From NCBI GenBank assembly GCA_963836075.1, contig CAWIIB010000001.1, forward strand, positions 640,001 to 704,000: a stretch of DNA of 64,000 nucleotides, in the 5' to 3' direction. How positions within the stretch are numbered: position 1 is the stretch's first letter; each line of letters starts with the position of its first letter. A model generated the notes under the pieces. That model searched no databases. It was given only the letters and a program-made list of their open reading frames with translations, and was not told the origin of the DNA. Below, piece by piece: positions 1-64,000 of the stretch. Source of the stretch: an uncultured Acidobacteriota bacterium. Lineage in GTDB: Bacteria > Acidobacteriota > JAQAZP01. The position numbers and the translations under genes are program-made.

Positions 1-1265
1 ACGGAGAGGCGGGCCAGGTCCCAGGTGGAATCGGGGTCACCCAGGAACAGACCCAGTTCCATGGGTAGCAGGCCGCCCTCCAACCGGCCGCCATACCCGA
101 AGTCTTCCAATTCCTGGACCATGCGGGCCTTGCCCAGCAGCATGCCCAGCCGGGCGTAGATCAGGTTGCAGGAAACGGCCATGGCATGCTCCACGTGGGG
201 AATTTTCCCATGGGCCCGCCAGTCGTAGAACAGCTTCCCCTCGATGGCGGTATTCCCGGTGCACTGGAAGGGGAAGAGGTCGAAGCGCTCCAGGGACCCC
301 TCCTCCAGGGCCGCGGCCAGGGTGATCAGCTTGATCACCGAGGCCGGCTCGTAGAGCCGCCCGAGGGCGGGGTTGGGGCCGCCGTCGGCCCCGTTGGCCG
401 CCACGGCCAGCAGGTCACCGGTGAGCGGATCGATCACCACGATGGCGCCCCGCTGGCCGTCAAGGGCCTGGTGTGCCGCCCGCTGCAGATCCCCATCGAT
501 GGTCAGCACGGTGATGTTGTTCCGTTCCAGGTTTCCCAGGACACCCTCCAGACCCCACTGCGGGTCGGCCCCCTGGCCCAGCAGGGAGTCCACACCCTCC
601 TCCAGACCGTCGAAGAGGCCGCTCTCCAGATCCAGCTCGGCCAGCGGAATCCCGCTGCGGTCGAGAATCGCGGCGAAACGGCCCCGGCGGATCTTTTTCT
701 CGGTCAGCTCGATCAGCTGCCCGGCCCGGTCCCCGAACGGCGAGATTTCCGGCCGCTGGAGCGGGGCCAGCGTACGCTTGGCCTCCTCCAGACGGTTGAG
801 GCCGCAGTAGGCACAGCCGAGGTAGAAGTTGTATTCGTCACCGTCGATCCCCCGCTGCCCGAGATAGCGGCAGAGGAGTTCCATCGCCCGGTAGTCACCC
901 CGCTGCAGGTAGGAGCGGGCAAAGAGCGGCCACTTCCCCGGCAAGCCCGACAGCCGAAGCAGGCAGCGGTCCGCCTCGTCGAACGCCGACGCCGCCGTCC
1001 CGTAGTCGCGGGTCTCCAGGGCCAGCAGCGCCGTTCCTTCCTCGGCCCCGCCGCGGAGGAGTTTCAGGGAGCGCGCCCTCTGGAAGCCGGCCGCGGCGCG
1101 GGCCGTGTCACCGTCCAGCAGGAAGCGGATCCCCCCCCGGACCGTGTGCATGGAGAAGAGCAGCCAGGCCACCAGGCCGATGACCAGCACTACAGCGATG
1201 CCCAGCAGGCGGCCCCGCAGTTTGGAACTCCCCTCACGTCGTCCGCCTCTGCCGTAATTTCTCAT
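1..1265 (-). CDS. Penicillin-binding transpeptidase with N-terminal TM anchor and TPR-like helical region (3' end runs off the window)
   Basis: Not in the ORF track because it has no stop in the window. Manual translation from ATG 1265: MRNYGRGG..LLGIAVVLVIGLVAWLLF (TM)..LTIDGDLQRAAHQAL..GAIVVIDPLTGDLLAVA..YEPASVIK (SxxK)..AMAVSCN (SxN). Confidence 0.85.
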   Translation of the reverse strand, partial: MRNYGRGGRREGSSKLRGRLLGIAVVLVIGLVAWLLFSMHTVRGGIRFLLDGDTARAAAGFQRARSLKLLRGGAEEGTALLALETRDYGTAASAFDEADRCLLRLSGLPGKWPLFARSYLQRGDYRAMELLCRYLGQRGIDGDEYNFYLGCAYCGLNRLEEAKRTLAPLQRPEISPFGDRAGQLIELTEKKIRRGRFAAILDRSGIPLAELDLESGLFDGLEEGVDSLLGQGADPQWGLEGVLGNLERNNITVLTIDGDLQRAAHQALDGQRGAIVVIDPLTGDLLAVAANGADGGPNPALGRLYEPASVIKLITLAAALEEGSLERFDLFPFQCTGNTAIEGKLFYDWRAHGKIPHVEHAMAVSCNLIYARLGMLLGKARMVQELEDFGYGGRLEGGLLPMELGLFLGDPDSTWDLARLS

Positions 1266-1296
1266 CTGATACGCTCTCCCCCCATCTGTATATCCT

Positions 1297-2109
1297 TCAG
1301 GTCGCCCCCGCCCGATCCGGGCAGCTCAGGCGGACCTCGTCCCCCCGCTTGACCCCGGTGAGCGCGGCGGCGCTTCCCCTGTTCACGGCGATTTCCAGAT
1401 ACCCGGCACTTCCCACCAACGCCACCGGCTCCCCGGGCGGCGCCTCGGCATAGGTGCCCACCAGCCGTGAGACCTGCCCCCCGTCCCACTCCAGCACCAG
1501 GGAGCCGTCCCCGGGACCGTGCTGCTGCAACGTGGCGCCGGGGATGCTGGTGATCAGGTTGCCGAACACGTCCACCTGCAGCACCACGCCCCGGATCACA
1601 CCTCCCACCACCCGGTTCTGCTCCGGCAGCCACTCCGCCCGCACCGCGTGCGGCAGCGGTGGGCCCAGCTGCTCCCAGGAGGTTCCGCGGGAGAGCCAGG
1701 CCGCCGCCGGGGCAAAGATGTCCCGGCCGTGAAAGGTCCGGCTCACCGGGGACAGCCGCACGTCCTCAGCTGTCAACTGCCGAAAGTTTACCTGGTCCGC
1801 GGCGTCCAGCGCAGCGGTGAACAGCCCGTTGTCCGGGCCCACGAACCAGTGACCGTCGGCCCGGGCCACCAGTGGCAGGCGCTCCGTCCCCACCCCCGGG
1901 TCCACCACCGCCAGGTGCACCGTTCCCCGGGGGAACCAGCTCCAGGCCGTGGCCAGGATAAAGCCGGCAGCGGCGATGTCGCCCGGCTGCACCTCGTGGG
2001 TCAGGTCCACCAGCCGGGCCCCGGGGTCGATGCCCAGGATCACCCCTTTCATCACGCCCACATAGGCGTCCCGCGACCCGAAATCGGTGAGCATGGTGAT
2101 CACGGCCAT
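1297..2109 (-). CDS. SAM hydroxide adenosyltransferase / chlorinase-fluorinase family (DUF62)
   Basis: C-terminal part of ORF 1297..4356: MAVITMLTDFG..YVGVMKGVI..VVDPGVGT..GPDNG..SRTFHGRDIFAPAAA..VDVFGNLIT..LEIAVNRGSAA. Confidence 0.92.
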   Translation of the reverse strand: MAVITMLTDFGSRDAYVGVMKGVILGIDPGARLVDLTHEVQPGDIAAAGFILATAWSWFPRGTVHLAVVDPGVGTERLPLVARADGHWFVGPDNGLFTAALDAADQVNFRQLTAEDVRLSPVSRTFHGRDIFAPAAAWLSRGTSWEQLGPPLPHAVRAEWLPEQNRVVGGVIRGVVLQVDVFGNLITSIPGATLQQHGPGDGSLVLEWDGGQVSRLVGTYAEAPPGEPVALVGSAGYLEIAVNRGSAAALTGVKRGDEVRLSCPDRAGAT

Positions 2110-2229
2110 GGCAAATCCCCGGCAGCGGTGGAACGCGGTGAAGACTGAGCAGAGAACCGGTTGCCCGGCGAGGGGGTAGTATATACTACGCTTTTGATCA
2201 GAGTGGAATCGCCGGCCGGAGAAAAGTAC

Positions 2230-3393
2230 ATGGAACGCGTCTATCTCGATCACAACGCCACCACCCCGCTGGCCCCCCAGGTGCTGGAGCTGATGAACCG
2301 GCTGTTCGCCGAAGAGTTCGGCAACCCGTCCAGCCAGCACCGCCAGGGTCAACGGGCCAAGTCCCTGCTGGAAACGGCCCGGACCCTGGCAGCCCGGTTC
2401 ATTGGCGCCGCGCCCCGGGAAGTGCTCTTCTGCGGCTCGGGCACCGAAGCCGATATCATCGCCATCAGGGGCGCCCTCGGTGCGGCGCCGCCGGGTGATG
2501 GTCCAGCCCAGCTGATCACCTCCCCCATGGAACACGACGCGGTGGAAAAGACCTGCCGGGCCATGGAGAAGGAGGGCGTGGGGGTCCGACGGCTGCCGGT
2601 GGACCGGATGGGCCTCGTCGACCCGGACGACCTGCGCCGGGCCATCGGCCCGGAAACCCGTCTGGTTTCGGTGATCCACGCCAGCAGTGAGACCGGCGTC
2701 ATCCAGCCGGTGGGCGAACTGGCCCGGGTCTGCCGCGAGGCCAATGTGCTCTTCCACTCCGATGCGGTGCAGGCCGGGGGCAAGCTGCCCCTGTCCGCTA
2801 AGGAGCTGGGAGCCGACATGCTCTCCTTCTCCGCGCACAAGTTCCACGGGCCCAAGGGGTGCGGCATCCTCTATGTCCGCGGCGGTGTGCGGCTGGCGCC
2901 GCTGATGGTGGGCGGGGGCCAGGAGCGGGGGCTCCGCGCCGGCACTGAAAACGTGCCCCTGCTGGCCGGGGCGGGAGAGGCCGCCCGGCTGGCCGCCGAG
3001 ACCCGGGAGGGGACCGCGCAGCGACTGGACGAACTGCGGGAGCGGATGGAGTCCCGGATCCTGGACACCGTCCCGGGGACGGTGGTGCACAGCCGCGGAA
3101 CTCCACGGCTGGCCAACACCACGTCCCTCTCGGTGGCCGGTCTTGAGGGGGACACCCTGGCCATCAACCTCGACCTCAAGGGCTTCGCCGTCTCCACCGG
3201 CTCGGCCTGCTCCTCCACCTCCCCCGAGCCGTCCCGGATCCTGGGGGCCATGGGGGTGCCCGAGGAACTGAACCGGGCCACCATCCGCATATCCACCGGC
3301 CGGGGCACCACGGCGGAGGAGCTGGACCGCTTTGTGGACGGCCTGGCCGATGTTGTGCAGCGACTGCGCCGGCTCTCCGGCGGCCGGCGGTGA
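2230..3393 (+). CDS. iscS: Cysteine desulfurase (IscS/NifS class I)
   Basis: YLDHNATTP, FGNPSS, HSDAVQAGGK, SAHKFHGPKG (PLP Lys), STGSACSS (catalytic Cys); directly upstream of mnmA. Confidence 0.93.
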   Translation: MERVYLDHNATTPLAPQVLELMNRLFAEEFGNPSSQHRQGQRAKSLLETARTLAARFIGAAPREVLFCGSGTEADIIAIRGALGAAPPGDGPAQLITSPMEHDAVEKTCRAMEKEGVGVRRLPVDRMGLVDPDDLRRAIGPETRLVSVIHASSETGVIQPVGELARVCREANVLFHSDAVQAGGKLPLSAKELGADMLSFSAHKFHGPKGCGILYVRGGVRLAPLMVGGGQERGLRAGTENVPLLAGAGEAARLAAETREGTAQRLDELRERMESRILDTVPGTVVHSRGTPRLANTTSLSVAGLEGDTLAINLDLKGFAVSTGSACSSTSPEPSRILGAMGVPEELNRATIRISTGRGTTAEELDRFVDGLADVVQRLRRLSGGRR

Positions 3394-3405
3394 GGAAGGG
3401 GACCG

Positions 3406-4485
3406 ATGGGCATCTGCGGCTCTGACAGGATCGCCGTGGCCATGAGCGGCGGCGTGGATTCCACCACCGCGGCCCTGCTGCTGGCCGATGCCGGGCACCG
3501 GCTGCTGGGGATCACCATGCGGCTCGCCCCTCCCGGTTCCCCCGCGTCGGACCCGGCGGTCGACGCTGCCGGGGCGGCGGAACTGATCGGTATCCCGCAC
3601 CACGTGGTGGACCTGCACCAGCCGTTCGAGAAGCTGATCGTCCACCCCTTTGCCAACGCCTATTGCAGCGGGCTGACCCCCAACCCCTGCGCCCGCTGCA
3701 ACGTCTCGGTGAAATTCGGCCTGCTGGCCCGGCAGGCGGCCGACCTGGGCTACCCGGCGCTGGCCACCGGCCACTACGTGCGCCGGGAAGCCGGCCCCGC
3801 GGGTTGGCGGCTGCTTCAAGGGACTGACCGGACCAAGGACCAGTCGTACTTCCTCTTCGGCCTGGGCCAGGAGCAACTGGCCCGCGCCTGCTTCCCCCTG
3901 GGCGGGATGACCAAGGACGAGGTGCGGTCCATCGCCACCAGCCGCGGCCTGCCCGCCGGCGGCAAGGCGGAAAGCCAGGACATCTGCTTTCTCACCGCCT
4001 ACGGCGACAGCGGAGTTGCGGCCCTGGCCGCACGCCTGGCCACGCCGCCGCGGGCCGGTGAAATCGTCGACCGGAACGGGAACGTGCTGGGTGCGCACCA
4101 CGGCGTCCATCATTTCACCGTGGGCCAGCGGCGCGGGCTGGACCTGCCGTCCACCCGGCCCTGGTACGTCCTGCGGCTGGAACCGGAAACGGCCCGGGTG
4201 GTGGTGGGACGAGAGGAGGACCTCTACAGCCGGCGGCTGACCCTGGCCGGGGCGAACTGGATTTCCTCTCCCCCGCCGACTCTCCCTCTGGAGGCCGATG
4301 TCCGCATCCGCTACCGCCATCCCGGCGCCCCGGCCACCATCGAACCCGGTCCTCACGGTTCGAACCTCGAAGTGCTGTTCGAGGAGGAGCAGCGGGCAAT
4401 CACCCCCGGTCAGGCCGCGGTTTTCTACCAGGGCGAAGAGGTTCTGGGCGGCGGCTGGATCTTGACACCAGGCGGCCCCAACTGA
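3406..4485 (+). CDS. mnmA: tRNA-specific 2-thiouridylase MnmA
   Basis: AMSGGVDS PP-loop, TPNPCARCN, ATGHY, KDQSYFL, ESQDICF, TVGQRRGL, TPGQAAVFY. Confidence 0.96.
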   Translation: MGICGSDRIAVAMSGGVDSTTAALLLADAGHRLLGITMRLAPPGSPASDPAVDAAGAAELIGIPHHVVDLHQPFEKLIVHPFANAYCSGLTPNPCARCNVSVKFGLLARQAADLGYPALATGHYVRREAGPAGWRLLQGTDRTKDQSYFLFGLGQEQLARACFPLGGMTKDEVRSIATSRGLPAGGKAESQDICFLTAYGDSGVAALAARLATPPRAGEIVDRNGNVLGAHHGVHHFTVGQRRGLDLPSTRPWYVLRLEPETARVVVGREEDLYSRRLTLAGANWISSPPPTLPLEADVRIRYRHPGAPATIEPGPHGSNLEVLFEEEQRAITPGQAAVFYQGEEVLGGGWILTPGGPN

Positions 4486-4654
4486 GGATTTATCCCTAAT
4501 GTTAAGTGCATGTTAAGCCGATATGTAGGATACCGTGTCTCTTGACGATCACTGAGTGGTATGCTAATTTGAATTGTTAATAAAATCCTGAACCAGAAGG
4601 ATGAAAGGCGTCTCTTCCCCGGGAAACCGGTGTCCAGGACCCAGTGGATTGCCC

Positions 4655-5815
4655 ATGCCGGACTCGTCACCCACCCAGCTCGCCGGAAACCTGAGCACCA
4701 TGAACCTTGCCGATCTGCTGCAGTGGATCTGCCTGGGGCACAAGACCGGCACCCTGCACCTGCAGAACGGGAGCATCCGCAAGCAGGTCTATATCCTCGA
4801 AGGAAAGCTGGTCTCCGCCGGATCGAACATCTCCCGCGAGCGGCTGGGGCAGTTTCTGCTGCACCACGGCCGGATCACCGAGGACGACCTGCGGGCCGCG
4901 CTCTCCCACCAGGCCGCCGGCGGCAAGACACTGGGGGAGATTCTCTGCCGCCTGGGCAAACTGAACCAGGCTTCGCTGCTCAGCATCCTCCAGCTCAAGG
5001 CCGAGGAGACGATTTACGACCTGTTCCACTGGAACAAGGGCAACTTCCACTTCGTGGCCGACAAGCTCCCCGAGTGGGCGATGACCGAAATCCGGCTGGA
5101 CGTGACCATGCTGATCATGGAGGGGCTGCGGCGCAAGGACGAGATGGAGATGATCCGGCAGACCCTGCCAACCAACCGCATACTGCTGGCGGTGAACGAC
5201 GGGCGCGAGGCGGATGCCGAGGCCCTGACCGGTTTCGACCGCCACGTGGTGAACCTGGTGCGCCGGGGGCTGACCATCGCCGGGATCAAGGATAACTCGC
5301 GGGCGCCGGAGTTCATCCTGCTGAAAAGGCTCCACGAGTTCGTGGAACAGGGCCTGCTGCGGGTGGAGCGCAACCTCTCCAGTGAGGACCGGGACCCGGA
5401 TCAGCTGACCTTTGTGGAATGCCTGAACCGCTGCCGGCAGAACCTCGCCGACGAAGACCTCAACGCCACCCTGCAGAGCCTGGATTCTCTGCGGACCCAG
5501 GCCCAGGGCGAACCGGGCGGGGAGGCGGCGCTGGCCGGGCTGGAGAAATCGACGGCGGAGCTGATCTACAGCACGATCATCAGCCCCAACCACGTCCCGG
5601 TGCTCAAGCACGGCCTGGACCAGCTGGTGGAGATGAAGTTCAGCGCCGAAGAGGGATTCATCGTGTCGCGGATCGACGGCGTGACCGACATCAGGTCGGT
5701 GGTGCAGATCAGCCCGGTGAGCGAGTTCGACACCCTGCTCATCTTCCGGCGCCTGCTTGAAGAAGAGGTGATCGACCTCACCGGAACCGGCGAGATCATA
5801 CCGCGCAAGAACTAG
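4655..5815 (+). CDS. DUF4388 (PatA-N-like) domain protein with MshEN-like motif
   Basis: GNLSTMNLADLLQWI..KTGTLHL..YILEGKLVSA..LFHWNKGNFHF..LIMEGLRRKDE is the typical DUF4388 pattern; start codon uncertain (4601/4655). Confidence 0.8.
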   Translation: MPDSSPTQLAGNLSTMNLADLLQWICLGHKTGTLHLQNGSIRKQVYILEGKLVSAGSNISRERLGQFLLHHGRITEDDLRAALSHQAAGGKTLGEILCRLGKLNQASLLSILQLKAEETIYDLFHWNKGNFHFVADKLPEWAMTEIRLDVTMLIMEGLRRKDEMEMIRQTLPTNRILLAVNDGREADAEALTGFDRHVVNLVRRGLTIAGIKDNSRAPEFILLKRLHEFVEQGLLRVERNLSSEDRDPDQLTFVECLNRCRQNLADEDLNATLQSLDSLRTQAQGEPGGEAALAGLEKSTAELIYSTIISPNHVPVLKHGLDQLVEMKFSAEEGFIVSRIDGVTDIRSVVQISPVSEFDTLLIFRRLLEEEVIDLTGTGEIIPRKN

Positions 5816-5973
5816 TGTGGTGTACCAGAAATTCCTTCTCGTGATTTGGCCTCCACATCACGGTCCGCTGTGTTGCTCATCGCTTGCATACCTCAGGGTA
5901 TGCGCGCTCTTCGCGCCTTGCGGGCCGCGCGCGGAAACCAAATCCTTTGAGAACTTATTTCTGGGACACCACA

Positions 5974-7302
5974 CTAGCCCGCAACGGAGCGGGAACGCAG
6001 GAACCCGGCCAGCTCGTCTCGGCCCACCTCCTGCTGCTCCGCGGAAGCGAGGTCCTTGACCCGCACCACCCCGCGCTCCAGCTCATCGGGGCCCAGCACC
6101 GCCACCAGCGGAATGCCCTTGCGGTCGGCATAGCCGAACTGCCGGCCCAGTTTCTCGGTCCCGGGGAAGACCTCCACCATCACGCCGTCCCGGCGCAGCT
6201 GGTCCGCCAGTCTGAGAGATTCGGCGGCCAGCTGGTCGTCGAAGACGGTGACCAGCATGGCGGCGGCGGCCGGGGCCTCGCTCTCCCGGTCCAGCTGCTG
6301 CAGAGCTGTGGTGATGCGGTCCAGGCCGAGGGTGGTGCCGGTGGCCGGCAGGTCCCGGCCGGTGAGCTCTCCGATCATGCCGTCGTAGCGGCCGCCGCCG
6401 GAGAGGCTGCCGATGTGGGGCAGGTCGTCGAGCACCGTCTCGAAGATCGGTCCGGTGTAGTAGTCCAGGCCCCGGGCCAGGTGGGGGTCGAAGGATACGG
6501 CTTCCTCGGGCACGCCCAGCGGCTCCAGCAACCGGTAAAGCCGCTCGATGGTCTCCAGGCCGGTGACGGTTTCCGGCCTGGAGCCCACCGCGCTGCGCAG
6601 TGCCGCGGACCGTTCCTGCCGGTCGCCCGGGAGGTCGAGCAGCCGGAGAATCTCCCGCGACGGGTCGGCCCCCACGCCTTTTGACTCCAGCTCGGCCAGC
6701 ACACCATCGGCGCCGATCTTCTCCAGCTTGTCGATGCTCCGGCAGACCTCGTCCTCCATCCCCCCGGCCACCCCGGCGCCAAGGATAATGCCGCTGAGCA
6801 GCTGCCGGTCGTTGAGCCGGATGCGCACCGAGCCGAAGCCCAGTTGCCGGAACGCCTCGTAGAGGATGGCGATCAGCTCCGCGTCGGCGATGGTCGACGC
6901 GCTGCCCACGCAGTCCGCGTCGCACTGGATGAATTCCCGGTAACGGCCCTGGCGGCTGGAGTGCCGGTCGGCCCGCCAGACCGGCTGCATCTGGTATCGT
7001 TTGAAGGGCAGGCCCAGTTCGGGATACATGGCCACCACCCGGGCCAGCGGGACGGTGAGGTCGTAGCGCAACGCCAGTTCACGGCCGCCCTTGTAGTCCA
7101 GGCGGTAGATCAGCTTCTCGGCGTCCTCGCCGTATTTGCCGGTGAGCAGGTCGTAGCGCTCGATGGCCGGAGTCTCCAGGGGTTCGTAGCCGTAGCGCAG
7201 AAAGATCGAGCGGAAGATGCCGGCCACCCGCTCCCGCTGCCGCATGTCCTGCGGCAGAAAATCCCTGGTTCCCTTGAACAGCCGCGGTACGATTTTGCCC
7301 AT
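5974..7302 (-). CDS. hisS: Histidine--tRNA ligase
   Basis: KGTRDF, LRYDLTVP, GRYREFIQCD, LARGLDYYTG, GGGRYDG, C-terminal anticodon domain. Confidence 0.97.
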   Translation of the reverse strand: MGKIVPRLFKGTRDFLPQDMRQRERVAGIFRSIFLRYGYEPLETPAIERYDLLTGKYGEDAEKLIYRLDYKGGRELALRYDLTVPLARVVAMYPELGLPFKRYQMQPVWRADRHSSRQGRYREFIQCDADCVGSASTIADAELIAILYEAFRQLGFGSVRIRLNDRQLLSGIILGAGVAGGMEDEVCRSIDKLEKIGADGVLAELESKGVGADPSREILRLLDLPGDRQERSAALRSAVGSRPETVTGLETIERLYRLLEPLGVPEEAVSFDPHLARGLDYYTGPIFETVLDDLPHIGSLSGGGRYDGMIGELTGRDLPATGTTLGLDRITTALQQLDRESEAPAAAAMLVTVFDDQLAAESLRLADQLRRDGVMVEVFPGTEKLGRQFGYADRKGIPLVAVLGPDELERGVVRVKDLASAEQQEVGRDELAGFLRSRSVAG

Positions 7303-7332
7303 CGATATCTCTCCAGCCTTGAATCGCCGAGG

Positions 7333-8578
7333 TCAGCGGCGTTCTGTGGTCAGTCGGGTGTACAGTTCCTGATACAGCGGAAAGACGGTGTGTTCCCAGT
7401 CGAACCGCTGGCCAAGCTTCTGTTGGCCGGCCCGGCCCAGCCGCTCCCGCAGATCGGCGTCCTGCAGCAGCCGCTGGAGATATTCGGCCAGCACGCGGGC
7501 CTGCCCGCAGGGCACCAGCAGCCCGTCCTCGGCCATCGTCGATCACAGCCGGAATACCACCGGCCATGGCCCCGATCACCGGTTTGCCATAATACCATGA
7601 CTCGAGAAAAACGTAGCCGAAGGAGTCGGCCCGGGAGGGGAGGACAAAAACATCCTGGGCGGCCAGGGCGTCCTTTTTCAACTGCTCGTCCGGGCTCTCC
7701 AGGTCGATGATCCGGGCGCGGAAGGCCGGATCGATACCCCGCAGGTAGCTGCCGAAACCCTCTTCCGTGGAACCGGCCAGCACCAGCCGGGCATCGGACC
7801 CGCGGCGCCAGAGCAGCTTCATCGCCTCCACCGCGTCGCGGGACCCCTTGAGCACCGACTTGTGGGCCAGGTGCAGCACCAGCGGCCCATCGACGCCATA
7901 CCGCTTGCGGAACCGCTCGCCGTCTCCCCCGCCCATCCCGGCCAGGTCGAGGCCGTTGGGCGCCACGGTGATGCGCTCTTCGGCCACGCCGCAGCGCGCC
8001 AGCAGTTCGGCCTCGCCGGCGGTTTTGGCGATCACCGTGTCGGCGCCGCGCAGCATGGCCAGTTGCTCGGGCGCGGTGTAGTGGCCCAGCAGCCCGCTCG
8101 GCCGGCAGCGCTCCCCGCTGTGCACGTGCGGCGAGACGACCAGCGGGATCCCGGCCCGGCGGGCGATGCGGCCGCCGGCCCGGATGATGGCGTTCACCGG
8201 CAGCGAACTGGCGTGAACGATATCGAACGAGCGGTGGTCCCGGCCGGTGGCCCTGATCAGCGAGGGCAGCCAGGGCGAGTGGGCCAGCCACCCCCGGACC
8301 GCGGAAAAGGGCAGCCGCGCCGCACCGCTGAGCGGGGAGCGGTGAAAGGGCAGGTAGCGCACCGGGAAGCGGACCACCCGCACGCCGCCCACCACCTCCT
8401 CCCCCGCCGGGAGGTGGGCTGCCTCACGGTCCCAGAAATAGCGGAAGTCGAGGGCGTTGGTGGTGTAGACGGTGACACTGTGGCCGGCGGCGGCCAGCGA
8501 TTCGGAGAGGAGCTGGAAACTCTTTTCCGCGCCGCCGTGGGACGGCCAGTAGCGGTGTACCAGGTGCAGTATGTTCAT
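7333..8578 (-). CDS. Glycosyltransferase family 4 (GT-B), one apparent frameshift near 7532
   Basis: MNILHLVHRYWPSHGGAE..FVLPSRADSFGYVFLESWYYGKPVI..GGIPAVIDDG continues as EDGLLVP..FDWE.. in ORF 7333..7536 after one extra base. Confidence 0.85.
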
Positions 8579-10455
8579 TGCAGCTCGATGGGCAGTTCAC
8601 AGGTGGCGGAACCACGGTTCTCGAACCAGTCGATGAACTCGTCCACCAGATCGATCTTCAGCCGAAACTGGCCGTGGCAGTGCAGCGGCGGGACCGAGAC
8701 GAACACCCGGTCGGTCTGACCGGGAAAGAGGTTGCGCGCCAGGTAGAACCGGGGGAAGGCCTCGCGGACCATCTTGCCCTCGGTGTCGAAGAGCTTGAGC
8801 CCCAGGGCCACGTGCCCGCCGCCGGGCAACGGGTTGGCCAGCCAGACCGTGTCACCGAGGTTCTCCAGTTCCACCTCGATGGGGATCTCGGCGTGGGCAT
8901 ACATCCGCTCGGGGTGGGAGGTGACGCGGATCCGGGCCCGCAGTTCGCCGGGGGTCAGGCTGGTGGGCAGCCGCCCGCCCTCGCGGTAGATGGCGGGCAG
9001 CGGCTCCTCGGACAGCGGCCGGCGGAGAAACGGCGACAGGCAGTCCAGCAGGCTGATCTCGTGGACCATGATGCCGAGGTCCATGGTACAGCGGGTCAGC
9101 TCGGCCTCGAAGATGGCATCCACCTCGAAACGGACCTCGCAGTCCTCTTCGCCGTTGCGCTCCACCGGGAAGTGGTGTGTCTGCCAGCTGTCCAGCACCG
9201 GCACGGTCCCCAGGCAGTGACCGTTGCCGTAGACCGAGAGCTGCGGGACATTGACCAGCGCATAGGGGCAGTTGACGTGCACCTGCAGGGTCAGCCCCTC
9301 CCCCTCGGGGACACCGAGGCGGCAGACCGCCGAGCGGCCGATCCAGCGGAAGCGGCCCCCGTCCTCGCCGTCCAGGTTGTACCAGCCCATGCCCAGGTGC
9401 CCGTCGCTGACCCCCATGATCACCCGGTGGGGGTAACGGCCGCCCTCCGGCCGCTGGAAGGGATCGTAGTCCAGCTCCTGTCCGACGTTCACCGGCACAT
9501 CCACCCGCTGCTCCAGGAGAGCCCAGAAGGAGGCGGGGATCTTTTTGCGGTTGCGCAGCCGGGAAACCAGGATTCGGGGCAGCCGCAGCAGGGTGGCCAG
9601 AATGGCGCGTATCCGCATCCGGCAGTAGGTGTAGTGACCCGACCGGAGGTTCTCGCTGAACAGCTCCCACTCCCGCCCGAGAATCCGGGTGAAGACCCAG
9701 GGGATCTTGCGCAGGGGGAAGAATTTGAGGACGAAGAGAAAGTAGTTGCGCTTGGAGAGCAGCACCTTGGTCAGCGGCTGGCGTTCGAAGAAGGCCGAGT
9801 ACTTGTGGTAGACGATGGAATCGGGCGCCACCTGCACCGTGTAACCGCACATCCGCACCCGCAGGGCCAGGTCCACGTCCTCGAAGTAGGCGAAGTACAT
9901 CGGGTCGAACAGGCCGGCGGCCTCCAGGGCCTCGCGCCTGATCAGCAGCGCCGCCCCGCAGACGCTGACCACCTCCCGCACCTCCTGCCACCGCGGCCCG
10001 TCGATCCGGCCCACGCAGGCGTCCCAGGCAAAACCCAGCAGGTTCATCCCGTGACCGAAACTGCTGATCAGGCCCCGCTGGGAGAACATCAGGATTTTCG
10101 ATCCGCAGATGCCCACCTCGGGGTCGGCCTCCATCACCTCCAGCAGGCCGTCCAGCCAGTCCGGCTCGACCTCGGTGTCCGCGTTGAGCAGCATCACGTA
10201 GTCGGCGCCCGATTTCAGGGCGTGAAGAAACCCCACGTTGTTCCCCCGGGCAAAGCCGATGTTGCGGTCGTTGACCACCACTTCCACCCCGGGGTAGCGC
10301 TCACGGACAAACTCCACGCTGCCGTCGGAGGAGGCGTTGTCCACCAGGAGGATGTGATGGTTGGGATAGGTGGTGCGCAGCAGCGAGTCGAGACAGCAGC
10401 CCAGATGGTCCTTGCCGTTCCAGTTGAGGATAATGCTCACCACACGGGGTTTCAT
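8575..10455 (-). CDS. Glycosyltransferase family 2 with long C-terminal extension
   Basis: IILNWNG, VDNASSDGS, GFARGNN, LLNADT, YFAYFEDVDL; ~300 extra C-terminal residues; 4-bp overlap with the GT4 gene. Confidence 0.88.
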   Translation of the reverse strand: MKPRVVSIILNWNGKDHLGCCLDSLLRTTYPNHHILLVDNASSDGSVEFVRERYPGVEVVVNDRNIGFARGNNVGFLHALKSGADYVMLLNADTEVEPDWLDGLLEVMEADPEVGICGSKILMFSQRGLISSFGHGMNLLGFAWDACVGRIDGPRWQEVREVVSVCGAALLIRREALEAAGLFDPMYFAYFEDVDLALRVRMCGYTVQVAPDSIVYHKYSAFFERQPLTKVLLSKRNYFLFVLKFFPLRKIPWVFTRILGREWELFSENLRSGHYTYCRMRIRAILATLLRLPRILVSRLRNRKKIPASFWALLEQRVDVPVNVGQELDYDPFQRPEGGRYPHRVIMGVSDGHLGMGWYNLDGEDGGRFRWIGRSAVCRLGVPEGEGLTLQVHVNCPYALVNVPQLSVYGNGHCLGTVPVLDSWQTHHFPVERNGEEDCEVRFEVDAIFEAELTRCTMDLGIMVHEISLLDCLSPFLRRPLSEEPLPAIYREGGRLPTSLTPGELRARIRVTSHPERMYAHAEIPIEVELENLGDTVWLANPLPGGGHVALGLKLFDTEGKMVREAFPRFYLARNLFPGQTDRVFVSVPPLHCHGQFRLKIDLVDEFIDWFENRGSATCELPIELQ

Positions 10456-10726
10456 CGGGCCTGGCCGCTGCTTTCCCGCCTCCGGCAGGCGATGTGATCG
10501 GTGTTTTCCGGCCGGGCCTTTGCTCTCGCCCGCCCGGGGACGAGGATGCTGAATCAGGAAAAGCATCATACGTGACAGTTATTTGCACTGTCAACGAAGC
10601 CCGCGGATGCCGGCCCCCGCGCCGTGGAACAGCCCTCAAGAGTGCGCTGCCGGCAGCCGTTAAAGAATATGGCGCTACCGTTATGCGTAGGAAGAGTGTG
10701 GCTGCATACATATCGGAGGTCCCAGG

Positions 10727-11861
10727 ATGGCTATCAGGGATGTGGTTTTCCTAGAAGTTCTCGAGTGGTTCGACCAGAGCGGTACCGAGGTCGCCCACCG
10801 GCTGCCGGAGAGCGGGTCGGGAGAGTTCAAGTTCGGCGCCCAGTGCATCGTCCGAGACAGCCAGGCCGCAGTCTTCTATTCCGGCGGCGTGGCTTGCGAC
10901 GCCCTCGGACCGGGCCGGCATACCCTGACCACCAAGAACGTCCCGCTGCTGACCAAGCTGCTCTCCCTGCCCTGGGGCGGCACCAGCCCCTTCCGGGCCG
11001 AGGTCTACTTCGTCAACCTGCGGGTGATCAACAACCTCAAGTGGGGCACCCGCGACCCGGTGGCCTTCCGGGACAGCGAGCTGGGCCTGGTCCGGCTGCG
11101 GGCCCACGGCGTCTGCAACATCCAGGTCACCCAACCGGTGCTCTTTGTCAACAGCCTGGTGGGCACCGAACCGACCTACGATGTGGACCGGCTGGAAAAC
11201 TACCTCAGCGAGATCGTGGTCTCACGTCTCAACGACCACCTGGGTGAAAACCTCAGCACCCTGCTCGACCTGCCCAGCCACTACGCAGAGCTCTCCGACG
11301 GCCTGGCCCAGCGGCTGGCCGCCGACCTTTCGCAGTACGGCATCGGTCTGCGCGACCTCTATCTCAACGCCATCACGCCGCCGGCCGATGTGCAACAGGC
11401 CATCGACGACCGCAGCCGCCTCGGTGTTCTGGGCGACGAGCTGCCGAAGCTGATGAAGATGAAGACGGCCATGGCCCTGGAGAAAGCGGCGGCCAGCGGC
11501 GGTGCGGCGGAAGGGGGGATCGGCATGGGCCTGGGCCTGATGGTCCCCGGCCTGCTGGCCGGGATGCACGGCGGCGCGCCGGCACAGGCGTCCGCCGGCC
11601 AGACCGGGGACAGCGATCCCTGCCCCGAGTGCGGCCTGCCCGCCGGGCCGGGTGCGCGGTTCTGCCCGCACTGCGGCCACCAGATGCTGGTGCTGCGCAA
11701 GTGTGCCAAGTGCGGCAAGAACCTCAGCCCCAAGGCCCGGTTCTGCCCCTCCTGCGGCACCCCGGGCAGCAGCCTGGCCGCGGCGCAGGAACTGCCCGTC
11801 GTGCAAGAGCGAGAACCGGCCGGAATCGGTCTTCTGCAACCAGTGCGGGGAAAAGCTCTGA
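10727..11861 (+). CDS. SPFH/band-7 domain protein (YdjI-like) with C-terminal zinc ribbons; apparent frameshift near 11780
   Basis: GAQCIVRDSQAAVF..LGPGRHTLTTKNVP..PFRAEVYFVN..KWGTRDP; CxxC pairs CPEC/CPHC/CAKC/CPSC continue as CPSC..CNQCGEKL* in ORF 11652..11861. Confidence 0.85.
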
Positions 11862-11897
11862 GCCCTCGGAGCCCCGCCCTGATCGCCCCGGTGCGCC

Positions 11898-13185
11898 GTG
11901 GACAAGAGCAAACCCTGGCAGGCCCGCATGCGAATGCCCCCAGTGCGGGGCCGTGGTGGAACTGGATGTGGGCAGCCCCCTGCTGGTCTGCCCCTTCTGC
12001 CGCACCACCCTCTACCTCTGCCCCCGTGGCCCGCTGACCTACTTCATGGAGGCCCACCGTCGGCCCGGCGCCGGTAAGGAGATCCTGGTCCACCTGCCCT
12101 TCTGGCGCTTTCGCGGTATTCGCTACCGGGTGCTGGACAGCAAGATCGGCGGAACCCTGTTGGACGCCACCACGCCTGCCGTGGGGGGCCTGCCCACCGG
12201 CGGCCACCCTGGGCATCCGGCCCCAGGTGGCCCCGCTGACCCTGCTGTCCAACGGCCGCAAAGCGCTGCCGGCAACCATCCCCGACCACGAGGCCCTGCA
12301 ACACGCCCAGACCCGGGTGAAGATGGCCGAAGCGGAACGGCCCGACCTGGAGCGGTTTATCGGTGAGACCCAGTGCCTGATCCACGCCCCCTTCCTGCTG
12401 CGCCCGGAACCCGGCCGGGGATGGCGGCGACCTCCACGGGGCCTGGGTCGGCTCCTCGTTCCGCCACCGGCTCTCCCCGGAAGAGTACCAGCGGCTGGAG
12501 CAGGAGAGCCGCCGGCCCGCAACCGCGGTGTCCATGAGCTTCCTCACCCTGGTCTGCCCGGAGTGCGCCGGCGGCCTGCCGGCGGTGACCAGTGCAGTGG
12601 CCCTGGTCTGCACCTGCTGCCTCAGGGCATGGCGCATCCGGGGCCAGGAATACCAGCCCCTGAAGTACCGCGGTGCTGCGCACCGCCGACCCGGGGCCCG
12701 GAGGGCGCTTCCTGCCCTTCTGGCAGCTGGACCTGCAGCTGGGCGGAATCGACCTGGCCACGCGGGCCGAAATGCGCAGGGCCCTGATCCCCTACCAGGA
12801 ACCTCCCGCCTCCTGGGAGGACGAGCCGCTGCAGCTCTTTGTCCCGGCGTTCAAGCTCAACCCCCAGGTGCTGATCCGCCTGGCCGGCAACATCAGCCTG
12901 GCGCCATTTGACCGCCCCGATGAAACCGCTGAGTTCCGCCCGGGCGAGCAAGCGGAATCACTGCGCCTGCCCCTCACCGAGGCGGCCCAGGCGGTAAAAG
13001 TGGTGCTGTGCAGCCTGTTCGGCAGGAACCGGCGCCTGGCCCCCCTGGTGCCCGCTTCGGCCATCCGCATCCGCAGGGCCCGCCTGGTCTTCCTGCCCTT
13101 CCGCAACCGCGGCCGGGATTTCATCGAGCCCTGCTCCAACCAGTCGGTGCCCGCCGCCGCCCTGCGTCTGGGACACGCCCTCTGA
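11898..13185 (+). CDS. Zinc-ribbon-containing hypothetical protein, broken by several frameshifts
   Basis: Pieces in successive frames: CPQCGA..CPFCRT..LPFWRFRG / ..FIGET..IHAPF / CPECAG..CTCC..W / FLPFW..LFVPAFK..LVFLPF..GHAL*. Start approximate. Confidence 0.6.
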
Positions 13186-13196
13186 ACACCCGGCCC

Positions 13197-13226
13197 TTGA
13201 CGCACCGGAACAGCGCCTCCTAAAAT
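13197..13226 (+). promoter_or_regulatory. Possible sigma70 promoter for the S8 peptidase gene
   Basis: TTGACG-N18-TAAAAT in an AT-rich intergenic region. Confidence 0.4.
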
Positions 13227-13360
13227 GATTTCAGCTTAAAAAAAACACGATAGCGGTCTGTGATAAAATCTGTAAGACGGCACTGTTGACCAACCGGCAG
13301 CCGCGGCTCGCGGCCGCCGCATTACGGGGTTGACCCATTCAAGCCCCCTGGGAGACTGCG

Positions 13361-14842
13361 ATGAACCCGATACACCGCCTGATCGGCGTCACGGCCCTGA
13401 CGCTGACCATCGTCCTGCTCATTTCCAGCCCGCCCGTCATGGCGCTGCTGGGCGACGTTGACGGGTCCGGCCGGATCGACGGGATGGACCTGATCCTCTT
13501 TGCCCACACCTTCGGCTCTCTGGAAGGCGACGAGCGCTACGAGCTCTCCGCCGATTTCAACCAGACCGGCGATATCGACGGGCTGGACCTGATCATCCTG
13601 GCCAACAACTTCGGCACCAACACGGCCGAGGAGGCCCGGATCGAATTCGTGCCCGGCGAGGTGCTGGTGAAGTTTGCCGGCACCAGCGATGACCGGATAC
13701 GGGAGATCCTGGCCCGGGAGAACGCCCAGGTCAAAAAGCAATACCCCCGCTGCGGGGTGCACCTGGTGACCTTCAACAACGGCCTCACCGAGGAGGTGAC
13801 CGCGGCCAGGCTGATGGTGCACCAGGAGGTGGAGTACGCCGAGCGCAACCTGATCTGCCGGCCCTCCTGGCGGCCCAACGACCCGCTGTTCATCAACCAG
13901 TGGAACTTCCAGCAACTGGATATGGAAGCGGCGTGGGATCTGAACCGCGGCGGCAGCCCGTCGGTGATCGTGGCGGTAATCGATTCCGGCGTGGCCTACG
14001 AGAATTTCGGCGAGTTCGGCCGCGCCCCCGACCTGGCCGGCGTGAACTTTGTCCACTCCTGGGACTTCGTGGACAACGACAGTCACGCCAACGACCAGGA
14101 CGGGCACGGGACCCACGTCACCGGCACCATCGCCCAGGCCACCAACAACGGGTACGGCTCCACCGGAGTGGCCTTCAACAGTTCGATCATGCCCCTGCGG
14201 GTGGTGGGACCCGAAGGAACCGCGACCCACGGCGACATCGCCGAAGCACTGCGCTGGGCCGGGGACCACGGGGCGAAGATCGCCAACATGAGCCTCGGCG
14301 GGACCGGCGGCACCAGCACCGTGAGCGGAGCCCTGCGCGACACCTTCAACCAGGGGATGCTCAGTTTCGCCGCCAACGGCAACGACGCCAACGACCCGGA
14401 CTGGAGCACCGGCATCGACTTTCCGGCCAACGACACCAACTGCGTCGCGGTGGGGGCCATCCGTTATGACCGCACCCGCTCCTACTACTCCCAGTACGGT
14501 TCCGCGGCCGAGCTGTCGGCGCCCGGCGGTGACACGCGGGTGGACCAGGACGGGGACGGCTTCACCGATGGCGTGGTCCAGGAGACCTACGGCAACAGCT
14601 TCAACACCTTCCGTTTCTACTGGTGGCAGGGCACATCCATGGCCAGCCCCCACGCGGCCGGGGTGGCCGCGCTGATCGCCTCCATGGGCGTCAGCCAGCC
14701 GTCGGCCATTCGCAACCTGATGCGGGAATCGACGGAAGACCTCGGCCCGGCGGGATACGACGAGCAATACGGCTACGGGCTGATCAACGCCCGCATCGCC
14801 CTGGCACAGCTATCCGATGGGGGAAGCGGCTGGATCGACTGA
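13361..14842 (+). CDS. Secreted subtilisin-like S8 peptidase with N-terminal dockerin-like domain
   Basis: Signal peptide; duplicated Ca-binding motifs GDVDGSGRIDGMDL / ADFNQTGDIDGLDL; catalytic triad motifs VIDSG, GHGTHVTG, GTSMASPH. Confidence 0.92.
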   Translation: MNPIHRLIGVTALTLTIVLLISSPPVMALLGDVDGSGRIDGMDLILFAHTFGSLEGDERYELSADFNQTGDIDGLDLIILANNFGTNTAEEARIEFVPGEVLVKFAGTSDDRIREILARENAQVKKQYPRCGVHLVTFNNGLTEEVTAARLMVHQEVEYAERNLICRPSWRPNDPLFINQWNFQQLDMEAAWDLNRGGSPSVIVAVIDSGVAYENFGEFGRAPDLAGVNFVHSWDFVDNDSHANDQDGHGTHVTGTIAQATNNGYGSTGVAFNSSIMPLRVVGPEGTATHGDIAEALRWAGDHGAKIANMSLGGTGGTSTVSGALRDTFNQGMLSFAANGNDANDPDWSTGIDFPANDTNCVAVGAIRYDRTRSYYSQYGSAAELSAPGGDTRVDQDGDGFTDGVVQETYGNSFNTFRFYWWQGTSMASPHAAGVAALIASMGVSQPSAIRNLMRESTEDLGPAGYDEQYGYGLINARIALAQLSDGGSGWID

Positions 14843-14891
14843 GTCGGGGTATTCCCCCACTGTTGCGACACTACCAAGGAGTCCCTGAACG

Positions 14892-15542
14892 ATGAAGACC
14901 GAACGCACATGGATAAAGACGGGACTGGCCGTTGTCCTGTTGCTCTGCTCTTTTACCGCCGCCGACTGCCTGGCGGGCGGTTTCCTCGATGATTCCTCCG
15001 CCGGCGTCCGTCTGGGCTACTTTGAACCGACCAACGCCAGCGACAGTTACGACGCGGTCTACGGCTCGGGAGCCCTGCTCTACGGCCTGCTCTGGGACTG
15101 GCGGGTCCGCGAGTACCTGGTCATCGAAGGCGAGTACCATCACTTTGCCAAATCGGGCGAGCGGGTCAACCTGGCGGGCGGCAGCTGGGTCAGCAACGGC
15201 ATCAAGGAGGATCTGTCCTACGACTCGTTCCTGGCCACGGCCAAGTACATGTTCCGGCGGGACAGGGGCACCCAGCCCTACCTCGGCGCCGGCCTGGGCC
15301 TCTACCTCATCGACGTCTCCAGCAGCGTGGGGGGCAGCAGCTTCAGCAAGCCCGGCTACCACTTCACCGCCGGTTCCCTGTTCATGGCCAATAAAAAGAT
15401 CAACATCACCGCTGAACTGCGCTACAGCATGATCCCCAGCGTTCTCGGCGACAACCCGAACAGCGTCAGCGCCTACTACGGCGAAAGCGACGCCGGCGGG
15501 CTGGCCTTTGCCCTGGGCGTTCTGTACAGCTTCGGCAACTAA
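14892..15542 (+). CDS. Outer-membrane beta-barrel protein (OmpW/OmpA-like, probably 8 strands)
   Basis: Signal peptide, amphipathic Gly/aromatic strands, QPYLGAGLG, C-terminal GVLYSFGN. Confidence 0.75.
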   Translation: MKTERTWIKTGLAVVLLLCSFTAADCLAGGFLDDSSAGVRLGYFEPTNASDSYDAVYGSGALLYGLLWDWRVREYLVIEGEYHHFAKSGERVNLAGGSWVSNGIKEDLSYDSFLATAKYMFRRDRGTQPYLGAGLGLYLIDVSSSVGGSSFSKPGYHFTAGSLFMANKKINITAELRYSMIPSVLGDNPNSVSAYYGESDAGGLAFALGVLYSFGN

Positions 15543-15554
15543 TCAGGCAGCTCC

Positions 15555-16772
15555 ATGAACTACACACTGATTGAATCACTGGTGATTCCGGGGAGCACCC
15601 GGATCGTATTTCTGATCCTCGACGGGCTGTCCGGCCTGCCCGACCCGCAGCAGGGCACCGAGCTGCAGGCCGCCGCGACCCCGAACCTCGACGCGCTGGC
15701 GCGGCGCTCGGTCTGCGGCCTGATCGACCCCATCATGCCCGGAGTCACACCGGGCAGCGGCCCGGCCCACTTCGCCCTCTTCGGCTACGACCCGGTGGAA
15801 TGCAACATCGGGCGCGGGCTGCTGGAAGGGGTGGGCATCGGCATGGAGCTGACCCCCCGCGACGTGGTGGCCCGGATCAACTTCGCCACCATCGGCGACG
15901 ACGGGCTGATAACCGACCGCCGGGCCGGCCGGATCTCCAACGAGATCTGTCACCGGCTCTGCGACGTCCTGCAGCAGGCGGTGGACCTGGGGCCGGAGGC
16001 TGAGTTCCGCATCATGCCGGTGAAGGAACACCGGGCGATGATCCTCATCCGCGCCGACGGGCTTTCCGGCGAGATGCGCGACACCGACCCGCAGAAGGTG
16101 GGCCTGGCGCCGCTGGAACCGGCAGCCCTGCCCGGCGCGGAAGGCCCCGAAGCAGACCGCACCGCCGCGCTGGTCAGCCGCTTCGTGGCCCAGGCCCGGG
16201 AAGCCCTGGCCGGCGAGGAGAAGGCCAACGGAGTGCTCACCCGGGGCTTTGCCCGGGGCCGGAGCTACCGCTCGATGAACGAACGGTTCGGTCTGGACGC
16301 CTGCGCCATTGCCGGCTACCCGATGTATCGCGGGGTGGCCAGCCTGCTGGGCATGAAGCTGCACCCCATCACCCCCGACCCGCAGTCCTCCTTCGAAGCG
16401 CTGCAGGCGGTGTACAACGACCACGATTTCTTCTTCGTCCACGTCAAGCCCACCGACGCCCGGGGCGAGGATGGCGATTTCGAGGGAAAGAAAAAGGTGA
16501 TCGAGGAGGTTGACGCCCTGCTGCCGATGATCACCGGCCTGGAACCGGATGTGCTGGTGATCACCGGCGACCACTCCACCCCGTCCCAGATGGCGGCCCA
16601 CTCCTGGCACCCGGTTCCGGTGCTGCTCAGCAGCCCGCTCTGCCGCACCGACGCGGTGGACCGCTTCGACGAGATCGCGGCGTCCGGTGGCGGCCTGGGC
16701 CGTCAGCCGTCGGTGAACCTGATGGCCCTGGCCCTGGCCCACGCCGGACGGTTGGCCAAGTTCGGGGCATAA
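15555..16772 (+). CDS. apgM: 2,3-bisphosphoglycerate-independent phosphoglycerate mutase, ApgM type
   Basis: LILDGLSG, TPNLD, TPGSGPAHFALFGYDP, GRGLLEG, DRRAGRI, FFVHVKPTD, TGDHSTP, HSWHPVP. Confidence 0.9.
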   Translation: MNYTLIESLVIPGSTRIVFLILDGLSGLPDPQQGTELQAAATPNLDALARRSVCGLIDPIMPGVTPGSGPAHFALFGYDPVECNIGRGLLEGVGIGMELTPRDVVARINFATIGDDGLITDRRAGRISNEICHRLCDVLQQAVDLGPEAEFRIMPVKEHRAMILIRADGLSGEMRDTDPQKVGLAPLEPAALPGAEGPEADRTAALVSRFVAQAREALAGEEKANGVLTRGFARGRSYRSMNERFGLDACAIAGYPMYRGVASLLGMKLHPITPDPQSSFEALQAVYNDHDFFFVHVKPTDARGEDGDFEGKKKVIEEVDALLPMITGLEPDVLVITGDHSTPSQMAAHSWHPVPVLLSSPLCRTDAVDRFDEIAASGGGLGRQPSVNLMALALAHAGRLAKFGA

Positions 16773-16826
16773 AAACGGGGACTGTCCCGAGGTTTCCGCA
16801 GGAAACCGGGGACTGTCCCCGTTTTT
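16771..16826. repeat. Compound palindrome / bidirectional terminator with two GGGGACTGTCCC motifs (REP-like)
   Basis: AAAAACGGGGACTGTCCC-GA-GGTTTCC-GCA-GGAAACC-GGGGACTGTCCCCGTTTTT between the convergent apgM and ilvE genes. Confidence 0.7.
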
Positions 16827-16840
16827 ACATACCCCTGCCC

Positions 16841-17920
16841 CTATCCTACCAGCTTCATCCAGTCGTATTTGTCCTCGGCCTTGCCATACTGGATGTCGGT
16901 AATCTCTTTGTAGAGCCGCATGGTCACCGGGCCCGGCTCGTCGGCACAGACCGAGAACTCCTGGCCCCGGTCGGAGATGGTGCCGATGGGGGTCACCACC
17001 GCGGCAGTGCCGCAGCCGAACATCTCGGTGATCTTGCCCTGGCGCACCGACATGGCCACCTCGTCGATGGAGATGCTCCGTTCCTCGATCTCATAGCCGA
17101 GATCGGGTGCCATCTCGATGATCGAGCGGCGGGTGATGCCGGGGAGGATGGTGCCGGTGAGCGGCGAGGTGACGATGGTGGAATCGTTGAAGACGAACAT
17201 CACATTCATCGCCCCGATCTCCTCCACCAGGCGGTGTTCCTTGGCGTCGAGCCACAGCACCTGGGAGTAGCCCTGCTCCTTGGCTTCCTCGTTGGCCAGC
17301 AGCGACGCGGCGTAGTTGCCGCCGCACTTGGCCTCGCCGGTGCCCCCGGAGGCGGCGCGGGTGAACTTGTGCGAAGCCATGATCTTCACCGGCTTGCCGA
17401 TGCCGCCCTTGAAGTACGGCCCCACCGGGGAGAGGATGATGTAGAAGAGGTAGCGGTTTGCCGGGCGGACACCGAGGAACTCCTCGATGCCGATCATGGT
17501 CGGCCGGATGTAGAGCGAGCTGCCCAGTTCCGCCGGAACCCACTGCCGTTCCAGACGCACCAGCTCGATCATCGCCTCCAGCACCGGCTGCACGTCCATC
17601 ACCGGCATGCTCATTCGCTGGGCCGAGCGGTTCATCCGCTGCAGGTTCAGTTCCGGACGGAAGAGGGCCGCCCCGCCGTCCCTGGCAAAGGCCTTCATCC
17701 CCTCGAAAATGGTCTGACCGTAGTGGAAACAGACGGCGGCCGGGTGGAGCGAGAACGATTCCAGCGGCCCGATGGTGGGATCGTGCCAACCGCCCTTGTC
17801 GGCATCGTAGGCCATGGTGAATATCCGGTCGGTGAACCGGACACCGAAGCCGAGGGTATCCGGGTTCAGCTCCGCCGGATCGACCTTTGTTTCGACAACA
17901 TCCTTGATTGTGATCTCCAT
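16841..17920 (-). CDS. ilvE: Branched-chain amino acid aminotransferase
   Basis: LGFG..FTD, FHYGQTIFEGMKA, LYIRP, AKCGGNYAAS (PLP Lys), EEIGAMN, ILPGITR, GTAAVVTPIG. Confidence 0.95.
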   Translation of the reverse strand: MEITIKDVVETKVDPAELNPDTLGFGVRFTDRIFTMAYDADKGGWHDPTIGPLESFSLHPAAVCFHYGQTIFEGMKAFARDGGAALFRPELNLQRMNRSAQRMSMPVMDVQPVLEAMIELVRLERQWVPAELGSSLYIRPTMIGIEEFLGVRPANRYLFYIILSPVGPYFKGGIGKPVKIMASHKFTRAASGGTGEAKCGGNYAASLLANEEAKEQGYSQVLWLDAKEHRLVEEIGAMNVMFVFNDSTIVTSPLTGTILPGITRRSIIEMAPDLGYEIEERSISIDEVAMSVRQGKITEMFGCGTAAVVTPIGTISDRGQEFSVCADEPGPVTMRLYKEITDIQYGKAEDKYDWMKLVG

Positions 17921-18175
17921 CTATCAGTCTCCTTGGGGGTCGGCAACGGTGTTTGTTCCAGCCATTTTTCCCCGCAGGGGGGCCCCGTGTCAAGGAACGG
18001 CGCCACCGGGCGAAAGATTCCACCGGTCGACCGTCGGATCATTGAACTGGCATGGCCCACTCGTGGTAGGATAGACTGGAATTGCCGGATACCGGTTATC
18101 TGCCCGCTGTCAGACGATCCCGACCAGCCATCGGGCGGCGGCGGGAGAAGACCAACCACCACAGGAGTGTGACTC

Positions 18176-20479
18176 ATGACCCTCGAGCACTGTCGCGGAT
18201 TGGCCCGGTCGGGCCTCTCGCTGGGCCTGCTGTTCGGCCTGCTGGCCCTGTTCACCGTACCGGCATCCGCCGCCACGGTTCCGAACAACTTCACCGACAC
18301 CCAGGTGGTGGCCGATCTCGCCATGCCCACCGACTTCGCCTTCCTCCCCGACGGCCGCATTCTGGTCGTCGAGCAGTGGACGGCCAAAGTCCGCCTGATC
18401 GTCAATGGCGCCATCGGCGGAACCGACCCGCTGGTCACCGTACCCAACGTGAGGGACGACCACGGCGAGGCCGGCCTGATGTGCATCGAGGTGGACGCCG
18501 GCTGGCCCGCTCGGCCCTACATCTACGTCTATTACAACAACGCCTCGACGAACACCTGCTGTCTCTCGATGTACACCGTCACCGGCGACCTGAGCAACCC
18601 GAGCAGCGATAACCTGAACATCGCCCCGTCGAGCCGCTACGACATATTGACCGACATCCCCGACGACTTTCCCAACCAGAACGGCGGCACGGCGCGCTTC
18701 GGCAACGACGGCATGCTCTACCTCAGTCTCGGCGACGACCTGGACGAATGCGAGTGCCAGGAGACCAGTTCGCTCTACGGCGAGATCCTGCGCCTCGACA
18801 TGTCGGCCATGCCTGGCGCCGGTTCCGGTCCGCCGCCCAAAGCCGACATCACCCCCCCCGACAACCCGTTCAGCGGCGACGTCAACACCAACATGGTCTT
18901 CTGCTACGGTCTGCGCAACCCCTACCGCTTCGAGATCGACCCGGTCACCGGCAACCTCATCATCGGCGACGTGGGCGAGGCGACCAACGAAGAGATGAAC
19001 ATCGCCTCCGGCGGCGAGAACTTTGGCTGGCCCTTCCGCGAAGGGGAGATGATTCGCGAACCGGCGGGCTGCGACGAGCCGGGCGGCCCCGGCGGGACGG
19101 ACTACGACCAGCCGATCTTCTATTACAACCGTGTCGGCTTCAGCGCCTCGGTCATCAGCTGCGGAATGTACCGCCCGGTGGACTACCCGAACGACGACAG
19201 CCTCCCCCCCGATTACAACGGTGACATCTTCTTCGCCGAATACTACCAGGGCTACCTGGTCCGGCTGAAATACAACGGCAGCGGCTGGGAGGTGGCCGAC
19301 CCGGTGGCCGGCCAGCCCAGCGCCGACCACTGGGCCACAGACATTTCCGAGGTTTCCCGCATGCAGGTCGGTCCCGACGGCGCCCTGTGGTATCTCGACC
19401 AGTTCGATCCGGCCTGGCCCGATCTAGGTGCCCTGCGCCGCATCAGCTATGACGGTCCGTCCCAGCCCGAGCCGCGGATCATCACCGGCCCCGGACCGGC
19501 CGAGGCCAACGACTGCCTGGTGCGGGTTTTCAACCCCGAGAGCACCGGCGTGGCCCTGGCCGAGTGGGCCGCCTATGGCGTGCCCAAGTACGGGGTCAAT
19601 GTGGCCACCGGCGACCTGGACAATGACGGTTTGGTGGAAGTGCTCACCGGCGCCGGGCCCGGCGCTGTGTTCGGGCCCCACGTCCGCGGGTTCGACCTGA
19701 CGGGCATTCCGGTCTCCGGGGTGAGCTTCTTTGCCTACGGCACCCTCAAGTTCGGCGTCAACGTCGCCGCCGGCGACCTGGACAACGACGGCTACGACGA
19801 GATCCTCACCGGCGCCGGCCCCGGCGCGGTGTTCGGGCCCCACGTGCGCGGCTGGAACGTTGACGGCGGGACCGCCACATCAATCCAGGGAATCAGCTAT
19901 TTCGCCTACGGCACACCCAAGTGGGGCGTCAACGTCGCCGCCGGCGATATCGACGGTGACGGCTACGACGAGATCATCTCCGGTGCCGGACCGGGCGCGG
20001 TGTACGGGCCCCACGTGCGCGGCTGGAATTTTGACGGCGGCAGTTCCACCTCGTCCATTCCCGGGGTGAGCTTCTTTGCCTACGGCACCCTGAAGTTTGG
20101 GGTCAACGTGGCCTGCGGCGACTTCGACGGCGACGGCATCGACGAGATCATCACCGGCGCCGGGCCGGGCGTGGTCTTCGGCTCCCACGTGCGGGGCTGG
20201 AACTACGACGGCGGGCCGCTGACCTCGGTGGGCGGGGTCAGTTTCTTCGCCTACACCGGGTCGCTCTACGGGGTGCGGACGGCACTGCTGGACCTGGACG
20301 GCGACGGCTACGACGAGTTGCTCACCGTCCCCGGGCCCGACCCCGACTGGCCGGCCCAGGTCAAGGCCTGGAACATCGACGGCGGATCGGCCACGGCTAT
20401 CAGCAGCATCGATTTCGACGGGTACGCCGACGGTGCGTTGATGCACGGTGGTTCGGTGGCCGGCGGTATCGGCTACTAG
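18176..20479 (+). CDS. Secreted PQQ-dependent sugar dehydrogenase-like (GSDH) protein with C-terminal FG-GAP-like propeller, copy 1
   Basis: Signal peptide; FLPDGRILV, GMLYLSLGD, GEILRLD, PPDNPF, YGLRNPYRF, IGDVG, GGENFGWP; from ~19478 five GD(L/I/F)DxDG-type repeats. Confidence 0.85.
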   Translation: MTLEHCRGLARSGLSLGLLFGLLALFTVPASAATVPNNFTDTQVVADLAMPTDFAFLPDGRILVVEQWTAKVRLIVNGAIGGTDPLVTVPNVRDDHGEAGLMCIEVDAGWPARPYIYVYYNNASTNTCCLSMYTVTGDLSNPSSDNLNIAPSSRYDILTDIPDDFPNQNGGTARFGNDGMLYLSLGDDLDECECQETSSLYGEILRLDMSAMPGAGSGPPPKADITPPDNPFSGDVNTNMVFCYGLRNPYRFEIDPVTGNLIIGDVGEATNEEMNIASGGENFGWPFREGEMIREPAGCDEPGGPGGTDYDQPIFYYNRVGFSASVISCGMYRPVDYPNDDSLPPDYNGDIFFAEYYQGYLVRLKYNGSGWEVADPVAGQPSADHWATDISEVSRMQVGPDGALWYLDQFDPAWPDLGALRRISYDGPSQPEPRIITGPGPAEANDCLVRVFNPESTGVALAEWAAYGVPKYGVNVATGDLDNDGLVEVLTGAGPGAVFGPHVRGFDLTGIPVSGVSFFAYGTLKFGVNVAAGDLDNDGYDEILTGAGPGAVFGPHVRGWNVDGGTATSIQGISYFAYGTPKWGVNVAAGDIDGDGYDEIISGAGPGAVYGPHVRGWNFDGGSSTSSIPGVSFFAYGTLKFGVNVACGDFDGDGIDEIITGAGPGVVFGSHVRGWNYDGGPLTSVGGVSFFAYTGSLYGVRTALLDLDGDGYDELLTVPGPDPDWPAQVKAWNIDGGSATAISSIDFDGYADGALMHGGSVAGGIGY

Positions 20480-20497
20480 AACAGAGTCTGATTTCCG

Positions 20498-20541
20498 AAA
20501 GGCCCGGGGGGTTGCCATTGGCAACCTTCCGGGCTTTTTTT
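20498..20541 (+). terminator. Rho-independent terminator
   Basis: GGCCCGGGGGGTTGCC-ATT-GGCAACCTTCCGGGCT followed by a T run, just after the stop at 20479. Confidence 0.8.
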
Positions 20542-20679
20542 CTTTATCAGGTTAAAACTGCAGCGTTTCCGTGATATAGTCTACCTTTACTGTAGACTTT
20601 TGGCGGCAGCACTGTGTTCCTCAAACCCGCTTCCCGGGTCGCCGCCGCCATGCCACAACATCATGGGAGTGAAGATCCA

Positions 20680-22986
20680 ATGACCACCGACAGAACCCGC
20701 AAGCCCGCTTCCGGGAGCCCTGTTCTCGCTCTCTGCGGCATCCTTCTTTTTTTCGCCGCCCTGCCGGCGGCAGCCGCAACGGTGCCCGACGATTTCGATG
20801 ACAGCCTGATCATCAACGGCCTGAGCCTGCCGGTGGGCTTCACCTTTCTCCCCGATGGCCGGATCGTGTTTATTGAACAGGTGACGGCCAACATCCGGCT
20901 GCTGGTCAACGGCGCCATCGGCTCCATCGACCCGCTGGTCACCGTCCCGTCGGTCTACACCAGCGGGAACGAAAGGGGCCTGCTGGGGATCGACGTGGAC
21001 CCCGACTGGCCCAGCCGGCCCTACATCTACATCTATTACAGCCACCAGGGAACCAACACCAACTACATCTCGATGTACACGGTCACCGGCGACCTGAGCG
21101 ACCCGAACAGCGGCAACCTGCAGATCTCCCCGTCCAGCCGCTATGACATCATCACCGATATTCCGGACAACGCCTTCAACCACAATGGCGGCACGGTCCG
21201 TTTCGGCACCGACGGCATGCTCTACGCCAGCATGGGGGACGACGCCACCCAGTGCACGGCCCAGGAAACCGACGACCTGCGGGGCGTTATCCTGCGCCTC
21301 GATATCTCGGCCATGCCGGGCACCGGCTCCGGGCCGCCGCCCAAGGCCGACATCACCCCCGCGGACAACCCCTTCTCCGGTGACCCCAACACCAACCTGG
21401 TCTTCTGCTACGGCCTGCGCAACCCGTTCCGCTTCAACGTGGACCGGGTCAGCGGCGACCTCTACATCGGCGACGTGGGCCTGGGAAATTACGAGGAGGT
21501 GGACCTGGCCACGGGCGGCGAGAACTTCGGCTGGCCCTTCCGCGAGGGCCCGATGATCCGCACCCCCAGCGGCTGCGACGAGCCCGGCGGCCCCGGGGGA
21601 ACCGACTACGACGACCCGATCCACTACTACGACCGCACGGGGTTCAGCGCCTCCATCATCAGCGCCACCTACTACCGCCCGGAGAGTTACCCCACGGACA
21701 GCAGTTTCCCCCCGGAGTACAACGGCGACTGCTTCTACGTGGAGTACTACCAGGGCTGGATGGTGCGCATCGAGAACAGCGGCAGCGGCTGGCAAAAGGC
21801 CGACCCGGTGGCCGGACAGCCCGACGACGACCACTGGGCCACCGGCCTGGTGGGCGCGGCCGATTTCCAGATAGGCCCTGACGGCGCCATCTACTATTGC
21901 ATTCAGTACGGCGATGGCGGAGCCGGCACCGGCGGCTCGTTACGCCGTATCGCCTACACCGGCACGGCCCAACCCCAGCCCCGCATCGTCACCGGCCCCG
22001 GACCGGCCGAGGCCAACGACTGCCTGGTGCGGGTCTTCGACCCAACGAGCACCGGGTCGTCGCTGAACCAGTGGCCGGCCTACGGCGTGCCCAAGTACGG
22101 GGTCAACGTGGCCACCGGTGACCTGGACAGCGACGGCCTTGTCGAAGTGCTCACCGGCGCCGGTCCCGGCGCGGTCTTCGGGCCCCACGTCCGCGGGTTC
22201 ACCCTCGACGGGACGCCGGTCGCCGGGGTCAACTTCCTGGCCTACGGCACCAACAAATACGGGGTCAACGTGGCCGCCGGCGACCTGGACAATGACGGCT
22301 ACGACGAGATCCTCACCGGCGCCGGCCCCGGCGCGGTCTTCGGGCCCCACGTGCGCGGCTGGAACGTGGACGGCGGATCGGCCAGTTCCATCTCGGGAAT
22401 CAACTACTTCGCCTACGGCACCCCCAAATGGGGCGTCAACGTCGCCGCCGGCGACATCGACGGCGACGGCTACGACGAGATCATCTCCGGCGCCGGGCCC
22501 GGCGCGGTGTACGGGCCCCACGTGCGCGGCTGGAACCATGACGGCGGGCCGTCCACCTCGTCGATCCCCGGGGTGAGCTTCTTTGCCTACGGCACCCTGA
22601 AGTTCGGGGTCAACGTGGCCTGCGGCGACTTCGACGGCGACGGCATCGACGAAATCGTCACCGGCGCCGGGCCGGGCGTGGTCTTCGGCTCCCACGTGCG
22701 GGGCTGGAACTACGACGGCGGGCCGCTGACCCCGGTGAGCGGTGTCAGCTTCTTCGCCTACACCGGTTCGCTCTACGGGGTGCATACGGCGCTGCTGGAC
22801 CTGGACGGCGACGGCTACGACGAACTGCTCACCGTCCCCGGGCCCGATCCCGGCTGGCCGGCCCAGGTCAAGGCCTGGAACATCGACGGCGGAACGGCCA
22901 CGGCCATCAGCGGTATCGATTTCGACGCCTACTCCGACAGTTCGCTGATGCACGGCGGCACCGTGGCCGGCGGTATCGGGTACTAG
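20680..22986 (+). CDS. Secreted PQQ-dependent sugar dehydrogenase-like (GSDH) protein with C-terminal FG-GAP-like propeller, copy 2
   Basis: Tandem paralog of 18176..20479; ERGLLG, NHNGG, YGLRNPFRF, GGENFGWP; same C-terminal repeats. Confidence 0.87.
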   Translation: MTTDRTRKPASGSPVLALCGILLFFAALPAAAATVPDDFDDSLIINGLSLPVGFTFLPDGRIVFIEQVTANIRLLVNGAIGSIDPLVTVPSVYTSGNERGLLGIDVDPDWPSRPYIYIYYSHQGTNTNYISMYTVTGDLSDPNSGNLQISPSSRYDIITDIPDNAFNHNGGTVRFGTDGMLYASMGDDATQCTAQETDDLRGVILRLDISAMPGTGSGPPPKADITPADNPFSGDPNTNLVFCYGLRNPFRFNVDRVSGDLYIGDVGLGNYEEVDLATGGENFGWPFREGPMIRTPSGCDEPGGPGGTDYDDPIHYYDRTGFSASIISATYYRPESYPTDSSFPPEYNGDCFYVEYYQGWMVRIENSGSGWQKADPVAGQPDDDHWATGLVGAADFQIGPDGAIYYCIQYGDGGAGTGGSLRRIAYTGTAQPQPRIVTGPGPAEANDCLVRVFDPTSTGSSLNQWPAYGVPKYGVNVATGDLDSDGLVEVLTGAGPGAVFGPHVRGFTLDGTPVAGVNFLAYGTNKYGVNVAAGDLDNDGYDEILTGAGPGAVFGPHVRGWNVDGGSASSISGINYFAYGTPKWGVNVAAGDIDGDGYDEIISGAGPGAVYGPHVRGWNHDGGPSTSSIPGVSFFAYGTLKFGVNVACGDFDGDGIDEIVTGAGPGVVFGSHVRGWNYDGGPLTPVSGVSFFAYTGSLYGVHTALLDLDGDGYDELLTVPGPDPGWPAQVKAWNIDGGTATAISGIDFDAYSDSSLMHGGTVAGGIGY

Positions 22987-23012
22987 CCCCTGCCCCGTCG
23001 CAGACTGCTTGT

Positions 23013-23061
23013 AAAAAACAAAGGCCCGGATGACGTGATGTCATCCGGGCCTTTGTTTTTT
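23013..23061. terminator. Bidirectional terminator (22-bp perfect inverted repeat)
   Basis: AAAAAACAAAGGCCCGGATGAC-GTGAT-GTCATCCGGGCCTTTGTTTTTT between convergent genes. Confidence 0.88.
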
Positions 23062-23098
23062 GACCCGGGAGTTAATTGGGCTTAAAGATTAACCCAGG

Positions 23099-23695
23099 TC
23101 ATCTGCCGACACTCTGTCCCACTGGCACCCCCACCTTCACTTTCTCCAGGAAAAGCCGGTGCACGGGGCTCCCCTCGCTGAGCTCCGGATGGAAACTTCC
23201 CGCCATCACCCCGCCCGATGAGACCAGCACCGGCTCGCCGTCGTACTCGGCCAGCACCTTGACCCCGGGGCCCATACCGACGATCCGCGGCGCACGGATG
23301 AAGACCATCTCCAGCGGTTCGCCGCCGCACAACCGTCCCTGACCGACAAAGCTCTCCACCTGCCGGCCGTAGGAGTTGCGTTCGACGATGATGTCGATCA
23401 GCCCCAGGGACGTCTGGGCCGGCGAGCGGACCTCGGCGGCCAGCAGGATCAGCCCGGCGCAGGTGCCGAAGACGGTGCCGCCACGCCGCACCATTGCGGC
23501 CAGCGGTTCGGCAAAACCGTACTCGTCGATCAGCTTGAGCAGGGTGGTGCTCTCGCCGCCGGGAATGATCAGACCGTCCAGCTCGTCCAGCTCCCGGGGC
23601 CAGCGGATCACCTCCGCTGAAACCCCCAGCTCAGCCAGTTTTTTCACGTGGGCCGCAAAGTCGCCCTGCAGGCCCAGCACACCGATACCGTTCAT
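23099..23695 (-). CDS. pdxT: Pyridoxal 5'-phosphate synthase glutaminase subunit
   Basis: GVLGLQGDF, IIPGGESTT, FGTCAGLI, RNSYGRQVESF, FIRAP, SFHPEL; TAATG overlap with pdxS. Confidence 0.95.
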   Translation of the reverse strand: MNGIGVLGLQGDFAAHVKKLAELGVSAEVIRWPRELDELDGLIIPGGESTTLLKLIDEYGFAEPLAAMVRRGGTVFGTCAGLILLAAEVRSPAQTSLGLIDIIVERNSYGRQVESFVGQGRLCGGEPLEMVFIRAPRIVGMGPGVKVLAEYDGEPVLVSSGGVMAGSFHPELSEGSPVHRLFLEKVKVGVPVGQSVGR

Positions 23696-24582
23696 TACCA
23701 TCCCCTGTTCTGCAGCAGCTCCTCCTCCTTGAGCTGCTTGACGTCGATGCCGCGCATCGGCTGGCCCAACCCCTCGGAGACCTGGGCCAGCACCGCCGGG
23801 TCCTGGTAGTGGGTGGCGGCCTTGACGATGGCCCGGGCGCGGCTGGCCGGGTCTTCCGACTTGAAGATGCCCGAACCGACGAAGATGGCCTGGGCCCCCA
23901 GCTGCATCACCAGCGAGGCGTCGGCCGGAGTGGAGATGCCGCCGGCGGAGAAGTTGGGCACCGGCAGTTCGCCCTTCTCGGCCACCAGGCGCACCATCTC
24001 GTAGGGAGCGCCCAGCTCCTTGGCCTTGCTCATCAGCTGCTCCGGGGTAAGGATGGTCAGCTCGCGGATGCCGTTCATGATCTGCCGCATGTGCCGCACC
24101 GCCTCGACGATGTCGCCGGAGCCGGCCTCGCCCTTGGTCCGCATCATCGCCGCGCCCTCGGCGATGCGCCTGAGCGCCTCGCCCAGGTTCCGCGCGCCGC
24201 AGACAAAGGGCACCTTGAAGGCGAACTTGTCCACGTGGTGTGCCTCGTCGGCCGGGGTGAGCACCTCGCTCTCGTCGATGAAGTCGACGCCCAGAGCTTC
24301 GAGGATCTGCGCCTCGGCAAAGTGGCCGATGCGGCACTTGGCCATCACCGGGATGGAGACCGTCTCCATGATCTCCTTGATGATCGTCGGGTCGGACATG
24401 CGGGCCACGCCGCCGTCACGGCGGATGTCGGAGGGCACACGCTCCAGGGCCATCACCGCCACCGCGCCGGCATCCTCGGCGATCCGGGCCTGTTCGGCGT
24501 TGGTCACGTCCATGATCACGCCGCCCTTGAGCATCTCGGCCAGTCCGGTCTTCAGCCTCAGGGTTCCCTTTTCCTCGCTCAT
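23695..24582 (-). CDS. pdxS: Pyridoxal 5'-phosphate synthase lyase subunit
   Basis: [54 protein letters not shown]-like motif, C-terminal RGW. Confidence 0.97.
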
Positions 24583-24609
24583 CGTCCGCTCCTTTCCTCT
24601 GCGTATGTT

Positions 24610-26123
24610 TCAGATCCAGACGTCTTTGGTTTTCCGTTGTTCAGCCGGCTCGGGCCGCCGGCGGAGGTTTTTCCTGATGATCCGGCCCAGGGTGGCGATA
24701 CCCTCGGCGATGCGCCGCTCCGACTCGCGGATAAAGGTCAGGCGGAAGGCATTCTCGCCCCCGCGGTCGGGGTGGAAGAGCACCCCGGGCGAGAACCGCA
24801 CCCCGGCGTCCCGGCTTTCCTGGTGAATGCGCAACACGTCGGTGCCCTCGGGCAGGGTGACCCAGACCGACATGCCGCCCCGCGGCCGGGTCCAGTCAAC
24901 GCGTCGGGGAAAGTGGCTTTCCAGGGCTTTCAGCAGGGTCTCCAGCCGCTTGCCGTTGACCAGCTGCATTTTTTCAAGGTGGCGGTCGAGGTGCCCCTCG
25001 CGGCAGAACTCCAGCATGGCCTGCTGCAGGATCATCGGGGTGCCCAGGTCGGTGTAGCCCCTGATCTCGCTGACCTTCTCCCGCACCGCATCGGGCAGCA
25101 CCATCCAGCCCAGACGGATACCGGGGAAGAGCACCTTGGAGAAGGTGCCCAGCAGGATCACCTCTTCCCCGCCCTCCATCCCGCGCAGCGGCGCCGGCTC
25201 TTCTCCGTCATACATCATGCCGGCGTTGAAGTCGTCCTCCACCACCGGCACCCGCGCCTCCCGCGACCAGCGCAGCAGTTCCTGCCGCCGCTTCTGCGGC
25301 AGGGTGGCTCCGGTGGGGTTCTGGTGATTCGACATCACGTAGAGGAACTTGGCCCGCTCGGCCCCCGAGACGGCGGGCAACGCTGCGGTGTCCAATCCGT
25401 GGTGATCCACCGGCAGCGGAAGGATCGTGGCGTCGAACAGCTGGAAGGAACGGTAGGCGTTGGGATAGCCGGGAAGCCCCATCAACACCAGGTCGTCCGG
25501 CTCCAGCAGCAGCTTGCCCACCAGGTCCAGCCCCTGCTGGATCCCGCTGACGATGACGATGTTCTCCGGCCGCACCGTTATCCCCCGCTCCCCGCAACGC
25601 TGGGCAAGATACTGGCGCAGCGGCGGGTAGCCCTCGGCCGGTCCGTAGGAGAGCAAATCCCCCTGGTCCCGGTTCCAGACCCGCTGCAGGCAGTCCTGAA
25701 AGTCCTGCGCGGGGTAGAACTCCGGCGAGGGGATGGCGCTCTCGAAGTTGATCGCCCCCTCGAACCGCTCCCCCATGCCCAGTTCGTCGCCGTCGGTGCC
25801 GGCATGGCGGGTGGCCCGCCGGGCCAGCAGCCGCTCCCAGGGCAGTTGGAAGGCCAGCGATTCTCCGGCACCCGTGGTTTCGCGGGCCGGGCCCACAAAG
25901 GTGCCCGCGCCCACCCGGCTGCGCACCAGGCCCAGCTTCTGCAACTCGGCATAGGCCGCGGCCACCGTGTTGCGGTTCAGGCCCAGTTCATCGGCCAGCT
26001 GCCGCGATGGGGGAAGACGGAACCCTTCGGCCAGTTTCCGCTCTCCACGGCCTCGCTGATCCGGGCCACCAGCTGCTCCCGGATGCTCACCGGCGAGGAT
26101 TGGTCTATATCCAGCTGAAGCAC
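24610..26123 (-). CDS. MocR/GabR-family PLP-dependent transcriptional regulator (PdxR-like); apparent frameshift near 26037
   Basis: wHTH RLPPSRQLADELGLNRNTVAAAY plus aminotransferase-like domain (HQNPTG, EDDF, GTFSKVLFPGIRLGW). The natural N-terminus (V)LQLDIDQSSPVSIREQLVARISEAVESG from GTG 26123 is one base out of frame. Confidence 0.88.
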
Positions 26124-26141
26124 TTCTCTCTCCACAAGATG

Positions 26142-26219
26142 CAATCAAGCCAATCGATAGGACAATCCGCACAATTATACCATTAACACGCGAGACAAGC
26201 AACAGACAATCAAGACAAT
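26142..26219 (-). promoter_or_regulatory. Sigma70 promoter of the MocR-pdxS-pdxT operon with flanking direct-repeat operator candidates
   Basis: Minus strand TTGCTT(26202-26197)-N17-TATAAT(26179-26174) with extended -10 TG; three CAAT-N5-CAAT pairs at 26142, 26163 and 26207. Confidence 0.65.
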
Positions 26220-26363
26220 TCAGTGGGAATCGACATTTCCATTGGAAAACAGCCTTGTCGTTTCATGTACAATGAATTAACTTGATATGACAGCCAGGCC
26301 GGGAACGAAGCGTCACCCGTCCCCGAAGCCAATTTTCATCATTTGAATCCGGGGAGAACGTCG

Positions 26364-29300
26364 ATGCGGAACAGTGTCGCCGCGAAGCGCCGTACATTCC
26401 TGCCGGGCCGGGTGCTGTTCCTGGCCCTGGCGCTGGTCTTCTCTTCTGCCGGCAATGCCGCGGCCGCCACCATCATCGTTGACTGGACCGGCGCCGGGGA
26501 CTACCTCACCGTCCAGGAGGGTCTCGAGGCAGCAGTGAATGGCGACACCGTCCGGGTCCGGTCCGGCACCTATACGCTGCCCGTCGGAACCCATCTCGAT
26601 TTCGACGGCAAGGCCGTGCGGCTCACCTCGGTAAGCGGGCCCGAGAGCACCATCATCGAGGGGCCGGAACCCTACGACTTCTGTGTTCGCTTCGAATCGG
26701 GCGAAGCGCCCTTCACCAGGCTGAACGGCTTCACCCTCGACGGGATCCTGGTCCGGATCCACGGCCAGTGCATCACCGACCATTTCGAGACAACATTTTT
26801 CTGCGGAAGGGCATTGAATGCGGGAGCGGGTCCCCGGTGATCACCGGCAACCGGTTTCCAGACCAGTGAGGACGACTATGCCGTCTACCTGGGTTCGGCT
26901 TCGAGCGACGGTCTCCGGGCGGTCATCGAAAACAACCATTTCAGCGGCGACGGAAGTGGTCAAGGAATCTACTACTCCAGCAGATGATCCCGATACCGGT
27001 TCCATCATCCGCGGCAATGTGATCACCGGATTCGACCACCGGCGTATACAGCGCCTGCAACCGGAAGATACCTCGATACGGCTCCGCTGATCGAGAACAA
27101 CCTGATCTATGGCAATGAACTGGGTATCAACACCCGACCGAGCCATCCTGGCCGGGAACACCATCGTCTTCAACCGAGAACCCAGCTGGATACGCCGGCA
27201 TCCACGTCGCCAGCGGAAACGACGCCTGATCATGCGGGACTGCATCGTCTGGGGAAATCGATCCTTCTGGGACGCCCAGATCTACAACGACCTCTCATTC
27301 GGCATCGAAGTATCCCACTCGCTGATCGAGGGCGGCCGCGACGGCATCAAGCGGCACGGATCCGGTCACCTGGGGCACTGGCAACCTGGATGCCGATCCG
27401 CTCTTTCTCAATGGGCCTGCCGGGCCCTGCTACCTGAGCCAGGTCGCCGCCGGACAGGCCGCCGACAGCCCCTGCCTGGATGCCGGCAGCCGACCGGCAA
27501 CCACCGGCGAGGGGACAACCCGCACCGACCAGGCCGACGACACCGGCACCCTCGATATCGGTTACCACCAGCAGGAGATCCCCGGCCTCTTCATCTGCCA
27601 CGACCTGCCCGAGAACCACGTCCATGCCATGGAGGGCGGCGAGCAATCCCGTGGTGCCGCGCTGGGCATCTGGCAGGGCGGCGAGGGGATTCTGCTCTGG
27701 ACCGTGTCCGATGATGCCGGCTGGCTCGAATCTCTCACCCGCCTCCGGCACGTCCACGGTGAAATCGACGAGGTGCAGGTCCTGGTGGACACCGCCGGCC
27801 TGGCCCTCGGCGACCACCATGCCGTGATCACCATCGACGCCCCGGCGGCGGCCAACGGCCCGGTGAGCATCCCGCTGACCCTGACCATCAACCGCACCTG
27901 GGTGGTGGACCAGGCTGGCGGCGGTGAACTTCACCACCATCCAGGAGGGTCTCGACGCTGCCGTCGACTATGACGTGGTCCTGGTGCGGCCCGGCACATA
28001 CACCGGCGACGGAAACCGCGACCTCGACTTCGGCGGCAAGGAGCTGACACTGATCTCGGAGGGGGACCGGCGCTGACCATCATCGACGCCGAGGGCGAGA
28101 TTCGACGAGCACCACCGCTGTTTCAACTTCCAGGGCCAGGAGGGGCCCGGCGCCATGGTCCAGGGGTTCACCATCCGAGGGCGGGTTGGCCGAGGAGGGC
28201 GGCGGGATCCACTGCGGCTACCGTCTGCTCCCCCACGATCCGCGGGAAACATCATCATCCGGGAACAGCGCGGAACAGGCAACGGCGGGGGGATCTACCT
28301 CGCCTCCTACAGCCTGTCGCCGATCGAGGACAATGTGATCGCCGAAAACCAGGTCGTCGGCGGCGCCACCAGCTACTACGGCGGTGGCGAGGCATCTGCG
28401 CCCCTCTGCCCGCCGATGATCCGCGGCAACCGGGTCACCGGCAACAGTTCCGTCAGGCTATGGCGGCGGCATCTACTGCTACCTCCCGCCGGAGCGGCCT
28501 GCGAGAACAACCTCATCGCCGGCAACAGCGCGGCATCGCGGCGGTGGCGGTCTCTTTTTCAGGAACCAGGCCAACGCGGAGATCCGCAACTGCACCATCG
28601 TCGGCAACCACGCCGCCGAGGGCGGCGGATTCTACGCCCCCAACTGCAACGACGCCCACCACCCTCACCAACTGCATTCTCTGGGGCAACCAGGCCCTGG
28701 GCGAGGGCGACCAGGGCTTCACCTGGCCGCCGATGACCGTCCGGTACAGCGACGTCCAGGGGGGCGAGGCCGGCATCGACGGGGGGACGGCCCGGTGACC
28801 TGGGGTGACGGGAACTCGATGCCGACCCGCAGTTCGCCACCCTCTGCGATTACGGCAATTTCCTCTCCCAGACGGCCGCCGGCCAGCCCGCGGAGAGCCC
28901 CTGCGTGGATGCCGGCGATCCCTGCTGCCCCGCCCATGGACCGCACCACCCGCACCGATTTCGTCACTGACGCCAGCTTCGGTGGACATGGGTTTCCACT
29001 ACCAGGCCCTCACCGAACCCCGGCTGCTGCTCTCCCCTGATGAGCTCGACTTCCGGGCCATCGCCGGGGACGAAGACCCGGTACCGCAGGTGATCGCAGC
29101 TGGCCAACGGCGGGCCGGTCCGATGGGATGGACCGCCTCATCCAGCGCGGGCTGGCTGCTGCTGGACACCACATCCGGCAGTTGCCAGAGCGGTGAAACC
29201 GTTGCCATCACGGCCTCGACCATTATCACCGGCCTTGATCGCGGCGTTTACGAGGCCGAGCATCCTCATCGAGGCGCCCGGTGCGTCCGCTGCGCCGCGG

Positions 29301-31590
29301 ATCATCCCGGTATCCCTCTCTCTCGGCGGCACCTTCACCGTGGTCCCCGGAGGCGGCGGTGATTTCGACACCCTCCGGGATGCGCTGGACAACGCCGTCC
29401 ACGGCGACACCATCCTGGTGGCCGCGGGCACATACAGCGGCCCCGAGAACAGGGACCTCGACTTCGGTGGCATCGACGTGTCACTGGTCTCGATCGACGG
29501 TCCGGAGAAGACGATCATCGACTGCCAGGGCGACGGGCGGGCGTTCCACTTCCAGGGCGGCGAGAGCCGGGCAGCCACGGTGTCCGGCTTCACCATCACC
29601 GACGGTTCGGCCAAGAACGGCGGTGGGGCGATGCTCTTCGCGGTGCCGCCTCCCCGACGGTCACCAACTGCCGCTTCGTGGCCAACGCGGCCCAGATATC
29701 CGGGGGCGCGGCGTTTAGTGCCGGCACGATTCCTCCCCGCTCTTCCTCCGCAAAACCTTCCGCGAAAACCAGGCGGTGGAACGGGGCGGCGGAATGAACG
29801 TCATCGCATTTCAGTTCCGCCGAGCTTGTGGAAAACACGTTCGAGAGCAATGCACCGTGGAATATGGCGGTGGGATCTATGTCAGTTCCGACACGCCGGT
29901 CGTCATCCGCGGCAACAGCTTCGAAGGGAACAGCTGCACCGACCAGTGGAACAGCAGTCTTCGGGGGCGGGGTCTGCGTCGTCTGGCAGACCCTGGAGGA
30001 CAACATCTTCACCGGCAACATGGGCCCACCACGGCGGCGGGCTCTGGGGCTACCACTGCGAGTTGATCAACAACCTCTTCACCGGCAACCACGCGCTGCA
30101 AAAGGGCGGCGGGGCCTTCTTCGAGACGGCGGGGTGGTCCTGTCCACCACCATCGCCGGGAACACCGCCGGCACCCGGGGCGGCGGCCTCTTCCTCGCCC
30201 AGACCGGGACCTGCCGGATCAGCAACAGCATCCTCTGGGGCAACCAGTCGCTTTACGACCATGAGATCTGTCTCGGTTTTCCGGAGGACACCACGCTGAC
30301 CTTCGATTATTCCGACGTCGAGACGACCGGCGACTGGATCAGCGACGACGCCGATTTGACCTGGGGCAAGGGGAACCTGGAGACGGACCCGCTCTTTGTG
30401 CAGGGCCAGCTGGGCAGCCACCTGCTGAGCCAGGCGGCCGCCGGGCAAAGCGTCACCAGCCCCTGCGTAAACGCCGGTAACCCGATGAGCGAATGATTGA
30501 CGGCACCACCCGCACCGACGGTGTTCCTGACGCCGGCATCCTCGACATCGGCTTTCACCACCCGGCCGGCACACCGCCGCCACCATACAGCGCGCTGATC
30601 ACCGGCCCCGGGCCGGCACCGGCAACCCGCCGCTGGTGCGGGTCTTCCCGGCGGAACAGGACGCCTCCTACGATTATGAATTCCCGGCATACGGCGCCAC
30701 CGAATACGGCGTCAACGTGGCCGCCGGTGATGTGAGCGGAGAATGGTATCGATCCATCCTCACCGGCGCCGGCCCGGGCGAGATCTACGGTCCCCACGTG
30801 CGGGGCTTCCGGGTGGACGGCACTCCCCTGCCCGGCCTCAGCTTCATGGCCTACGGCACCAACAAGTATGGGGTCGAACGTGGCTGCCGGCGACTTGGAC
30901 AACGATGGATACGACGAGATCGTCACCGGCGCCGGACCGGGGGCGGTGTTCGGGCCTCACGTGCGCGGCTGGGACTACGACGGCACGCCGGGGGTTGCCC
31001 CGGTGCCCGGCGTATCCTACTTCGCCTACGGCACGCTCAAGTGGGGGGTCAATGTCGCCTGCGGCGACATCGACGGTGACGGCTATGACGAGATCGTCAC
31101 CGGCGCCGGCCCGGGTGCCGTGTTCGGTCCCCACGTGCGGGGCTGGAACGTGGACGGCGGAGCGGCGGCGGCCATACCGGCGGTGAGTTTCATGGCCTAC
31201 GGAACGAACCGGTTCGGTGTCCGCGTCACCTGCGGCGACGTGGACGGCGACGGCATTGACGAGATCGTCACCGGCCCCGGCCCCGGCACGATCTTCGGCA
31301 CCCATATCCGCGGCTGGAACTACGACGGCGGAGTGCTGGCTGAAATCCCGGGGATCAACTTCTTTGCCTGGGCCCACAGCCTGGCCAGCTACGGGGCCAA
31401 CGTCTGGGCCGGCACCGACCTCGACGGCGACGGCCGGGACGAACTGGTGGTGGGCTGCGGGCCCGATCCCGATGTGGGCACGCCGGTCAAGGCCTACCGC
31501 TACGACGGGAAGCAGGTCTCCCAGTGGTTCTCGCTGGAGGCGTTCGAGGGCATGACCCACGGCACCACCGTGGCGGCGGGGCGGTTCTGA
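26364..31590 (+). CDS. Giant secreted protein: three beta-helix units with BACON-like spacers plus C-terminal FG-GAP-like module; many frameshifts (assembly error or pseudogene)
   Basis: Signal peptide; three starts of type 'GDxxTxQxxLxxAVxGDTxxVxxGTY'; GGG-rich PbH1-like repeats; three 'LSQxAAGQ..SPCxxAG..TTRTD..D(I/M)G(Y/F)H' motifs; terminal ORF 30868..31590 carries the propeller repeats. Confidence 0.7.
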
Positions 31591-31593
31591 AGT

Positions 31594-32280
31594 TCAACGG
31601 CCCTGCTTCTGCAGCCGGACCAGCCTCCGGGAATAGAGGATCAGGCCGACCCAGAGCAGCAGGATCACCCCGCTGGCCGGCAGGGTGGCGTTGTAGGCCA
31701 GCAGGAAGAAGTCGTAGAGGCCGTGGGCGGCCATGGCCAGACCCAGGGTCGCCAGCTGCCAGAGCAGACGGGCGGTACGGGTGCGGCTGACCAGCAGGGC
31801 GTGGGCCGTGCCAAAACCCCAGATGGCGGCGAAGAGGGTGTGGGTCAGCGGCGAAGTGACGGCCCGGGCCAACTGGTGGGGCCAGGGCAGCAGTTGGGAG
31901 TAAAGCAGGTTCTCCACCGTGGCAAAGCCGATGGCCACGGCGCCGGCATAGACCATGCCGTCGATGCGCTCGTCGAAATGGCGCCAGCGGAAGACCAGGG
32001 TCCGGGCGGCCAGGAACTTGGCCCCCTCCTCCACCGGGCCCACCAGGAGCAGACAGTAGATCGCTATATCGCCGATACCCTCCCCCGGCCACAGCGGAAA
32101 GCCGAGCAGTCCGGCCAGCCAGTAAAGGCCCAGGGCCAGAACGGCCGAACCGCACCCGCAGACCCAGGCCAGCAGCAGCAGGCGCCGCGGTTCCGGTTTC
32201 AGCGAATCCTTGTGGTCGAAGTAGAGCATCCAGAGCAGGGCCCCGGCGGCGATGAACCCCACTGTGCGCACCAGCAGCAT
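31594..32280 (-). CDS. PrsW-family intramembrane glutamic protease
   Basis: EP motif, GPVEEGAK, DGMVYAG..GFATVEN, HTLFAAIWG, HGLYD; hydrophobic. Confidence 0.88.
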   Translation of the reverse strand: MLLVRTVGFIAAGALLWMLYFDHKDSLKPEPRRLLLLAWVCGCGSAVLALGLYWLAGLLGFPLWPGEGIGDIAIYCLLLVGPVEEGAKFLAARTLVFRWRHFDERIDGMVYAGAVAIGFATVENLLYSQLLPWPHQLARAVTSPLTHTLFAAIWGFGTAHALLVSRTRTARLLWQLATLGLAMAAHGLYDFFLLAYNATLPASGVILLLWVGLILYSRRLVRLQKQGR

Positions 32281-32696
32281 CTATCCCTCCCGTTTCTTCA
32301 GTCACCAACCGCTTCGGACGCCGCGCCATCTCCCATGAGATGTACCTTTATCGCAAACGCCCGATGTTCAGGAAAAGCTGTTTTTTCATGGAGGTAACAA
32401 TTCTCCCCCTAAAGCTATTCCGGGTTTCAGCCGATAAAAAAAGTGGAGACGTCGAATAATTACGGGGATTGTGAAAATTCGACGAATTCGCCCCCTCCGC
32501 ACTTACCTCCGCGGAGGGGGCTTCCCACCTTTCTCGTTCCCGGCCTTTCTTGACTACATCGCACTGGCCCACATACAATTGCGCTGGTCTGCAACCCTTC
32601 GACGCCGTGAGCCAACCGGGCCGCTCACTGCGCCCGCAGGCCGGAGATCCGTCAATAACTGGCCCGGGGGCGGCAAGGGCAGGACACTCAAAGGCA

Positions 32697-34040
32697 ATGA
32701 CCGAAGAGCAGGATTCACTCCCTCCGCCCGTGATCATACCCCGGGCCGAACACTCCATTTCACGGAAGTTTATCGATGAAGACGCCCTGAAGGTGCTCTA
32801 CCGGCTGCGGCGCTTCGGCTTCACATCGTACCTGGTGGGGGGCGGGGTGCGGGATATCCTGCTGGGCAAAAGGCCCAAGGACTTCGATATCGCCACCAAC
32901 GCCCGGCCCAGCGAGATCCGCAAGCTGTTCCGCAACAGCCGCACCATCGGGCGCCGGTTCCGCCTGGTGCAGGTCTTTTTCCGCGGGTCCAAGATCGTCG
33001 AGGTGGCCACCTTCCGCTGCCTGTCGGAGTTTGACCGGGGACGGGAGGGCGGGGAGAGCGAAAAGAAAGAGAAGGGCGACGAGGAACCCACCCGCAGCCA
33101 GAACAGTTTCGGCACCCCGGCCGAGGACGCCTTCCGCCGCGACATCACCATCAACGGCCTGTTCTACAACGTGGACGACTTCACCGTGGTCGATTATGTC
33201 GGCGGCCTGGAAGATCTGCGCCAGGGTATCGTGCGCAGCATCGGCAATCCCCGCGAACGTTTCCACGAAGACCCGGTGCGAATGATCCGGGTCGTGCGCC
33301 ACGCCGCCCGCACCGGGTTCACCATCGATCCGGAGACCTACAGCGCGGTGCTCGACATGCAGCAGGAGATCACCTCCTGCCCCCAGGCCCGGGTGCGGGA
33401 CGAGTTCCTCCGCGACCTGGGCAGCGGGTCAGCCGCTCCGGCCATGGACCTGCTGATGAAGACCGAAATCATCTTTACCCTCTACCCCGAGTACCGGGAG
33501 TGCCTCGGCGATGGCTCGTGCCCGGAAGCTGCCGAATACCGGGCCTACATGCTGCGGCTGCTGGAGGTCCTGGACCGCACCATGACCGGGCCCAATCCCC
33601 CGGGACGGGCCACCATGCTGGCCACTTTCCTGCTGCCGATGTTCGGCGCCCTGGTGGACCGCACCCCCCACCCCCCGGGGGTCCGCCTCTCCACTTTCCT
33701 CAACCGCCTGGGTATGGAGCAGATCAAACCGCTGCTGATGCGCTGGTCATTTTTCAAACGTGACAGCGAGATCGTGCGCCAGATCCTCTCCGCCCAGCCC
33801 CAGATCCGCCGCGCGGTGAGCCGGGGCAGCCTGCCGGGTTCACTGACCCGCAAAAACTACTTCGACCCGGCGCTGATCCTCTACCAGATCGAGGCCGCCA
33901 CCCGGGGCGAATCGATGCCGCCCCTGCTGCGCGACGCCCGCCCCAACCTGCCCTGGCCGCTGGCCGCACCCGCTCCGCGGCGGCGACGGAGCAAACCCCG
34001 CCGCCGGGCGGGGGGCCGAAGGACCGACACGAAAAACTAA
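32697..34040 (+). CDS. pcnB: Poly(A) polymerase I
   Basis: YLVGGGVRDILLGKRPKDFDIAT, PAP signature IGRRFRLVQV, RRDITINGLFY, EDPVRMIR, Arg-rich C-terminal tail. Confidence 0.9.
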   Translation: MTEEQDSLPPPVIIPRAEHSISRKFIDEDALKVLYRLRRFGFTSYLVGGGVRDILLGKRPKDFDIATNARPSEIRKLFRNSRTIGRRFRLVQVFFRGSKIVEVATFRCLSEFDRGREGGESEKKEKGDEEPTRSQNSFGTPAEDAFRRDITINGLFYNVDDFTVVDYVGGLEDLRQGIVRSIGNPRERFHEDPVRMIRVVRHAARTGFTIDPETYSAVLDMQQEITSCPQARVRDEFLRDLGSGSAAPAMDLLMKTEIIFTLYPEYRECLGDGSCPEAAEYRAYMLRLLEVLDRTMTGPNPPGRATMLATFLLPMFGALVDRTPHPPGVRLSTFLNRLGMEQIKPLLMRWSFFKRDSEIVRQILSAQPQIRRAVSRGSLPGSLTRKNYFDPALILYQIEAATRGESMPPLLRDARPNLPWPLAAPAPRRRRSKPRRRAGGRRTDTKN

Positions 34041-34047
34041 GCTGGGA

Positions 34048-35013
34048 TTACCGGTATTCCACCGGGACGGCGCGAAGGTAGCGGGTAGTGCGGTATTTGC
34101 GCTCGAAGTCCACGTAGGCCCGCTGCACCTGCTCTTCTTCCAGTTCCAGAACCGCCGCGGCCTCGGCCACGGGGACACCGTTCTCCTGGGCGTACCACAG
34201 CAGGTCCATCAACTGGAAGGGCAGGCGGTAGAAGAACTCCTCCTGGCTGCATTCGGCACTGTAGGTGTCGGTGGTGGGTATGCGGGTGCGGATCGACTCC
34301 GGAACGCCCAGGCGCTCGGCCAGCTGGAAGACCTGGGTTTTGTAGAGGTGGGCAATGGGCTTCACGTCGGCCCCGCCGTCACCATACTTGACGAAGAAAC
34401 CCTGGTCGTGCTCGTTCCTGTTGCCGGTGCCGATCACCGCATAGTTCAGCAGTTCGGCGTGGTAGTAAAGCATGCACATCCGCGAGCGCTGCTTGAAGTT
34501 CGAGGCGGCCACGATCTGCAGGTAGTCGCGGAGGTTCAGGCGCTTGCTCTTTGGTTCGCCTTGGGGGGGAATAACGGTGAGGCGGAAGATGTTCAGCGCG
34601 CCGGTCTCCAGCAGGTCGGGCAGGACGATCTTGGCCTTCCACTCCGCGGTGAACTCGGGAAAGACCCGCTTGATCGCCTCGTCCCGCCGCTGGTAGCAGC
34701 CGAAGCCGTCCAGCGAGGGTGTCATGTTCTCCAGCAGCGGCTCGGCGGCGCCCACCGCCTGGCAGAGTTCCCGGGCCAGGGCTTCGCTTTCCGGGTTCGA
34801 GTCCTCCTCGGGCATCATCACGCCCCGAACCTTCTCCTTGCCAAAAGCCTTGACGCTGAGGGCCAGAACCACCGACGAGTCGATACCCCCGCTGATGCCC
34901 ACCACGGCGCCACCCCGCTTGAGGTCCAGGACCACCGTCTGCTTCAGCTGCTGCACCAGGTCGTCGATCACCGCATCCGCGTCCAGCGTCAGAATGTCCC
35001 TGTTGAATGACAT
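34048..35013 (-). CDS. nadE: NH3-dependent NAD+ synthetase
   Basis: VGISGGIDSS, NFKQRSRM, GTGNRNE..GFFVKYGDGG, HLYKTQV. Confidence 0.92.
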   Translation of the reverse strand: MSFNRDILTLDADAVIDDLVQQLKQTVVLDLKRGGAVVGISGGIDSSVVLALSVKAFGKEKVRGVMMPEEDSNPESEALARELCQAVGAAEPLLENMTPSLDGFGCYQRRDEAIKRVFPEFTAEWKAKIVLPDLLETGALNIFRLTVIPPQGEPKSKRLNLRDYLQIVAASNFKQRSRMCMLYYHAELLNYAVIGTGNRNEHDQGFFVKYGDGGADVKPIAHLYKTQVFQLAERLGVPESIRTRIPTTDTYSAECSQEEFFYRLPFQLMDLLWYAQENGVPVAEAAAVLELEEEQVQRAYVDFERKYRTTRYLRAVPVEYR

Positions 35014-35243
35014 GATTCCCCGTTTTCCCCCTCTTCCCGGCTGTGGTTGACAGCGCCGGCCGATAATCGTCAAACAGTCAGTTTTCCGTATCCCAATAAA
35101 CCGTACACCGATCCGGAGGCCCGTGTCCAGTATTCCATATCGGCCGCGGGTCCACCGATTGACTGATTCCCCGGTCTCCTGTACTATTTTTTTGTGCCGC
35201 AGAGCGACTGATTCATCAACAACCGCGCCAGGGAGGTGGAAAT

Positions 35244-35930
35244 ATGCTCCAGCCAGCCGATCTCTTCGATTTCCAGGGCTGGAAATATGCCGATCTGTTT
35301 GACGATGTGGCTTACGTCTGGGAGGTCCTTCCCCGGATCAGGGAGTACATCCTCTCGCGACTTGAACCGGGCATCGAAGGCACCGTGATGGACGGCGCGT
35401 TTCTCGAAGGGAACGACATCTTCATCGGCCCGGAGACGGTGGTGGAACCGGGAGCGTTGATCCGCGGACCGGCGATCATCGGCGCACATTGTGAGATCCG
35501 CCAGGGGGCCTACATCCGGGGCCAGGCGCTGGTGGGCGACCATTGCGTGGTGGGCCACACCACCGAGATGAAGAATTCGGTGATGCTGGACGGGGCCAAG
35601 GCGGGCCACTTCGCCTATATCGGCGACAGCATCCTCGGCAGGGAGGTGAACCTCGGCGCGGGGACCAAGCTGGCCAACCTGAAGATCAACAACTCGCAGG
35701 TCACCATTCGCCACGAGGGCGAGGTGTACCAGACCGGGCTGCGCAAGTTCGGGGCGATCCTGGGGGACAGTGTCGAGCTGGGCTGCAACAGCGTCTCCTC
35801 ACCCGGGACCATCGTCGGCCCGCAATCGCTGGTCTACCCCAACAGTTCGGTGGCCGGGGTGGTCCCCGCGCGGTCCATCGTCAAGTTGAAACAGAACCAG
35901 GAAATCCATCCCCGGCGGCTCCTCGACTGA
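35244..35930 (+). CDS. Hexapeptide-repeat (left-handed beta-helix) acyltransferase, GlmU C-terminal-like
   Basis: GPETVVEPGALIRGPAIIG, HFAYIGDSILG, NLGAGTKLANL, RKFGAILGD. Confidence 0.85.
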   Translation: MLQPADLFDFQGWKYADLFDDVAYVWEVLPRIREYILSRLEPGIEGTVMDGAFLEGNDIFIGPETVVEPGALIRGPAIIGAHCEIRQGAYIRGQALVGDHCVVGHTTEMKNSVMLDGAKAGHFAYIGDSILGREVNLGAGTKLANLKINNSQVTIRHEGEVYQTGLRKFGAILGDSVELGCNSVSSPGTIVGPQSLVYPNSSVAGVVPARSIVKLKQNQEIHPRRLLD

Positions 35931-35972
35931 ACGGTGGGCGGAGGCGCGGATTACGGCAGGAGGGCCGGCATC

Positions 35973-36695
35973 GTGAGCAGACTGGACGCCCTGTTCTTCG
36001 ACATCGACGACACCCTCTTCTCCACCTCGGATTTTGCCGCCTCGGCGCGGCGGGCCAGCGTCCGGGCGATGATCGCGGCCGGCCTGCAGGCCGATGAGCA
36101 GCAATGCTTCAAGGAACTGTATGAGGTGATCCGCGAGTTCGGGCCCAACTTCCCGCGGCACTTCGAGAAGCTGCTGCTGCGCTACCCCGAGAAGAACCTC
36201 AGCGGCGTCAACCCGGCCATTATCAGCGCCTCCGGCGTGGTGGCCTACCACAAGACCAAGAACAGCGAACTGCGCCCCTACCCCGACGTGGTGGAAGCGT
36301 TCCAGGTGCTGAAGAGCCGCAATCTGCGCATCGGCATTATAACCGCCGGCCTGGCCGCCAAGCAGGCGGAGAAACTGGTGCGCCTCGACCTGCTGAAATA
36401 CATCGACCCCCACGCCATCTTCATCACCGACCAGCTGGGCATCGGCAAGCCGAACCCCAAGCTCTACCTCACCGCCTGCCGGTCCCTGGACCTCGAGACG
36501 TCCCGCTGCATGTATGTGGGAGACCGCCCGGTGGACGACATCGACCCCGCGGGGGAGGTGGGCATGGTGACGGTGCTCAACCGGCGGGTCAGCAAACCGA
36601 TCAGCCAGTCGGGCAAGCGGCTGCCCGACTACCAGATCTACAACTTCCACGATCTGCTGGATATTCTGCGTTCCGACTTCGGGCTGGATGACTAA
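35973..36695 (+). CDS. HAD-superfamily hydrolase
   Basis: FFDIDDTL, GIITAG, GKPNP, YVGDRPVDDI. Confidence 0.88.
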   Translation: MSRLDALFFDIDDTLFSTSDFAASARRASVRAMIAAGLQADEQQCFKELYEVIREFGPNFPRHFEKLLLRYPEKNLSGVNPAIISASGVVAYHKTKNSELRPYPDVVEAFQVLKSRNLRIGIITAGLAAKQAEKLVRLDLLKYIDPHAIFITDQLGIGKPNPKLYLTACRSLDLETSRCMYVGDRPVDDIDPAGEVGMVTVLNRRVSKPISQSGKRLPDYQIYNFHDLLDILRSDFGLDD

Positions 36696-38167
36696 GGTCT
36701 GCCGCTGGACGCCGGCGTGCTGCCGGCCAGCACGGCGCAGATGCTGTCCTGCAGCCGCTTGGCCTCGCTGTTGCCCAGCTTGTTCCCGTTCATCAGAATC
36801 GAGAAGGCCACCGGGCCCGCGTCCGGGTTGCCGGCCACGCCGCTGAGCGAGCTGACCCCGTTGATGAACCCGCTCTTGGCCCTGACCCGGCGCAGCGCGC
36901 TGCCGCCGGTCATCCGTTTCTTCAGCGTGCCGTCCGCCCCGGCCACCGGCAGGGAGGAAAAGAACTCGGGTCCGATCTGGAAGTCATTCCAGGCGTGGCT
37001 GACCACTGCGGTGAGCAGCCGGGCGGTGACCCGGTTGTCCGGAGACAGCCCGGACGCGTCATCCAGCACCACCCCGGCCATCGGCAGCTGCTGATACCTG
37101 AGGTAGGAGTCCACCGCCAGCAACCCATTGGCGGTGGTCCCTGGTGCGCCAAGCATCTCGGCGCCGATGGTCTTGAGGATCATCTCTGCCGAGAAGTTGT
37201 TGGAGTATTTGTTCATCTCCACCAGCAGCCGGCCCAGCGACCGCGACTGGAAGGAGTAGATCTCCTCCGCGCCCTCCGGGACGGTTCCCAGGGAGGGCGG
37301 TCGGCCGAAGGAAATCCCCACCTCTTCGGCCACTTCCACGAACGAAGAGAGGAAATAACCGGCGGGGTCCTCAACGCTGCGCAGGGTCACCGACGTCGGG
37401 TGGTCAAGGGGGATCGCCCCGCCCACCACCACCTCGTTGCGGCCGTCCCGGTAGCGGCGGTCCACGGTAAGGGTCATCTTGCCCTTGCGGGTCACCGCGC
37501 GGTTCAGCACGGTGAAGAACCGGCTGAAGGGGTCGACGACCACCACCGGCGGCTGTCCGGAGCGCTCGGCCGGCCGGACGATCACGTTCACCGAGTTGAA
37601 GTTGCAGGAGAGGGCACCCACCGGCGCGGCAAAAGCGCGGTGGGCATAACTCGACTTCCACCGCCGGTTCCGTCCCTGGCGGTCGAAAAATGTGTCGTCC
37701 CCCACCAGGCCGCCGCGCACTTCGCGGATGCCGAGATTGCGCAACTGACGGGCCATGACCCAGAGGTTCTCGCAGACCAGGTCGGGCGCTCCCCTGCCCT
37801 GCACATGGAGATCTCCCTCCAGCACGCCGTTGCGGACCGGTCCGCCGGCGAAAAACGGTGTCTCGTAGACATAGTCGGGCTTGAGCGCCCAGAGCGCCGC
37901 GGCAGCGGTGACCAGCTTCATGTTCGACGCCGGGACCAACGAGTCATTGGCCGAGCGGGAGTAGAGCACCCGGCCGTCCACCAGGGAGACGGCGTGGAGG
38001 GCCACCTTCATCGAGGCCGGCCGGCGGCCGGCCAGCAGCTTGTCCAGCGCGGCCTCCATGGAACGGGATGGCGCCGTTTCCTTTGCCGCCAGCGGCAGCA
38101 GCATCATGAGCGCGGCCAGGGCCAGCGCCCCGCCGTAGCGCAGCAGTCGAGCGTAATTCCGGTTCAT
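36692..38167 (-). CDS. dacB: D-alanyl-D-alanine carboxypeptidase/endopeptidase (PBP4, S13)
   Basis: Signal peptide; PASNMK (SxxK), SNN, AKSG, DASGLS, SLPVAGADGTL. Confidence 0.93.
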   Translation of the reverse strand: MNRNYARLLRYGGALALAALMMLLPLAAKETAPSRSMEAALDKLLAGRRPASMKVALHAVSLVDGRVLYSRSANDSLVPASNMKLVTAAAALWALKPDYVYETPFFAGGPVRNGVLEGDLHVQGRGAPDLVCENLWVMARQLRNLGIREVRGGLVGDDTFFDRQGRNRRWKSSYAHRAFAAPVGALSCNFNSVNVIVRPAERSGQPPVVVVDPFSRFFTVLNRAVTRKGKMTLTVDRRYRDGRNEVVVGGAIPLDHPTSVTLRSVEDPAGYFLSSFVEVAEEVGISFGRPPSLGTVPEGAEEIYSFQSRSLGRLLVEMNKYSNNFSAEMILKTIGAEMLGAPGTTANGLLAVDSYLRYQQLPMAGVVLDDASGLSPDNRVTARLLTAVVSHAWNDFQIGPEFFSSLPVAGADGTLKKRMTGGSALRRVRAKSGFINGVSSLSGVAGNPDAGPVAFSILMNGNKLGNSEAKRLQDSICAVLAGSTPASSGRP

Positions 38168-38284
38168 TCCAATCCGCCTCGGTAGAGCTGTGGTGCGGCG
38201 GCCTTCCGCACAAGTCTGCCTGTGTTGGGGTTTATGCTTGTCTTTCAGCTTACCACAGGGCTCCACCATCGATCAAAAGCGTGC

Positions 38285-38325
38285 AAAAAGAAAAGGCGGG
38301 ACAACGGTTACCCCGTTGCCCCGCC
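38285..38325 (-). terminator. Rho-independent terminator downstream of the selenoprotein gene
   Basis: Minus strand GGCGGGGCAACGG-GGTAA-CCGTTGTCCCGCC-TTTTCTTTTT. Confidence 0.75.
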
Positions 38326-38350
38326 AATAGCATCTACTCAAACTGCCGGA

Positions 38351-40090
38351 TCAGAACTGGCCCACCGCCAGATTCACACCGTGAGACACGTCCACCTGGG
38401 GACGATCGAAAGCGGTGAACTCGATGATCTGTTCGAGTTCGCTGCCGCCGTCGTAGTTGTAGCCCAGGACCCAGGCGTCGTAGTCCGCGCCGGGGCCGGC
38501 ACCAACCAGAATCTCGTCGATCCCGTCGCCATCGATGTCGCCGCAGGCCACGTTGCAGCCCCACTCGGTGTAATCGAAGGCAAAGAAGTTGATCGCACCG
38601 ATGGAGGTGGCGGCACCACCGTCAATGTTCCAGGCCCGCACGTGGGGGCCGAACACCGCGCCGGGGCCAGCGCCGGTGACGATCTCGGCAAAGCCGTCGC
38701 CGTCGATGTCGCCGCAGGCCACGTTCACACCGAATTTGTTCGAGCCGTAGGCCAGGAAGCTGACCCCGGGCGCCGGGGAGATACTGCTGTTGTCGTAGTT
38801 CCAGCCGCGCACGTGGGGTCCGTACACCGCGCCGGGTCCGGCGCCGGTGACGATCTCATCGAAGCCGTCTCCGTCGAAGTCACCGGCAGCCACGTTGACC
38901 CCCCACTTGGGCGTGCCGTAGGCGAAATAGCTCACCGCGCTGATCGAGGTTACCGTGCCGCTGCCGTCGTAGTTCCAGCCGCGCACGTGGGGACCGAACA
39001 CCGCACCGGGTCCGGCGCCGGTGATGATCTCGTCGTAGCCGTCACCATCCAGCTCTCCGGTGGCCACGTTGACCCCGTATTTCAGGGTGCCGTAGGCGAA
39101 GAAGTTCAGGCCGTCCAGCTGGTTACCGTCGTAGTCGAACCCACGTACCTGCGGGCCGAAAACCGCGCCGGGACCGGGACCGGTGAGAATGTCGTCGAAG
39201 GTGTCGCCATCGATATCGCCGGTGGCCACCGTGGTGCCGTAACGGTCGGGGCCGTAGGCCTGGACGGTCACATCGGCATACCAGCCGCCGTCAAGATGAT
39301 AGCCCACAGCCTGGTTGACGTTGTCCGGGCCCGGACCGGGTCCGGCGATGATCATCGTGCCCTTGCCGAGGAACTGAATGAACATGATCGCGTGGAGGTT
39401 GGCCTCGTTCCAGTCGCCGCCCACGGCCACCGAGCCGCTGACGTTCTGGATCTGGCCGGTTGATGTCGCGGTCAGCGTTTCCTGCCACACCGGGAAGGCC
39501 CGGGCCATGTGCGGCGAACGGTCGGCCGGTTCCTCGTAGACCACCACGTAGACCTGGCAGGGAGGCACACTGCCCAGGGCTTCGATGGTGCCGTTAACCG
39601 ATACCGTGCCGCCGGCAACGTTCATGTCCAGGGACATCTCCACCGGGCTGGCCTGGGTCAGGTGGTCCTGAACGATGGGCAGGTAGGCGTTGTACATCGA
39701 ACCGCTGGCCTGGCCGCCGACATACTGCCGGTGACCGTCAAACACCGCGGTGGGCGTGCCGCCCACGCTGTAATAGTTGTTCCGATCGCTGTGATGGTCA
39801 CATTCATAACCCGAGCCGTAATACATGAGGCAAACAAACTGATCGGGACCGTAATCCACCATCAGGTCTTCGAGCCCCCGCTCCGCGGAGGGACAGTACG
39901 CTCACCCATCTCGTGAGAAAAGCTCGGCCATCACCACACGGTTGCTGCCGTCGTTCGGCACCCCGTCCTTCACTGCCTGCAGAATCTCCTGGGTGTTCGC
40001 CGCCCAGACGGTGCCGGACATGGTGAACAGCAGAAGGGCGAGCGCACCGGCCACAGTGACCAGCCGTCGCACGTTTGTACGGGTCGACAT
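38351..40090 (-). CDS. Putative secreted selenoprotein: Omp28/thioredoxin-like domain (UxxC) plus FG-GAP-like propeller; Sec UGA at 39904-39902
   Basis: AGGAGG RBS before ATG 40090 and a signal peptide. ORFs 39902..40207 and 38351..39862 are in the same frame, separated only by TGA: VMAELFSRDG-TGA-AYCPSAERGLEDL. Downstream GTPT cis-Pro motif and WNEANLHAIMFIQ. Confidence 0.85.
39871..39904 (-). promoter_or_regulatory. Candidate bacterial SECIS element
   Basis: UGA GCGUACUGUC CCUCCGC-GGA-GCGGGGG CUCG: 7-bp stem with a G-starting apical loop 17 nt after the UGA. Confidence 0.6.
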
Positions 40091-40504
40091 TGCAGATCCT
40101 CCTTTTATCGAAGTTTTCAACTCGATTCCCACTGTTGCGGACGTTAAACGAACCGGGATCATAACACGCAAACCGTGTAATATGATCACCACTGTAATTA
40201 TAGACATTAATCGCCAAAAGGGAAAGCTAAACCTTTTAACGGACGTTATTTATCCATGATTAGCGTCCCAACGCCGGGATCATCCCCACCCCGTAAAGAC
40301 GCAGGTGAAAAAAATCACAATTGCTCTTCCATTTTGCACACGTTGTGGTAGACTTACGCCGATTTTCGCGAGCCGGCCGCGCCCCGGCGCGTTCCGGTTT
40401 CGTCGGGAACGGTAACCAACTGAATCCCGGCCAGTTGAACACCTGGTTCCCGCCGGCGGGAGGCCGAATGCTTCATCGCCGTTGCCGGGCAGCGAGCGCA
40501 GCAG

Positions 40505-40924
40505 ATGCACTTCGATTACGCCAACGTGCTGATCTTTGCGATCCTGGCCATGCTTTTTGTCGGCGGCGCACTCACCGTGGGCCGTCTCTTTCGACCCAAC
40601 AGGCCGAGCCTCGAAAAAAGCCGGACCTACGAGTGCGGCGAGATTCCCACCGGCTCGGCCTGGATCAATATGAACCCCAGGTTCTATCTCATCGCTCTCA
40701 TCTTTCTCATCTTTGACGTTGAAATCGCGTTCATCTTCCCCGTGGCCACCGTCTTCCGCCAGTTCCTCGAAACCGGGCAGGGACTTCTGGTGCTGGGGGA
40801 AATTCTCGTCTTCGTCCTGATTCTCTTCGCCGGCCTGATCTTTGTCTGGGGCCGCGGAGACCTGGAGTGGCTCAAGTCGATCCATCACGAGAACGACCCG
40901 GGAACCGCCGGAGAGGCCAAATAA
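40505..40924 (+). CDS. nuoA: NADH-quinone oxidoreductase subunit A
   Basis: [24 protein letters not shown]. Confidence 0.95.
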
Positions 40925-40934
40925 AAGAGAGAAC

Positions 40935-41414
40935 ATGGGCTACACACCGCTGAATCTTCCGTCAAACGTGATTACCACCAGGGTCGACGCCCTGCTCAAC
41001 TGGGGCCGGCTGAATTCGGTCTGGTACATGCTCTTCGGTCTGGCCTGCTGCGGCATCGAGCTGATGCAGACCGGCGGACCGCGGGCCGACCTGGACCGCT
41101 TCGGCGCCGTCTTCCGTTCCACACCCCGGCAGTCGGACCTGATGATCGTGGCCGGGACGGTGACCTACAAGATGGCCGAGCGGGTGCAGCGCCTCTACGA
41201 GCAGATGGCCGAACCGCGTTACGTCATCGCCATGGGCAGCTGCGCCAACTGCGGCGGCTGGCTGCAGAAGAGCTATGCGGTGGTGAAAGGCGTTGACCTG
41301 ATTATTCCCGTGGACATTTATCTTCCCGGCTGCCCCCCCCGCCCCGAGTCACTGACCGAGGGGATTCTGGAGCTGCAGAAGAGAATGCGCGGCGAGCATT
41401 TCATCACGAAATAA
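40935..41414 (+). CDS. nuoB: NADH-quinone oxidoreductase subunit B
   Basis: [27 protein letters not shown]. Confidence 0.96.
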
Positions 41415-41470
41415 CCCGGAGCGACGGCCGGGAGCGGGACACCGGCCCAGCGGGTCCCAGGTGGACGACG

Positions 41471-42004
41471 ATGACAGCTGAAGAGATCTACCGACACGCT
41501 CTGGAACGCATTCCCGCCGAAACTCTGGGCGAACTGGCCGCAGAGGCCGTTCAACCCTGGGTCATGACCACCCCGGACAACCTGATCGAACTGCTCCGAG
41601 TGCTGAAGGACGATCCGGCCCTGGCCTTTGACTGCCTCGACTGCTTGACCGTCACCGACATGCTGGACGACGGTCAGCTGGAACTGGTCTACCATCTTTA
41701 CTCCTATACCCACGAACACCTCTTCGTGGTCAAGACGCGTGTCGGCCGTGACGAGCCAGAAGCGCCTTCGGTCACCGGGCTCTGGCCCGCGGCCAACTGG
41801 TACGAACGGGAAGAGTACGACATGTTCGGTGTCCGCTTCACCGGGCATCCCAACATGACCAGGCTCTTCCTGCCCGACGAGTGGGTGGGGCACCCGATGC
41901 GTCTGGACTGGAAGGAGGGGGAGACCGCCCTGGGCATCCCCACCACCCGGCCCGACCCGCTGGTCAAAGTGGATGCCGAGACCGGAGGTGGCGCTGATGC
42001 CTGA
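41471..42004 (+). CDS. nuoC: NADH-quinone oxidoreductase subunit C
   Basis: ANWYEREEYDMFGVRFTGHP, GHPMR. Confidence 0.94.
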   Translation: MTAEEIYRHALERIPAETLGELAAEAVQPWVMTTPDNLIELLRVLKDDPALAFDCLDCLTVTDMLDDGQLELVYHLYSYTHEHLFVVKTRVGRDEPEAPSVTGLWPAANWYEREEYDMFGVRFTGHPNMTRLFLPDEWVGHPMRLDWKEGETALGIPTTRPDPLVKVDAETGGGADA

Positions 42005-43127
42005 GGAGCTGACCATCAACGGCCCGGACAACATGCTGCTCAACATGGGCCCGCAGCACCCCAGCACTCACGGCGTGATCCGCTTCGTGCTGGAAACCGA
42101 CGGCGAGGTGGTGGCCAAAGCCACGCCGGTGGTGGGCTACCTGCACCGGGGCATCGAGAAGATCGCCACCGAGTTGACCTACTCCCAGTTCATGCCGATC
42201 AGTGACCGGCTGGACTACGTGGCCTCGATGTGCGGCAACCTGGCCTGGTGCGAGGCGGTGGAACGGATGGCCGACATCGAGCCCCCCCGCCGGGCCCAGT
42301 TCCTGCGGGTCATCGCCACCGAACTGAACCGCATCTCCAGCCACCTGGTGGCGGTGGGCTCCTTCTGCAACGACGTGGGCGGGGTGACCCCGCTGGTGGT
42401 GGCCCTGCGCGAGCGGGAAGCGATCAACGACATCCTGGAACTGCTCAGCGGCGCGCGGCTGACCTACAACTACATGCGCATCGGCGGAGTCTCCCGGGAC
42501 ATGAACGAGCAGTGCCGCAAGCTGACCGCGGAATTCCTCGACCACTTCCCCCCTGCCCTGGATGAATTCAACCGCCTGATCACCTACAACAAGATTTTCA
42601 TCAAGCGGCTGGCCGATATCGCCGTGGTCACCCCGGAAGACGCCAAGGCCTACGGCCTCAACGGCCCCAACCTCCGGGGGTCGGGCATCCGCTTCGACCT
42701 GCGGCGCAACGAACCCTACTCGGTCTACCCCGAACTGGACTTCGAGATCCCGGTGGGCGAGGGTTACGCCGGCCAGGTGGGCGACTGTTACGACCGCTAC
42801 ATGGTGCGGATCAAGGAGATGTACGAGAGCGTCAAGATCGTCCGGCAGTGCCTGGAGATGATGCCCGAGGGCGACCTGACCGCCAAGGTGGCCCGGGTGC
42901 TGAAGATCAAGGCCGGCGAGCGCTACACCCGGACCGAGAGCGCCCGGGGCGAGATGGGCATCTACATCGTCTCCAACGGCGGCAAGACGCCCTACCGGGT
43001 GCGGGTGCGCACCAGTTCCTACTCGGCCCTGACCATATTCGAGAAACTGAGCCGTGGTCTGATGATCGCCGACCTGGTGGCGGTGATCGGCAGCTTTGAC
43101 ATCGTGGCGCCGGAAATCGACCGGTGA
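41997..43127 (+). CDS. nuoD: NADH-quinone oxidoreductase subunit D
   Basis: NMGPQHPSTHGV, GYLHRGIEK, DRLDY, ELNRISSHL, C-terminal EIDR. Confidence 0.96.
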   Translation: MPEELTINGPDNMLLNMGPQHPSTHGVIRFVLETDGEVVAKATPVVGYLHRGIEKIATELTYSQFMPISDRLDYVASMCGNLAWCEAVERMADIEPPRRAQFLRVIATELNRISSHLVAVGSFCNDVGGVTPLVVALREREAINDILELLSGARLTYNYMRIGGVSRDMNEQCRKLTAEFLDHFPPALDEFNRLITYNKIFIKRLADIAVVTPEDAKAYGLNGPNLRGSGIRFDLRRNEPYSVYPELDFEIPVGEGYAGQVGDCYDRYMVRIKEMYESVKIVRQCLEMMPEGDLTAKVARVLKIKAGERYTRTESARGEMGIYIVSNGGKTPYRVRVRTSSYSALTIFEKLSRGLMIADLVAVIGSFDIVAPEIDR

Positions 43128-43161
43128 CCCGTGCCCGTACTGAACGGGCAGGGAGTTCGAG

Positions 43162-44376
43162 ATGCGGTTTTTTGCTGACAGCCTGATCGAATCCTGGCCC
43201 CTGCTCCAGGGATGGCCGCCGTGGCTGGTCTACGCCCTGGTGATGCTGGTCTTTGGCGCGCTGGTGCTCTTTGGCTTTGTTTCGCTCTTCGCCGGCATCG
43301 TCACCGTGGTGGAGCGGCGCATCGCCGCGCGGATGCAGTTCCGCATCGGGCCCAACCGGGTGGGGATCCAGGGCTGCCTGCAGTGGCTGGCCGACGGGAT
43401 CAAGAACTTCACCAAGGAGGACCTGACCCCCGGCGGGGCGAGCAAACTGCTCTACCTCTTCGCGCCCTACCTGGTCTTCACCGGGCTGTTCCTCACCTTT
43501 GTCGCCCTGCCCTTTGGCCAGGCGCTGGTGATCAGCGACCTCAACGTGGGGATCTTCTACATCCTCGCCGTCTCCTCATTTGTCACCGTGGGCCTGGTGC
43601 TCGCCGGCTGGGCCTCGAACAACAAGTGGTCGTTGCTGGGCGGCATCCGTTCCGCGGCCCAGATCGTCAGCTACGAGATCCCCACCGGCCTGGCGGTGCT
43701 CACCGTGGTGCTGATGGCCGGAACCCTGAGCACCCAGGAAATCATCGGCCAACAGGGAGTCATGCCCTGGGACTGGTTCGTCTTTGCCAACCCGTTCGCA
43801 TTCGTCATCTTCTTCATCTTCTTTACTTCCACCCTGGCCGAGGGCAACCGGATTCCCTTCGACCTGCCCGAAGCGGAAAGCGAACTGGTGGCCGGGTACA
43901 ACGTTGAATACTCCGGCATGCGCTTCGTCTTCTTCTTCTTCGCTGAATACGCCAATCTCTTTGTCATGGGGGCGCTGACCGCGATCCTCTTCTTCGGCGG
44001 GTGGAACAGCCCCTTCAACTGGAGCACCAGCTTCTTCGGCCTGTTCCCCGCTCCGCTGGAAATCAGCGGGACGCTGTTCTTCATGGCCAAGGCGCTGAGT
44101 TTCGTGGTCTTGATCATCTGGCTGCGCTGGACCCTGCCCCGTCTTCGCGTGGACCAATTGATGGTGGTCTGCTGGCAATACCTGACCCCCATCGCCTTTG
44201 TCTGCATGCTGGGCACCGCCTTCTGGATGGTGGGCGCCCACCGCTGGGGCGCGCTGGACTATGTGAAATACCCCATCTTCCTCTTCGGGGTCTTCCTGGT
44301 CCTGGCCATGGCGGCCAGGGCCGTCCGCAATATCCGCCGGGTGGGCGACCCGGTGGATCTCAACCCCTTCCAGTAA
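43162..44376 (+). CDS. nuoH: NADH-quinone oxidoreductase subunit H
   Basis: [60 protein letters not shown]. Confidence 0.96.
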
Positions 44377-44403
44377 ACTGGCGGGGAGAACGGACCAGGA
44401 CCG

Positions 44404-44916
44404 ATGAGCGCTGTTGCCGCATACTTCAGAAACATCAGGGAGGCCACCCTCACCGTCTTTGACGGGATGAGCGTTTCCCTCTCCTACCTCTTCCGCAAGC
44501 CGATCACCGTCCAGTATCCCGACCGGACACCGCAGCCGATCCTGGATATGATCCCCGAGGGCTACCGCGGCATCCTCGACGTGAAGACCGAGACCTGCAC
44601 CGCCTGTATGGCCTGTATGCGAAACTGTCCGGTGCAGGTGATCAACATCGTGGTGGAAAAAGTGGGTGATCCGCCCAAGCGGATGATGACCCACTTCGCC
44701 ATCAACGTGGCCAAGTGCATGTTCTGCGGGCTCTGTTCCGAGTCGTGCCCCACCGGCGCCATTTACCACACCAAGGAGTTCGAAGGGGCCTCGGAGAGCT
44801 TCAACGACCTGGTGCGCTTCTTTGTCGACGAGCCGGTGGTGCCCTACAAGCCGCCGAAGAAGGAAAAACCGGAGGCCGAGTCCCCTCCCGTCGCCACCAA
44901 CGGAGAACCGACGTGA
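44404..44916 (+). CDS. nuoI: NADH-quinone oxidoreductase subunit I
   Basis: TVQYP, two CxxCxxCxxxCP motifs. Confidence 0.94.
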   Translation: MSAVAAYFRNIREATLTVFDGMSVSLSYLFRKPITVQYPDRTPQPILDMIPEGYRGILDVKTETCTACMACMRNCPVQVINIVVEKVGDPPKRMMTHFAINVAKCMFCGLCSESCPTGAIYHTKEFEGASESFNDLVRFFVDEPVVPYKPPKKEKPEAESPPVATNGEPT

Positions 44917-45446
44917 GCAGTCCTGCAGACCTGTTGTTTTATCTCTTTGCGGCGATCACCATCGCTTCGGCGGCGGTGGTGGCCTTGGGGCGGAACATCC
45001 TCCACTCGGTCTTTTTCCTGCTGGTGGCCTTCAGCGGGGTGGCCGGGCTCTTCGTCCTGCTCCACGCCGACTTCCTGGCCGCGGTGCAGGTGATCGTCTA
45101 TGTCGGCGGCATCCTGGTGCTGATCCTCTTCGCGGTGATGATGACCCGCAAGGTCCGCACCCCCGAAGTTTCCAACGAGGCGGTGGGCCTCTGGCGCGGA
45201 CTGTTGCTGGGCGCCACGGCCCTGGCCCTGCTGCTGGCCATCGTCCTGCGCAGCACCTGGTTCGGCGGCCGGCCCGCCGGGACACCGGGAGCCGGAATGA
45301 CCACTGTGGATTCCATTGGCCAGTCGCTGCTCGGGGGATATCTCTTCCCCTTCGAGGTGGCGTCGGTGGTCCTGCTGGCGGCCCTGGTGGCTGCCGCCAT
45401 ACTGATTCGCAAGGAGGTCCGCGGATTCAACGGATCCGCGGACTGA
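44913..45446 (+). CDS. nuoJ: NADH-quinone oxidoreductase subunit J
   Basis: AAVQVIVYVGGILVLILFAVM, PFEVASVVLL; GTG start overlapping the nuoI stop. Confidence 0.93.
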   Translation: MSSPADLLFYLFAAITIASAAVVALGRNILHSVFFLLVAFSGVAGLFVLLHADFLAAVQVIVYVGGILVLILFAVMMTRKVRTPEVSNEAVGLWRGLLLGATALALLLAIVLRSTWFGGRPAGTPGAGMTTVDSIGQSLLGGYLFPFEVASVVLLAALVAAAILIRKEVRGFNGSAD

Positions 45447-45477
45447 TCAACATGTTCCGGGAGGCGTCGTTGAACCA

Positions 45478-45792
45478 ATGATTGGTCTGACCCATTACCT
45501 GGTGGTTGCCGCCGCACTGTTCGTCCTTGGCCTGCTGGCGGTGGTCAGCCGGCGCAACACCATCGCCATCCTGATGGGTGTGGAATTGATGCTCAACGCG
45601 GCGAGCCTCAACTTCGTGGCCTTCAACCGCTTTGCCCCGGGGTTTCCCGGAGCTTTGGACGGACAGGTCTTTTCCCTGTTCATCATCGTCCTGGCCGCAG
45701 CCGAAGCGGCAGTGGCCCTGGCGATCATCTTTGCCTTCTTCAAGATCAACCGCACGGTGGATGCCGATGCGGGGAACAGCCTGATGCACTGA
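45478..45792 (+). CDS. nuoK: NADH-quinone oxidoreductase subunit K
   Basis: LMGVELMLNA, GQVF, AAAEAAVALA. Confidence 0.95.
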   Translation: MIGLTHYLVVAAALFVLGLLAVVSRRNTIAILMGVELMLNAASLNFVAFNRFAPGFPGALDGQVFSLFIIVLAAAEAAVALAIIFAFFKINRTVDADAGNSLMH

Positions 45793-45831
45793 CGCCGCAG
45801 CGATGCGGATCAGCGACCGGAAAAGGGAGTC

Positions 45832-48048
<2,217 letters not shown>

Positions 48049-48137
48049 CGGCCCGCTAAATGGGGAAGACACGCACCCTCCGACGGGTGCAGGCGGATAC
48101 AACTTTTACCGGACCGTAGCGCTGGAGGCGAACGTTC

Positions 48138-49634
48138 ATGTTCGAGGAACACATCCTTTCCTGGATCACCTTCTTTCCCATCCTGGGGATGATCGTCATC
48201 ACGTTTCTCCCCAAGGAGAAGCACAATCTGATCCGGTGGACAGCGGTGGCCGCCACCACCCCGCCCCTCTTCTGGGCCTATCAGATTTTCTCCCGGTTCG
48301 ACCGGAGCACGGTGGAGATGCAGTTCACCGAGAAGGTGAGCTGGATTCCGGCGTTCAATATCGAATACTACATGGGCATCGACGGGATCAGCGTGAGCAT
48401 GGTCCTGCTCACCGCCCTGCTCTGCTTCTTCTGCATCTTTGCCTCCTTTGGCATCAAGAAGGGGCTCAAGGGCTACTTCGCCATGTTCCTGCTGCTGGAC
48501 ACCGGCATGATGGGTGTCTTCTGCGCGCTGGACTTCTTCCTCTTCTACGTCTTCTGGGAAGTGATGCTGCTGCCGATGTATTTCCTCATCGGCATCTGGG
48601 GCGGACCGCGGCGGGAATACGCGGCGATCAAGTTCTTCCTCTACACCCTCTTCGGCAGCGTGCTGATGCTGCTGGTGCTCCTCTCCTTCTACTTCTTCAG
48701 TGTTGACCCGGCCACCGGCCAGCACACCTTCAACCTGGTGACGCTGCAGAACCAGGCGACGCACATCGGCCCGCTCACCGGCGAGAACTTCCGCCTGATC
48801 TGCTGGTTCGCGCTGTTTATCGGATTTGCCATCAAGGTGCCGGTCTTCCCCTTCCACACCTGGCTCCCCGACGCCCACGTGGAAGCCCCCACCGCGGTCA
48901 GTGTCATCCTGGCCGGCGTTCTGCTGAAGATGGGGACCTACGGCATCCTGCGGATCTCGTACCCCATCCTGCCCGACGCCACCAGATATTTCGGCACCTT
49001 CCTCGCCGTGATGGGGGTGATCAACATCATCTACGGCGCACTCTGCGCCATGGCGCAGAAGGACTTGAAGAAGCTGGTGGCCTACTCGTCGATCAGCCAC
49101 ATGGGCTTCGTGCTGCTGGGCATGGCCAGTTTCACTCCGGAGGGGATCAACGGCGCGGTATTCCAGATGTTCAACCACGGCACGGTCACCGCCATGCTCT
49201 TCCTGCTGGTGGGCGTGATCTACGACCGGGCGCACCACCGGGAGATCAACGGCTTCGGCGGGCTGATCACCCAGATGCCGAAATACTCGGTGATCACCGG
49301 CCTGGCCTTCATGGCCGGCCTCGGCCTGCCCGGACTGTCCGCCTTCATCAGCGAGGCGATGGTCTTCCTCGGCGCCTTCCAGTCTCACAGGGTGCTGACC
49401 ATCATCGCCGTATCGGGCGTTGTGCTGGGCGCTCCGTACATGCTCTGGACATACCAGCGGATCTTCTTCGGCCCGCTGAAGGAGAAATACAAGACGCTGC
49501 CGGACATCAACGGCCGCGAAATGTTCACCCTGGTGCCGCTGGGAGCTATCGTGATATTCCTCGGGGTCTACCCCCTGCCGGTGCTCAACCTGATCAGCAC
49601 ATCGCTGAATTATCTGAACCAGCTGGTCAAGTAA
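48138..49634 (+). CDS. nuoM: NADH-quinone oxidoreductase subunit M
   Basis: FYVFWE, AIKFFLYT, PFHTWLPDAHVEAPT, LLKMGTYG, KKLVAYSSISHMG. Confidence 0.96.
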   Translation: MFEEHILSWITFFPILGMIVITFLPKEKHNLIRWTAVAATTPPLFWAYQIFSRFDRSTVEMQFTEKVSWIPAFNIEYYMGIDGISVSMVLLTALLCFFCIFASFGIKKGLKGYFAMFLLLDTGMMGVFCALDFFLFYVFWEVMLLPMYFLIGIWGGPRREYAAIKFFLYTLFGSVLMLLVLLSFYFFSVDPATGQHTFNLVTLQNQATHIGPLTGENFRLICWFALFIGFAIKVPVFPFHTWLPDAHVEAPTAVSVILAGVLLKMGTYGILRISYPILPDATRYFGTFLAVMGVINIIYGALCAMAQKDLKKLVAYSSISHMGFVLLGMASFTPEGINGAVFQMFNHGTVTAMLFLLVGVIYDRAHHREINGFGGLITQMPKYSVITGLAFMAGLGLPGLSAFISEAMVFLGAFQSHRVLTIIAVSGVVLGAPYMLWTYQRIFFGPLKEKYKTLPDINGREMFTLVPLGAIVIFLGVYPLPVLNLISTSLNYLNQLVK

Positions 49635-49661
49635 CCGGCGGCGTCGCGGGGAGCGAGCGAG

Positions 49662-51317
49662 ATGGAAACCGAAAGCGTGAATGCGGTGAGCAGCCTCGGT
49701 GATGTGTGGACCGGCCTGACCCTCGCCGCCCCGGAGGTGCTGCTCACCCTGTTCCTGGTGCTGATCCTGCTGGCGGACCTGGTGCCCGGCCTGCGCCGCC
49801 AACGGATGGCGGCCTGGCTGGCGCTGATCGGGATCACCGTGGCCCTGGCCGCCACCATCCGTTTCTTCGTCATCGACTATCCCGAAACCGCGTTCTTCTC
49901 CGGGATGATGGCGCTGGATCCCCTGGCTCTCTTCTTCAAGCTGATCTCGCTCACCGCCACCGGACTGGCGGTGCTCTTCTCCATCGGCTGCAAAGCCCTG
50001 GACCGCCAGGACCGCGGCGAATACTACGCCCTGTTGCTGGCCACCGCCATCGGCATCAATCTGATGGCCGCCTCGCGCAGCCTGCTGATGGTCTACGTCT
50101 CGCTGGAAATGGTCAGCCTCGCCTCGTACGCGCTCACCGCCTACCTGCGGCGCAACCGCGAGTCGAGCGAGGCCGGCCTGAAGTACATCCTCTTCGGCGC
50201 CGTGGCCTCGGCGGTGATGATCTTCGGCATGTCCTACGTCTACGGCCTCACCGGCAGTCTTTCCTTCGAAGGGATCCGCACCGGCCTCAGCGGCATCGAC
50301 GCGGGCTCCACCCACCTTGCGGTGGGCATCTCGCTGATCATGATCCTCGCCGGCATCGGCTACAAGATCGCCGCCGTGCCGTTCCACCTCTGGTGCCCCG
50401 ACGTCTACCAGGGAGCGCCCACACCTATCGCCGCCTTCCTCTCCGTGGGGCCCAAGGCCGCCGGGTTCGCGCTGTTCATCCGTCTCTTCATCGACGCCTT
50501 TGCCTGGCCGGTGCACGGGTCCACCGGGCAGTGGATGGCCCTCACCTCGTTCAACTGGCCGATGCTGGTGGCGGTGCTCTCCGCCCTGACCATGACCCTG
50601 GGCAATCTGGCCGCCATCCCGCAGAACAACCTCAAACGGATGCTGGCCTACTCCTCCATCGCCCATGCCGGCTACATGATGATGCCGCTGGTGATTCTCA
50701 GCCGCGAGGGCGTGGAGTCGATACTCTTCTATCTCGCCGTCTACCTGCTGATGAACATGGGAGCGTTCCTGGTGGTGCTGGCCCTGGAAAACCGCTCGGG
50801 CCACCCGTCGATCACCGGTTTTCGCGGCCTGGCCTGGAAATCGCCCACCGGCGCGTTCATGGCCATCTGTATGACCGTCTTCCTCGTCTCGCTCACCGGC
50901 ATCCCGCCCATGGGCGGCTTCGCAGCCAAGTTCAAGCTCTTCGGCGCCATCATCGACTCGGAGACATTCTACTGGCTGGCGCTGCTGGGAGTGCTGAACA
51001 GCGCGGTGTCGCTCTACTACTACGCCCGGGTGGTCAAGGCGATGTTCTTCACCGGCAACCCGGTGGTGAAGGGTCACCTGGTGGAGCGCGAGGTGGCCTT
51101 TGGCGAGCGGAGCCAGCGCACCCTCTTTGCCGAGGAACTGACCCTGCGCTCCGGCGGCGCGGCGTCTGCCCCTGCCCTGCAGCGGCTGGACGACGCCCCC
51201 TTCGGCCGGCTGCACGCGGTGGTCATCGGTCTGCTGGCCGCCCTGGTGCTGCTGCTGGGCATCGCCTGGAACCCGCTGGAGCTGCTGTCCCAGTTCTCGG
51301 CCCGTTTCATCCTCTAG
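49662..51317 (+). CDS. nuoN: NADH-quinone oxidoreductase subunit N
   Basis: EAGLKY, KIAAVPFHLWCPDVYQGAP, KRMLAYSSIAHAGY, GIPPMGGF, SLYYY. Confidence 0.95.
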   Translation: METESVNAVSSLGDVWTGLTLAAPEVLLTLFLVLILLADLVPGLRRQRMAAWLALIGITVALAATIRFFVIDYPETAFFSGMMALDPLALFFKLISLTATGLAVLFSIGCKALDRQDRGEYYALLLATAIGINLMAASRSLLMVYVSLEMVSLASYALTAYLRRNRESSEAGLKYILFGAVASAVMIFGMSYVYGLTGSLSFEGIRTGLSGIDAGSTHLAVGISLIMILAGIGYKIAAVPFHLWCPDVYQGAPTPIAAFLSVGPKAAGFALFIRLFIDAFAWPVHGSTGQWMALTSFNWPMLVAVLSALTMTLGNLAAIPQNNLKRMLAYSSIAHAGYMMMPLVILSREGVESILFYLAVYLLMNMGAFLVVLALENRSGHPSITGFRGLAWKSPTGAFMAICMTVFLVSLTGIPPMGGFAAKFKLFGAIIDSETFYWLALLGVLNSAVSLYYYARVVKAMFFTGNPVVKGHLVEREVAFGERSQRTLFAEELTLRSGGAASAPALQRLDDAPFGRLHAVVIGLLAALVLLLGIAWNPLELLSQFSARFIL

Positions 51318-51492
51318 AAGCGGCTTCATCCGCTCATCCGAGGCCCGATGGCGGTATTGACGAGATCCTCTGTTTACTCGCCGTCGATGCTCGGGTAAAA
51401 TTTCAATCTGCAGACGAACAGATCACTTTTCCGGATGATCAGGCCAACACCTTTGTCCGGACGACGCCATTACACAAGAGAGGATTTCACCC

Positions 51493-52284
51493 GTGCTCAA
51501 GACTACGTCACTCTGGATCCTGGCCCTGCTGATCACCCTGGCCAGCGCGGTGTACCAGCGGCAGACCGGCCCCACCTACCCCCTGGATGGTGAGTTTGAC
51601 CTGGACGGCGCAAGGGTCGCCTACAGCCTGACCCGGACCCATGGCGGCCCGGGGGACCAGGAGGTGCTGGTCACCGCCGAAGACCCTGCGGTGACCGGCA
51701 CGGTGACCTGGCGGCGCTACACCAGCGACGAGCAGTGGACCACAGCCCCCATGGAGCGCCGGGACGACCTGCTGGTGGCGGCCCTGCCCCACCAGCCGCC
51801 CGCCGGCAAAATCGAATACCGTCTGACCCTCTCCCGGGGAGGTGAGCAGCGGGCCCTTCCCGCTGCCGGGGTGGTGGTCACCCGTTTCAAGGGCGCAGTC
51901 CCGGGCTGGGCCCTGATTCCCCACATCATCTTCATGTTCGCGGCGATGCTGGTCTCCAACTTTGCCGGTCTCGAGGCCCTGCGGCCCACGGGCAAGACCG
52001 CCAGACCGGCACTGGTCACCTTTTCCCTGCTGACCCTCGGCGGGATGATTTTCGGGCCCATCGTGCAGAAGTTCGCCTTTGGCGAGTTCTGGACCGGGGT
52101 CCCCTTCGGCTGGGATCTCACCGACAACAAGACACTGATCGCCTTTGTCTTCTGGGCCGCGGCCGTCTGGGCCGGGAGGGGTGGTCGTCAGGGCCGCTGG
52201 TGGGTCTTCACCGCGGCCGTGGTGATGCTGGCCATCTTCCTCGTGCCGCACAGCATGTTCGGCTCGGAGATCAAATACAACTGA
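51493..52284 (+). CDS. Hypothetical membrane protein
   Basis: N-terminal TM, QRQTGPTYP, LPHQPPAGK, four further TM segments with WTGVPFGWDLTDNKTL and PHS; coding-like GC3. Confidence 0.75.
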   Translation: MLKTTSLWILALLITLASAVYQRQTGPTYPLDGEFDLDGARVAYSLTRTHGGPGDQEVLVTAEDPAVTGTVTWRRYTSDEQWTTAPMERRDDLLVAALPHQPPAGKIEYRLTLSRGGEQRALPAAGVVVTRFKGAVPGWALIPHIIFMFAAMLVSNFAGLEALRPTGKTARPALVTFSLLTLGGMIFGPIVQKFAFGEFWTGVPFGWDLTDNKTLIAFVFWAAAVWAGRGGRQGRWWVFTAAVVMLAIFLVPHSMFGSEIKYN

Positions 52285-52362
52285 CGTTAAAATGGGGACC
52301 TGTTCCTATCGCTGACCCCCCGTGTCCCCCACGGGTCGGGGGCTCGTGATGACAGGTGCTGG

Positions 52363-54501
52363 CTACCCGTCGATATAGCCCAGCGACTGCAGCTGGTTAC
52401 GCAGGTCCGCGTCGCCGTCAGCACCGCCGTCGGTCTGGCCGATGATCGGCTTCTTCACCTCACCGTTGCCGTAACTGTCCACCCAGCTCAACGTCTCGGG
52501 GGTGATGGTGCCGGCGTCGAAGAGGTCGTAGAGCACCTTGCCGTCCATGTCATGGGCCAGGGGCAGGCCGGCCAGGGCCAGCAGGGTCGGGGTCACATCC
52601 ACCACACTGCTCATCCCCCTCTCCAGCCGCACGCCGCGGCGGATTCCGGGCCCCCGGGCCATGATGATCCCCTCGGGGTGGTGGACACCGGAACTGAACT
52701 TGCGCCAGATCAGGTCCCCCATGGTGCACTGGCCGCCCTCGTAGCGCACCACCGTGTCCTTCTCGTTGATCCGCCCGGCGAGAAAGTGATCCTTGAGCCC
52801 CATGTTCAGCGAGATCCGCACGTAGTCGGCCTTGGAGCCCGGATTGTCGATCAGCTCGGGCTTGAAGAGCGCCATGTCCACGTCGGGCACCCAGAAGGTG
52901 GCCAGCGCGTTCTTGGCCTGGTTGAGGATCTGGTTCGCCCGGTCCTCGTCATCGGTCTGGGCGGTCATGAAGAGCTGGGACATGGTGTGGAAACCCTCCA
53001 GATCGTCGATGCCCAGACAGCCCAGCAGGGCGTCGGCCTTGATGCTCACCAGCAGGCCGCTGTGCTCGGGGCCGTCCACCAGCGACTGGAAGCCGTGATC
53101 GGAGATGATCATCACCCGGGTCTCCGGGCCGAGCCGGCCCAGCAGGTGGCCCAGCGATTTGTCCATTTCGCGGTAGGCGCCGTCGATCACTTTGCCGAAC
53201 TGCTTCACTTCCTCGTCGGTCACCTCATCGAAGCCGTGGGAGTCGTGATACTGCCAGTAGACATGGGAGATGGGATCGATGGTCTGGTGATAGTAAAAAG
53301 CGTACTTCGGTTTCTCGGTGGCCAACAGGTATTCGAAGATGTCCGCGTCCATGGCCAGGGCCATGAGGTATTTGCGGTAGTGGATCTCCGGCCGGCTGGG
53401 CTTGAACAGGCCGTTGTAGACATAGAGCGTCGCCAGGTTGGTCACCGAGGAGAGCTTCACCCCGTGTTTCACCGCCTTGAGCACGGCGATGCCCAGTTCT
53501 ATTCGCGAGGCCGATTCAGCGCCGGACTTGCCGGCGGTCTTGATCTCCTTGATGAAGGAGAGCGACGTGGGGTAGGTCAGCGAGTTGCGGGCCAGCCAGC
53601 CGGGCACCAGAAAGCCGTTGAGTTTCACCGGCGGCCAGGTGCAGAGCCACTCGTAGAGGCCGGTCTTGCCCCCCTGCTCCTCGAGGATCTCCCAGACCGT
53701 CTTGGCCTTGATGTCGAGGTACGAGGCGTTGAGGAAGTCGCGGACCCCGTGTTTGTCGGGCATCTTGCCGGTGGCGATGCTGGTCCAGATCATCGGCGAG
53801 AAGATCGGCGTCAGCGAGGTCAGCTCCCCGTAGCAGCCCTGGTCCATGATCGAGGCAAAGGTGGGCAGTTCGCCCCGGGACACCATGTCATCCATGATCA
53901 CCGGGCTGGCCCCGTCCAGGCCGATGATGATCATTTCCAACCCGCCGTCGGCCAGGCTCTGCGGCGGGGCGCGGAAGAGGGCCGACACCGGCCAGAAAGC
54001 GGCCAGCACCAGCAGGGCCACCAGGGCGATGTTGCGCGAGGCGCGGAGCATCCCCCGGCTGGCGCCGGCAGCCCGGTTGCGGAAGACCACGTACCAGGCG
54101 CAGAACAGGCCGGCGGCCAGCAGGATGCCGGCCACCAGCAGGAAGGAGACGAAGGCGCTGCCAAAGAGGCCCAGCCCCAGCCCCAGCAGTATGCCGGGCA
54201 GCACGAAGGAGGCGACGATGATCATTGCCAGGCCCAGGGACGGCACGGCCGCCAGGGCGTTCTCTCTGCCGGAGGGAAGCAGCAGGGCCAGCAGACCGGT
54301 GAAAATACCGGCCAGCAGACCGGCGGCCGCGGGAAGCAGCACCAGCCAGAAGAGGAAACCGCCAAAGGAATCGATAAAAACGGGATTGAATATGAGAAAG
54401 ACCACCGCGGTGAACAGCCCGGCAAAAACACCCCACAGCGCGCCGCACGCGGCAAGCAGGGGGATGGCACCCATATCTCCGCTGACCCTGGATTGACTCA
54501 T
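52363..54501 (-). CDS. Membrane-anchored alkaline-phosphatase-superfamily (type I phosphodiesterase-like) protein
   Basis: ~5 N-terminal TM helices; IIGLDGA, SPMIWTSIATG, IISDHGF, SGVH, DVTPTLL..MDGKVL, LQSLGYI. Confidence 0.85.
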   Translation of the reverse strand: MSQSRVSGDMGAIPLLAACGALWGVFAGLFTAVVFLIFNPVFIDSFGGFLFWLVLLPAAAGLLAGIFTGLLALLLPSGRENALAAVPSLGLAMIIVASFVLPGILLGLGLGLFGSAFVSFLLVAGILLAAGLFCAWYVVFRNRAAGASRGMLRASRNIALVALLVLAAFWPVSALFRAPPQSLADGGLEMIIIGLDGASPVIMDDMVSRGELPTFASIMDQGCYGELTSLTPIFSPMIWTSIATGKMPDKHGVRDFLNASYLDIKAKTVWEILEEQGGKTGLYEWLCTWPPVKLNGFLVPGWLARNSLTYPTSLSFIKEIKTAGKSGAESASRIELGIAVLKAVKHGVKLSSVTNLATLYVYNGLFKPSRPEIHYRKYLMALAMDADIFEYLLATEKPKYAFYYHQTIDPISHVYWQYHDSHGFDEVTDEEVKQFGKVIDGAYREMDKSLGHLLGRLGPETRVMIISDHGFQSLVDGPEHSGLLVSIKADALLGCLGIDDLEGFHTMSQLFMTAQTDDEDRANQILNQAKNALATFWVPDVDMALFKPELIDNPGSKADYVRISLNMGLKDHFLAGRINEKDTVVRYEGGQCTMGDLIWRKFSSGVHHPEGIIMARGPGIRRGVRLERGMSSVVDVTPTLLALAGLPLAHDMDGKVLYDLFDAGTITPETLSWVDSYGNGEVKKPIIGQTDGGADGDADLRNQLQSLGYIDG

Positions 54502-54715
54502 CGCACCTATTTTCCTTTCATCGGAGAGACCGCTCGACTCGGAGGAGGGACGCTGGGCTGTCCGAACGCAAAATGACAACGACAACAACAAACTGAGCTA
54601 AAAATTATATCACAACGGCCCCTCCCGGAACCCTAAAACTGCTTCGGACAGAACAGTTCTCCACTTGAGCGGCCCGCTTGTCCGGCGCCTTCGGCGTTTC
54701 TATAATAGCCGCACC

Positions 54716-57113
54716 ATGAATCATCCCCCCATACAGCGACCGCCGGCCACCGCCTGGTTCGCTCTGGGTTTCCTGGCCACCATCTGCCAGGTGCTCCTGC
54801 TCCGCGATTTTCTCGTGGTCTGCGCCGGCAGCGAACTGGGTATTGCACTACTGCTGTTCACCTGGCTCGCCGGCATCGCCGCCGGGGCCGTGATCAGCCG
54901 GCCCCTGCTGCACCGGGCCCGTGCACCCTCGGACCTGCTGCCCCTGGTGCTCATCGCCCTGGCGCTCTCCTGCCCCGTTGGACTGGTGGTGATGCGGCTG
55001 ACCGTCCTGCTGAGCACCACACCGGCCGGCGCCCTGGCCCCGCTGGGATATCTGGCCGCCGTGGCCCTGGCCGCAGTCCTGCCCCCGGCGCTGCTGGTGG
55101 GCCTCTCCTTCCCCCTGGCCTGCGCAGTGGAATCCCGGTTCATCGGGGACGGCCAGGGGGCTGCCTCCATCGGCCGGGTCTACGCGCTGGAAGCCGCCGG
55201 GAGCTTCTGTGCCGGCATGGTTCACACCTGGCTGCTGGTGTCGCTGCTCCCGGCGCTGCAGACAGCGCTGCTCGCCGCTGCCCTGCTCTGCCTCACGGTC
55301 ACCTGGTTCCGGCATCCCCGGGGCCGCACCGGCCGATGGATCGCCCTCCCCGCCGGCCTGCTGCTGCTGGTCTGCGGGCTCACCCCGTCACTGGGCGGCC
55401 GCCTGGACCAGTTGACCCTGGAAATGCGCTGGGCCGAGGTCCACCCCGGCATCGAACTGCTGGAGACGGAGGAGACGCCGTATCAGCGGCTGGCCGCCGG
55501 CCGGCTGGGTGACCAGACCGTCTTCACGGCCAACGGCTCGGTGCTGGCCTCCTACCCCGACCGGTGACGGCGCCACACTCTGGGGCCACTTCATCCTCTC
55601 CGCCCACCCCGCCCCCCGGCAGGTGCTGCTGGTGGGCGGCCTGGAGTCCGGTCTGCTGGCCGCCATGCTCCGGCACCCCGGGGTGGAGGAGATCCGCTGC
55701 CTGGTCCAGGACCCCGAACTGCCGGCCCTCTATGGCCGCTATGTGGAGGAAGGGGACCGCCAGGCCCTGGCCGATCCCCGTTTCACCCTGACCACCGGAG
55801 ACGGGCGCCGCTGGATCAACATGGCGGCGGCAGAACCGGAAACCCGGGGCAGCCTGGATTTGATCGTGATCCTGCTGCCCGACCCCACCACGGCGATGAT
55901 CAACCGCTACTACAGCCGGGAGTTTCATGCCCGGTGCCGGCGTCTGCTGCGCCCCGGAGGGGTCCTGCTCTGCCGGGTCACCGCCTCGGCCAACTATCTG
56001 GAGGACGAGGCCGGGGCACTGGCCCGTTCGGTCTACGCCACCCTGATCAGCGAGTTCCCGGAGGTGCGGGCCGCCGGCGGCGACCGGGTGATCTTCGCCG
56101 CGATAAACGGCGAACCCGGCCCCGGGTTTTTCAGGGTGGACCGCATGTTGCGGAACTATGAGGCCAGCGGCGCCGACGACCCGGGCTTCTCCCCCATGGC
56201 CTTTCACTCTCTGGTGGAGGACCAGCGGTCCCGTTTCCTGGAGCAGGAACTGGCGCTGGTTCCCGCCGAAGGGCCGGCCATGGTCAACAGCGACTGGCGC
56301 CCCCTGGCCCAGGGCCACACCCTGCGCCTCTGGAGCCGCTTCTCCGGGAACAGGCTCGACGCCTGGTTCCGCTGCCTGCTCCTCAGGCCGCTGCCGCTCT
56401 GGCCCACCGTTGCGGTCCTCCTCCTGCCGGCGCTCTGGGCCCTGGCCCCGTTGATCTCGCGCCGCCGCGGCCCTGGCAGGGTCCACCGCACATCGGTGCT
56501 GCTGGCGGTGGCCGCCGCCGGCTTTGCCGGGCTGGCCCTGGAACTGCTCTGTATCCACGTCTACCAGGGGGCCTTCGGCAACCTCTACCGCATGATCGGC
56601 AGCGTGGTAGCCCTGTTCATGCTCGGCCTGGCCCTGGGCGGGGCCACTGCGGTCCCGCTGGGCCTTCGGCTCTCCAGCAGCCCGGTTAGCAGCCTTCGCC
56701 GGGTTCTGATCGTTGGTCTGACCGGCCAGGCACTGATCGCCCTGGCAGCTCCGGCGGCGCTGGGCCTGGCCGGCGGCGGCCGATGGCTGCTCAGCGCCAG
56801 CGGCGTCCCGGAGGCCCTTGTTCTGCTGCTGGTCTGTTCGGCCGGCTGGTTCACCGGCCTGGCCCTGCCGGCGGCCGGGGGATTGCTCATCGGCCGCACC
56901 GGGCAACCCACCGGCGGCGCCTCGGCCCTGGTCAACAGTGCCGATCATCTGGGCGCCGCCGCGGCGGCCGCCCTGGTGGGTCTGATGGCCGTGCCGCGGC
57001 TGGGTGTGGCGGCCAGTTCCGGACTGCTGGCCCTGCTGACCTGCTGCTGTGCGCTGCGGCTGGCTCTGGAGGGGTGGTCGGCCGGGCGTTCCGGCCGTGA
57101 GACGCCGCGCTAG
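54716..57113 (+). CDS. Membrane protein fused to a spermidine-synthase-like SAM-binding domain; apparent frameshift near 55560
   Basis: TM block (QVLLLRDF, GRVYALEAAGS), ETPYQRL, HPAPRQVLLVGG, GDGRRWI, LPDPTTAMINRYYSREF..LRPGG, then a second TM block. Confidence 0.8.
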
Positions 57114-57122
57114 CGTCCCGGA

Positions 57123-58271
57123 TCAGGACCAGACCCCGGGCAGCGGCCGCCCGCATCCGGCGCAGTTCCCTTGCTCCAGCAGCTTCTCCAGGATCCTGAA
57201 GCCCACCCGCTGGATGACCCGCTTGCCGCAGCCGGGACAATACGTCGACTCGGCGGGGTGGCCGGGGACATTGCCCACATAGGGGAAGTGCAGACCGCTC
57301 CCCAGGGCCGCGGCATGGGCCATCTCCAATGTGCTCACCGGGGTGGAGGGGAGGTTCTGCACCTTGTACATCGGGTGGAAGCGGGTGAAGTGCACCGGCA
57401 CGTCGGGGCCCAGATTGGCGGCGATCCAGCGGCACATCCGCTGCAGCTCGTCACGGCTGTCGTTCTCCGTGGGCAGGATCAGCACCACGATCTCGAACCA
57501 GATGCCGCAGCGGTGAAGCACCTTCAGCGTTTCCAGCACCGGCTCCAGCTGGCCGCTGCACATCTCGCGGTAGAACCGGTCGCTGAACGCCTTGAGGTCG
57601 ATCTTCACCGCGGAGAGCGAGCCCACCAGCTTCTCCAGCGGCTCACGGTTGATGTAGCCGTTGGAGATCATCACGCTGCCCAGACCCTCCCGCCGGGCGC
57701 GGATGGCCGTGTCGAGCATGTACTCGTAAAAAACCACCGGCTCTGAATAGGTGAAGGCGATGGAGCTGCTGTTTTCCCGGGCGGCCAGCCGCACCAGGTC
57801 CGCGGGGCCGGCCGTCTGGCTCTCTACCTGCTCCGGCCGGAACTGGGCCATCCTCCAGTTCTGGCAGAAACGGCACTCCATGTTGCAGCCCGCCGTGCCC
57901 AGGGACAGGGCGCTGCTGCCGGGCAGGTAGTGGAAGAGCGGTTTCTTCTCCACGGGATCGTTGTGCAGCGCGCAGGGCCGGGAGTGTACCAGGGTGACAT
58001 ACTCACCGCCGCGGTTCTCCCGTACCCCGCAGTAGCCCCGCTCCAGATCGGCCACCCGGCAGGCCCGGGGACAGAGGGTGCACTCCACCCGGGACTGGTC
58101 CAGCTTCTTGAAAAACTGCGCCGGCGCCACCCCGAGACGCGGGTCCTCGCTGCCCGCACCCTTCCCGCCCGTGCCCGCCGCGGCCAGTGCCGGACCGGCG
58201 CAGGCCAGGCAGGCCGTGCCCAGCATCGATTCCAGCAGCAGCCGGCGCTGTTCCAGCATCTTTCCGGCCAT
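57123..58271 (-). CDS. amrS: AmmeMemoRadiSAM system radical SAM enzyme
   Basis: CTLCPRAC..GYCGVREN, DPVEKKPLFH, GCNMECRFCQNW (CxxxCxxC), FTYSEP, HFTRFHP, YVGNV, TYCPGCG. Confidence 0.93.
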   Translation of the reverse strand: MAGKMLEQRRLLLESMLGTACLACAGPALAAAGTGGKGAGSEDPRLGVAPAQFFKKLDQSRVECTLCPRACRVADLERGYCGVRENRGGEYVTLVHSRPCALHNDPVEKKPLFHYLPGSSALSLGTAGCNMECRFCQNWRMAQFRPEQVESQTAGPADLVRLAARENSSSIAFTYSEPVVFYEYMLDTAIRARREGLGSVMISNGYINREPLEKLVGSLSAVKIDLKAFSDRFYREMCSGQLEPVLETLKVLHRCGIWFEIVVLILPTENDSRDELQRMCRWIAANLGPDVPVHFTRFHPMYKVQNLPSTPVSTLEMAHAAALGSGLHFPYVGNVPGHPAESTYCPGCGKRVIQRVGFRILEKLLEQGNCAGCGRPLPGVWS

Positions 58272-58274
58272 CGG

Positions 58275-59301
58275 TCACCCCACCTCCCGGATCCGGATCT
58301 TTCGCCGGTCCGCCTCACCCAGCCCCAAACGCCCAGCCCTGCCGATCCAGGCCGGCAGCCGCTCCTCCTCGCCCAGCGAGGGGAGGCCCAGCAGGTACAC
58401 GGCGCTCCTCGATCAGCCCGGCCCCCACCCGGTCCACGGCCACCGGGTCCAGACCGGCCAGCAGACCGCCGAAATTCCAGGCCCAGCCGGCCTGATAGGC
58501 CGGTCCGCCATGGCACTGGGCCGTGGTGCCGTCACAGACGGTGAGCCGCAGCTTCCGCCGGATCAGGGGGTGGGCCGCCAGGTCGGCCACGTAGGGGTCA
58601 CAGGCATTGTCATGGTATTTGTTCGGGTTGTGGATCACGCCGTAGAGGTTCTTCAGGCCCACCGATACCCCGGCCAGATCGTGATCCTTGAGCACACCCA
58701 CGTTGATCAACAGGTCGCACTGCTCGGTGAGGATGCGGCTGAAGCAGGACCCCACGCTGCCGCTGCTGCGGATCCGGCTTTCGTACCCCGCCGCCCGGCT
58801 GTCGGTGCCGTAGACCCGCGGTTCGCTGCCCCCGGTGTTGATGGCAAACCCGCAGCGCAACAGCTCGCGGTCGCTTCTCTCCCAGACGACGATGCGCTCG
58901 GGCGGCACTCCGGCCAGGCCCAGGCCAGCGATCAGGGCCTGCACCAGCTCCCGCCGCGGCGCAAGACGCGGGCCGGCCAGGCAGTTGAGCTTGATCCCCA
59001 CGCTCCTGTCCCGGGGGAAGAGCGCCGACCAGGCCTCGACGGTTCCGGCGGCCCCGGTGAGGGCAACCACCATTTCGCCAAGCCACCGCTGGAGCAGCGC
59101 CCGGTCCAGCGCACCGCCCGGCTCCTTGCCCACCCCTTCTCCCCGGGCCAGCAGCACCTCCCCCCGGCCCGCCACTGTGGCACTGTCCGGGTGGCCGGCC
59201 AGGGACGCGGCCGCCGGACAGCAGCCGTGGACCAGCGCACCGCCGGCCGCCAGGGCGGCAGCCCCCACGAAGCGGCGCCGCGACAGGTCAGCGATTCCCA
59301 T
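58275..59301 (-). CDS. DUF362 domain protein with Tat signal; apparent frameshift near 58395
   Basis: SRRRFVG signal, VGIKLN, LKDH..GVSVGLKNLYG, DPVAVD; C-terminus continues in another frame (GLGEADRRKIRIREVG*). Confidence 0.82.
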
Positions 59302-60949
59302 GGTCACCGGCCCCGGAACCTTCGCCGAACACCTGGGCGGTGAAGGCATAGAGCTCGGCTCCTCGCAGGTAGGCGTCACGTTCCAGACCGGCTTTGAGAC
59401 AGAGGTTTTCGAGAAACATCTGGCGGTCCCACCCCTGCTCGGTGGGCACCTGGGGCAGGAGCAGTCCGGAGTAGAAGCCCTTGACGATGTACAGACCGTG
59501 CAGGCCCACCTGCACCTCCTCCGGGCCGGACAGTTTCTCCAGAGGCGAAAGCACCGAGATCTCGATGTGCAGCTGGGAGAGCTCATCCGGGCCCACCGGT
59601 GAAAAGCGGTTGTCGGCGGAAGCGGCGTTGACCGTGTTGTCCACCACGGTTTCCCACAGCGGTTTGCGGGCCTGGATATAGCCGATACACCCGCGCAGCC
59701 TCCCCCGTTTGTGCAGGGTGACAAAGGCCCCGCGCTGCTGGGAGAGCACCGCGGGCAGGGATGAACCCCGGCTGGCCGGCGGCCGCCGCCCTTCCAGCAC
59801 GTGCATCCTCAGGGTTTCGCGGGCCAGTCCCAGCAGCAGTTCCTCCTCAGCACGGGTCAGACCGGCTGACCCGGCCTGGTCCCTGTCCCCGGGCCCCACC
59901 GCCGGCTGCGGAGTGCCACCCTCCTCCCCGCCTTCGGCCACCGTACTGCTGCCGCCATCGTCCCGGCTGGCCTCGGGCGTTGCGCTGCGCACGGCCAGGG
60001 CCTGGTAGCTGACCACGTGCGACCAGTCCCCGCTGCCGTGGGCCGAAGTGGTGTAGTGCAGGTTGTCCAGCGAAATCTTGCCCCGGTCCCAGTTGCTGCC
60101 AAAGAGGCTGATCAGGATGCCGATGGGCCGGAAACCGCAGATGGTGGCCCCGGTCTCTTTCTGGTAGTCCAGAAAACCCTGCAGGTCCAGTTGCATAATC
60201 CGCTCCACCGCCCCGCCGTCCAGCCGGGCAAGAGAAGCTTCCACGTCGTCGGTGAACGGCAGGTAGCCGAACGAGGACCCGTAGTGCGTGAAATCGCTGC
60301 TGACCACCACCAGGGTTTCCTCGTCGCAGAGCACACGGAGGGCCGTGGCCGCTTCCGCATAGTTGCCGGCGGTCAACTCGCCCACCACCAGGGGCAGGAT
60401 CCGGAACCCGGGCCGCAGGGTGCGCTGGAGAAAGGGGAGCTGGATTTCCAGCGAGTGCTCCTGTTCGTGGGGCCCTTCCTCACGGCTGAACAGGGCCTGC
60501 CTTTCCAGGTAGCGGCAGGCGGCCTGGTCCACCTCCACCCGCCCCAGCGGTGTTTCAAAAAATGCGGAGCGGGGGATCACCAGCCCGCGGCAGCGGGTGG
60601 TGTGACTGGGGCCCAGCAGAATAACCCGCCGGATGTTTCGCCCGGCCACGGTCTTGTAAGCGTAAGCCGCGCAGCGACCGGAGTAAACATACCCGGCATG
60701 GGGGGCCACCAGCCCCACCACCCGGCCCGGTGAACCGGGGGGCGTCCCGGCTTCCTCCAGGTAGAGGTCCAGCTTGGCCCCCAGCCGGTCCGGGTCTGCA
60801 TCGTACCACGAACCGGCCAGCACGCTTGGCCGGACGCCTGCCGCACTCCCGTCAATTTCCGTCCCGCCCGCGCCCGTTGTTGATATATTCATGATCAGTG
60901 ACACCAGTAAGAAAAGGAGGAACATCCGCCCGGTCCAGACAATGGTCAT
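59288..60949 (-). CDS. amrB: Fused AmmeMemoRadiSAM proteins B (MEMO) and A (AMMECR1)
   Basis: VRPSVLAGSWY, PHAGYVYSG, LGPSH, EHSLEIQLPFLQ, SSDFTHYG, TICG; then GAFVTL..LRGCIG, IEISVLS, GLLLPQV, CLKAG. Confidence 0.92.
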   Translation of the reverse strand: MTIVWTGRMFLLFLLVSLIMNISTTGAGGTEIDGSAAGVRPSVLAGSWYDADPDRLGAKLDLYLEEAGTPPGSPGRVVGLVAPHAGYVYSGRCAAYAYKTVAGRNIRRVILLGPSHTTRCRGLVIPRSAFFETPLGRVEVDQAACRYLERQALFSREEGPHEQEHSLEIQLPFLQRTLRPGFRILPLVVGELTAGNYAEAATALRVLCDEETLVVVSSDFTHYGSSFGYLPFTDDVEASLARLDGGAVERIMQLDLQGFLDYQKETGATICGFRPIGILISLFGSNWDRGKISLDNLHYTTSAHGSGDWSHVVSYQALAVRSATPEASRDDGGSSTVAEGGEEGGTPQPAVGPGDRDQAGSAGLTRAEEELLLGLARETLRMHVLEGRRPPASRGSSLPAVLSQQRGAFVTLHKRGRLRGCIGYIQARKPLWETVVDNTVNAASADNRFSPVGPDELSQLHIEISVLSPLEKLSGPEEVQVGLHGLYIVKGFYSGLLLPQVPTEQGWDRQMFLENLCLKAGLERDAYLRGAELYAFTAQVFGEGSGAGDHGNR

Positions 60950-61026
60950 ATTCACCAGATCTTCCCCCGTTGCCCGTTGCGATCACCAGCGTAAAACATC
61001 GGCACCTGACGTGGCTTCATTTGAAT

Positions 61027-63474
61027 CTAAGTCGTTCCCCGCCCCCTGTCAACCCGTTGTCTCCAGGCGAGCAGCGACAGCAGCAGGAGCAGCGCCACGG
61101 CTGCCGCCGTAACCGCCAGGCCGGGCCGAAAACCGGGCGGCCGGTAGGTCAGTTCCACCCGGTGACGGCCCGCCCCCGGTAACGGAGCAAGGCAAAACCC
61201 GCCCAGGCCCTCCTGCAGCGCCACCGGGTGGCCGTCCACCCGGGCCGTCCACCCGGGGTCGTGGCCCTCGGTAAAGGCGAGGAGCATCCCCGGCCGCCGG
61301 ATCTCCAGTTCCGCCGCCACCCGCTGAGGCCCCCAGGCCGTGATCCGCAGCCCTTCGCCCAGGCCGGCCCCCCGGTCCAGATCGCCGCGCAGCGTATCGA
61401 CCAGGCCGGCCATCCCCTCCCCGGTCGTAAGCAGCAGTGCCTCCGCCCGGGGATACCGGCCGGCAGCGTCAGCGGAGACCGCGAAGAGCCGCGGCAGGGG
61501 CCGGGTAAGCCGGTAGAGCCGCTGCCCGGGCAGGTCCTGCTGGATCTCGACCCGGAACAGCTCATCGGGGAAGGAGAGGTCCCGGTCCATCAGCAGGTAG
61601 TCCACGCCCCAGAGGGCCAGCAGAGCCAGCTTGTCCGGAAGCCCGGCCGCGGTGAGCAGCCGTTCCCGGTGTGCCGGGTGCCGCAGTTCCATCCCGGTGC
61701 TGCCCCGGACCTGGGAGATCCCGTAGATGCCGGAGCTGTTGGGCGAGAGGTAGGCCCGCCAGACCAGGTGGGTATCCAGGGGCGTTGCCTGGGGCCGCCG
61801 GGTCACCGGGGGCCCGCCGGGACATCCGGGCAGGGTGGAACGGACGCGGGGCGGGATCCGGCAGCCCGCCGTGCCTGGCTGCTGTTGCTCCAGTATGACC
61901 CGGGCCGCCGCCGGCACACTGCTGTAAAAACCGGCAGGCGCCGTGCTGTTCAGGGGCCGATGGGCCGAGGAGAGGTCAACCGCCACCAGGATGGCCAGCA
62001 GCAGACCGGCGATGGCGGGGCCCAGCATCTTCCGCCGGGCCAGGAATCGCGTCAGGGCGGCCAGCAGCAAGAGAACCAGGGGCAGGGCCACGGCGTAACA
62101 GGAAGCGTCCCCGCGCGTGCCGCCGGCCCAACCGGCCATGCCGAGGAGAGCCAGTGGCAGCAGCAGCGCTGTCAGTTCGGCAGCCAGTGGCGGCAGCCGG
62201 GGGGGCGGCAGCGGGTCTCCGTAAAGGTCCCGGCACCCCAGGGCGGCCAGCAGCGGCAGCGCCAGACTGGTGAGAAAGACAAATTTCTCCGGGTAGCGGA
62301 ACCAGCCGGCTCCGGGGATAACTTTGAACAGTGCGGCGGTGAGGGGAAAGGCGTCTCCCAGGGCCAGCAGCAGCCCGGCTCCGGCTGCGGCCAGCAGCGC
62401 CAGTCGCAGGACGAGCATTCTGCGCCCGGCCAGCAGACCGGCCAGCGCCAGATAGAGCACCACCGCCCCCTGGTAGATGCTGATCAGCCAGGGCACCCGG
62501 CCGCCGGGAAAGGATTTGAAATAGTCCGGGGCCGCCGGGTCACCCAGACGCCGGGGAGCGCCGATGTTCTGCAGATTCTCGGGCTGGAGCGAGTAGGCGG
62601 CAGCCTCCTCCGTCTCCAGGCCGCCGCCGGAGCGGATCGACCGGCCGGCCATTTCCACGGTGGGCAGGACCTGGAAAGCGGTGAGGCCAGCGGCCAGCAG
62701 GACGGCGCCCCCCACCAGCAGGGGACCGCGCCACACCGCTGCCCCAGCCGGCCGTTCAAACGGCAGAACGGCAAGGACAAGGGCGGCGGCCAGGGTCAGC
62801 GCCGTCACCTCCACACCTCCGCCCAGCAGTTGGCAGGCCACCGCCAAAGAGGTGAAGACCATGCCGCTGAGCGGCCGTCCCCGCAGCAGCGCCAGGACGG
62901 CCACCAGGACCAGTGGGGCCCAGGCCGCCGACTGGAGGTTGTTCAACTGCGAAACCGAGGAGACCAGATACCCGCCACAGGCAAAGGCGGTCCCGGTGAG
63001 ACAGCAGACCCAGAGAGCGGCGCGCAGCAGGGAACGGGCCAGCAGGGCGGCCGACAGAAAGGCCAGCAGAAAATGGAAGGCGACGAACAGCTTGAGCCCG
63101 GCCTGGAACGATGTGCCAAGGATGAAGAGCAGAGAAGGCGGATAGGCCACACCTGGCTGCAGGGAGGCGAAGAACGGCACACCGCACCCCAGGTGGGGTT
63201 GCCACAAGGGGAAGGTGCCGCTGTCCAGCGACTGGGCCAGGAAGAGTTTCTGGGGGTAGAAGAAGGGATGGAAGTCGCGGAGATAGAACTGGCCATCACC
63301 GAGGAAGAGTGCGGGGAAGGTGAGGAAGAAGACCGCGACGGAGAAGAGCAGCCAGACCGTCCAGCGCCGGCCGCCCCCTTGCCGGAGGGCCTGTCCTCCC
63401 GCCGGCTCTTCGTTCCTTGTCACAGTGGATTCCCCCCACGGATGGTAGTGATCTGCCGGCCCTGATGTTTTCAT
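61027..63474 (-). CDS. YfhO-family multi-pass membrane protein (GT-C-like)
   Basis: RDFHPFFYP, FPLWQPHLGCGVPFFASLQ..YPP, RYPEKF, C-terminal PGWTARVDG..GRHRVELTYRP plus a final TM. Confidence 0.82.
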   Translation of the reverse strand: MKTSGPADHYHPWGESTVTRNEEPAGGQALRQGGGRRWTVWLLFSVAVFFLTFPALFLGDGQFYLRDFHPFFYPQKLFLAQSLDSGTFPLWQPHLGCGVPFFASLQPGVAYPPSLLFILGTSFQAGLKLFVAFHFLLAFLSAALLARSLLRAALWVCCLTGTAFACGGYLVSSVSQLNNLQSAAWAPLVLVAVLALLRGRPLSGMVFTSLAVACQLLGGGVEVTALTLAAALVLAVLPFERPAGAAVWRGPLLVGGAVLLAAGLTAFQVLPTVEMAGRSIRSGGGLETEEAAAYSLQPENLQNIGAPRRLGDPAAPDYFKSFPGGRVPWLISIYQGAVVLYLALAGLLAGRRMLVLRLALLAAAGAGLLLALGDAFPLTAALFKVIPGAGWFRYPEKFVFLTSLALPLLAALGCRDLYGDPLPPPRLPPLAAELTALLLPLALLGMAGWAGGTRGDASCYAVALPLVLLLLAALTRFLARRKMLGPAIAGLLLAILVAVDLSSAHRPLNSTAPAGFYSSVPAAARVILEQQQPGTAGCRIPPRVRSTLPGCPGGPPVTRRPQATPLDTHLVWRAYLSPNSSGIYGISQVRGSTGMELRHPAHRERLLTAAGLPDKLALLALWGVDYLLMDRDLSFPDELFRVEIQQDLPGQRLYRLTRPLPRLFAVSADAAGRYPRAEALLLTTGEGMAGLVDTLRGDLDRGAGLGEGLRITAWGPQRVAAELEIRRPGMLLAFTEGHDPGWTARVDGHPVALQEGLGGFCLAPLPGAGRHRVELTYRPPGFRPGLAVTAAAVALLLLLSLLAWRQRVDRGRGTT

Positions 63475-63529
63475 AACCGGACCCGCGGTTCAAGACCCGA
63501 CGGCCTATTCTGATTCCTGGTCTTCACAT

Positions 63530-63572
63530 AAAAAAGACCCGGAAGCACTGCGAGCAGCAACTTCCGGGCCTC
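63530..63572 (-). terminator. Rho-independent terminator
   Basis: Minus strand GGCCCGGAAG..CTTCCGGGTC followed by TTTTTT, downstream of the stop at 63630. Confidence 0.65.
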
Positions 63573-63629
63573 TGGAAATCAATCAACCGGAGGCCGCCGC
63601 GAGGCGGCCCCCGTCAGTCCCTGACCGGG

Positions 63630-64000
63630 TCAGGGAGCATTGGCCACCACCACGTTCGTCTTCGCGGACGTGTCGCCCGAGGGCGGGTACGGCGGCTGGT
63701 TGTACGGAGAAGGCGTCACGTCCTCGGCAGACAACACGAAGGTGTTGTCTCCGATAACGGTGGCCAGCGCCGGGAAGTTCACCGGGAACTGCTTGAAGAA
63801 GGTGACCCCCGGAGCGATGTTGGTGTAACCGGCACGCCACGGGTTGAAGAAGGTGCCGTTACCGATGGTCACCGCGATCCGGAAGGAAACCCGGCGGGTG
63901 TAGACCGCGCCGCCGGAGAGCAGGTTGGACAGGGAGATCCGGTGGGTCGAGGGGAAGGGCACCGTGCCCACCAGCGGGGTGATCGTGTAGTCACAGTCGA
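63630..64000 (-). CDS. C-terminal end of a protein extending beyond the window (beta-rich domain)
   Basis: Open to the window edge; ..DCDYTITPLVGTVPF..WRAGYTN..AEDVTPSPYNQPPYPPSGDT..ANAP*; coding-like GC3. Confidence 0.7.
   Translation of the reverse strand, partial: DCDYTITPLVGTVPFPSTHRISLSNLLSGGAVYTRRVSFRIAVTIGNGTFFNPWRAGYTNIAPGVTFFKQFPVNFPALATVIGDNTFVLSAEDVTPSPYNQPPYPPSGDTSAKTNVVVANAP

Follow-up and report, generated by a model that had tools for sequence, protein, structure and literature searches.

A C-terminal six-bladed FG-GAP/VCBS-type propeller module shared by exported proteins of an uncultured Acidobacteriota bacterium

Four genes of the window and their common ending

The window, i.e., the whole stretch of 64,000 nucleotides from an uncultured Acidobacteriota bacterium that was analysed, holds four genes that end in the same cassette of about 330 residues (Table 1). 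A sequence-only reading had reported this cassette on four secreted proteins; it is intact in the two GSDH proteins and in the minus-strand protein, but the beta-helix copy does not lie in one frame. The start and end motifs claimed for the cassette are seen in the three intact copies, which begin with I(I/V)(T/A)GPGP and close with HG..(V/L)A.G..(Y/F) at the stop. These three modules align free of shifts; compared with the first GSDH copy, identity is 89% for the tandem paralogue and 61% for the minus-strand protein, and an HMM of the module matches the first GSDH protein over model positions 1-333 (669 bits) and the Omp28-related protein with 619 bits. As had also been claimed, all four N-termini have a signal peptide, judged by eye from a basic n-region, a hydrophobic core and an A-x-A-like site. 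The window neighbours are housekeeping genes: aminotransferases, a MocR-type regulator, PrsW, CCA/poly(A) polymerase, NAD synthase, PBP4 and NuoD.

Table 1. Module-bearing genes of the window
Feature	Coordinates	Strand	Evidence and remarks
GSDH-like exported protein, 767 aa	18176..20479	+	Translation; Pfam GSDH (E 3.7e-35), FG-GAP, FG-GAP_3; module 19478-20476, residues 435-767
GSDH-like tandem paralogue	20614..22986	+	Module 21985-22983; likely start is the ATG near 20650
Broken beta-helix gene	26364..31590	+	Signal peptide; three tandem right-handed beta-helix units; module ~30595-31590
Omp28-related exported protein	38351..40090 (TGA read as Sec)	-	In-frame TGA 39902-39904; module 38354-39358

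Stop-to-stop reading frames and tblastn of paralogues spread the beta-helix gene over three frames with at least nine frame changes, and an in-frame stop lies at 28796-28798. Inspection of the DNA located two frame breaks inside its module: the ITGPGP start is in frame 1, the first blade (30624-30896) is in another frame, and the remainder returns to frame 1; blade 1 has a degraded calcium loop. At the ortholog position, a sister genome has an open frame of 751 aa. What this assembly shows at 26.3-31.6 kb is either a pseudogene or a stretch full of errors. Public reads for 26200-31700 came from three runs of one study, with small shares (0.11, 0.05 and 0.00), and their contigs are short pieces of 90-99% likeness that carry single-base indels relative to the window at 20 places; as these pieces derive from relatives or paralogues, they do not separate a real pseudogene from an assembly error.

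In the Omp28-related gene, the in-frame TGA produces the motif G-U-A-Y-C-P, i.e., U-x-x-C, and the genome has a tRNA-Sec gene. With TGA read as Sec, the protein reaches 53.1 bits against the NCBIfam model Omp28_seleno (NF045500), below the cut-off of 200, thus making it a relative of the Omp28-related selenoproteins and not a member. For the 65 nt that begin at the in-frame TGA, folding is not better than in shuffled sequences (z 0.55), a result that weighs neither for nor against a SECIS element.

A discrete propeller family on many exported enzymes

Judged from sequence and an AF2 prediction, the cassette is a six-bladed beta-propeller of the FG-GAP/VCBS type with DxDGDG calcium loops. Five repeats had been counted at first; the window modules indeed have five full DxDGDG repeats, but a truncated sixth stands besides. 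The AF2 model (pLDDT 93.9, pTM 0.93) is a closed propeller of 24 strands, which means six blades, as had been expected, and the N-terminal ITGPGP..VRVF segment closes the ring together with the C-terminal HG.NVAAG strand. In the intact window copies, five blades out of six carry the loop GD(L/I/F)D(N/G)DG, which is strongly conserved among 110 paralogues; from their sequence, the DxDGDG loops are predicted calcium loops. All four window copies match Pfam FG-GAP (PF01839; 59.9-73.1 bits, cut-off 22.1) and FG-GAP_3 (PF13517; 53.5-63.5 bits, cut-off 26.9). Paralogous modules have a median identity of 57%, though their cargos are unrelated, and conservation is best in blades 2-4, mostly above 90% per column. 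The junction between cargo and module is very short, and 86 junctions yielded no conserved linker or cleavage motif upstream of the module, only a mild proline excess.

The module is found throughout the 6.2-Mb genome, where its HMM matched 157 ORF pieces among 53,244 six-frame ORFs; clustering of C-termini placed 133 ORFs in one cluster, in agreement with the many copies that had been anticipated. There are 112 full-length copies, 100 of which lie no more than six residues from a stop, so the predicted terminal position holds. Whole copies score 216-670 bits and other FG-GAP proteins of the same genome less than 30 bits; because of this gap the pattern is far beyond chance, and the module is distinct from generic FG-GAP repeats, from which it also differs in being a self-contained cassette with fixed ends, C-terminal position and more than 100 copies per genome. 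Signal-peptide-like starts are enriched among carriers (78/133, versus 575/2578 other ORFs) by a genome-wide test that is a crude heuristic; many of the 55 carrier ORFs that fail it have broken or truncated N-terminal parts. In this assembly, frame breaks affect roughly one third of the carrier genes.

Outside this genome, three other Acidobacteriota MAGs have at least 126 module matches each, and the module was not found in the sampled relatives of those three; in metagenomes, at least 2108 protein clusters contain it. Among 81 ORF hits at fetched loci of other genomes, 37 are full-length copies that end within eight residues of the stop, and in most of the best 150 metagenome matches the module is at the protein end. 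At one locus, in a distant MAG, the module precedes a Ser/Thr kinase domain in the same frame. The module is lineage-restricted, as proposed earlier, and is a discrete domain family that has so far been annotated only as generic 'FG-GAP repeat': Pfam and NCBIfam hold no dedicated model for it, and searches of the full-text literature outside subscription journals turned up no account of it as a C-terminal tag.

The cargo is varied, as the sequence-only reading had it. The cargos of 115 carriers fall into 46 unrelated clusters of extracellular-type enzymes, the commonest kinds being peptidases, esterases, glycan-active and redox enzymes. Profile searches with 51 carrier representatives identified peptidases of families C25, S8, M1, M14, M28, S41 and C11, and further a PAD deiminase, a GDSL lipase, an extracellular PHA depolymerase domain, PNGase-F-like, BNR/sortilin, GH99-like and GSDH proteins and a thiol/selenol protein. 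Taken together, what the earlier reading observed is confirmed in part and its interpretation is supported in part; a role as anchor, S-layer binder or secretion tag is what we infer.

A putative address domain and its rivals

Structurally, the module resembles the integrin alpha/FG-GAP/VCBS propellers, with DxDGDG calcium loops in the 1-2 hairpins and FG and GAP motif loops; however, the integrin propeller has seven blades and the module six. By sequence profile, it matches only integrin calcium blades (integrin alpha-V), weakly, at about 33 bits. By geometry, the model is equally like any six-bladed propeller, such as Kelch or YWTD (Z about 21), and its best matches are six-bladed. The best Foldseek match in the PDB is UmbA4 (9oee_A; E 4.5e-8, 18% identity, TM about 0.5), followed by integrin alpha and the fungal PVL lectins (PVL 2bwm, E 8e-6); the module is only weakly similar in fold to the solved lectins (TM 0.48-0.53, 15-18% identity). 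UmbA4 has a C-terminal six-bladed lectin propeller, belongs to a Streptomyces umbrella toxin and binds cell-surface teichuronic acid (PMC13274773). The UmbA lectin propeller is like the module in its six blades, its conserved calcium-type loops and its C-terminal place after another domain; the UmbA lectins, however, occur on one protein type, whereas the module occurs on dozens of enzyme types. Pocket residues are uniform in the module and diversified in the UmbA lectins.

We propose, with about an even chance of being right, that the module is a shared non-catalytic address domain that retains its cargo, in a lectin-like manner, at a common extracellular place. The cargo would be exported by its N-terminal signal peptide through Sec, and the propeller would then hold it outside the cell by multivalent binding, its near-identical blades recognising one repeating ligand. 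The ligand would probably be a polysaccharide from the envelope or matrix of the producer itself. That the module binds a ligand, what this ligand is and that the cargo stays at the cell surface are what we infer. Against this reading, the analysis turned up no ligand, receptor, partner gene or machinery. The substrates of the cargo are so mixed that a location tag is favoured over a substrate tag. Since the conserved loops of the module coincide with the structural FG and GAP motifs, their conservation is no proof of a binding site. Conserved, repeat-built modules common to many paralogous surface proteins are known from SLH, CWB2, choline-binding repeats and dockerins, which are mainly Gram-positive systems; their role is similar to the one proposed here, but they have no sequence or fold relation to the module, and its host phylum, Acidobacteriota, is diderm.

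It is unlikely, in our view, that the propeller is instead a secretion or sorting signal, read like a T9SS C-terminal domain by an outer-membrane machine for export or attachment and possibly cleaved later. The strictly C-terminal position would suit such a signal, and like the T9SS domains the module is common to many exported hydrolases with overlapping cargo: its carriers include a gingipain-like C25 protein with propeptide, PAD_porph, M14 with CarboxypepD_reg and C11, families that are T9SS cargo in Bacteroidota. The genome also has two to three secretins and a PorU-like C25 protein (G000:C1:1027253-1029103), which at 201.7 bits stays below the cut-off of 420. On the other hand, the T9SS C-terminal domain is a beta-sandwich of roughly 80-100 aa; the calcium-loop propeller, at 330 aa, is several times larger than any sorting domain known. 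The 86 junctions also speak against later cleavage, and Por_Secre_tail (PF18962 / TIGR04183) gave no PF18962 match in the four window proteins and 51 carrier representatives. SprA, GldM and Por_Secre_tail are unmatched in the genome; 14 control genomes are equally silent, and thus this lack of matches is not proof of absence. A folded propeller of this size seems better suited to binding or retention than to directing translocation.

The match to UmbA4 raises another possibility, which we regard as quite unlikely, namely that the module is a targeting lectin for foreign material, either an abundant environmental polymer or the surfaces of other cells, and carries the enzymes to substrate or prey as UmbA lectins do. 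Extracellular PHA depolymerases and many hydrolases usually have a substrate-binding domain at their end, and here the module occupies this place. However, the modules are uniform rather than diversified, and the cargo acts on substrates so diverse (proteins, esters, glycans, redox) that a single substrate ligand is a poor fit.

Dockerin-like docking onto a scaffold, an S-layer or an outer-membrane protein appears improbable to us. One conserved module on about 130 different enzymes does recall the cellulosome, propellers often mediate protein-protein contacts, and an ESM Atlas neighbour cluster of FG-GAP proteins has Dockerin_1 in 31% of its members, a lead only. Against this, no scaffold candidate emerged, the four window proteins and 51 representatives have no Pfam match to Dockerin_1 (PF00404) or cohesin, and neither a partner gene nor a repeated receptor-like gene was found among the window neighbours of the carriers. 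Finally, simple duplication of genes explains some of the expansion, e.g., the tandem GSDH pair, with 28 of 128 neighbouring carrier pairs less than 3 kb apart, and FG-GAP/VCBS propellers are widespread and often amplified (PMC9218822); nevertheless, a lineage-specific expansion of a generic domain with assorted functions and no common role is very improbable, given the fixed blade number, sharp boundaries, terminal position and high conservation over 46 cargo clusters and four genomes.

A second tag and its implications

Beside the propeller, the same genome has a second C-terminal tag of about 120 aa at the end of 175 further ORFs. Homologous cargos interchange the two tags: 15 of 76 cargo clusters mix them. 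The ~120-aa tag is a better candidate than the propeller for a secretion or sorting signal. It is possible, though we consider it doubtful, that the two form a two-address system in which some 300 exported proteins (133 and 175 ORFs) are sorted to two extracellular destinations. The propeller would then be a novel kind of surface-display anchor that has a receptor polymer or machine to itself, and the system would amount to a cellulosome-like enzyme coat in a lineage of diderm Acidobacteriota, built by tag swapping between paralogous enzymes.

Shared C-terminal modules have repeatedly led to secretion and anchoring systems, including T9SS, sortases, exosortases and cellulosomes. Here, roughly 130 exported enzymes per genome are marked by one propeller in uncultured Acidobacteriota. 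Treating the module as one family would improve the annotation of thousands of proteins and delimit the set of exoenzymes, mainly proteolytic ones, that these sediment and soil bacteria deploy. As it folds well, the module offers a handle for finding the surface polymer or receptor that it may bind, and it is a possible display scaffold. The swapping of cargo between tags makes the surface placement of enzymes in diderms outside Bacteroidota directly testable; the mixed clusters include GSDH, with two propeller copies and one ~120-aa tag, and the Omp28-like protein, with two of each.

A discrete family of C-terminal propellers

The sequence-only reading had placed one propeller module at the C-termini of four secreted proteins. 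This holds for the two GSDH-type ORFs and the minus-strand Omp28-related gene, whose intact cassettes align without shifts (89% and 61% identity to the first copy), but not for the giant beta-helix protein, which is not an open frame. An HMM built from these three copies and run against the genome (6.23 Mb, 10 contigs; 53,244 six-frame ORFs) matched 157 ORFs, 112 of them full-length. The module is thus not rare, and it is terminal as expected, with the stop within six residues in 100 of the 112 full-length copies; the final residue is Phe in 45. We regard the module as a discrete family by sequence, not merely generic repeats, because whole copies score 216-670 bits (fragments of frame-broken copies lower), whereas the other FG-GAP proteins of the genome, FG-GAP_3-rich cargos included, stay below 30 bits. 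Independently of the HMM, all 7,811 ORFs that reach 250 aa were clustered by their final 130 residues; 133 of them form the propeller-module cluster. Across 110 aligned paralogous modules, median identity is 57% (5th-95th percentile 49-67%), with the highest conservation in blades 2-4. NCBIfam has no model for the module, and the full-text literature searched yielded no paper that describes it as a tag.

Carriers and related features in the window (plain coordinates) and in contigs C1 and C9 of its genome (G000)
Feature	Position	Strand	Remarks
GSDH-type (PQQ sugar dehydrogenase-like) protein	18176-20479	+	ORF, ends in ~333-residue cassette
Second GSDH-type (PQQ sugar dehydrogenase-like) protein	20614-22986	+	ORF, ends in same ~333-residue cassette
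Omp28-related gene	38351-40090	-	Signal peptide, in-frame TGA, C-terminal cassette
Further Omp28-related protein	G000:C9:1999854-2001407		In-frame TGA
Further Omp28-related protein	G000:C9:3141581-3144034		In-frame TGA
tRNA-Sec gene	G000:C1:969768-969865
~120-residue tag, example	G000:C1:1062004-1062966
PorU-like C25 protein	G000:C1:1027253-1029103	-	937-aa open frame, T9SS sortase PorU model positions 106-733

By tblastn with paralogues, the broken 26.3-31.6 kb stretch (window 26364-31590) comprises three tandem beta-helix units and the module, with at least nine frame changes and one in-frame stop. The module starts in one frame, continues in another through blade 1 (30624-30896) and then returns; the first break looks as if one base had been lost from a G/C run, the second as if one had been added. 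A sister genome has an open 751-aa frame at the syntenic position. Genome-wide, roughly one in three carrier ORFs continues upstream in a different frame, and the module itself is split across frames in about a dozen cases. Such breaks, including those in the window, could reflect either an assembly prone to indels in G/C runs or genuine decay of the genes. The window neighbours of the carrier genes gave no clue to the role of the module. Among them, a MocR-type regulator (GntR and aminotransferase domains; 24613-26202, minus strand) lies beneath a long plus-strand ORF (23569-26118), which is probably spurious.

Predicted fold and exported cargo

AlphaFold2, given a 40-sequence alignment, predicts the closed six-bladed propeller that had been anticipated (pLDDT 93.9, pTM 0.93, 24 strands), with one blade completed from both ends of the module, by the segment ITGPGP..VRVF at the N-terminus and the strand HG.NVAAG at the C-terminus. 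Among solved structures, Foldseek puts UmbA4 of Streptomyces umbrella particles first, ahead of integrin alpha heads, fungal PVL lectins, rhamnogalacturonan lyases and Tc-toxin propellers; TM is about 0.5 and identity 15-18% throughout. VIA-align gives no preference to any one family of six-bladed propellers (Z about 21), and by sequence profile only integrin alpha calcium blades match (about 33 bits). The UmbA4 domain has been described as a lectin propeller of six blades with conserved calcium-type loops, its ligand being teichuronic acid on target cells (PMC13274773). FG-GAP/integrin propellers are assigned, in another study, to the VCBS supercluster, which is typically carbohydrate-recognising, with six the median blade number in highly repetitive VCBS-like propellers (PMC9218822).

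Clustering the cargo parts of 115 carriers gives 46 groups. Pfam searches of 51 carrier representatives identified other propellers and right-handed beta-helices as the largest group, besides peptidases (C25 with propeptide, S8, M1, M14, M28, S41, C11 and S9-like), a Porphyromonas-type peptidyl-arginine deiminase, and GDSL lipase, PNGase-F-like, BNR/sortilin, GH99-like, Lcl_C, DUF362 and fn3 domains. An extracellular PHA-depolymerase catalytic domain scores above its NCBIfam cut-off. Signal-peptide-like starts are enriched among carriers: a strict home-made rule accepts 78/133 propeller carriers against 575/2578 other ORFs (300 aa or longer), and a looser one 89/122 carriers against 874/2106. 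Many of the ORFs that fail continue upstream in another frame or beyond an in-frame TGA. The cargo-module junction is short, and no conserved motif was found in 86 junctions.

A second tag and the role of the module

The largest C-terminal cluster of the genome (175 ORFs; 119 pass the strict signal-peptide rule) represents another module, about 120 residues long; none was seen in the stretch of the window that bears the propellers. Both tags occur in 15 of 76 cargo clusters, including GSDH (two propeller, one other tag), an Omp28-like protein (two of each) and beta-helix proteins (33 and 38); accessory domains may have chained together the members of the two big mixed clusters, but the small ones are clean. 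Such interchange would be expected for address or anchor modules.

The Omp28-related exported proteins carry an in-frame TGA immediately 5' of (A/G)YCP, giving a U-x-x-C redox motif; in the window it lies at 39902-39904 (minus strand; G-U-A-Y-C-P), in a gene that weakly matches an Omp28-related selenoprotein model (53 bits, cut-off 200). At least three of these TGA paralogues end in the propeller and two in the other tag. Simple folding gave no convincing SECIS hairpin for the Omp28-related TGA.

Together, heterogeneous cargo, a uniform, terminal and sharply bounded module, exported carriers and tags swapped between paralogues argue for a common location function. For its nature, we consider two possibilities. 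First, the module may be a binding or retention domain, which we favour over a translocation signal because of its size, predicted fold, calcium loops and nearest characterised relatives (lectin propellers and integrin heads); its near-identical blades would suit multivalent binding of a repeating polymer. Second, and less probably, it may have a sorting role. T9SS marker searches gave no match in this genome, but no control genome responded either, and secretins and the PorU-like C25 protein are present. The PorU-like frame (201.7 bits, cut-off 420) outscores the genome's other C25 proteins by a wide margin; it is a candidate for an enzyme that processes one of the tags. The binding or retention reading remains our preference.

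Distribution outside the genome

All three species of the window's genus have the module. Elsewhere in the phylum, one of 38 sampled genomes gave a single weak match (E<=1e-20). In a separate set of 401 genomes from 227 genera, 3 matched at E<=1e-30 with five candidates per genome scored. Among species-representative genomes, three MAGs whose titles read Acidobacteriota or uncultured bacterium have full-length copies, with at least 156, 158 and 126 matches (E<=1e-20; best 150 candidates scored for each), and a Kerfeldbacteria MAG and others have weaker matches. The more distant MAG likewise has mixed cargo (S8, M23, multicopper oxidase, Kelch, PKD, beta-helix, BNR); none of 40 relatives of that MAG matched. 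The module is terminal in these other genomes too: of 81 ORF hits in the loci analysed, 37 cover the whole module and end no more than 8 aa from the stop, and the rest are incomplete, truncated at a locus end, diverged or generic. In Acidobacteriota bacterium isolate STL-ACI10 (L036:2803-6933), the module (residues 62-368) precedes a Ser/Thr protein kinase domain in frame, with no stop, and the sequence upstream of it appears out of frame; the arrangement may be a fusion or an artefact of a frame break. Metagenome libraries hold at least 3386 proteins at E<=1e-10 (best 8000 candidates scored) and 2108 cluster representatives at E<=1e-30 among 1.84 billion, nearly all without a name. The 1.4-Mb Candidatus Kerfeldbacteria MAG, of the candidate phyla radiation, has 11 module matches at E<=1e-20, one of which (locus L060) forms the C-terminal end of an NHL-repeat protein.

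Follow-up and report, generated by a model that had tools for sequence, protein, structure and literature searches.

Oxidoreductases of the DsbA-like and DsbG-like types that contain selenocysteine (Sec) act outside the cytoplasm. The described family closest to the gene presented here is GOS_C, for which a thioredoxin-like fold and a UxxC motif were described together with 74 Sec sequences and 312 Cys homologues (Zhang & Gladyshev 2008, PMC2398784). The same paper mentions a SECIS-like element for GOS_C and reports the function of the family as not known (PMC2398784). In Table 1 of a 2026 review, the family of the NCBIfam model NF045500 appears as 'Hypothetical protein GOS_C', with one Sec in a UxxC motif (PMC13188914). 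The same table holds DsbA-like, DsbG-like and thiol:disulfide interchange selenoproteins, which resemble our protein in being thioredoxin-fold UxxC proteins (PMC13188914), but all of these fall into other subfamilies of the fold and lack a fused beta-sandwich or propeller. Another relevant system is HBP35 of P. gingivalis (structure 5y1a), whose recombinant form reduces insulin faster than E. coli thioredoxin (Shoji et al. 2010, PMC2907840). In the same study, the C48S/C51S mutant is inactive and both Cys48 and Cys51 are needed for insulin reduction (PMC2907840).

We analysed a window of 64,000 nucleotides (the whole stretch of DNA) from an uncultured Acidobacteriota bacterium, in which we found what is very probably a real secreted selenocysteine redox protein, cut in two at its UGA by gene callers. 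As far as the published description of GOS_C goes, the two share a thioredoxin-like fold, a single Sec in UxxC and numerous homologues with Cys, and in both the UGA is followed by a SECIS-like hairpin, a candidate element in our gene; this comparison was made through that description and the NF045500 model. The model matches residues 49-241 with 53.1 bits (E 3.1e-14), which does not reach its cut-off of 200, and relatives from other phyla score between 41.8 and 84.7 bits. Model positions ~271-331, inferred to be Ig-like or T9SS-tail-like, have no counterpart in our protein, which possesses a 334-residue FG-GAP propeller instead. Given the NF045500 match and the GOS_C prediction of 2008, this kind of protein is already known and is less new than a first, sequence-only reading of the window had taken it to be; the curated entry for the predicted family is NF045500, 'Omp28-related selenoprotein'. 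This protein is a distant relative of GOS_C that is missed by the curated model and has a different architecture. What is new is variation on that theme: the fusion to a propeller, and the expansion to five to six copies within this genus of Acidobacteriota. A literature search, which excluded supplementary data, found no published account of the propeller fusion, of a link to HBP35 or of Omp28 as a selenoprotein.

The relationship to Omp28 is indirect. The protein scores 22.5 bits with Pfam Omp28 PF11551 (gathering score 34.9) and 24.5 bits with the NCBIfam lipoprotein Omp28 model NF033782, in both cases under the cut-off. Two Cys homologues from the phylum (L035 and L036, 31% and 26% identical to the N-terminal domain) pass the Pfam model with 61.4 and 47.2 bits. 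Membership of Omp28 is therefore transitive only, since the protein's own score stays under the gathering score while those of L035 and L036 pass. The Omp28 family also differs in being described as a lipoprotein in NF033782, whereas our protein has no lipobox.

One reading frame interrupted by a single UGA

The gene occupies one frame of the minus strand that opens at ATG 40090 and closes at the stop codon 38353-38351; inside it lies a lone in-frame TGA at 39904-39902. When this TGA is read as U, the frame encodes 579 residues, among them U63 within ..ELFSRDG-U-AYCPSA... The features along the gene are as follows.

40098..40103, minus strand: Shine-Dalgarno sequence AGGAGG, read from the sequence, 7 nt upstream of ATG 40090
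40088..40090, minus strand: start codon ATG of the full-length gene; the orthologues in genomes G002 and G001 begin at the aligned Met
40001..40090, minus strand: predicted signal peptide, residues 1-30, from sequence features
39356..39946, minus strand: thioredoxin-fold plus beta-sandwich domain (HBP35/Omp28-like), residues ~49-245, from AF2, Foldseek, NF045500 and profile matches
39902..39904, minus strand: in-frame TGA read as Sec63, first residue of the U-A-Y-C redox motif, from column conservation and alignment with HBP35 Cys48
39893..39895, minus strand: Cys66 of UxxC, putative resolving cysteine, with the invariant Pro67 directly after it, from alignment A1 (Cys in 140 of the 150 best-ranked representatives)
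39875..39891, minus strand: SECIS-like hairpin with a 7-bp stem and a GGA loop, overlapping the P-S-A-E-R-G codons, from folding and comparison of paralogues
39860..39862, minus strand: internal ATG (Met77), false start of gene callers, from the ORF listing and public homologues
38354..39355, minus strand: FG-GAP beta-propeller, residues ~246-579, from Pfam, AF2 strands and Foldseek
38351..38353, minus strand: true stop codon TGA, from translation
38295..38325, minus strand: intrinsic terminator, 13-bp stem then a T-run, computed

The sequence-only reading had described two same-frame ORFs parted by the single TGA at 39904-39902, and translation confirms this, with a full read-through of 579 aa in which every motif it cited (..NRVVMAELFSRDG-U-AYCPSAERGLEDL.., GTPT and WNEANLHAIMFIQ) is present. 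Apart from the internal TGA, the only TGA in the frame is the terminal one. An ORF listing with genetic code table 11 cuts the frame into 39902..40207 (101 aa, from an upstream ATG) and 38351..39862 (503 aa), and the likely start of the former is ATG 40090. The strong ribosome-binding site claimed for the upstream part is indeed there (AGGAGG at 40103-40098). In the G002 orthologue the frame is open for just 13 codons upstream of the start and contains no start codon there. Downstream, with the same orientation, lies a gene for an S13 D-Ala-D-Ala carboxypeptidase; the other neighbour is a divergent nuoA/B/C operon, of which the nuoA/nuoB neighbourhood is retained at the orthologous G002 locus. 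We propose that a single monocistronic gene (40090..38351, minus strand) would encode a 579-residue exported selenoprotein.

Gene callers present these genes otherwise. A word search recovered eight close public homologues, and all eight are 502-516 aa long and start at the internal Met, which indicates that public annotation splits these genes, as had been expected of standard gene callers. Taken at face value, such calls amount to two genes: an exported peptide of ~62 residues and a cytoplasmic FG-GAP protein of 503 residues that starts at ATG 39862. The treatment of all eight homologues speaks for this possibility, and so does the gene's own stop, which is also TGA and implies that TGA terminates in this organism. 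We nevertheless consider two genes very unlikely. Between the TGA and ATG 39862 lie 13 codons for x-Y-C-P-S-A-x-x-G, the most conserved motif of the family, which is kept across phyla, and only 2-4 of their 39 nt differ between orthologues. No Shine-Dalgarno-like sequence could be read upstream of ATG 39862. The downstream piece would be missing not only the signal peptide but also the active site and strand 1 of the AF2 thioredoxin fold, and Cys-containing homologues run uninterrupted through the column. Upstream of the TGA, the 62 codons show dN/dS values of 0.36, 0.28 and 0.24 for three orthologue pairs and no indels.

The Sec/Cys column and the decoding of the UGA

We searched the N-terminal 252 residues against 41 genomes of the phylum and obtained 22 matches in eight genomes. 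The first column of UxxC could be located in all 22 loci and is TGA in 17 and Cys in five (C-Q-Y-C-P or C-G-Y-C-P in L035 and L036, C-G-P-C or C-N-P-C in L037-L039). The recurrence of the same TGA column in 17 of the 22 loci, with Cys in the other five, places the TGA at this motif beyond chance. Orthologues in two other genomes of the genus (85% and 77% identical) both keep the TGA. Four further TGA-bearing paralogues were found in this genome (C9:1999710, C1:1061959, C9:2706025 and C9:3141557), the first with the same propeller architecture. In this genus of Acidobacteriota, five to six of these Sec-domain proteins are maintained. When the sample was widened to 201 genomes from the phylum, 40 matches were found in 21 genomes, 21 of the matches with one TGA and 19 with none; this tally counts a TGA anywhere inside the match, the column position having been established for the first 22 loci, and one of the rows without TGA comes from a genome flagged as unpublished (G048).

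Outside the phylum, one genome per species was scanned with patterns taken solely from downstream of the Sec column. This yielded 38 loci, in which the column is TGA in 36 and Cys in one (L084, Cloacimonadota) and is cut off by a contig end in one (L069). Set against L084, the Sec forms L083 and L087 offer an example of a switch between Sec and Cys. The loci belong to Acidobacteriota (the genus of the window), Fibrobacter/Fibrobacteraceae, Gemmatimonas, Latescibacterota, Krumholzibacteriia and Cloacimonadota. Seven of them are the G001 and G002 loci already counted, which leaves 31 new loci from other phyla: 29 with TGA, one with Cys and one cut by the contig end. Run against 1.84 billion cluster representatives, a profile search gave 9,070 proteins with E<=1e-3, 2,775 with E<=1e-10 and 282 with E<=1e-30. 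Among the best 150 of the 9,070 representatives, 139 have Cys at the Sec column, two have Ser there and nine lack the column, while Trp and Gly are found in none. The nine representatives without the column begin just downstream of it, as expected for gene calls truncated at the TGA. The 18-row family alignment A1 is invariant at the Glu before the motif, at U/C, at the following Cys, Pro, Ala and Gly, and at the Pro of G-x-P-T. Whether homologues carry Cys or TGA at this position had been put forward as a check, and across all three samples the column bears the proposal out (22 of 22 phylum loci, 37 of 38 scanned loci with 36 TGA and one Cys, and Cys in 139 of the best 150 representatives).

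The genome also holds the machinery that such decoding needs, which had been suggested as a further check. Its 6.23 Mb (10 contigs, 94.7% complete, 4.6% contamination) include tRNA-Sec (74.7 bits against a gathering score of 47, called tRNA-SeC(tca) by ARAGORN), selA (562.8 bits), selB (365.7 bits) and two selD genes, both of which carry a single TGA in frame. All four components, tRNA-Sec, SelA, SelB and SelD, exceed their curated cut-offs.

These results bear on the possibility that the gene is a pseudogene, or that an assembly or sequencing error is involved, with a Cys codon (TGC/TGT) mutated or misread as TGA. Contigs from four public runs left 39777-39900 uncovered, no independent read or contig bridging 39902-39904 was recovered, and the best public run contained 0.30 of the sequence words. 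A contig from an RNA library is identical to 39905-40149 and ends just short of the TGA, and so proves neither transcription nor read-through. The state of the assembly, with its 10 contigs and the completeness and contamination given above, likewise leaves room for an error. Against this stand the TGA in orthologues from two genomes of the genus whose assemblies are independent, in four paralogues and in 29 of the 31 loci from other phyla, the purifying selection on both sides of the TGA, which lie in the same frame, and the complete Sec machinery of the genome. An error or a pseudogene is thus most improbable.

Bacterial SECIS elements are hairpins just downstream of the UGA with a G in the apical loop. 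In our gene a hairpin of 7 bp with a GGA loop (39891-39875) begins 10 nt past the UGA. The paralogues of group B present the same hairpin with a compensatory change from C-G to U-A relative to group A, and the other paralogue groups present hairpins of 5-9 bp with G-rich loops at nearly the same place. For each locus we scored the best uninterrupted stem with a loop of 3-6 nt, requiring it to start 18-28 nt from the UGA's U and to have a G in the first two loop positions. The stem score of 7 bp was reached by 0.3% of 1000 synonymous recodings, a statistic that was defined after the hairpins had been seen. The Cys form L084 also has a 7-bp hairpin (0.3% of recodings), perhaps a relic of a Sec form, whereas the Cys forms L035 and L036 have no such hairpin (5 bp, reached by 53% of recodings, and 3 bp, reached by 99%). 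Since a Cys homologue has an equally good one, the hairpin alone does not discriminate Sec from Cys. Folding energies were unexceptional: the 96-nt fold has a z of -0.80 relative to dinucleotide shuffles, and the 42-nt fold of this gene has a z of -0.38 relative to synonymous recodings, with a mixed picture among 25 other loci. Across the window, no Rfam family passed its gathering score, and around the TGA only chance-level matches appeared.

That the hairpin is not thermodynamically exceptional and that Rfam shows no known element there would fit a UGA read through as Trp, Cys or Gly, by near-cognate suppression or an altered code. Such a decoding appears highly improbable to us. TGA serves as the ordinary stop in the same gene, with a terminator after it, and homologues carry Cys, the usual counterpart of Sec, with Trp or Gly in 0 of the best 150 representatives. 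In addition, the genome encodes the whole set of tRNA-Sec, SelA, SelB and SelD, and each of the two SelD genes itself contains a TGA. The best explanation overall, which we regard as highly probable, is one exported selenoprotein gene whose UGA at 39904-39902 is decoded as Sec. SelB and tRNA-Sec would decode this UGA, guided by the hairpin that begins 10 nt downstream.

Domain architecture and predicted activity

Residues 1-30 comprise a basic n-region, a hydrophobic core and V-W-A followed by A-N as a cleavage-type site, and residues 2-27 are helical in the full-length AF2 model. These features look like a signal peptide of the Sec type. There is no lipobox in residues 1-30, so that the protein is, by its sequence, probably not a lipoprotein, and a twin-Arg is not conserved in the orthologues. 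Neither Por_Secre_tail nor FlgD_ig matches this protein, although a T9SS sorting domain is present in relatives from other phyla; a T9SS-tail search of the source genome gave no match, and control genomes were equally silent. The protein had been described as exported and probably surface-displayed. The signal peptide favours export, but surface display finds no backing in a protein with neither a lipobox nor a T9SS tail.

The AF2 model of residues 49-253, built from an 18-row alignment, presents a thioredoxin fold followed by a beta-sandwich (pLDDT 86.3, pTM 0.84). In domain numbering its elements are E5-11, H18-31, E37-43, H52-58, E66-69, E73-76 and H85-96, and the redox dyad (domain residues 15 and 18) lies at the N-terminus of helix 1. 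Domain Pro65, in G-T-P-T, is the conserved proline before strand 3 and is invariant in A1. The best PDB match of this model with Foldseek is HBP35 (5y1a, E 2.9e-7, TMq 0.76). Sequence profiles match the MJ0307 thioredoxin 1fo5 (E 7.5e-6), 1nho (E 3.1e-5), HBP35 5y1a (E 1e-3) and the DUF1223 protein 2axo (E 7.3e-3), and the profile alignment sets the Sec column on HBP35 Cys48, within E-x-F-T-x-x-W-C-G-Y-C-P. With the fold, the dyad and the proline all found in the model, the N-terminal domain is, as modelled, of the HBP35/Omp28-like thioredoxin-fold thiol-disulfide oxidoreductase type.

These structural relatives differ from our protein in several ways. HBP35 is exported, is the best structural match and places its catalytic Cys48 at the Sec63 column (PMC2907840 for its function), but it has Cys rather than Sec, shares 13% identity in the structural alignment and has no propeller; it ends in a T9SS C-terminal domain, is surface-displayed and binds hemin. 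With the MJ0307-type thioredoxins (1fo5, 1nho) and with DUF1223 (2axo), the block E-L-F-T-x-x-x-C-P-x-C-P-x-A and the G-x-P-T cis-Pro region can be aligned. However, 1fo5 and 1nho are single-domain cytoplasmic Cys proteins of 85 residues and 2axo is a DUF1223 protein of 270 residues, all without the beta-sandwich and the propeller.

The C-terminal part matches Pfam FG-GAP PF01839 with 74 bits in five stretches (cut-off 22.1), and its translation contains five D-x-D-G-D-G/T loops of the Ca-binding type. The full-length AF2 model shows about six four-stranded propeller blades; with a mean pLDDT of 68.8, and values below 50 in places in the N-domain, it is too weak to give the interdomain orientation. 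Foldseek relates the propeller to integrin alpha propellers (E 1.4e-6) and also matches it to the D. radiodurans Cu/Zn-SOD entry 9m59, an analogue in that a redox enzyme is fused to a propeller. The earlier proposal of a thioredoxin-like UxxC domain joined to an FG-GAP propeller is therefore supported by AF2, by the Foldseek match to HBP35 and by Pfam FG-GAP.

Relatives present other combinations. The proteins of 863-872 aa from Gemmatimonas, Krumholzibacteriia and others have a signal peptide, the Sec domain, five FG-GAP_3 repeats, UnbV_ASPIC and a T9SS tail; those of Cloacimonadota have PKD, a beta-helix and a T9SS tail; and other relatives in Acidobacteriota have dockerin-like or unnamed C-terminal domains. 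The partners seen fused to the Sec domain across the family are FG-GAP propellers, ASPIC/UnbV propellers with T9SS tails, PKD with beta-helix, dockerin and an unnamed domain.

From these data we infer export, the catalytic chemistry, the substrate, the electron donor and the final location of the protein. Cleavage of the signal peptide would release a mature protein composed of the thioredoxin-fold/beta-sandwich module, with Sec63-x-x-Cys66, and the Ca-binding FG-GAP propeller. The selenolate of Sec63 would then attack an extracytoplasmic substrate at a disulfide or at sulfur or selenium in some other oxidised form, after which Cys66 would resolve the mixed selenosulfide; the propeller would supply target binding. 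The enzyme could be recycled by a membrane reductase of the DsbD type, and the genome has a DsbD_TM gene (C1:85472-86107, 195.9 bits). The x-Y-C dipeptide resembles the active sites of DsbC (CGYC), DsbG (CPYC) and glutaredoxin. By analogy, it hints at a reductase or an isomerase rather than an oxidase.

Consequences for annotation and for extracytoplasmic selenium use

We hold with strong confidence that this unannotated selenoprotein gene is real. The gene, its four paralogues and dozens of relatives from Acidobacteriota, Fibrobacterota, Gemmatimonadota, Latescibacterota, Krumholzibacteriia and Cloacimonadota are annotated as shortened proteins that have lost their signal peptide, and they are mis-called because the curated NF045500 model fails to reach them. 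A broader selenoprotein model would recover the relatives that are missed. The value of this result is a useful annotation fix and not a new kind of biology. It places the GOS_C selenoprotein as the N-terminal module of large exported multidomain proteins, structurally similar to HBP35, and this likeness leads to a concrete predicted activity, namely disulfide reduction that would depend on Sec63 and Cys66.

These results also suggest that the selenium demand of these sediment bacteria is partly extracytoplasmic. A bolder possibility, which we put forward tentatively and consider unlikely at present, is that the Sec-thioredoxin/beta-sandwich module is a portable extracytoplasmic 'selenol warhead' fused to varied targeting modules, forming an unrecognised class of substrate-targeted exported selenoenzymes. 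If this were true, members of the class would act on particular disulfides, polysulfides or metal(loid)s outside the cell or in the periplasm.

Paralogues with TGA in the U-x-x-C-P column

The genome under study (G000) encodes four further paralogues in which, as in the studied gene, TGA occupies the U-x-x-C-P column:
C9:1999710-2000429, paralogue L042
C1:1061959-1062558, paralogue L025
C9:2706025-2706609, paralogue L024
C9:3141557-3142135, paralogue L050

The propeller architecture of the studied protein is repeated in one of the four (L042). An unnamed C-terminal domain of ~130 aa is found in two of them, and one is a protein of 857 aa with a large middle region and a propeller. Each of the two sister genomes of the same genus, G001 and G002, yielded six matches.

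One locus in G001 (L049, contig C267, ~31088-31369) is a short copy with an open frame of 196 aa. Its Sec motif and ~60 domain residues are followed directly by a short low-complexity stretch and the last propeller blade. A deletion or an assembly error probably accounts for this short copy.

Sequence conservation and RNA structure after the UGA codon

Across the 13 codons that follow the UGA (window 39863-39901), the three orthologues differ at just 2-4 of 39 nt, with conservation extending to synonymous sites. This conservation is compatible with a double constraint, one from the encoded motif and one from the RNA hairpin. A Cys homologue from Cloacimonadota (L084) presents a 7-bp hairpin at the same position as its Sec relatives L083 and L087; such a stem was reached by 0.3% of synonymous recodings, a statistic chosen after the hairpins had been seen. 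The hairpin of L084 may be the relic of a recent Sec-to-Cys switch.

Flanking genes and possible transcription

The studied gene is flanked by:
36692-38269, - strand, S13-family D-Ala-D-Ala carboxypeptidase gene
40505-42004, + strand, nuoA, nuoB and nuoC

The G002 orthologue is likewise flanked by nuoA and nuoB. In metatranscriptome run X19, a 245-nt contig is identical to window 39905-40149, spanning the 5' leader and the first 62 codons, with its last base directly preceding the TGA. This contig weakly hints at transcription of the studied gene, and DNA carry-over is another possible source.

Selenophosphate synthetase genes

Two selD genes were identified in G000:
C4:17381-18301, selD (L018), one in-frame TGA
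C9:892330-893256, selD (L019), one in-frame TGA

Since each copy carries an in-frame TGA, the organism therefore makes a Sec-containing selenophosphate synthetase, encoded in two copies.
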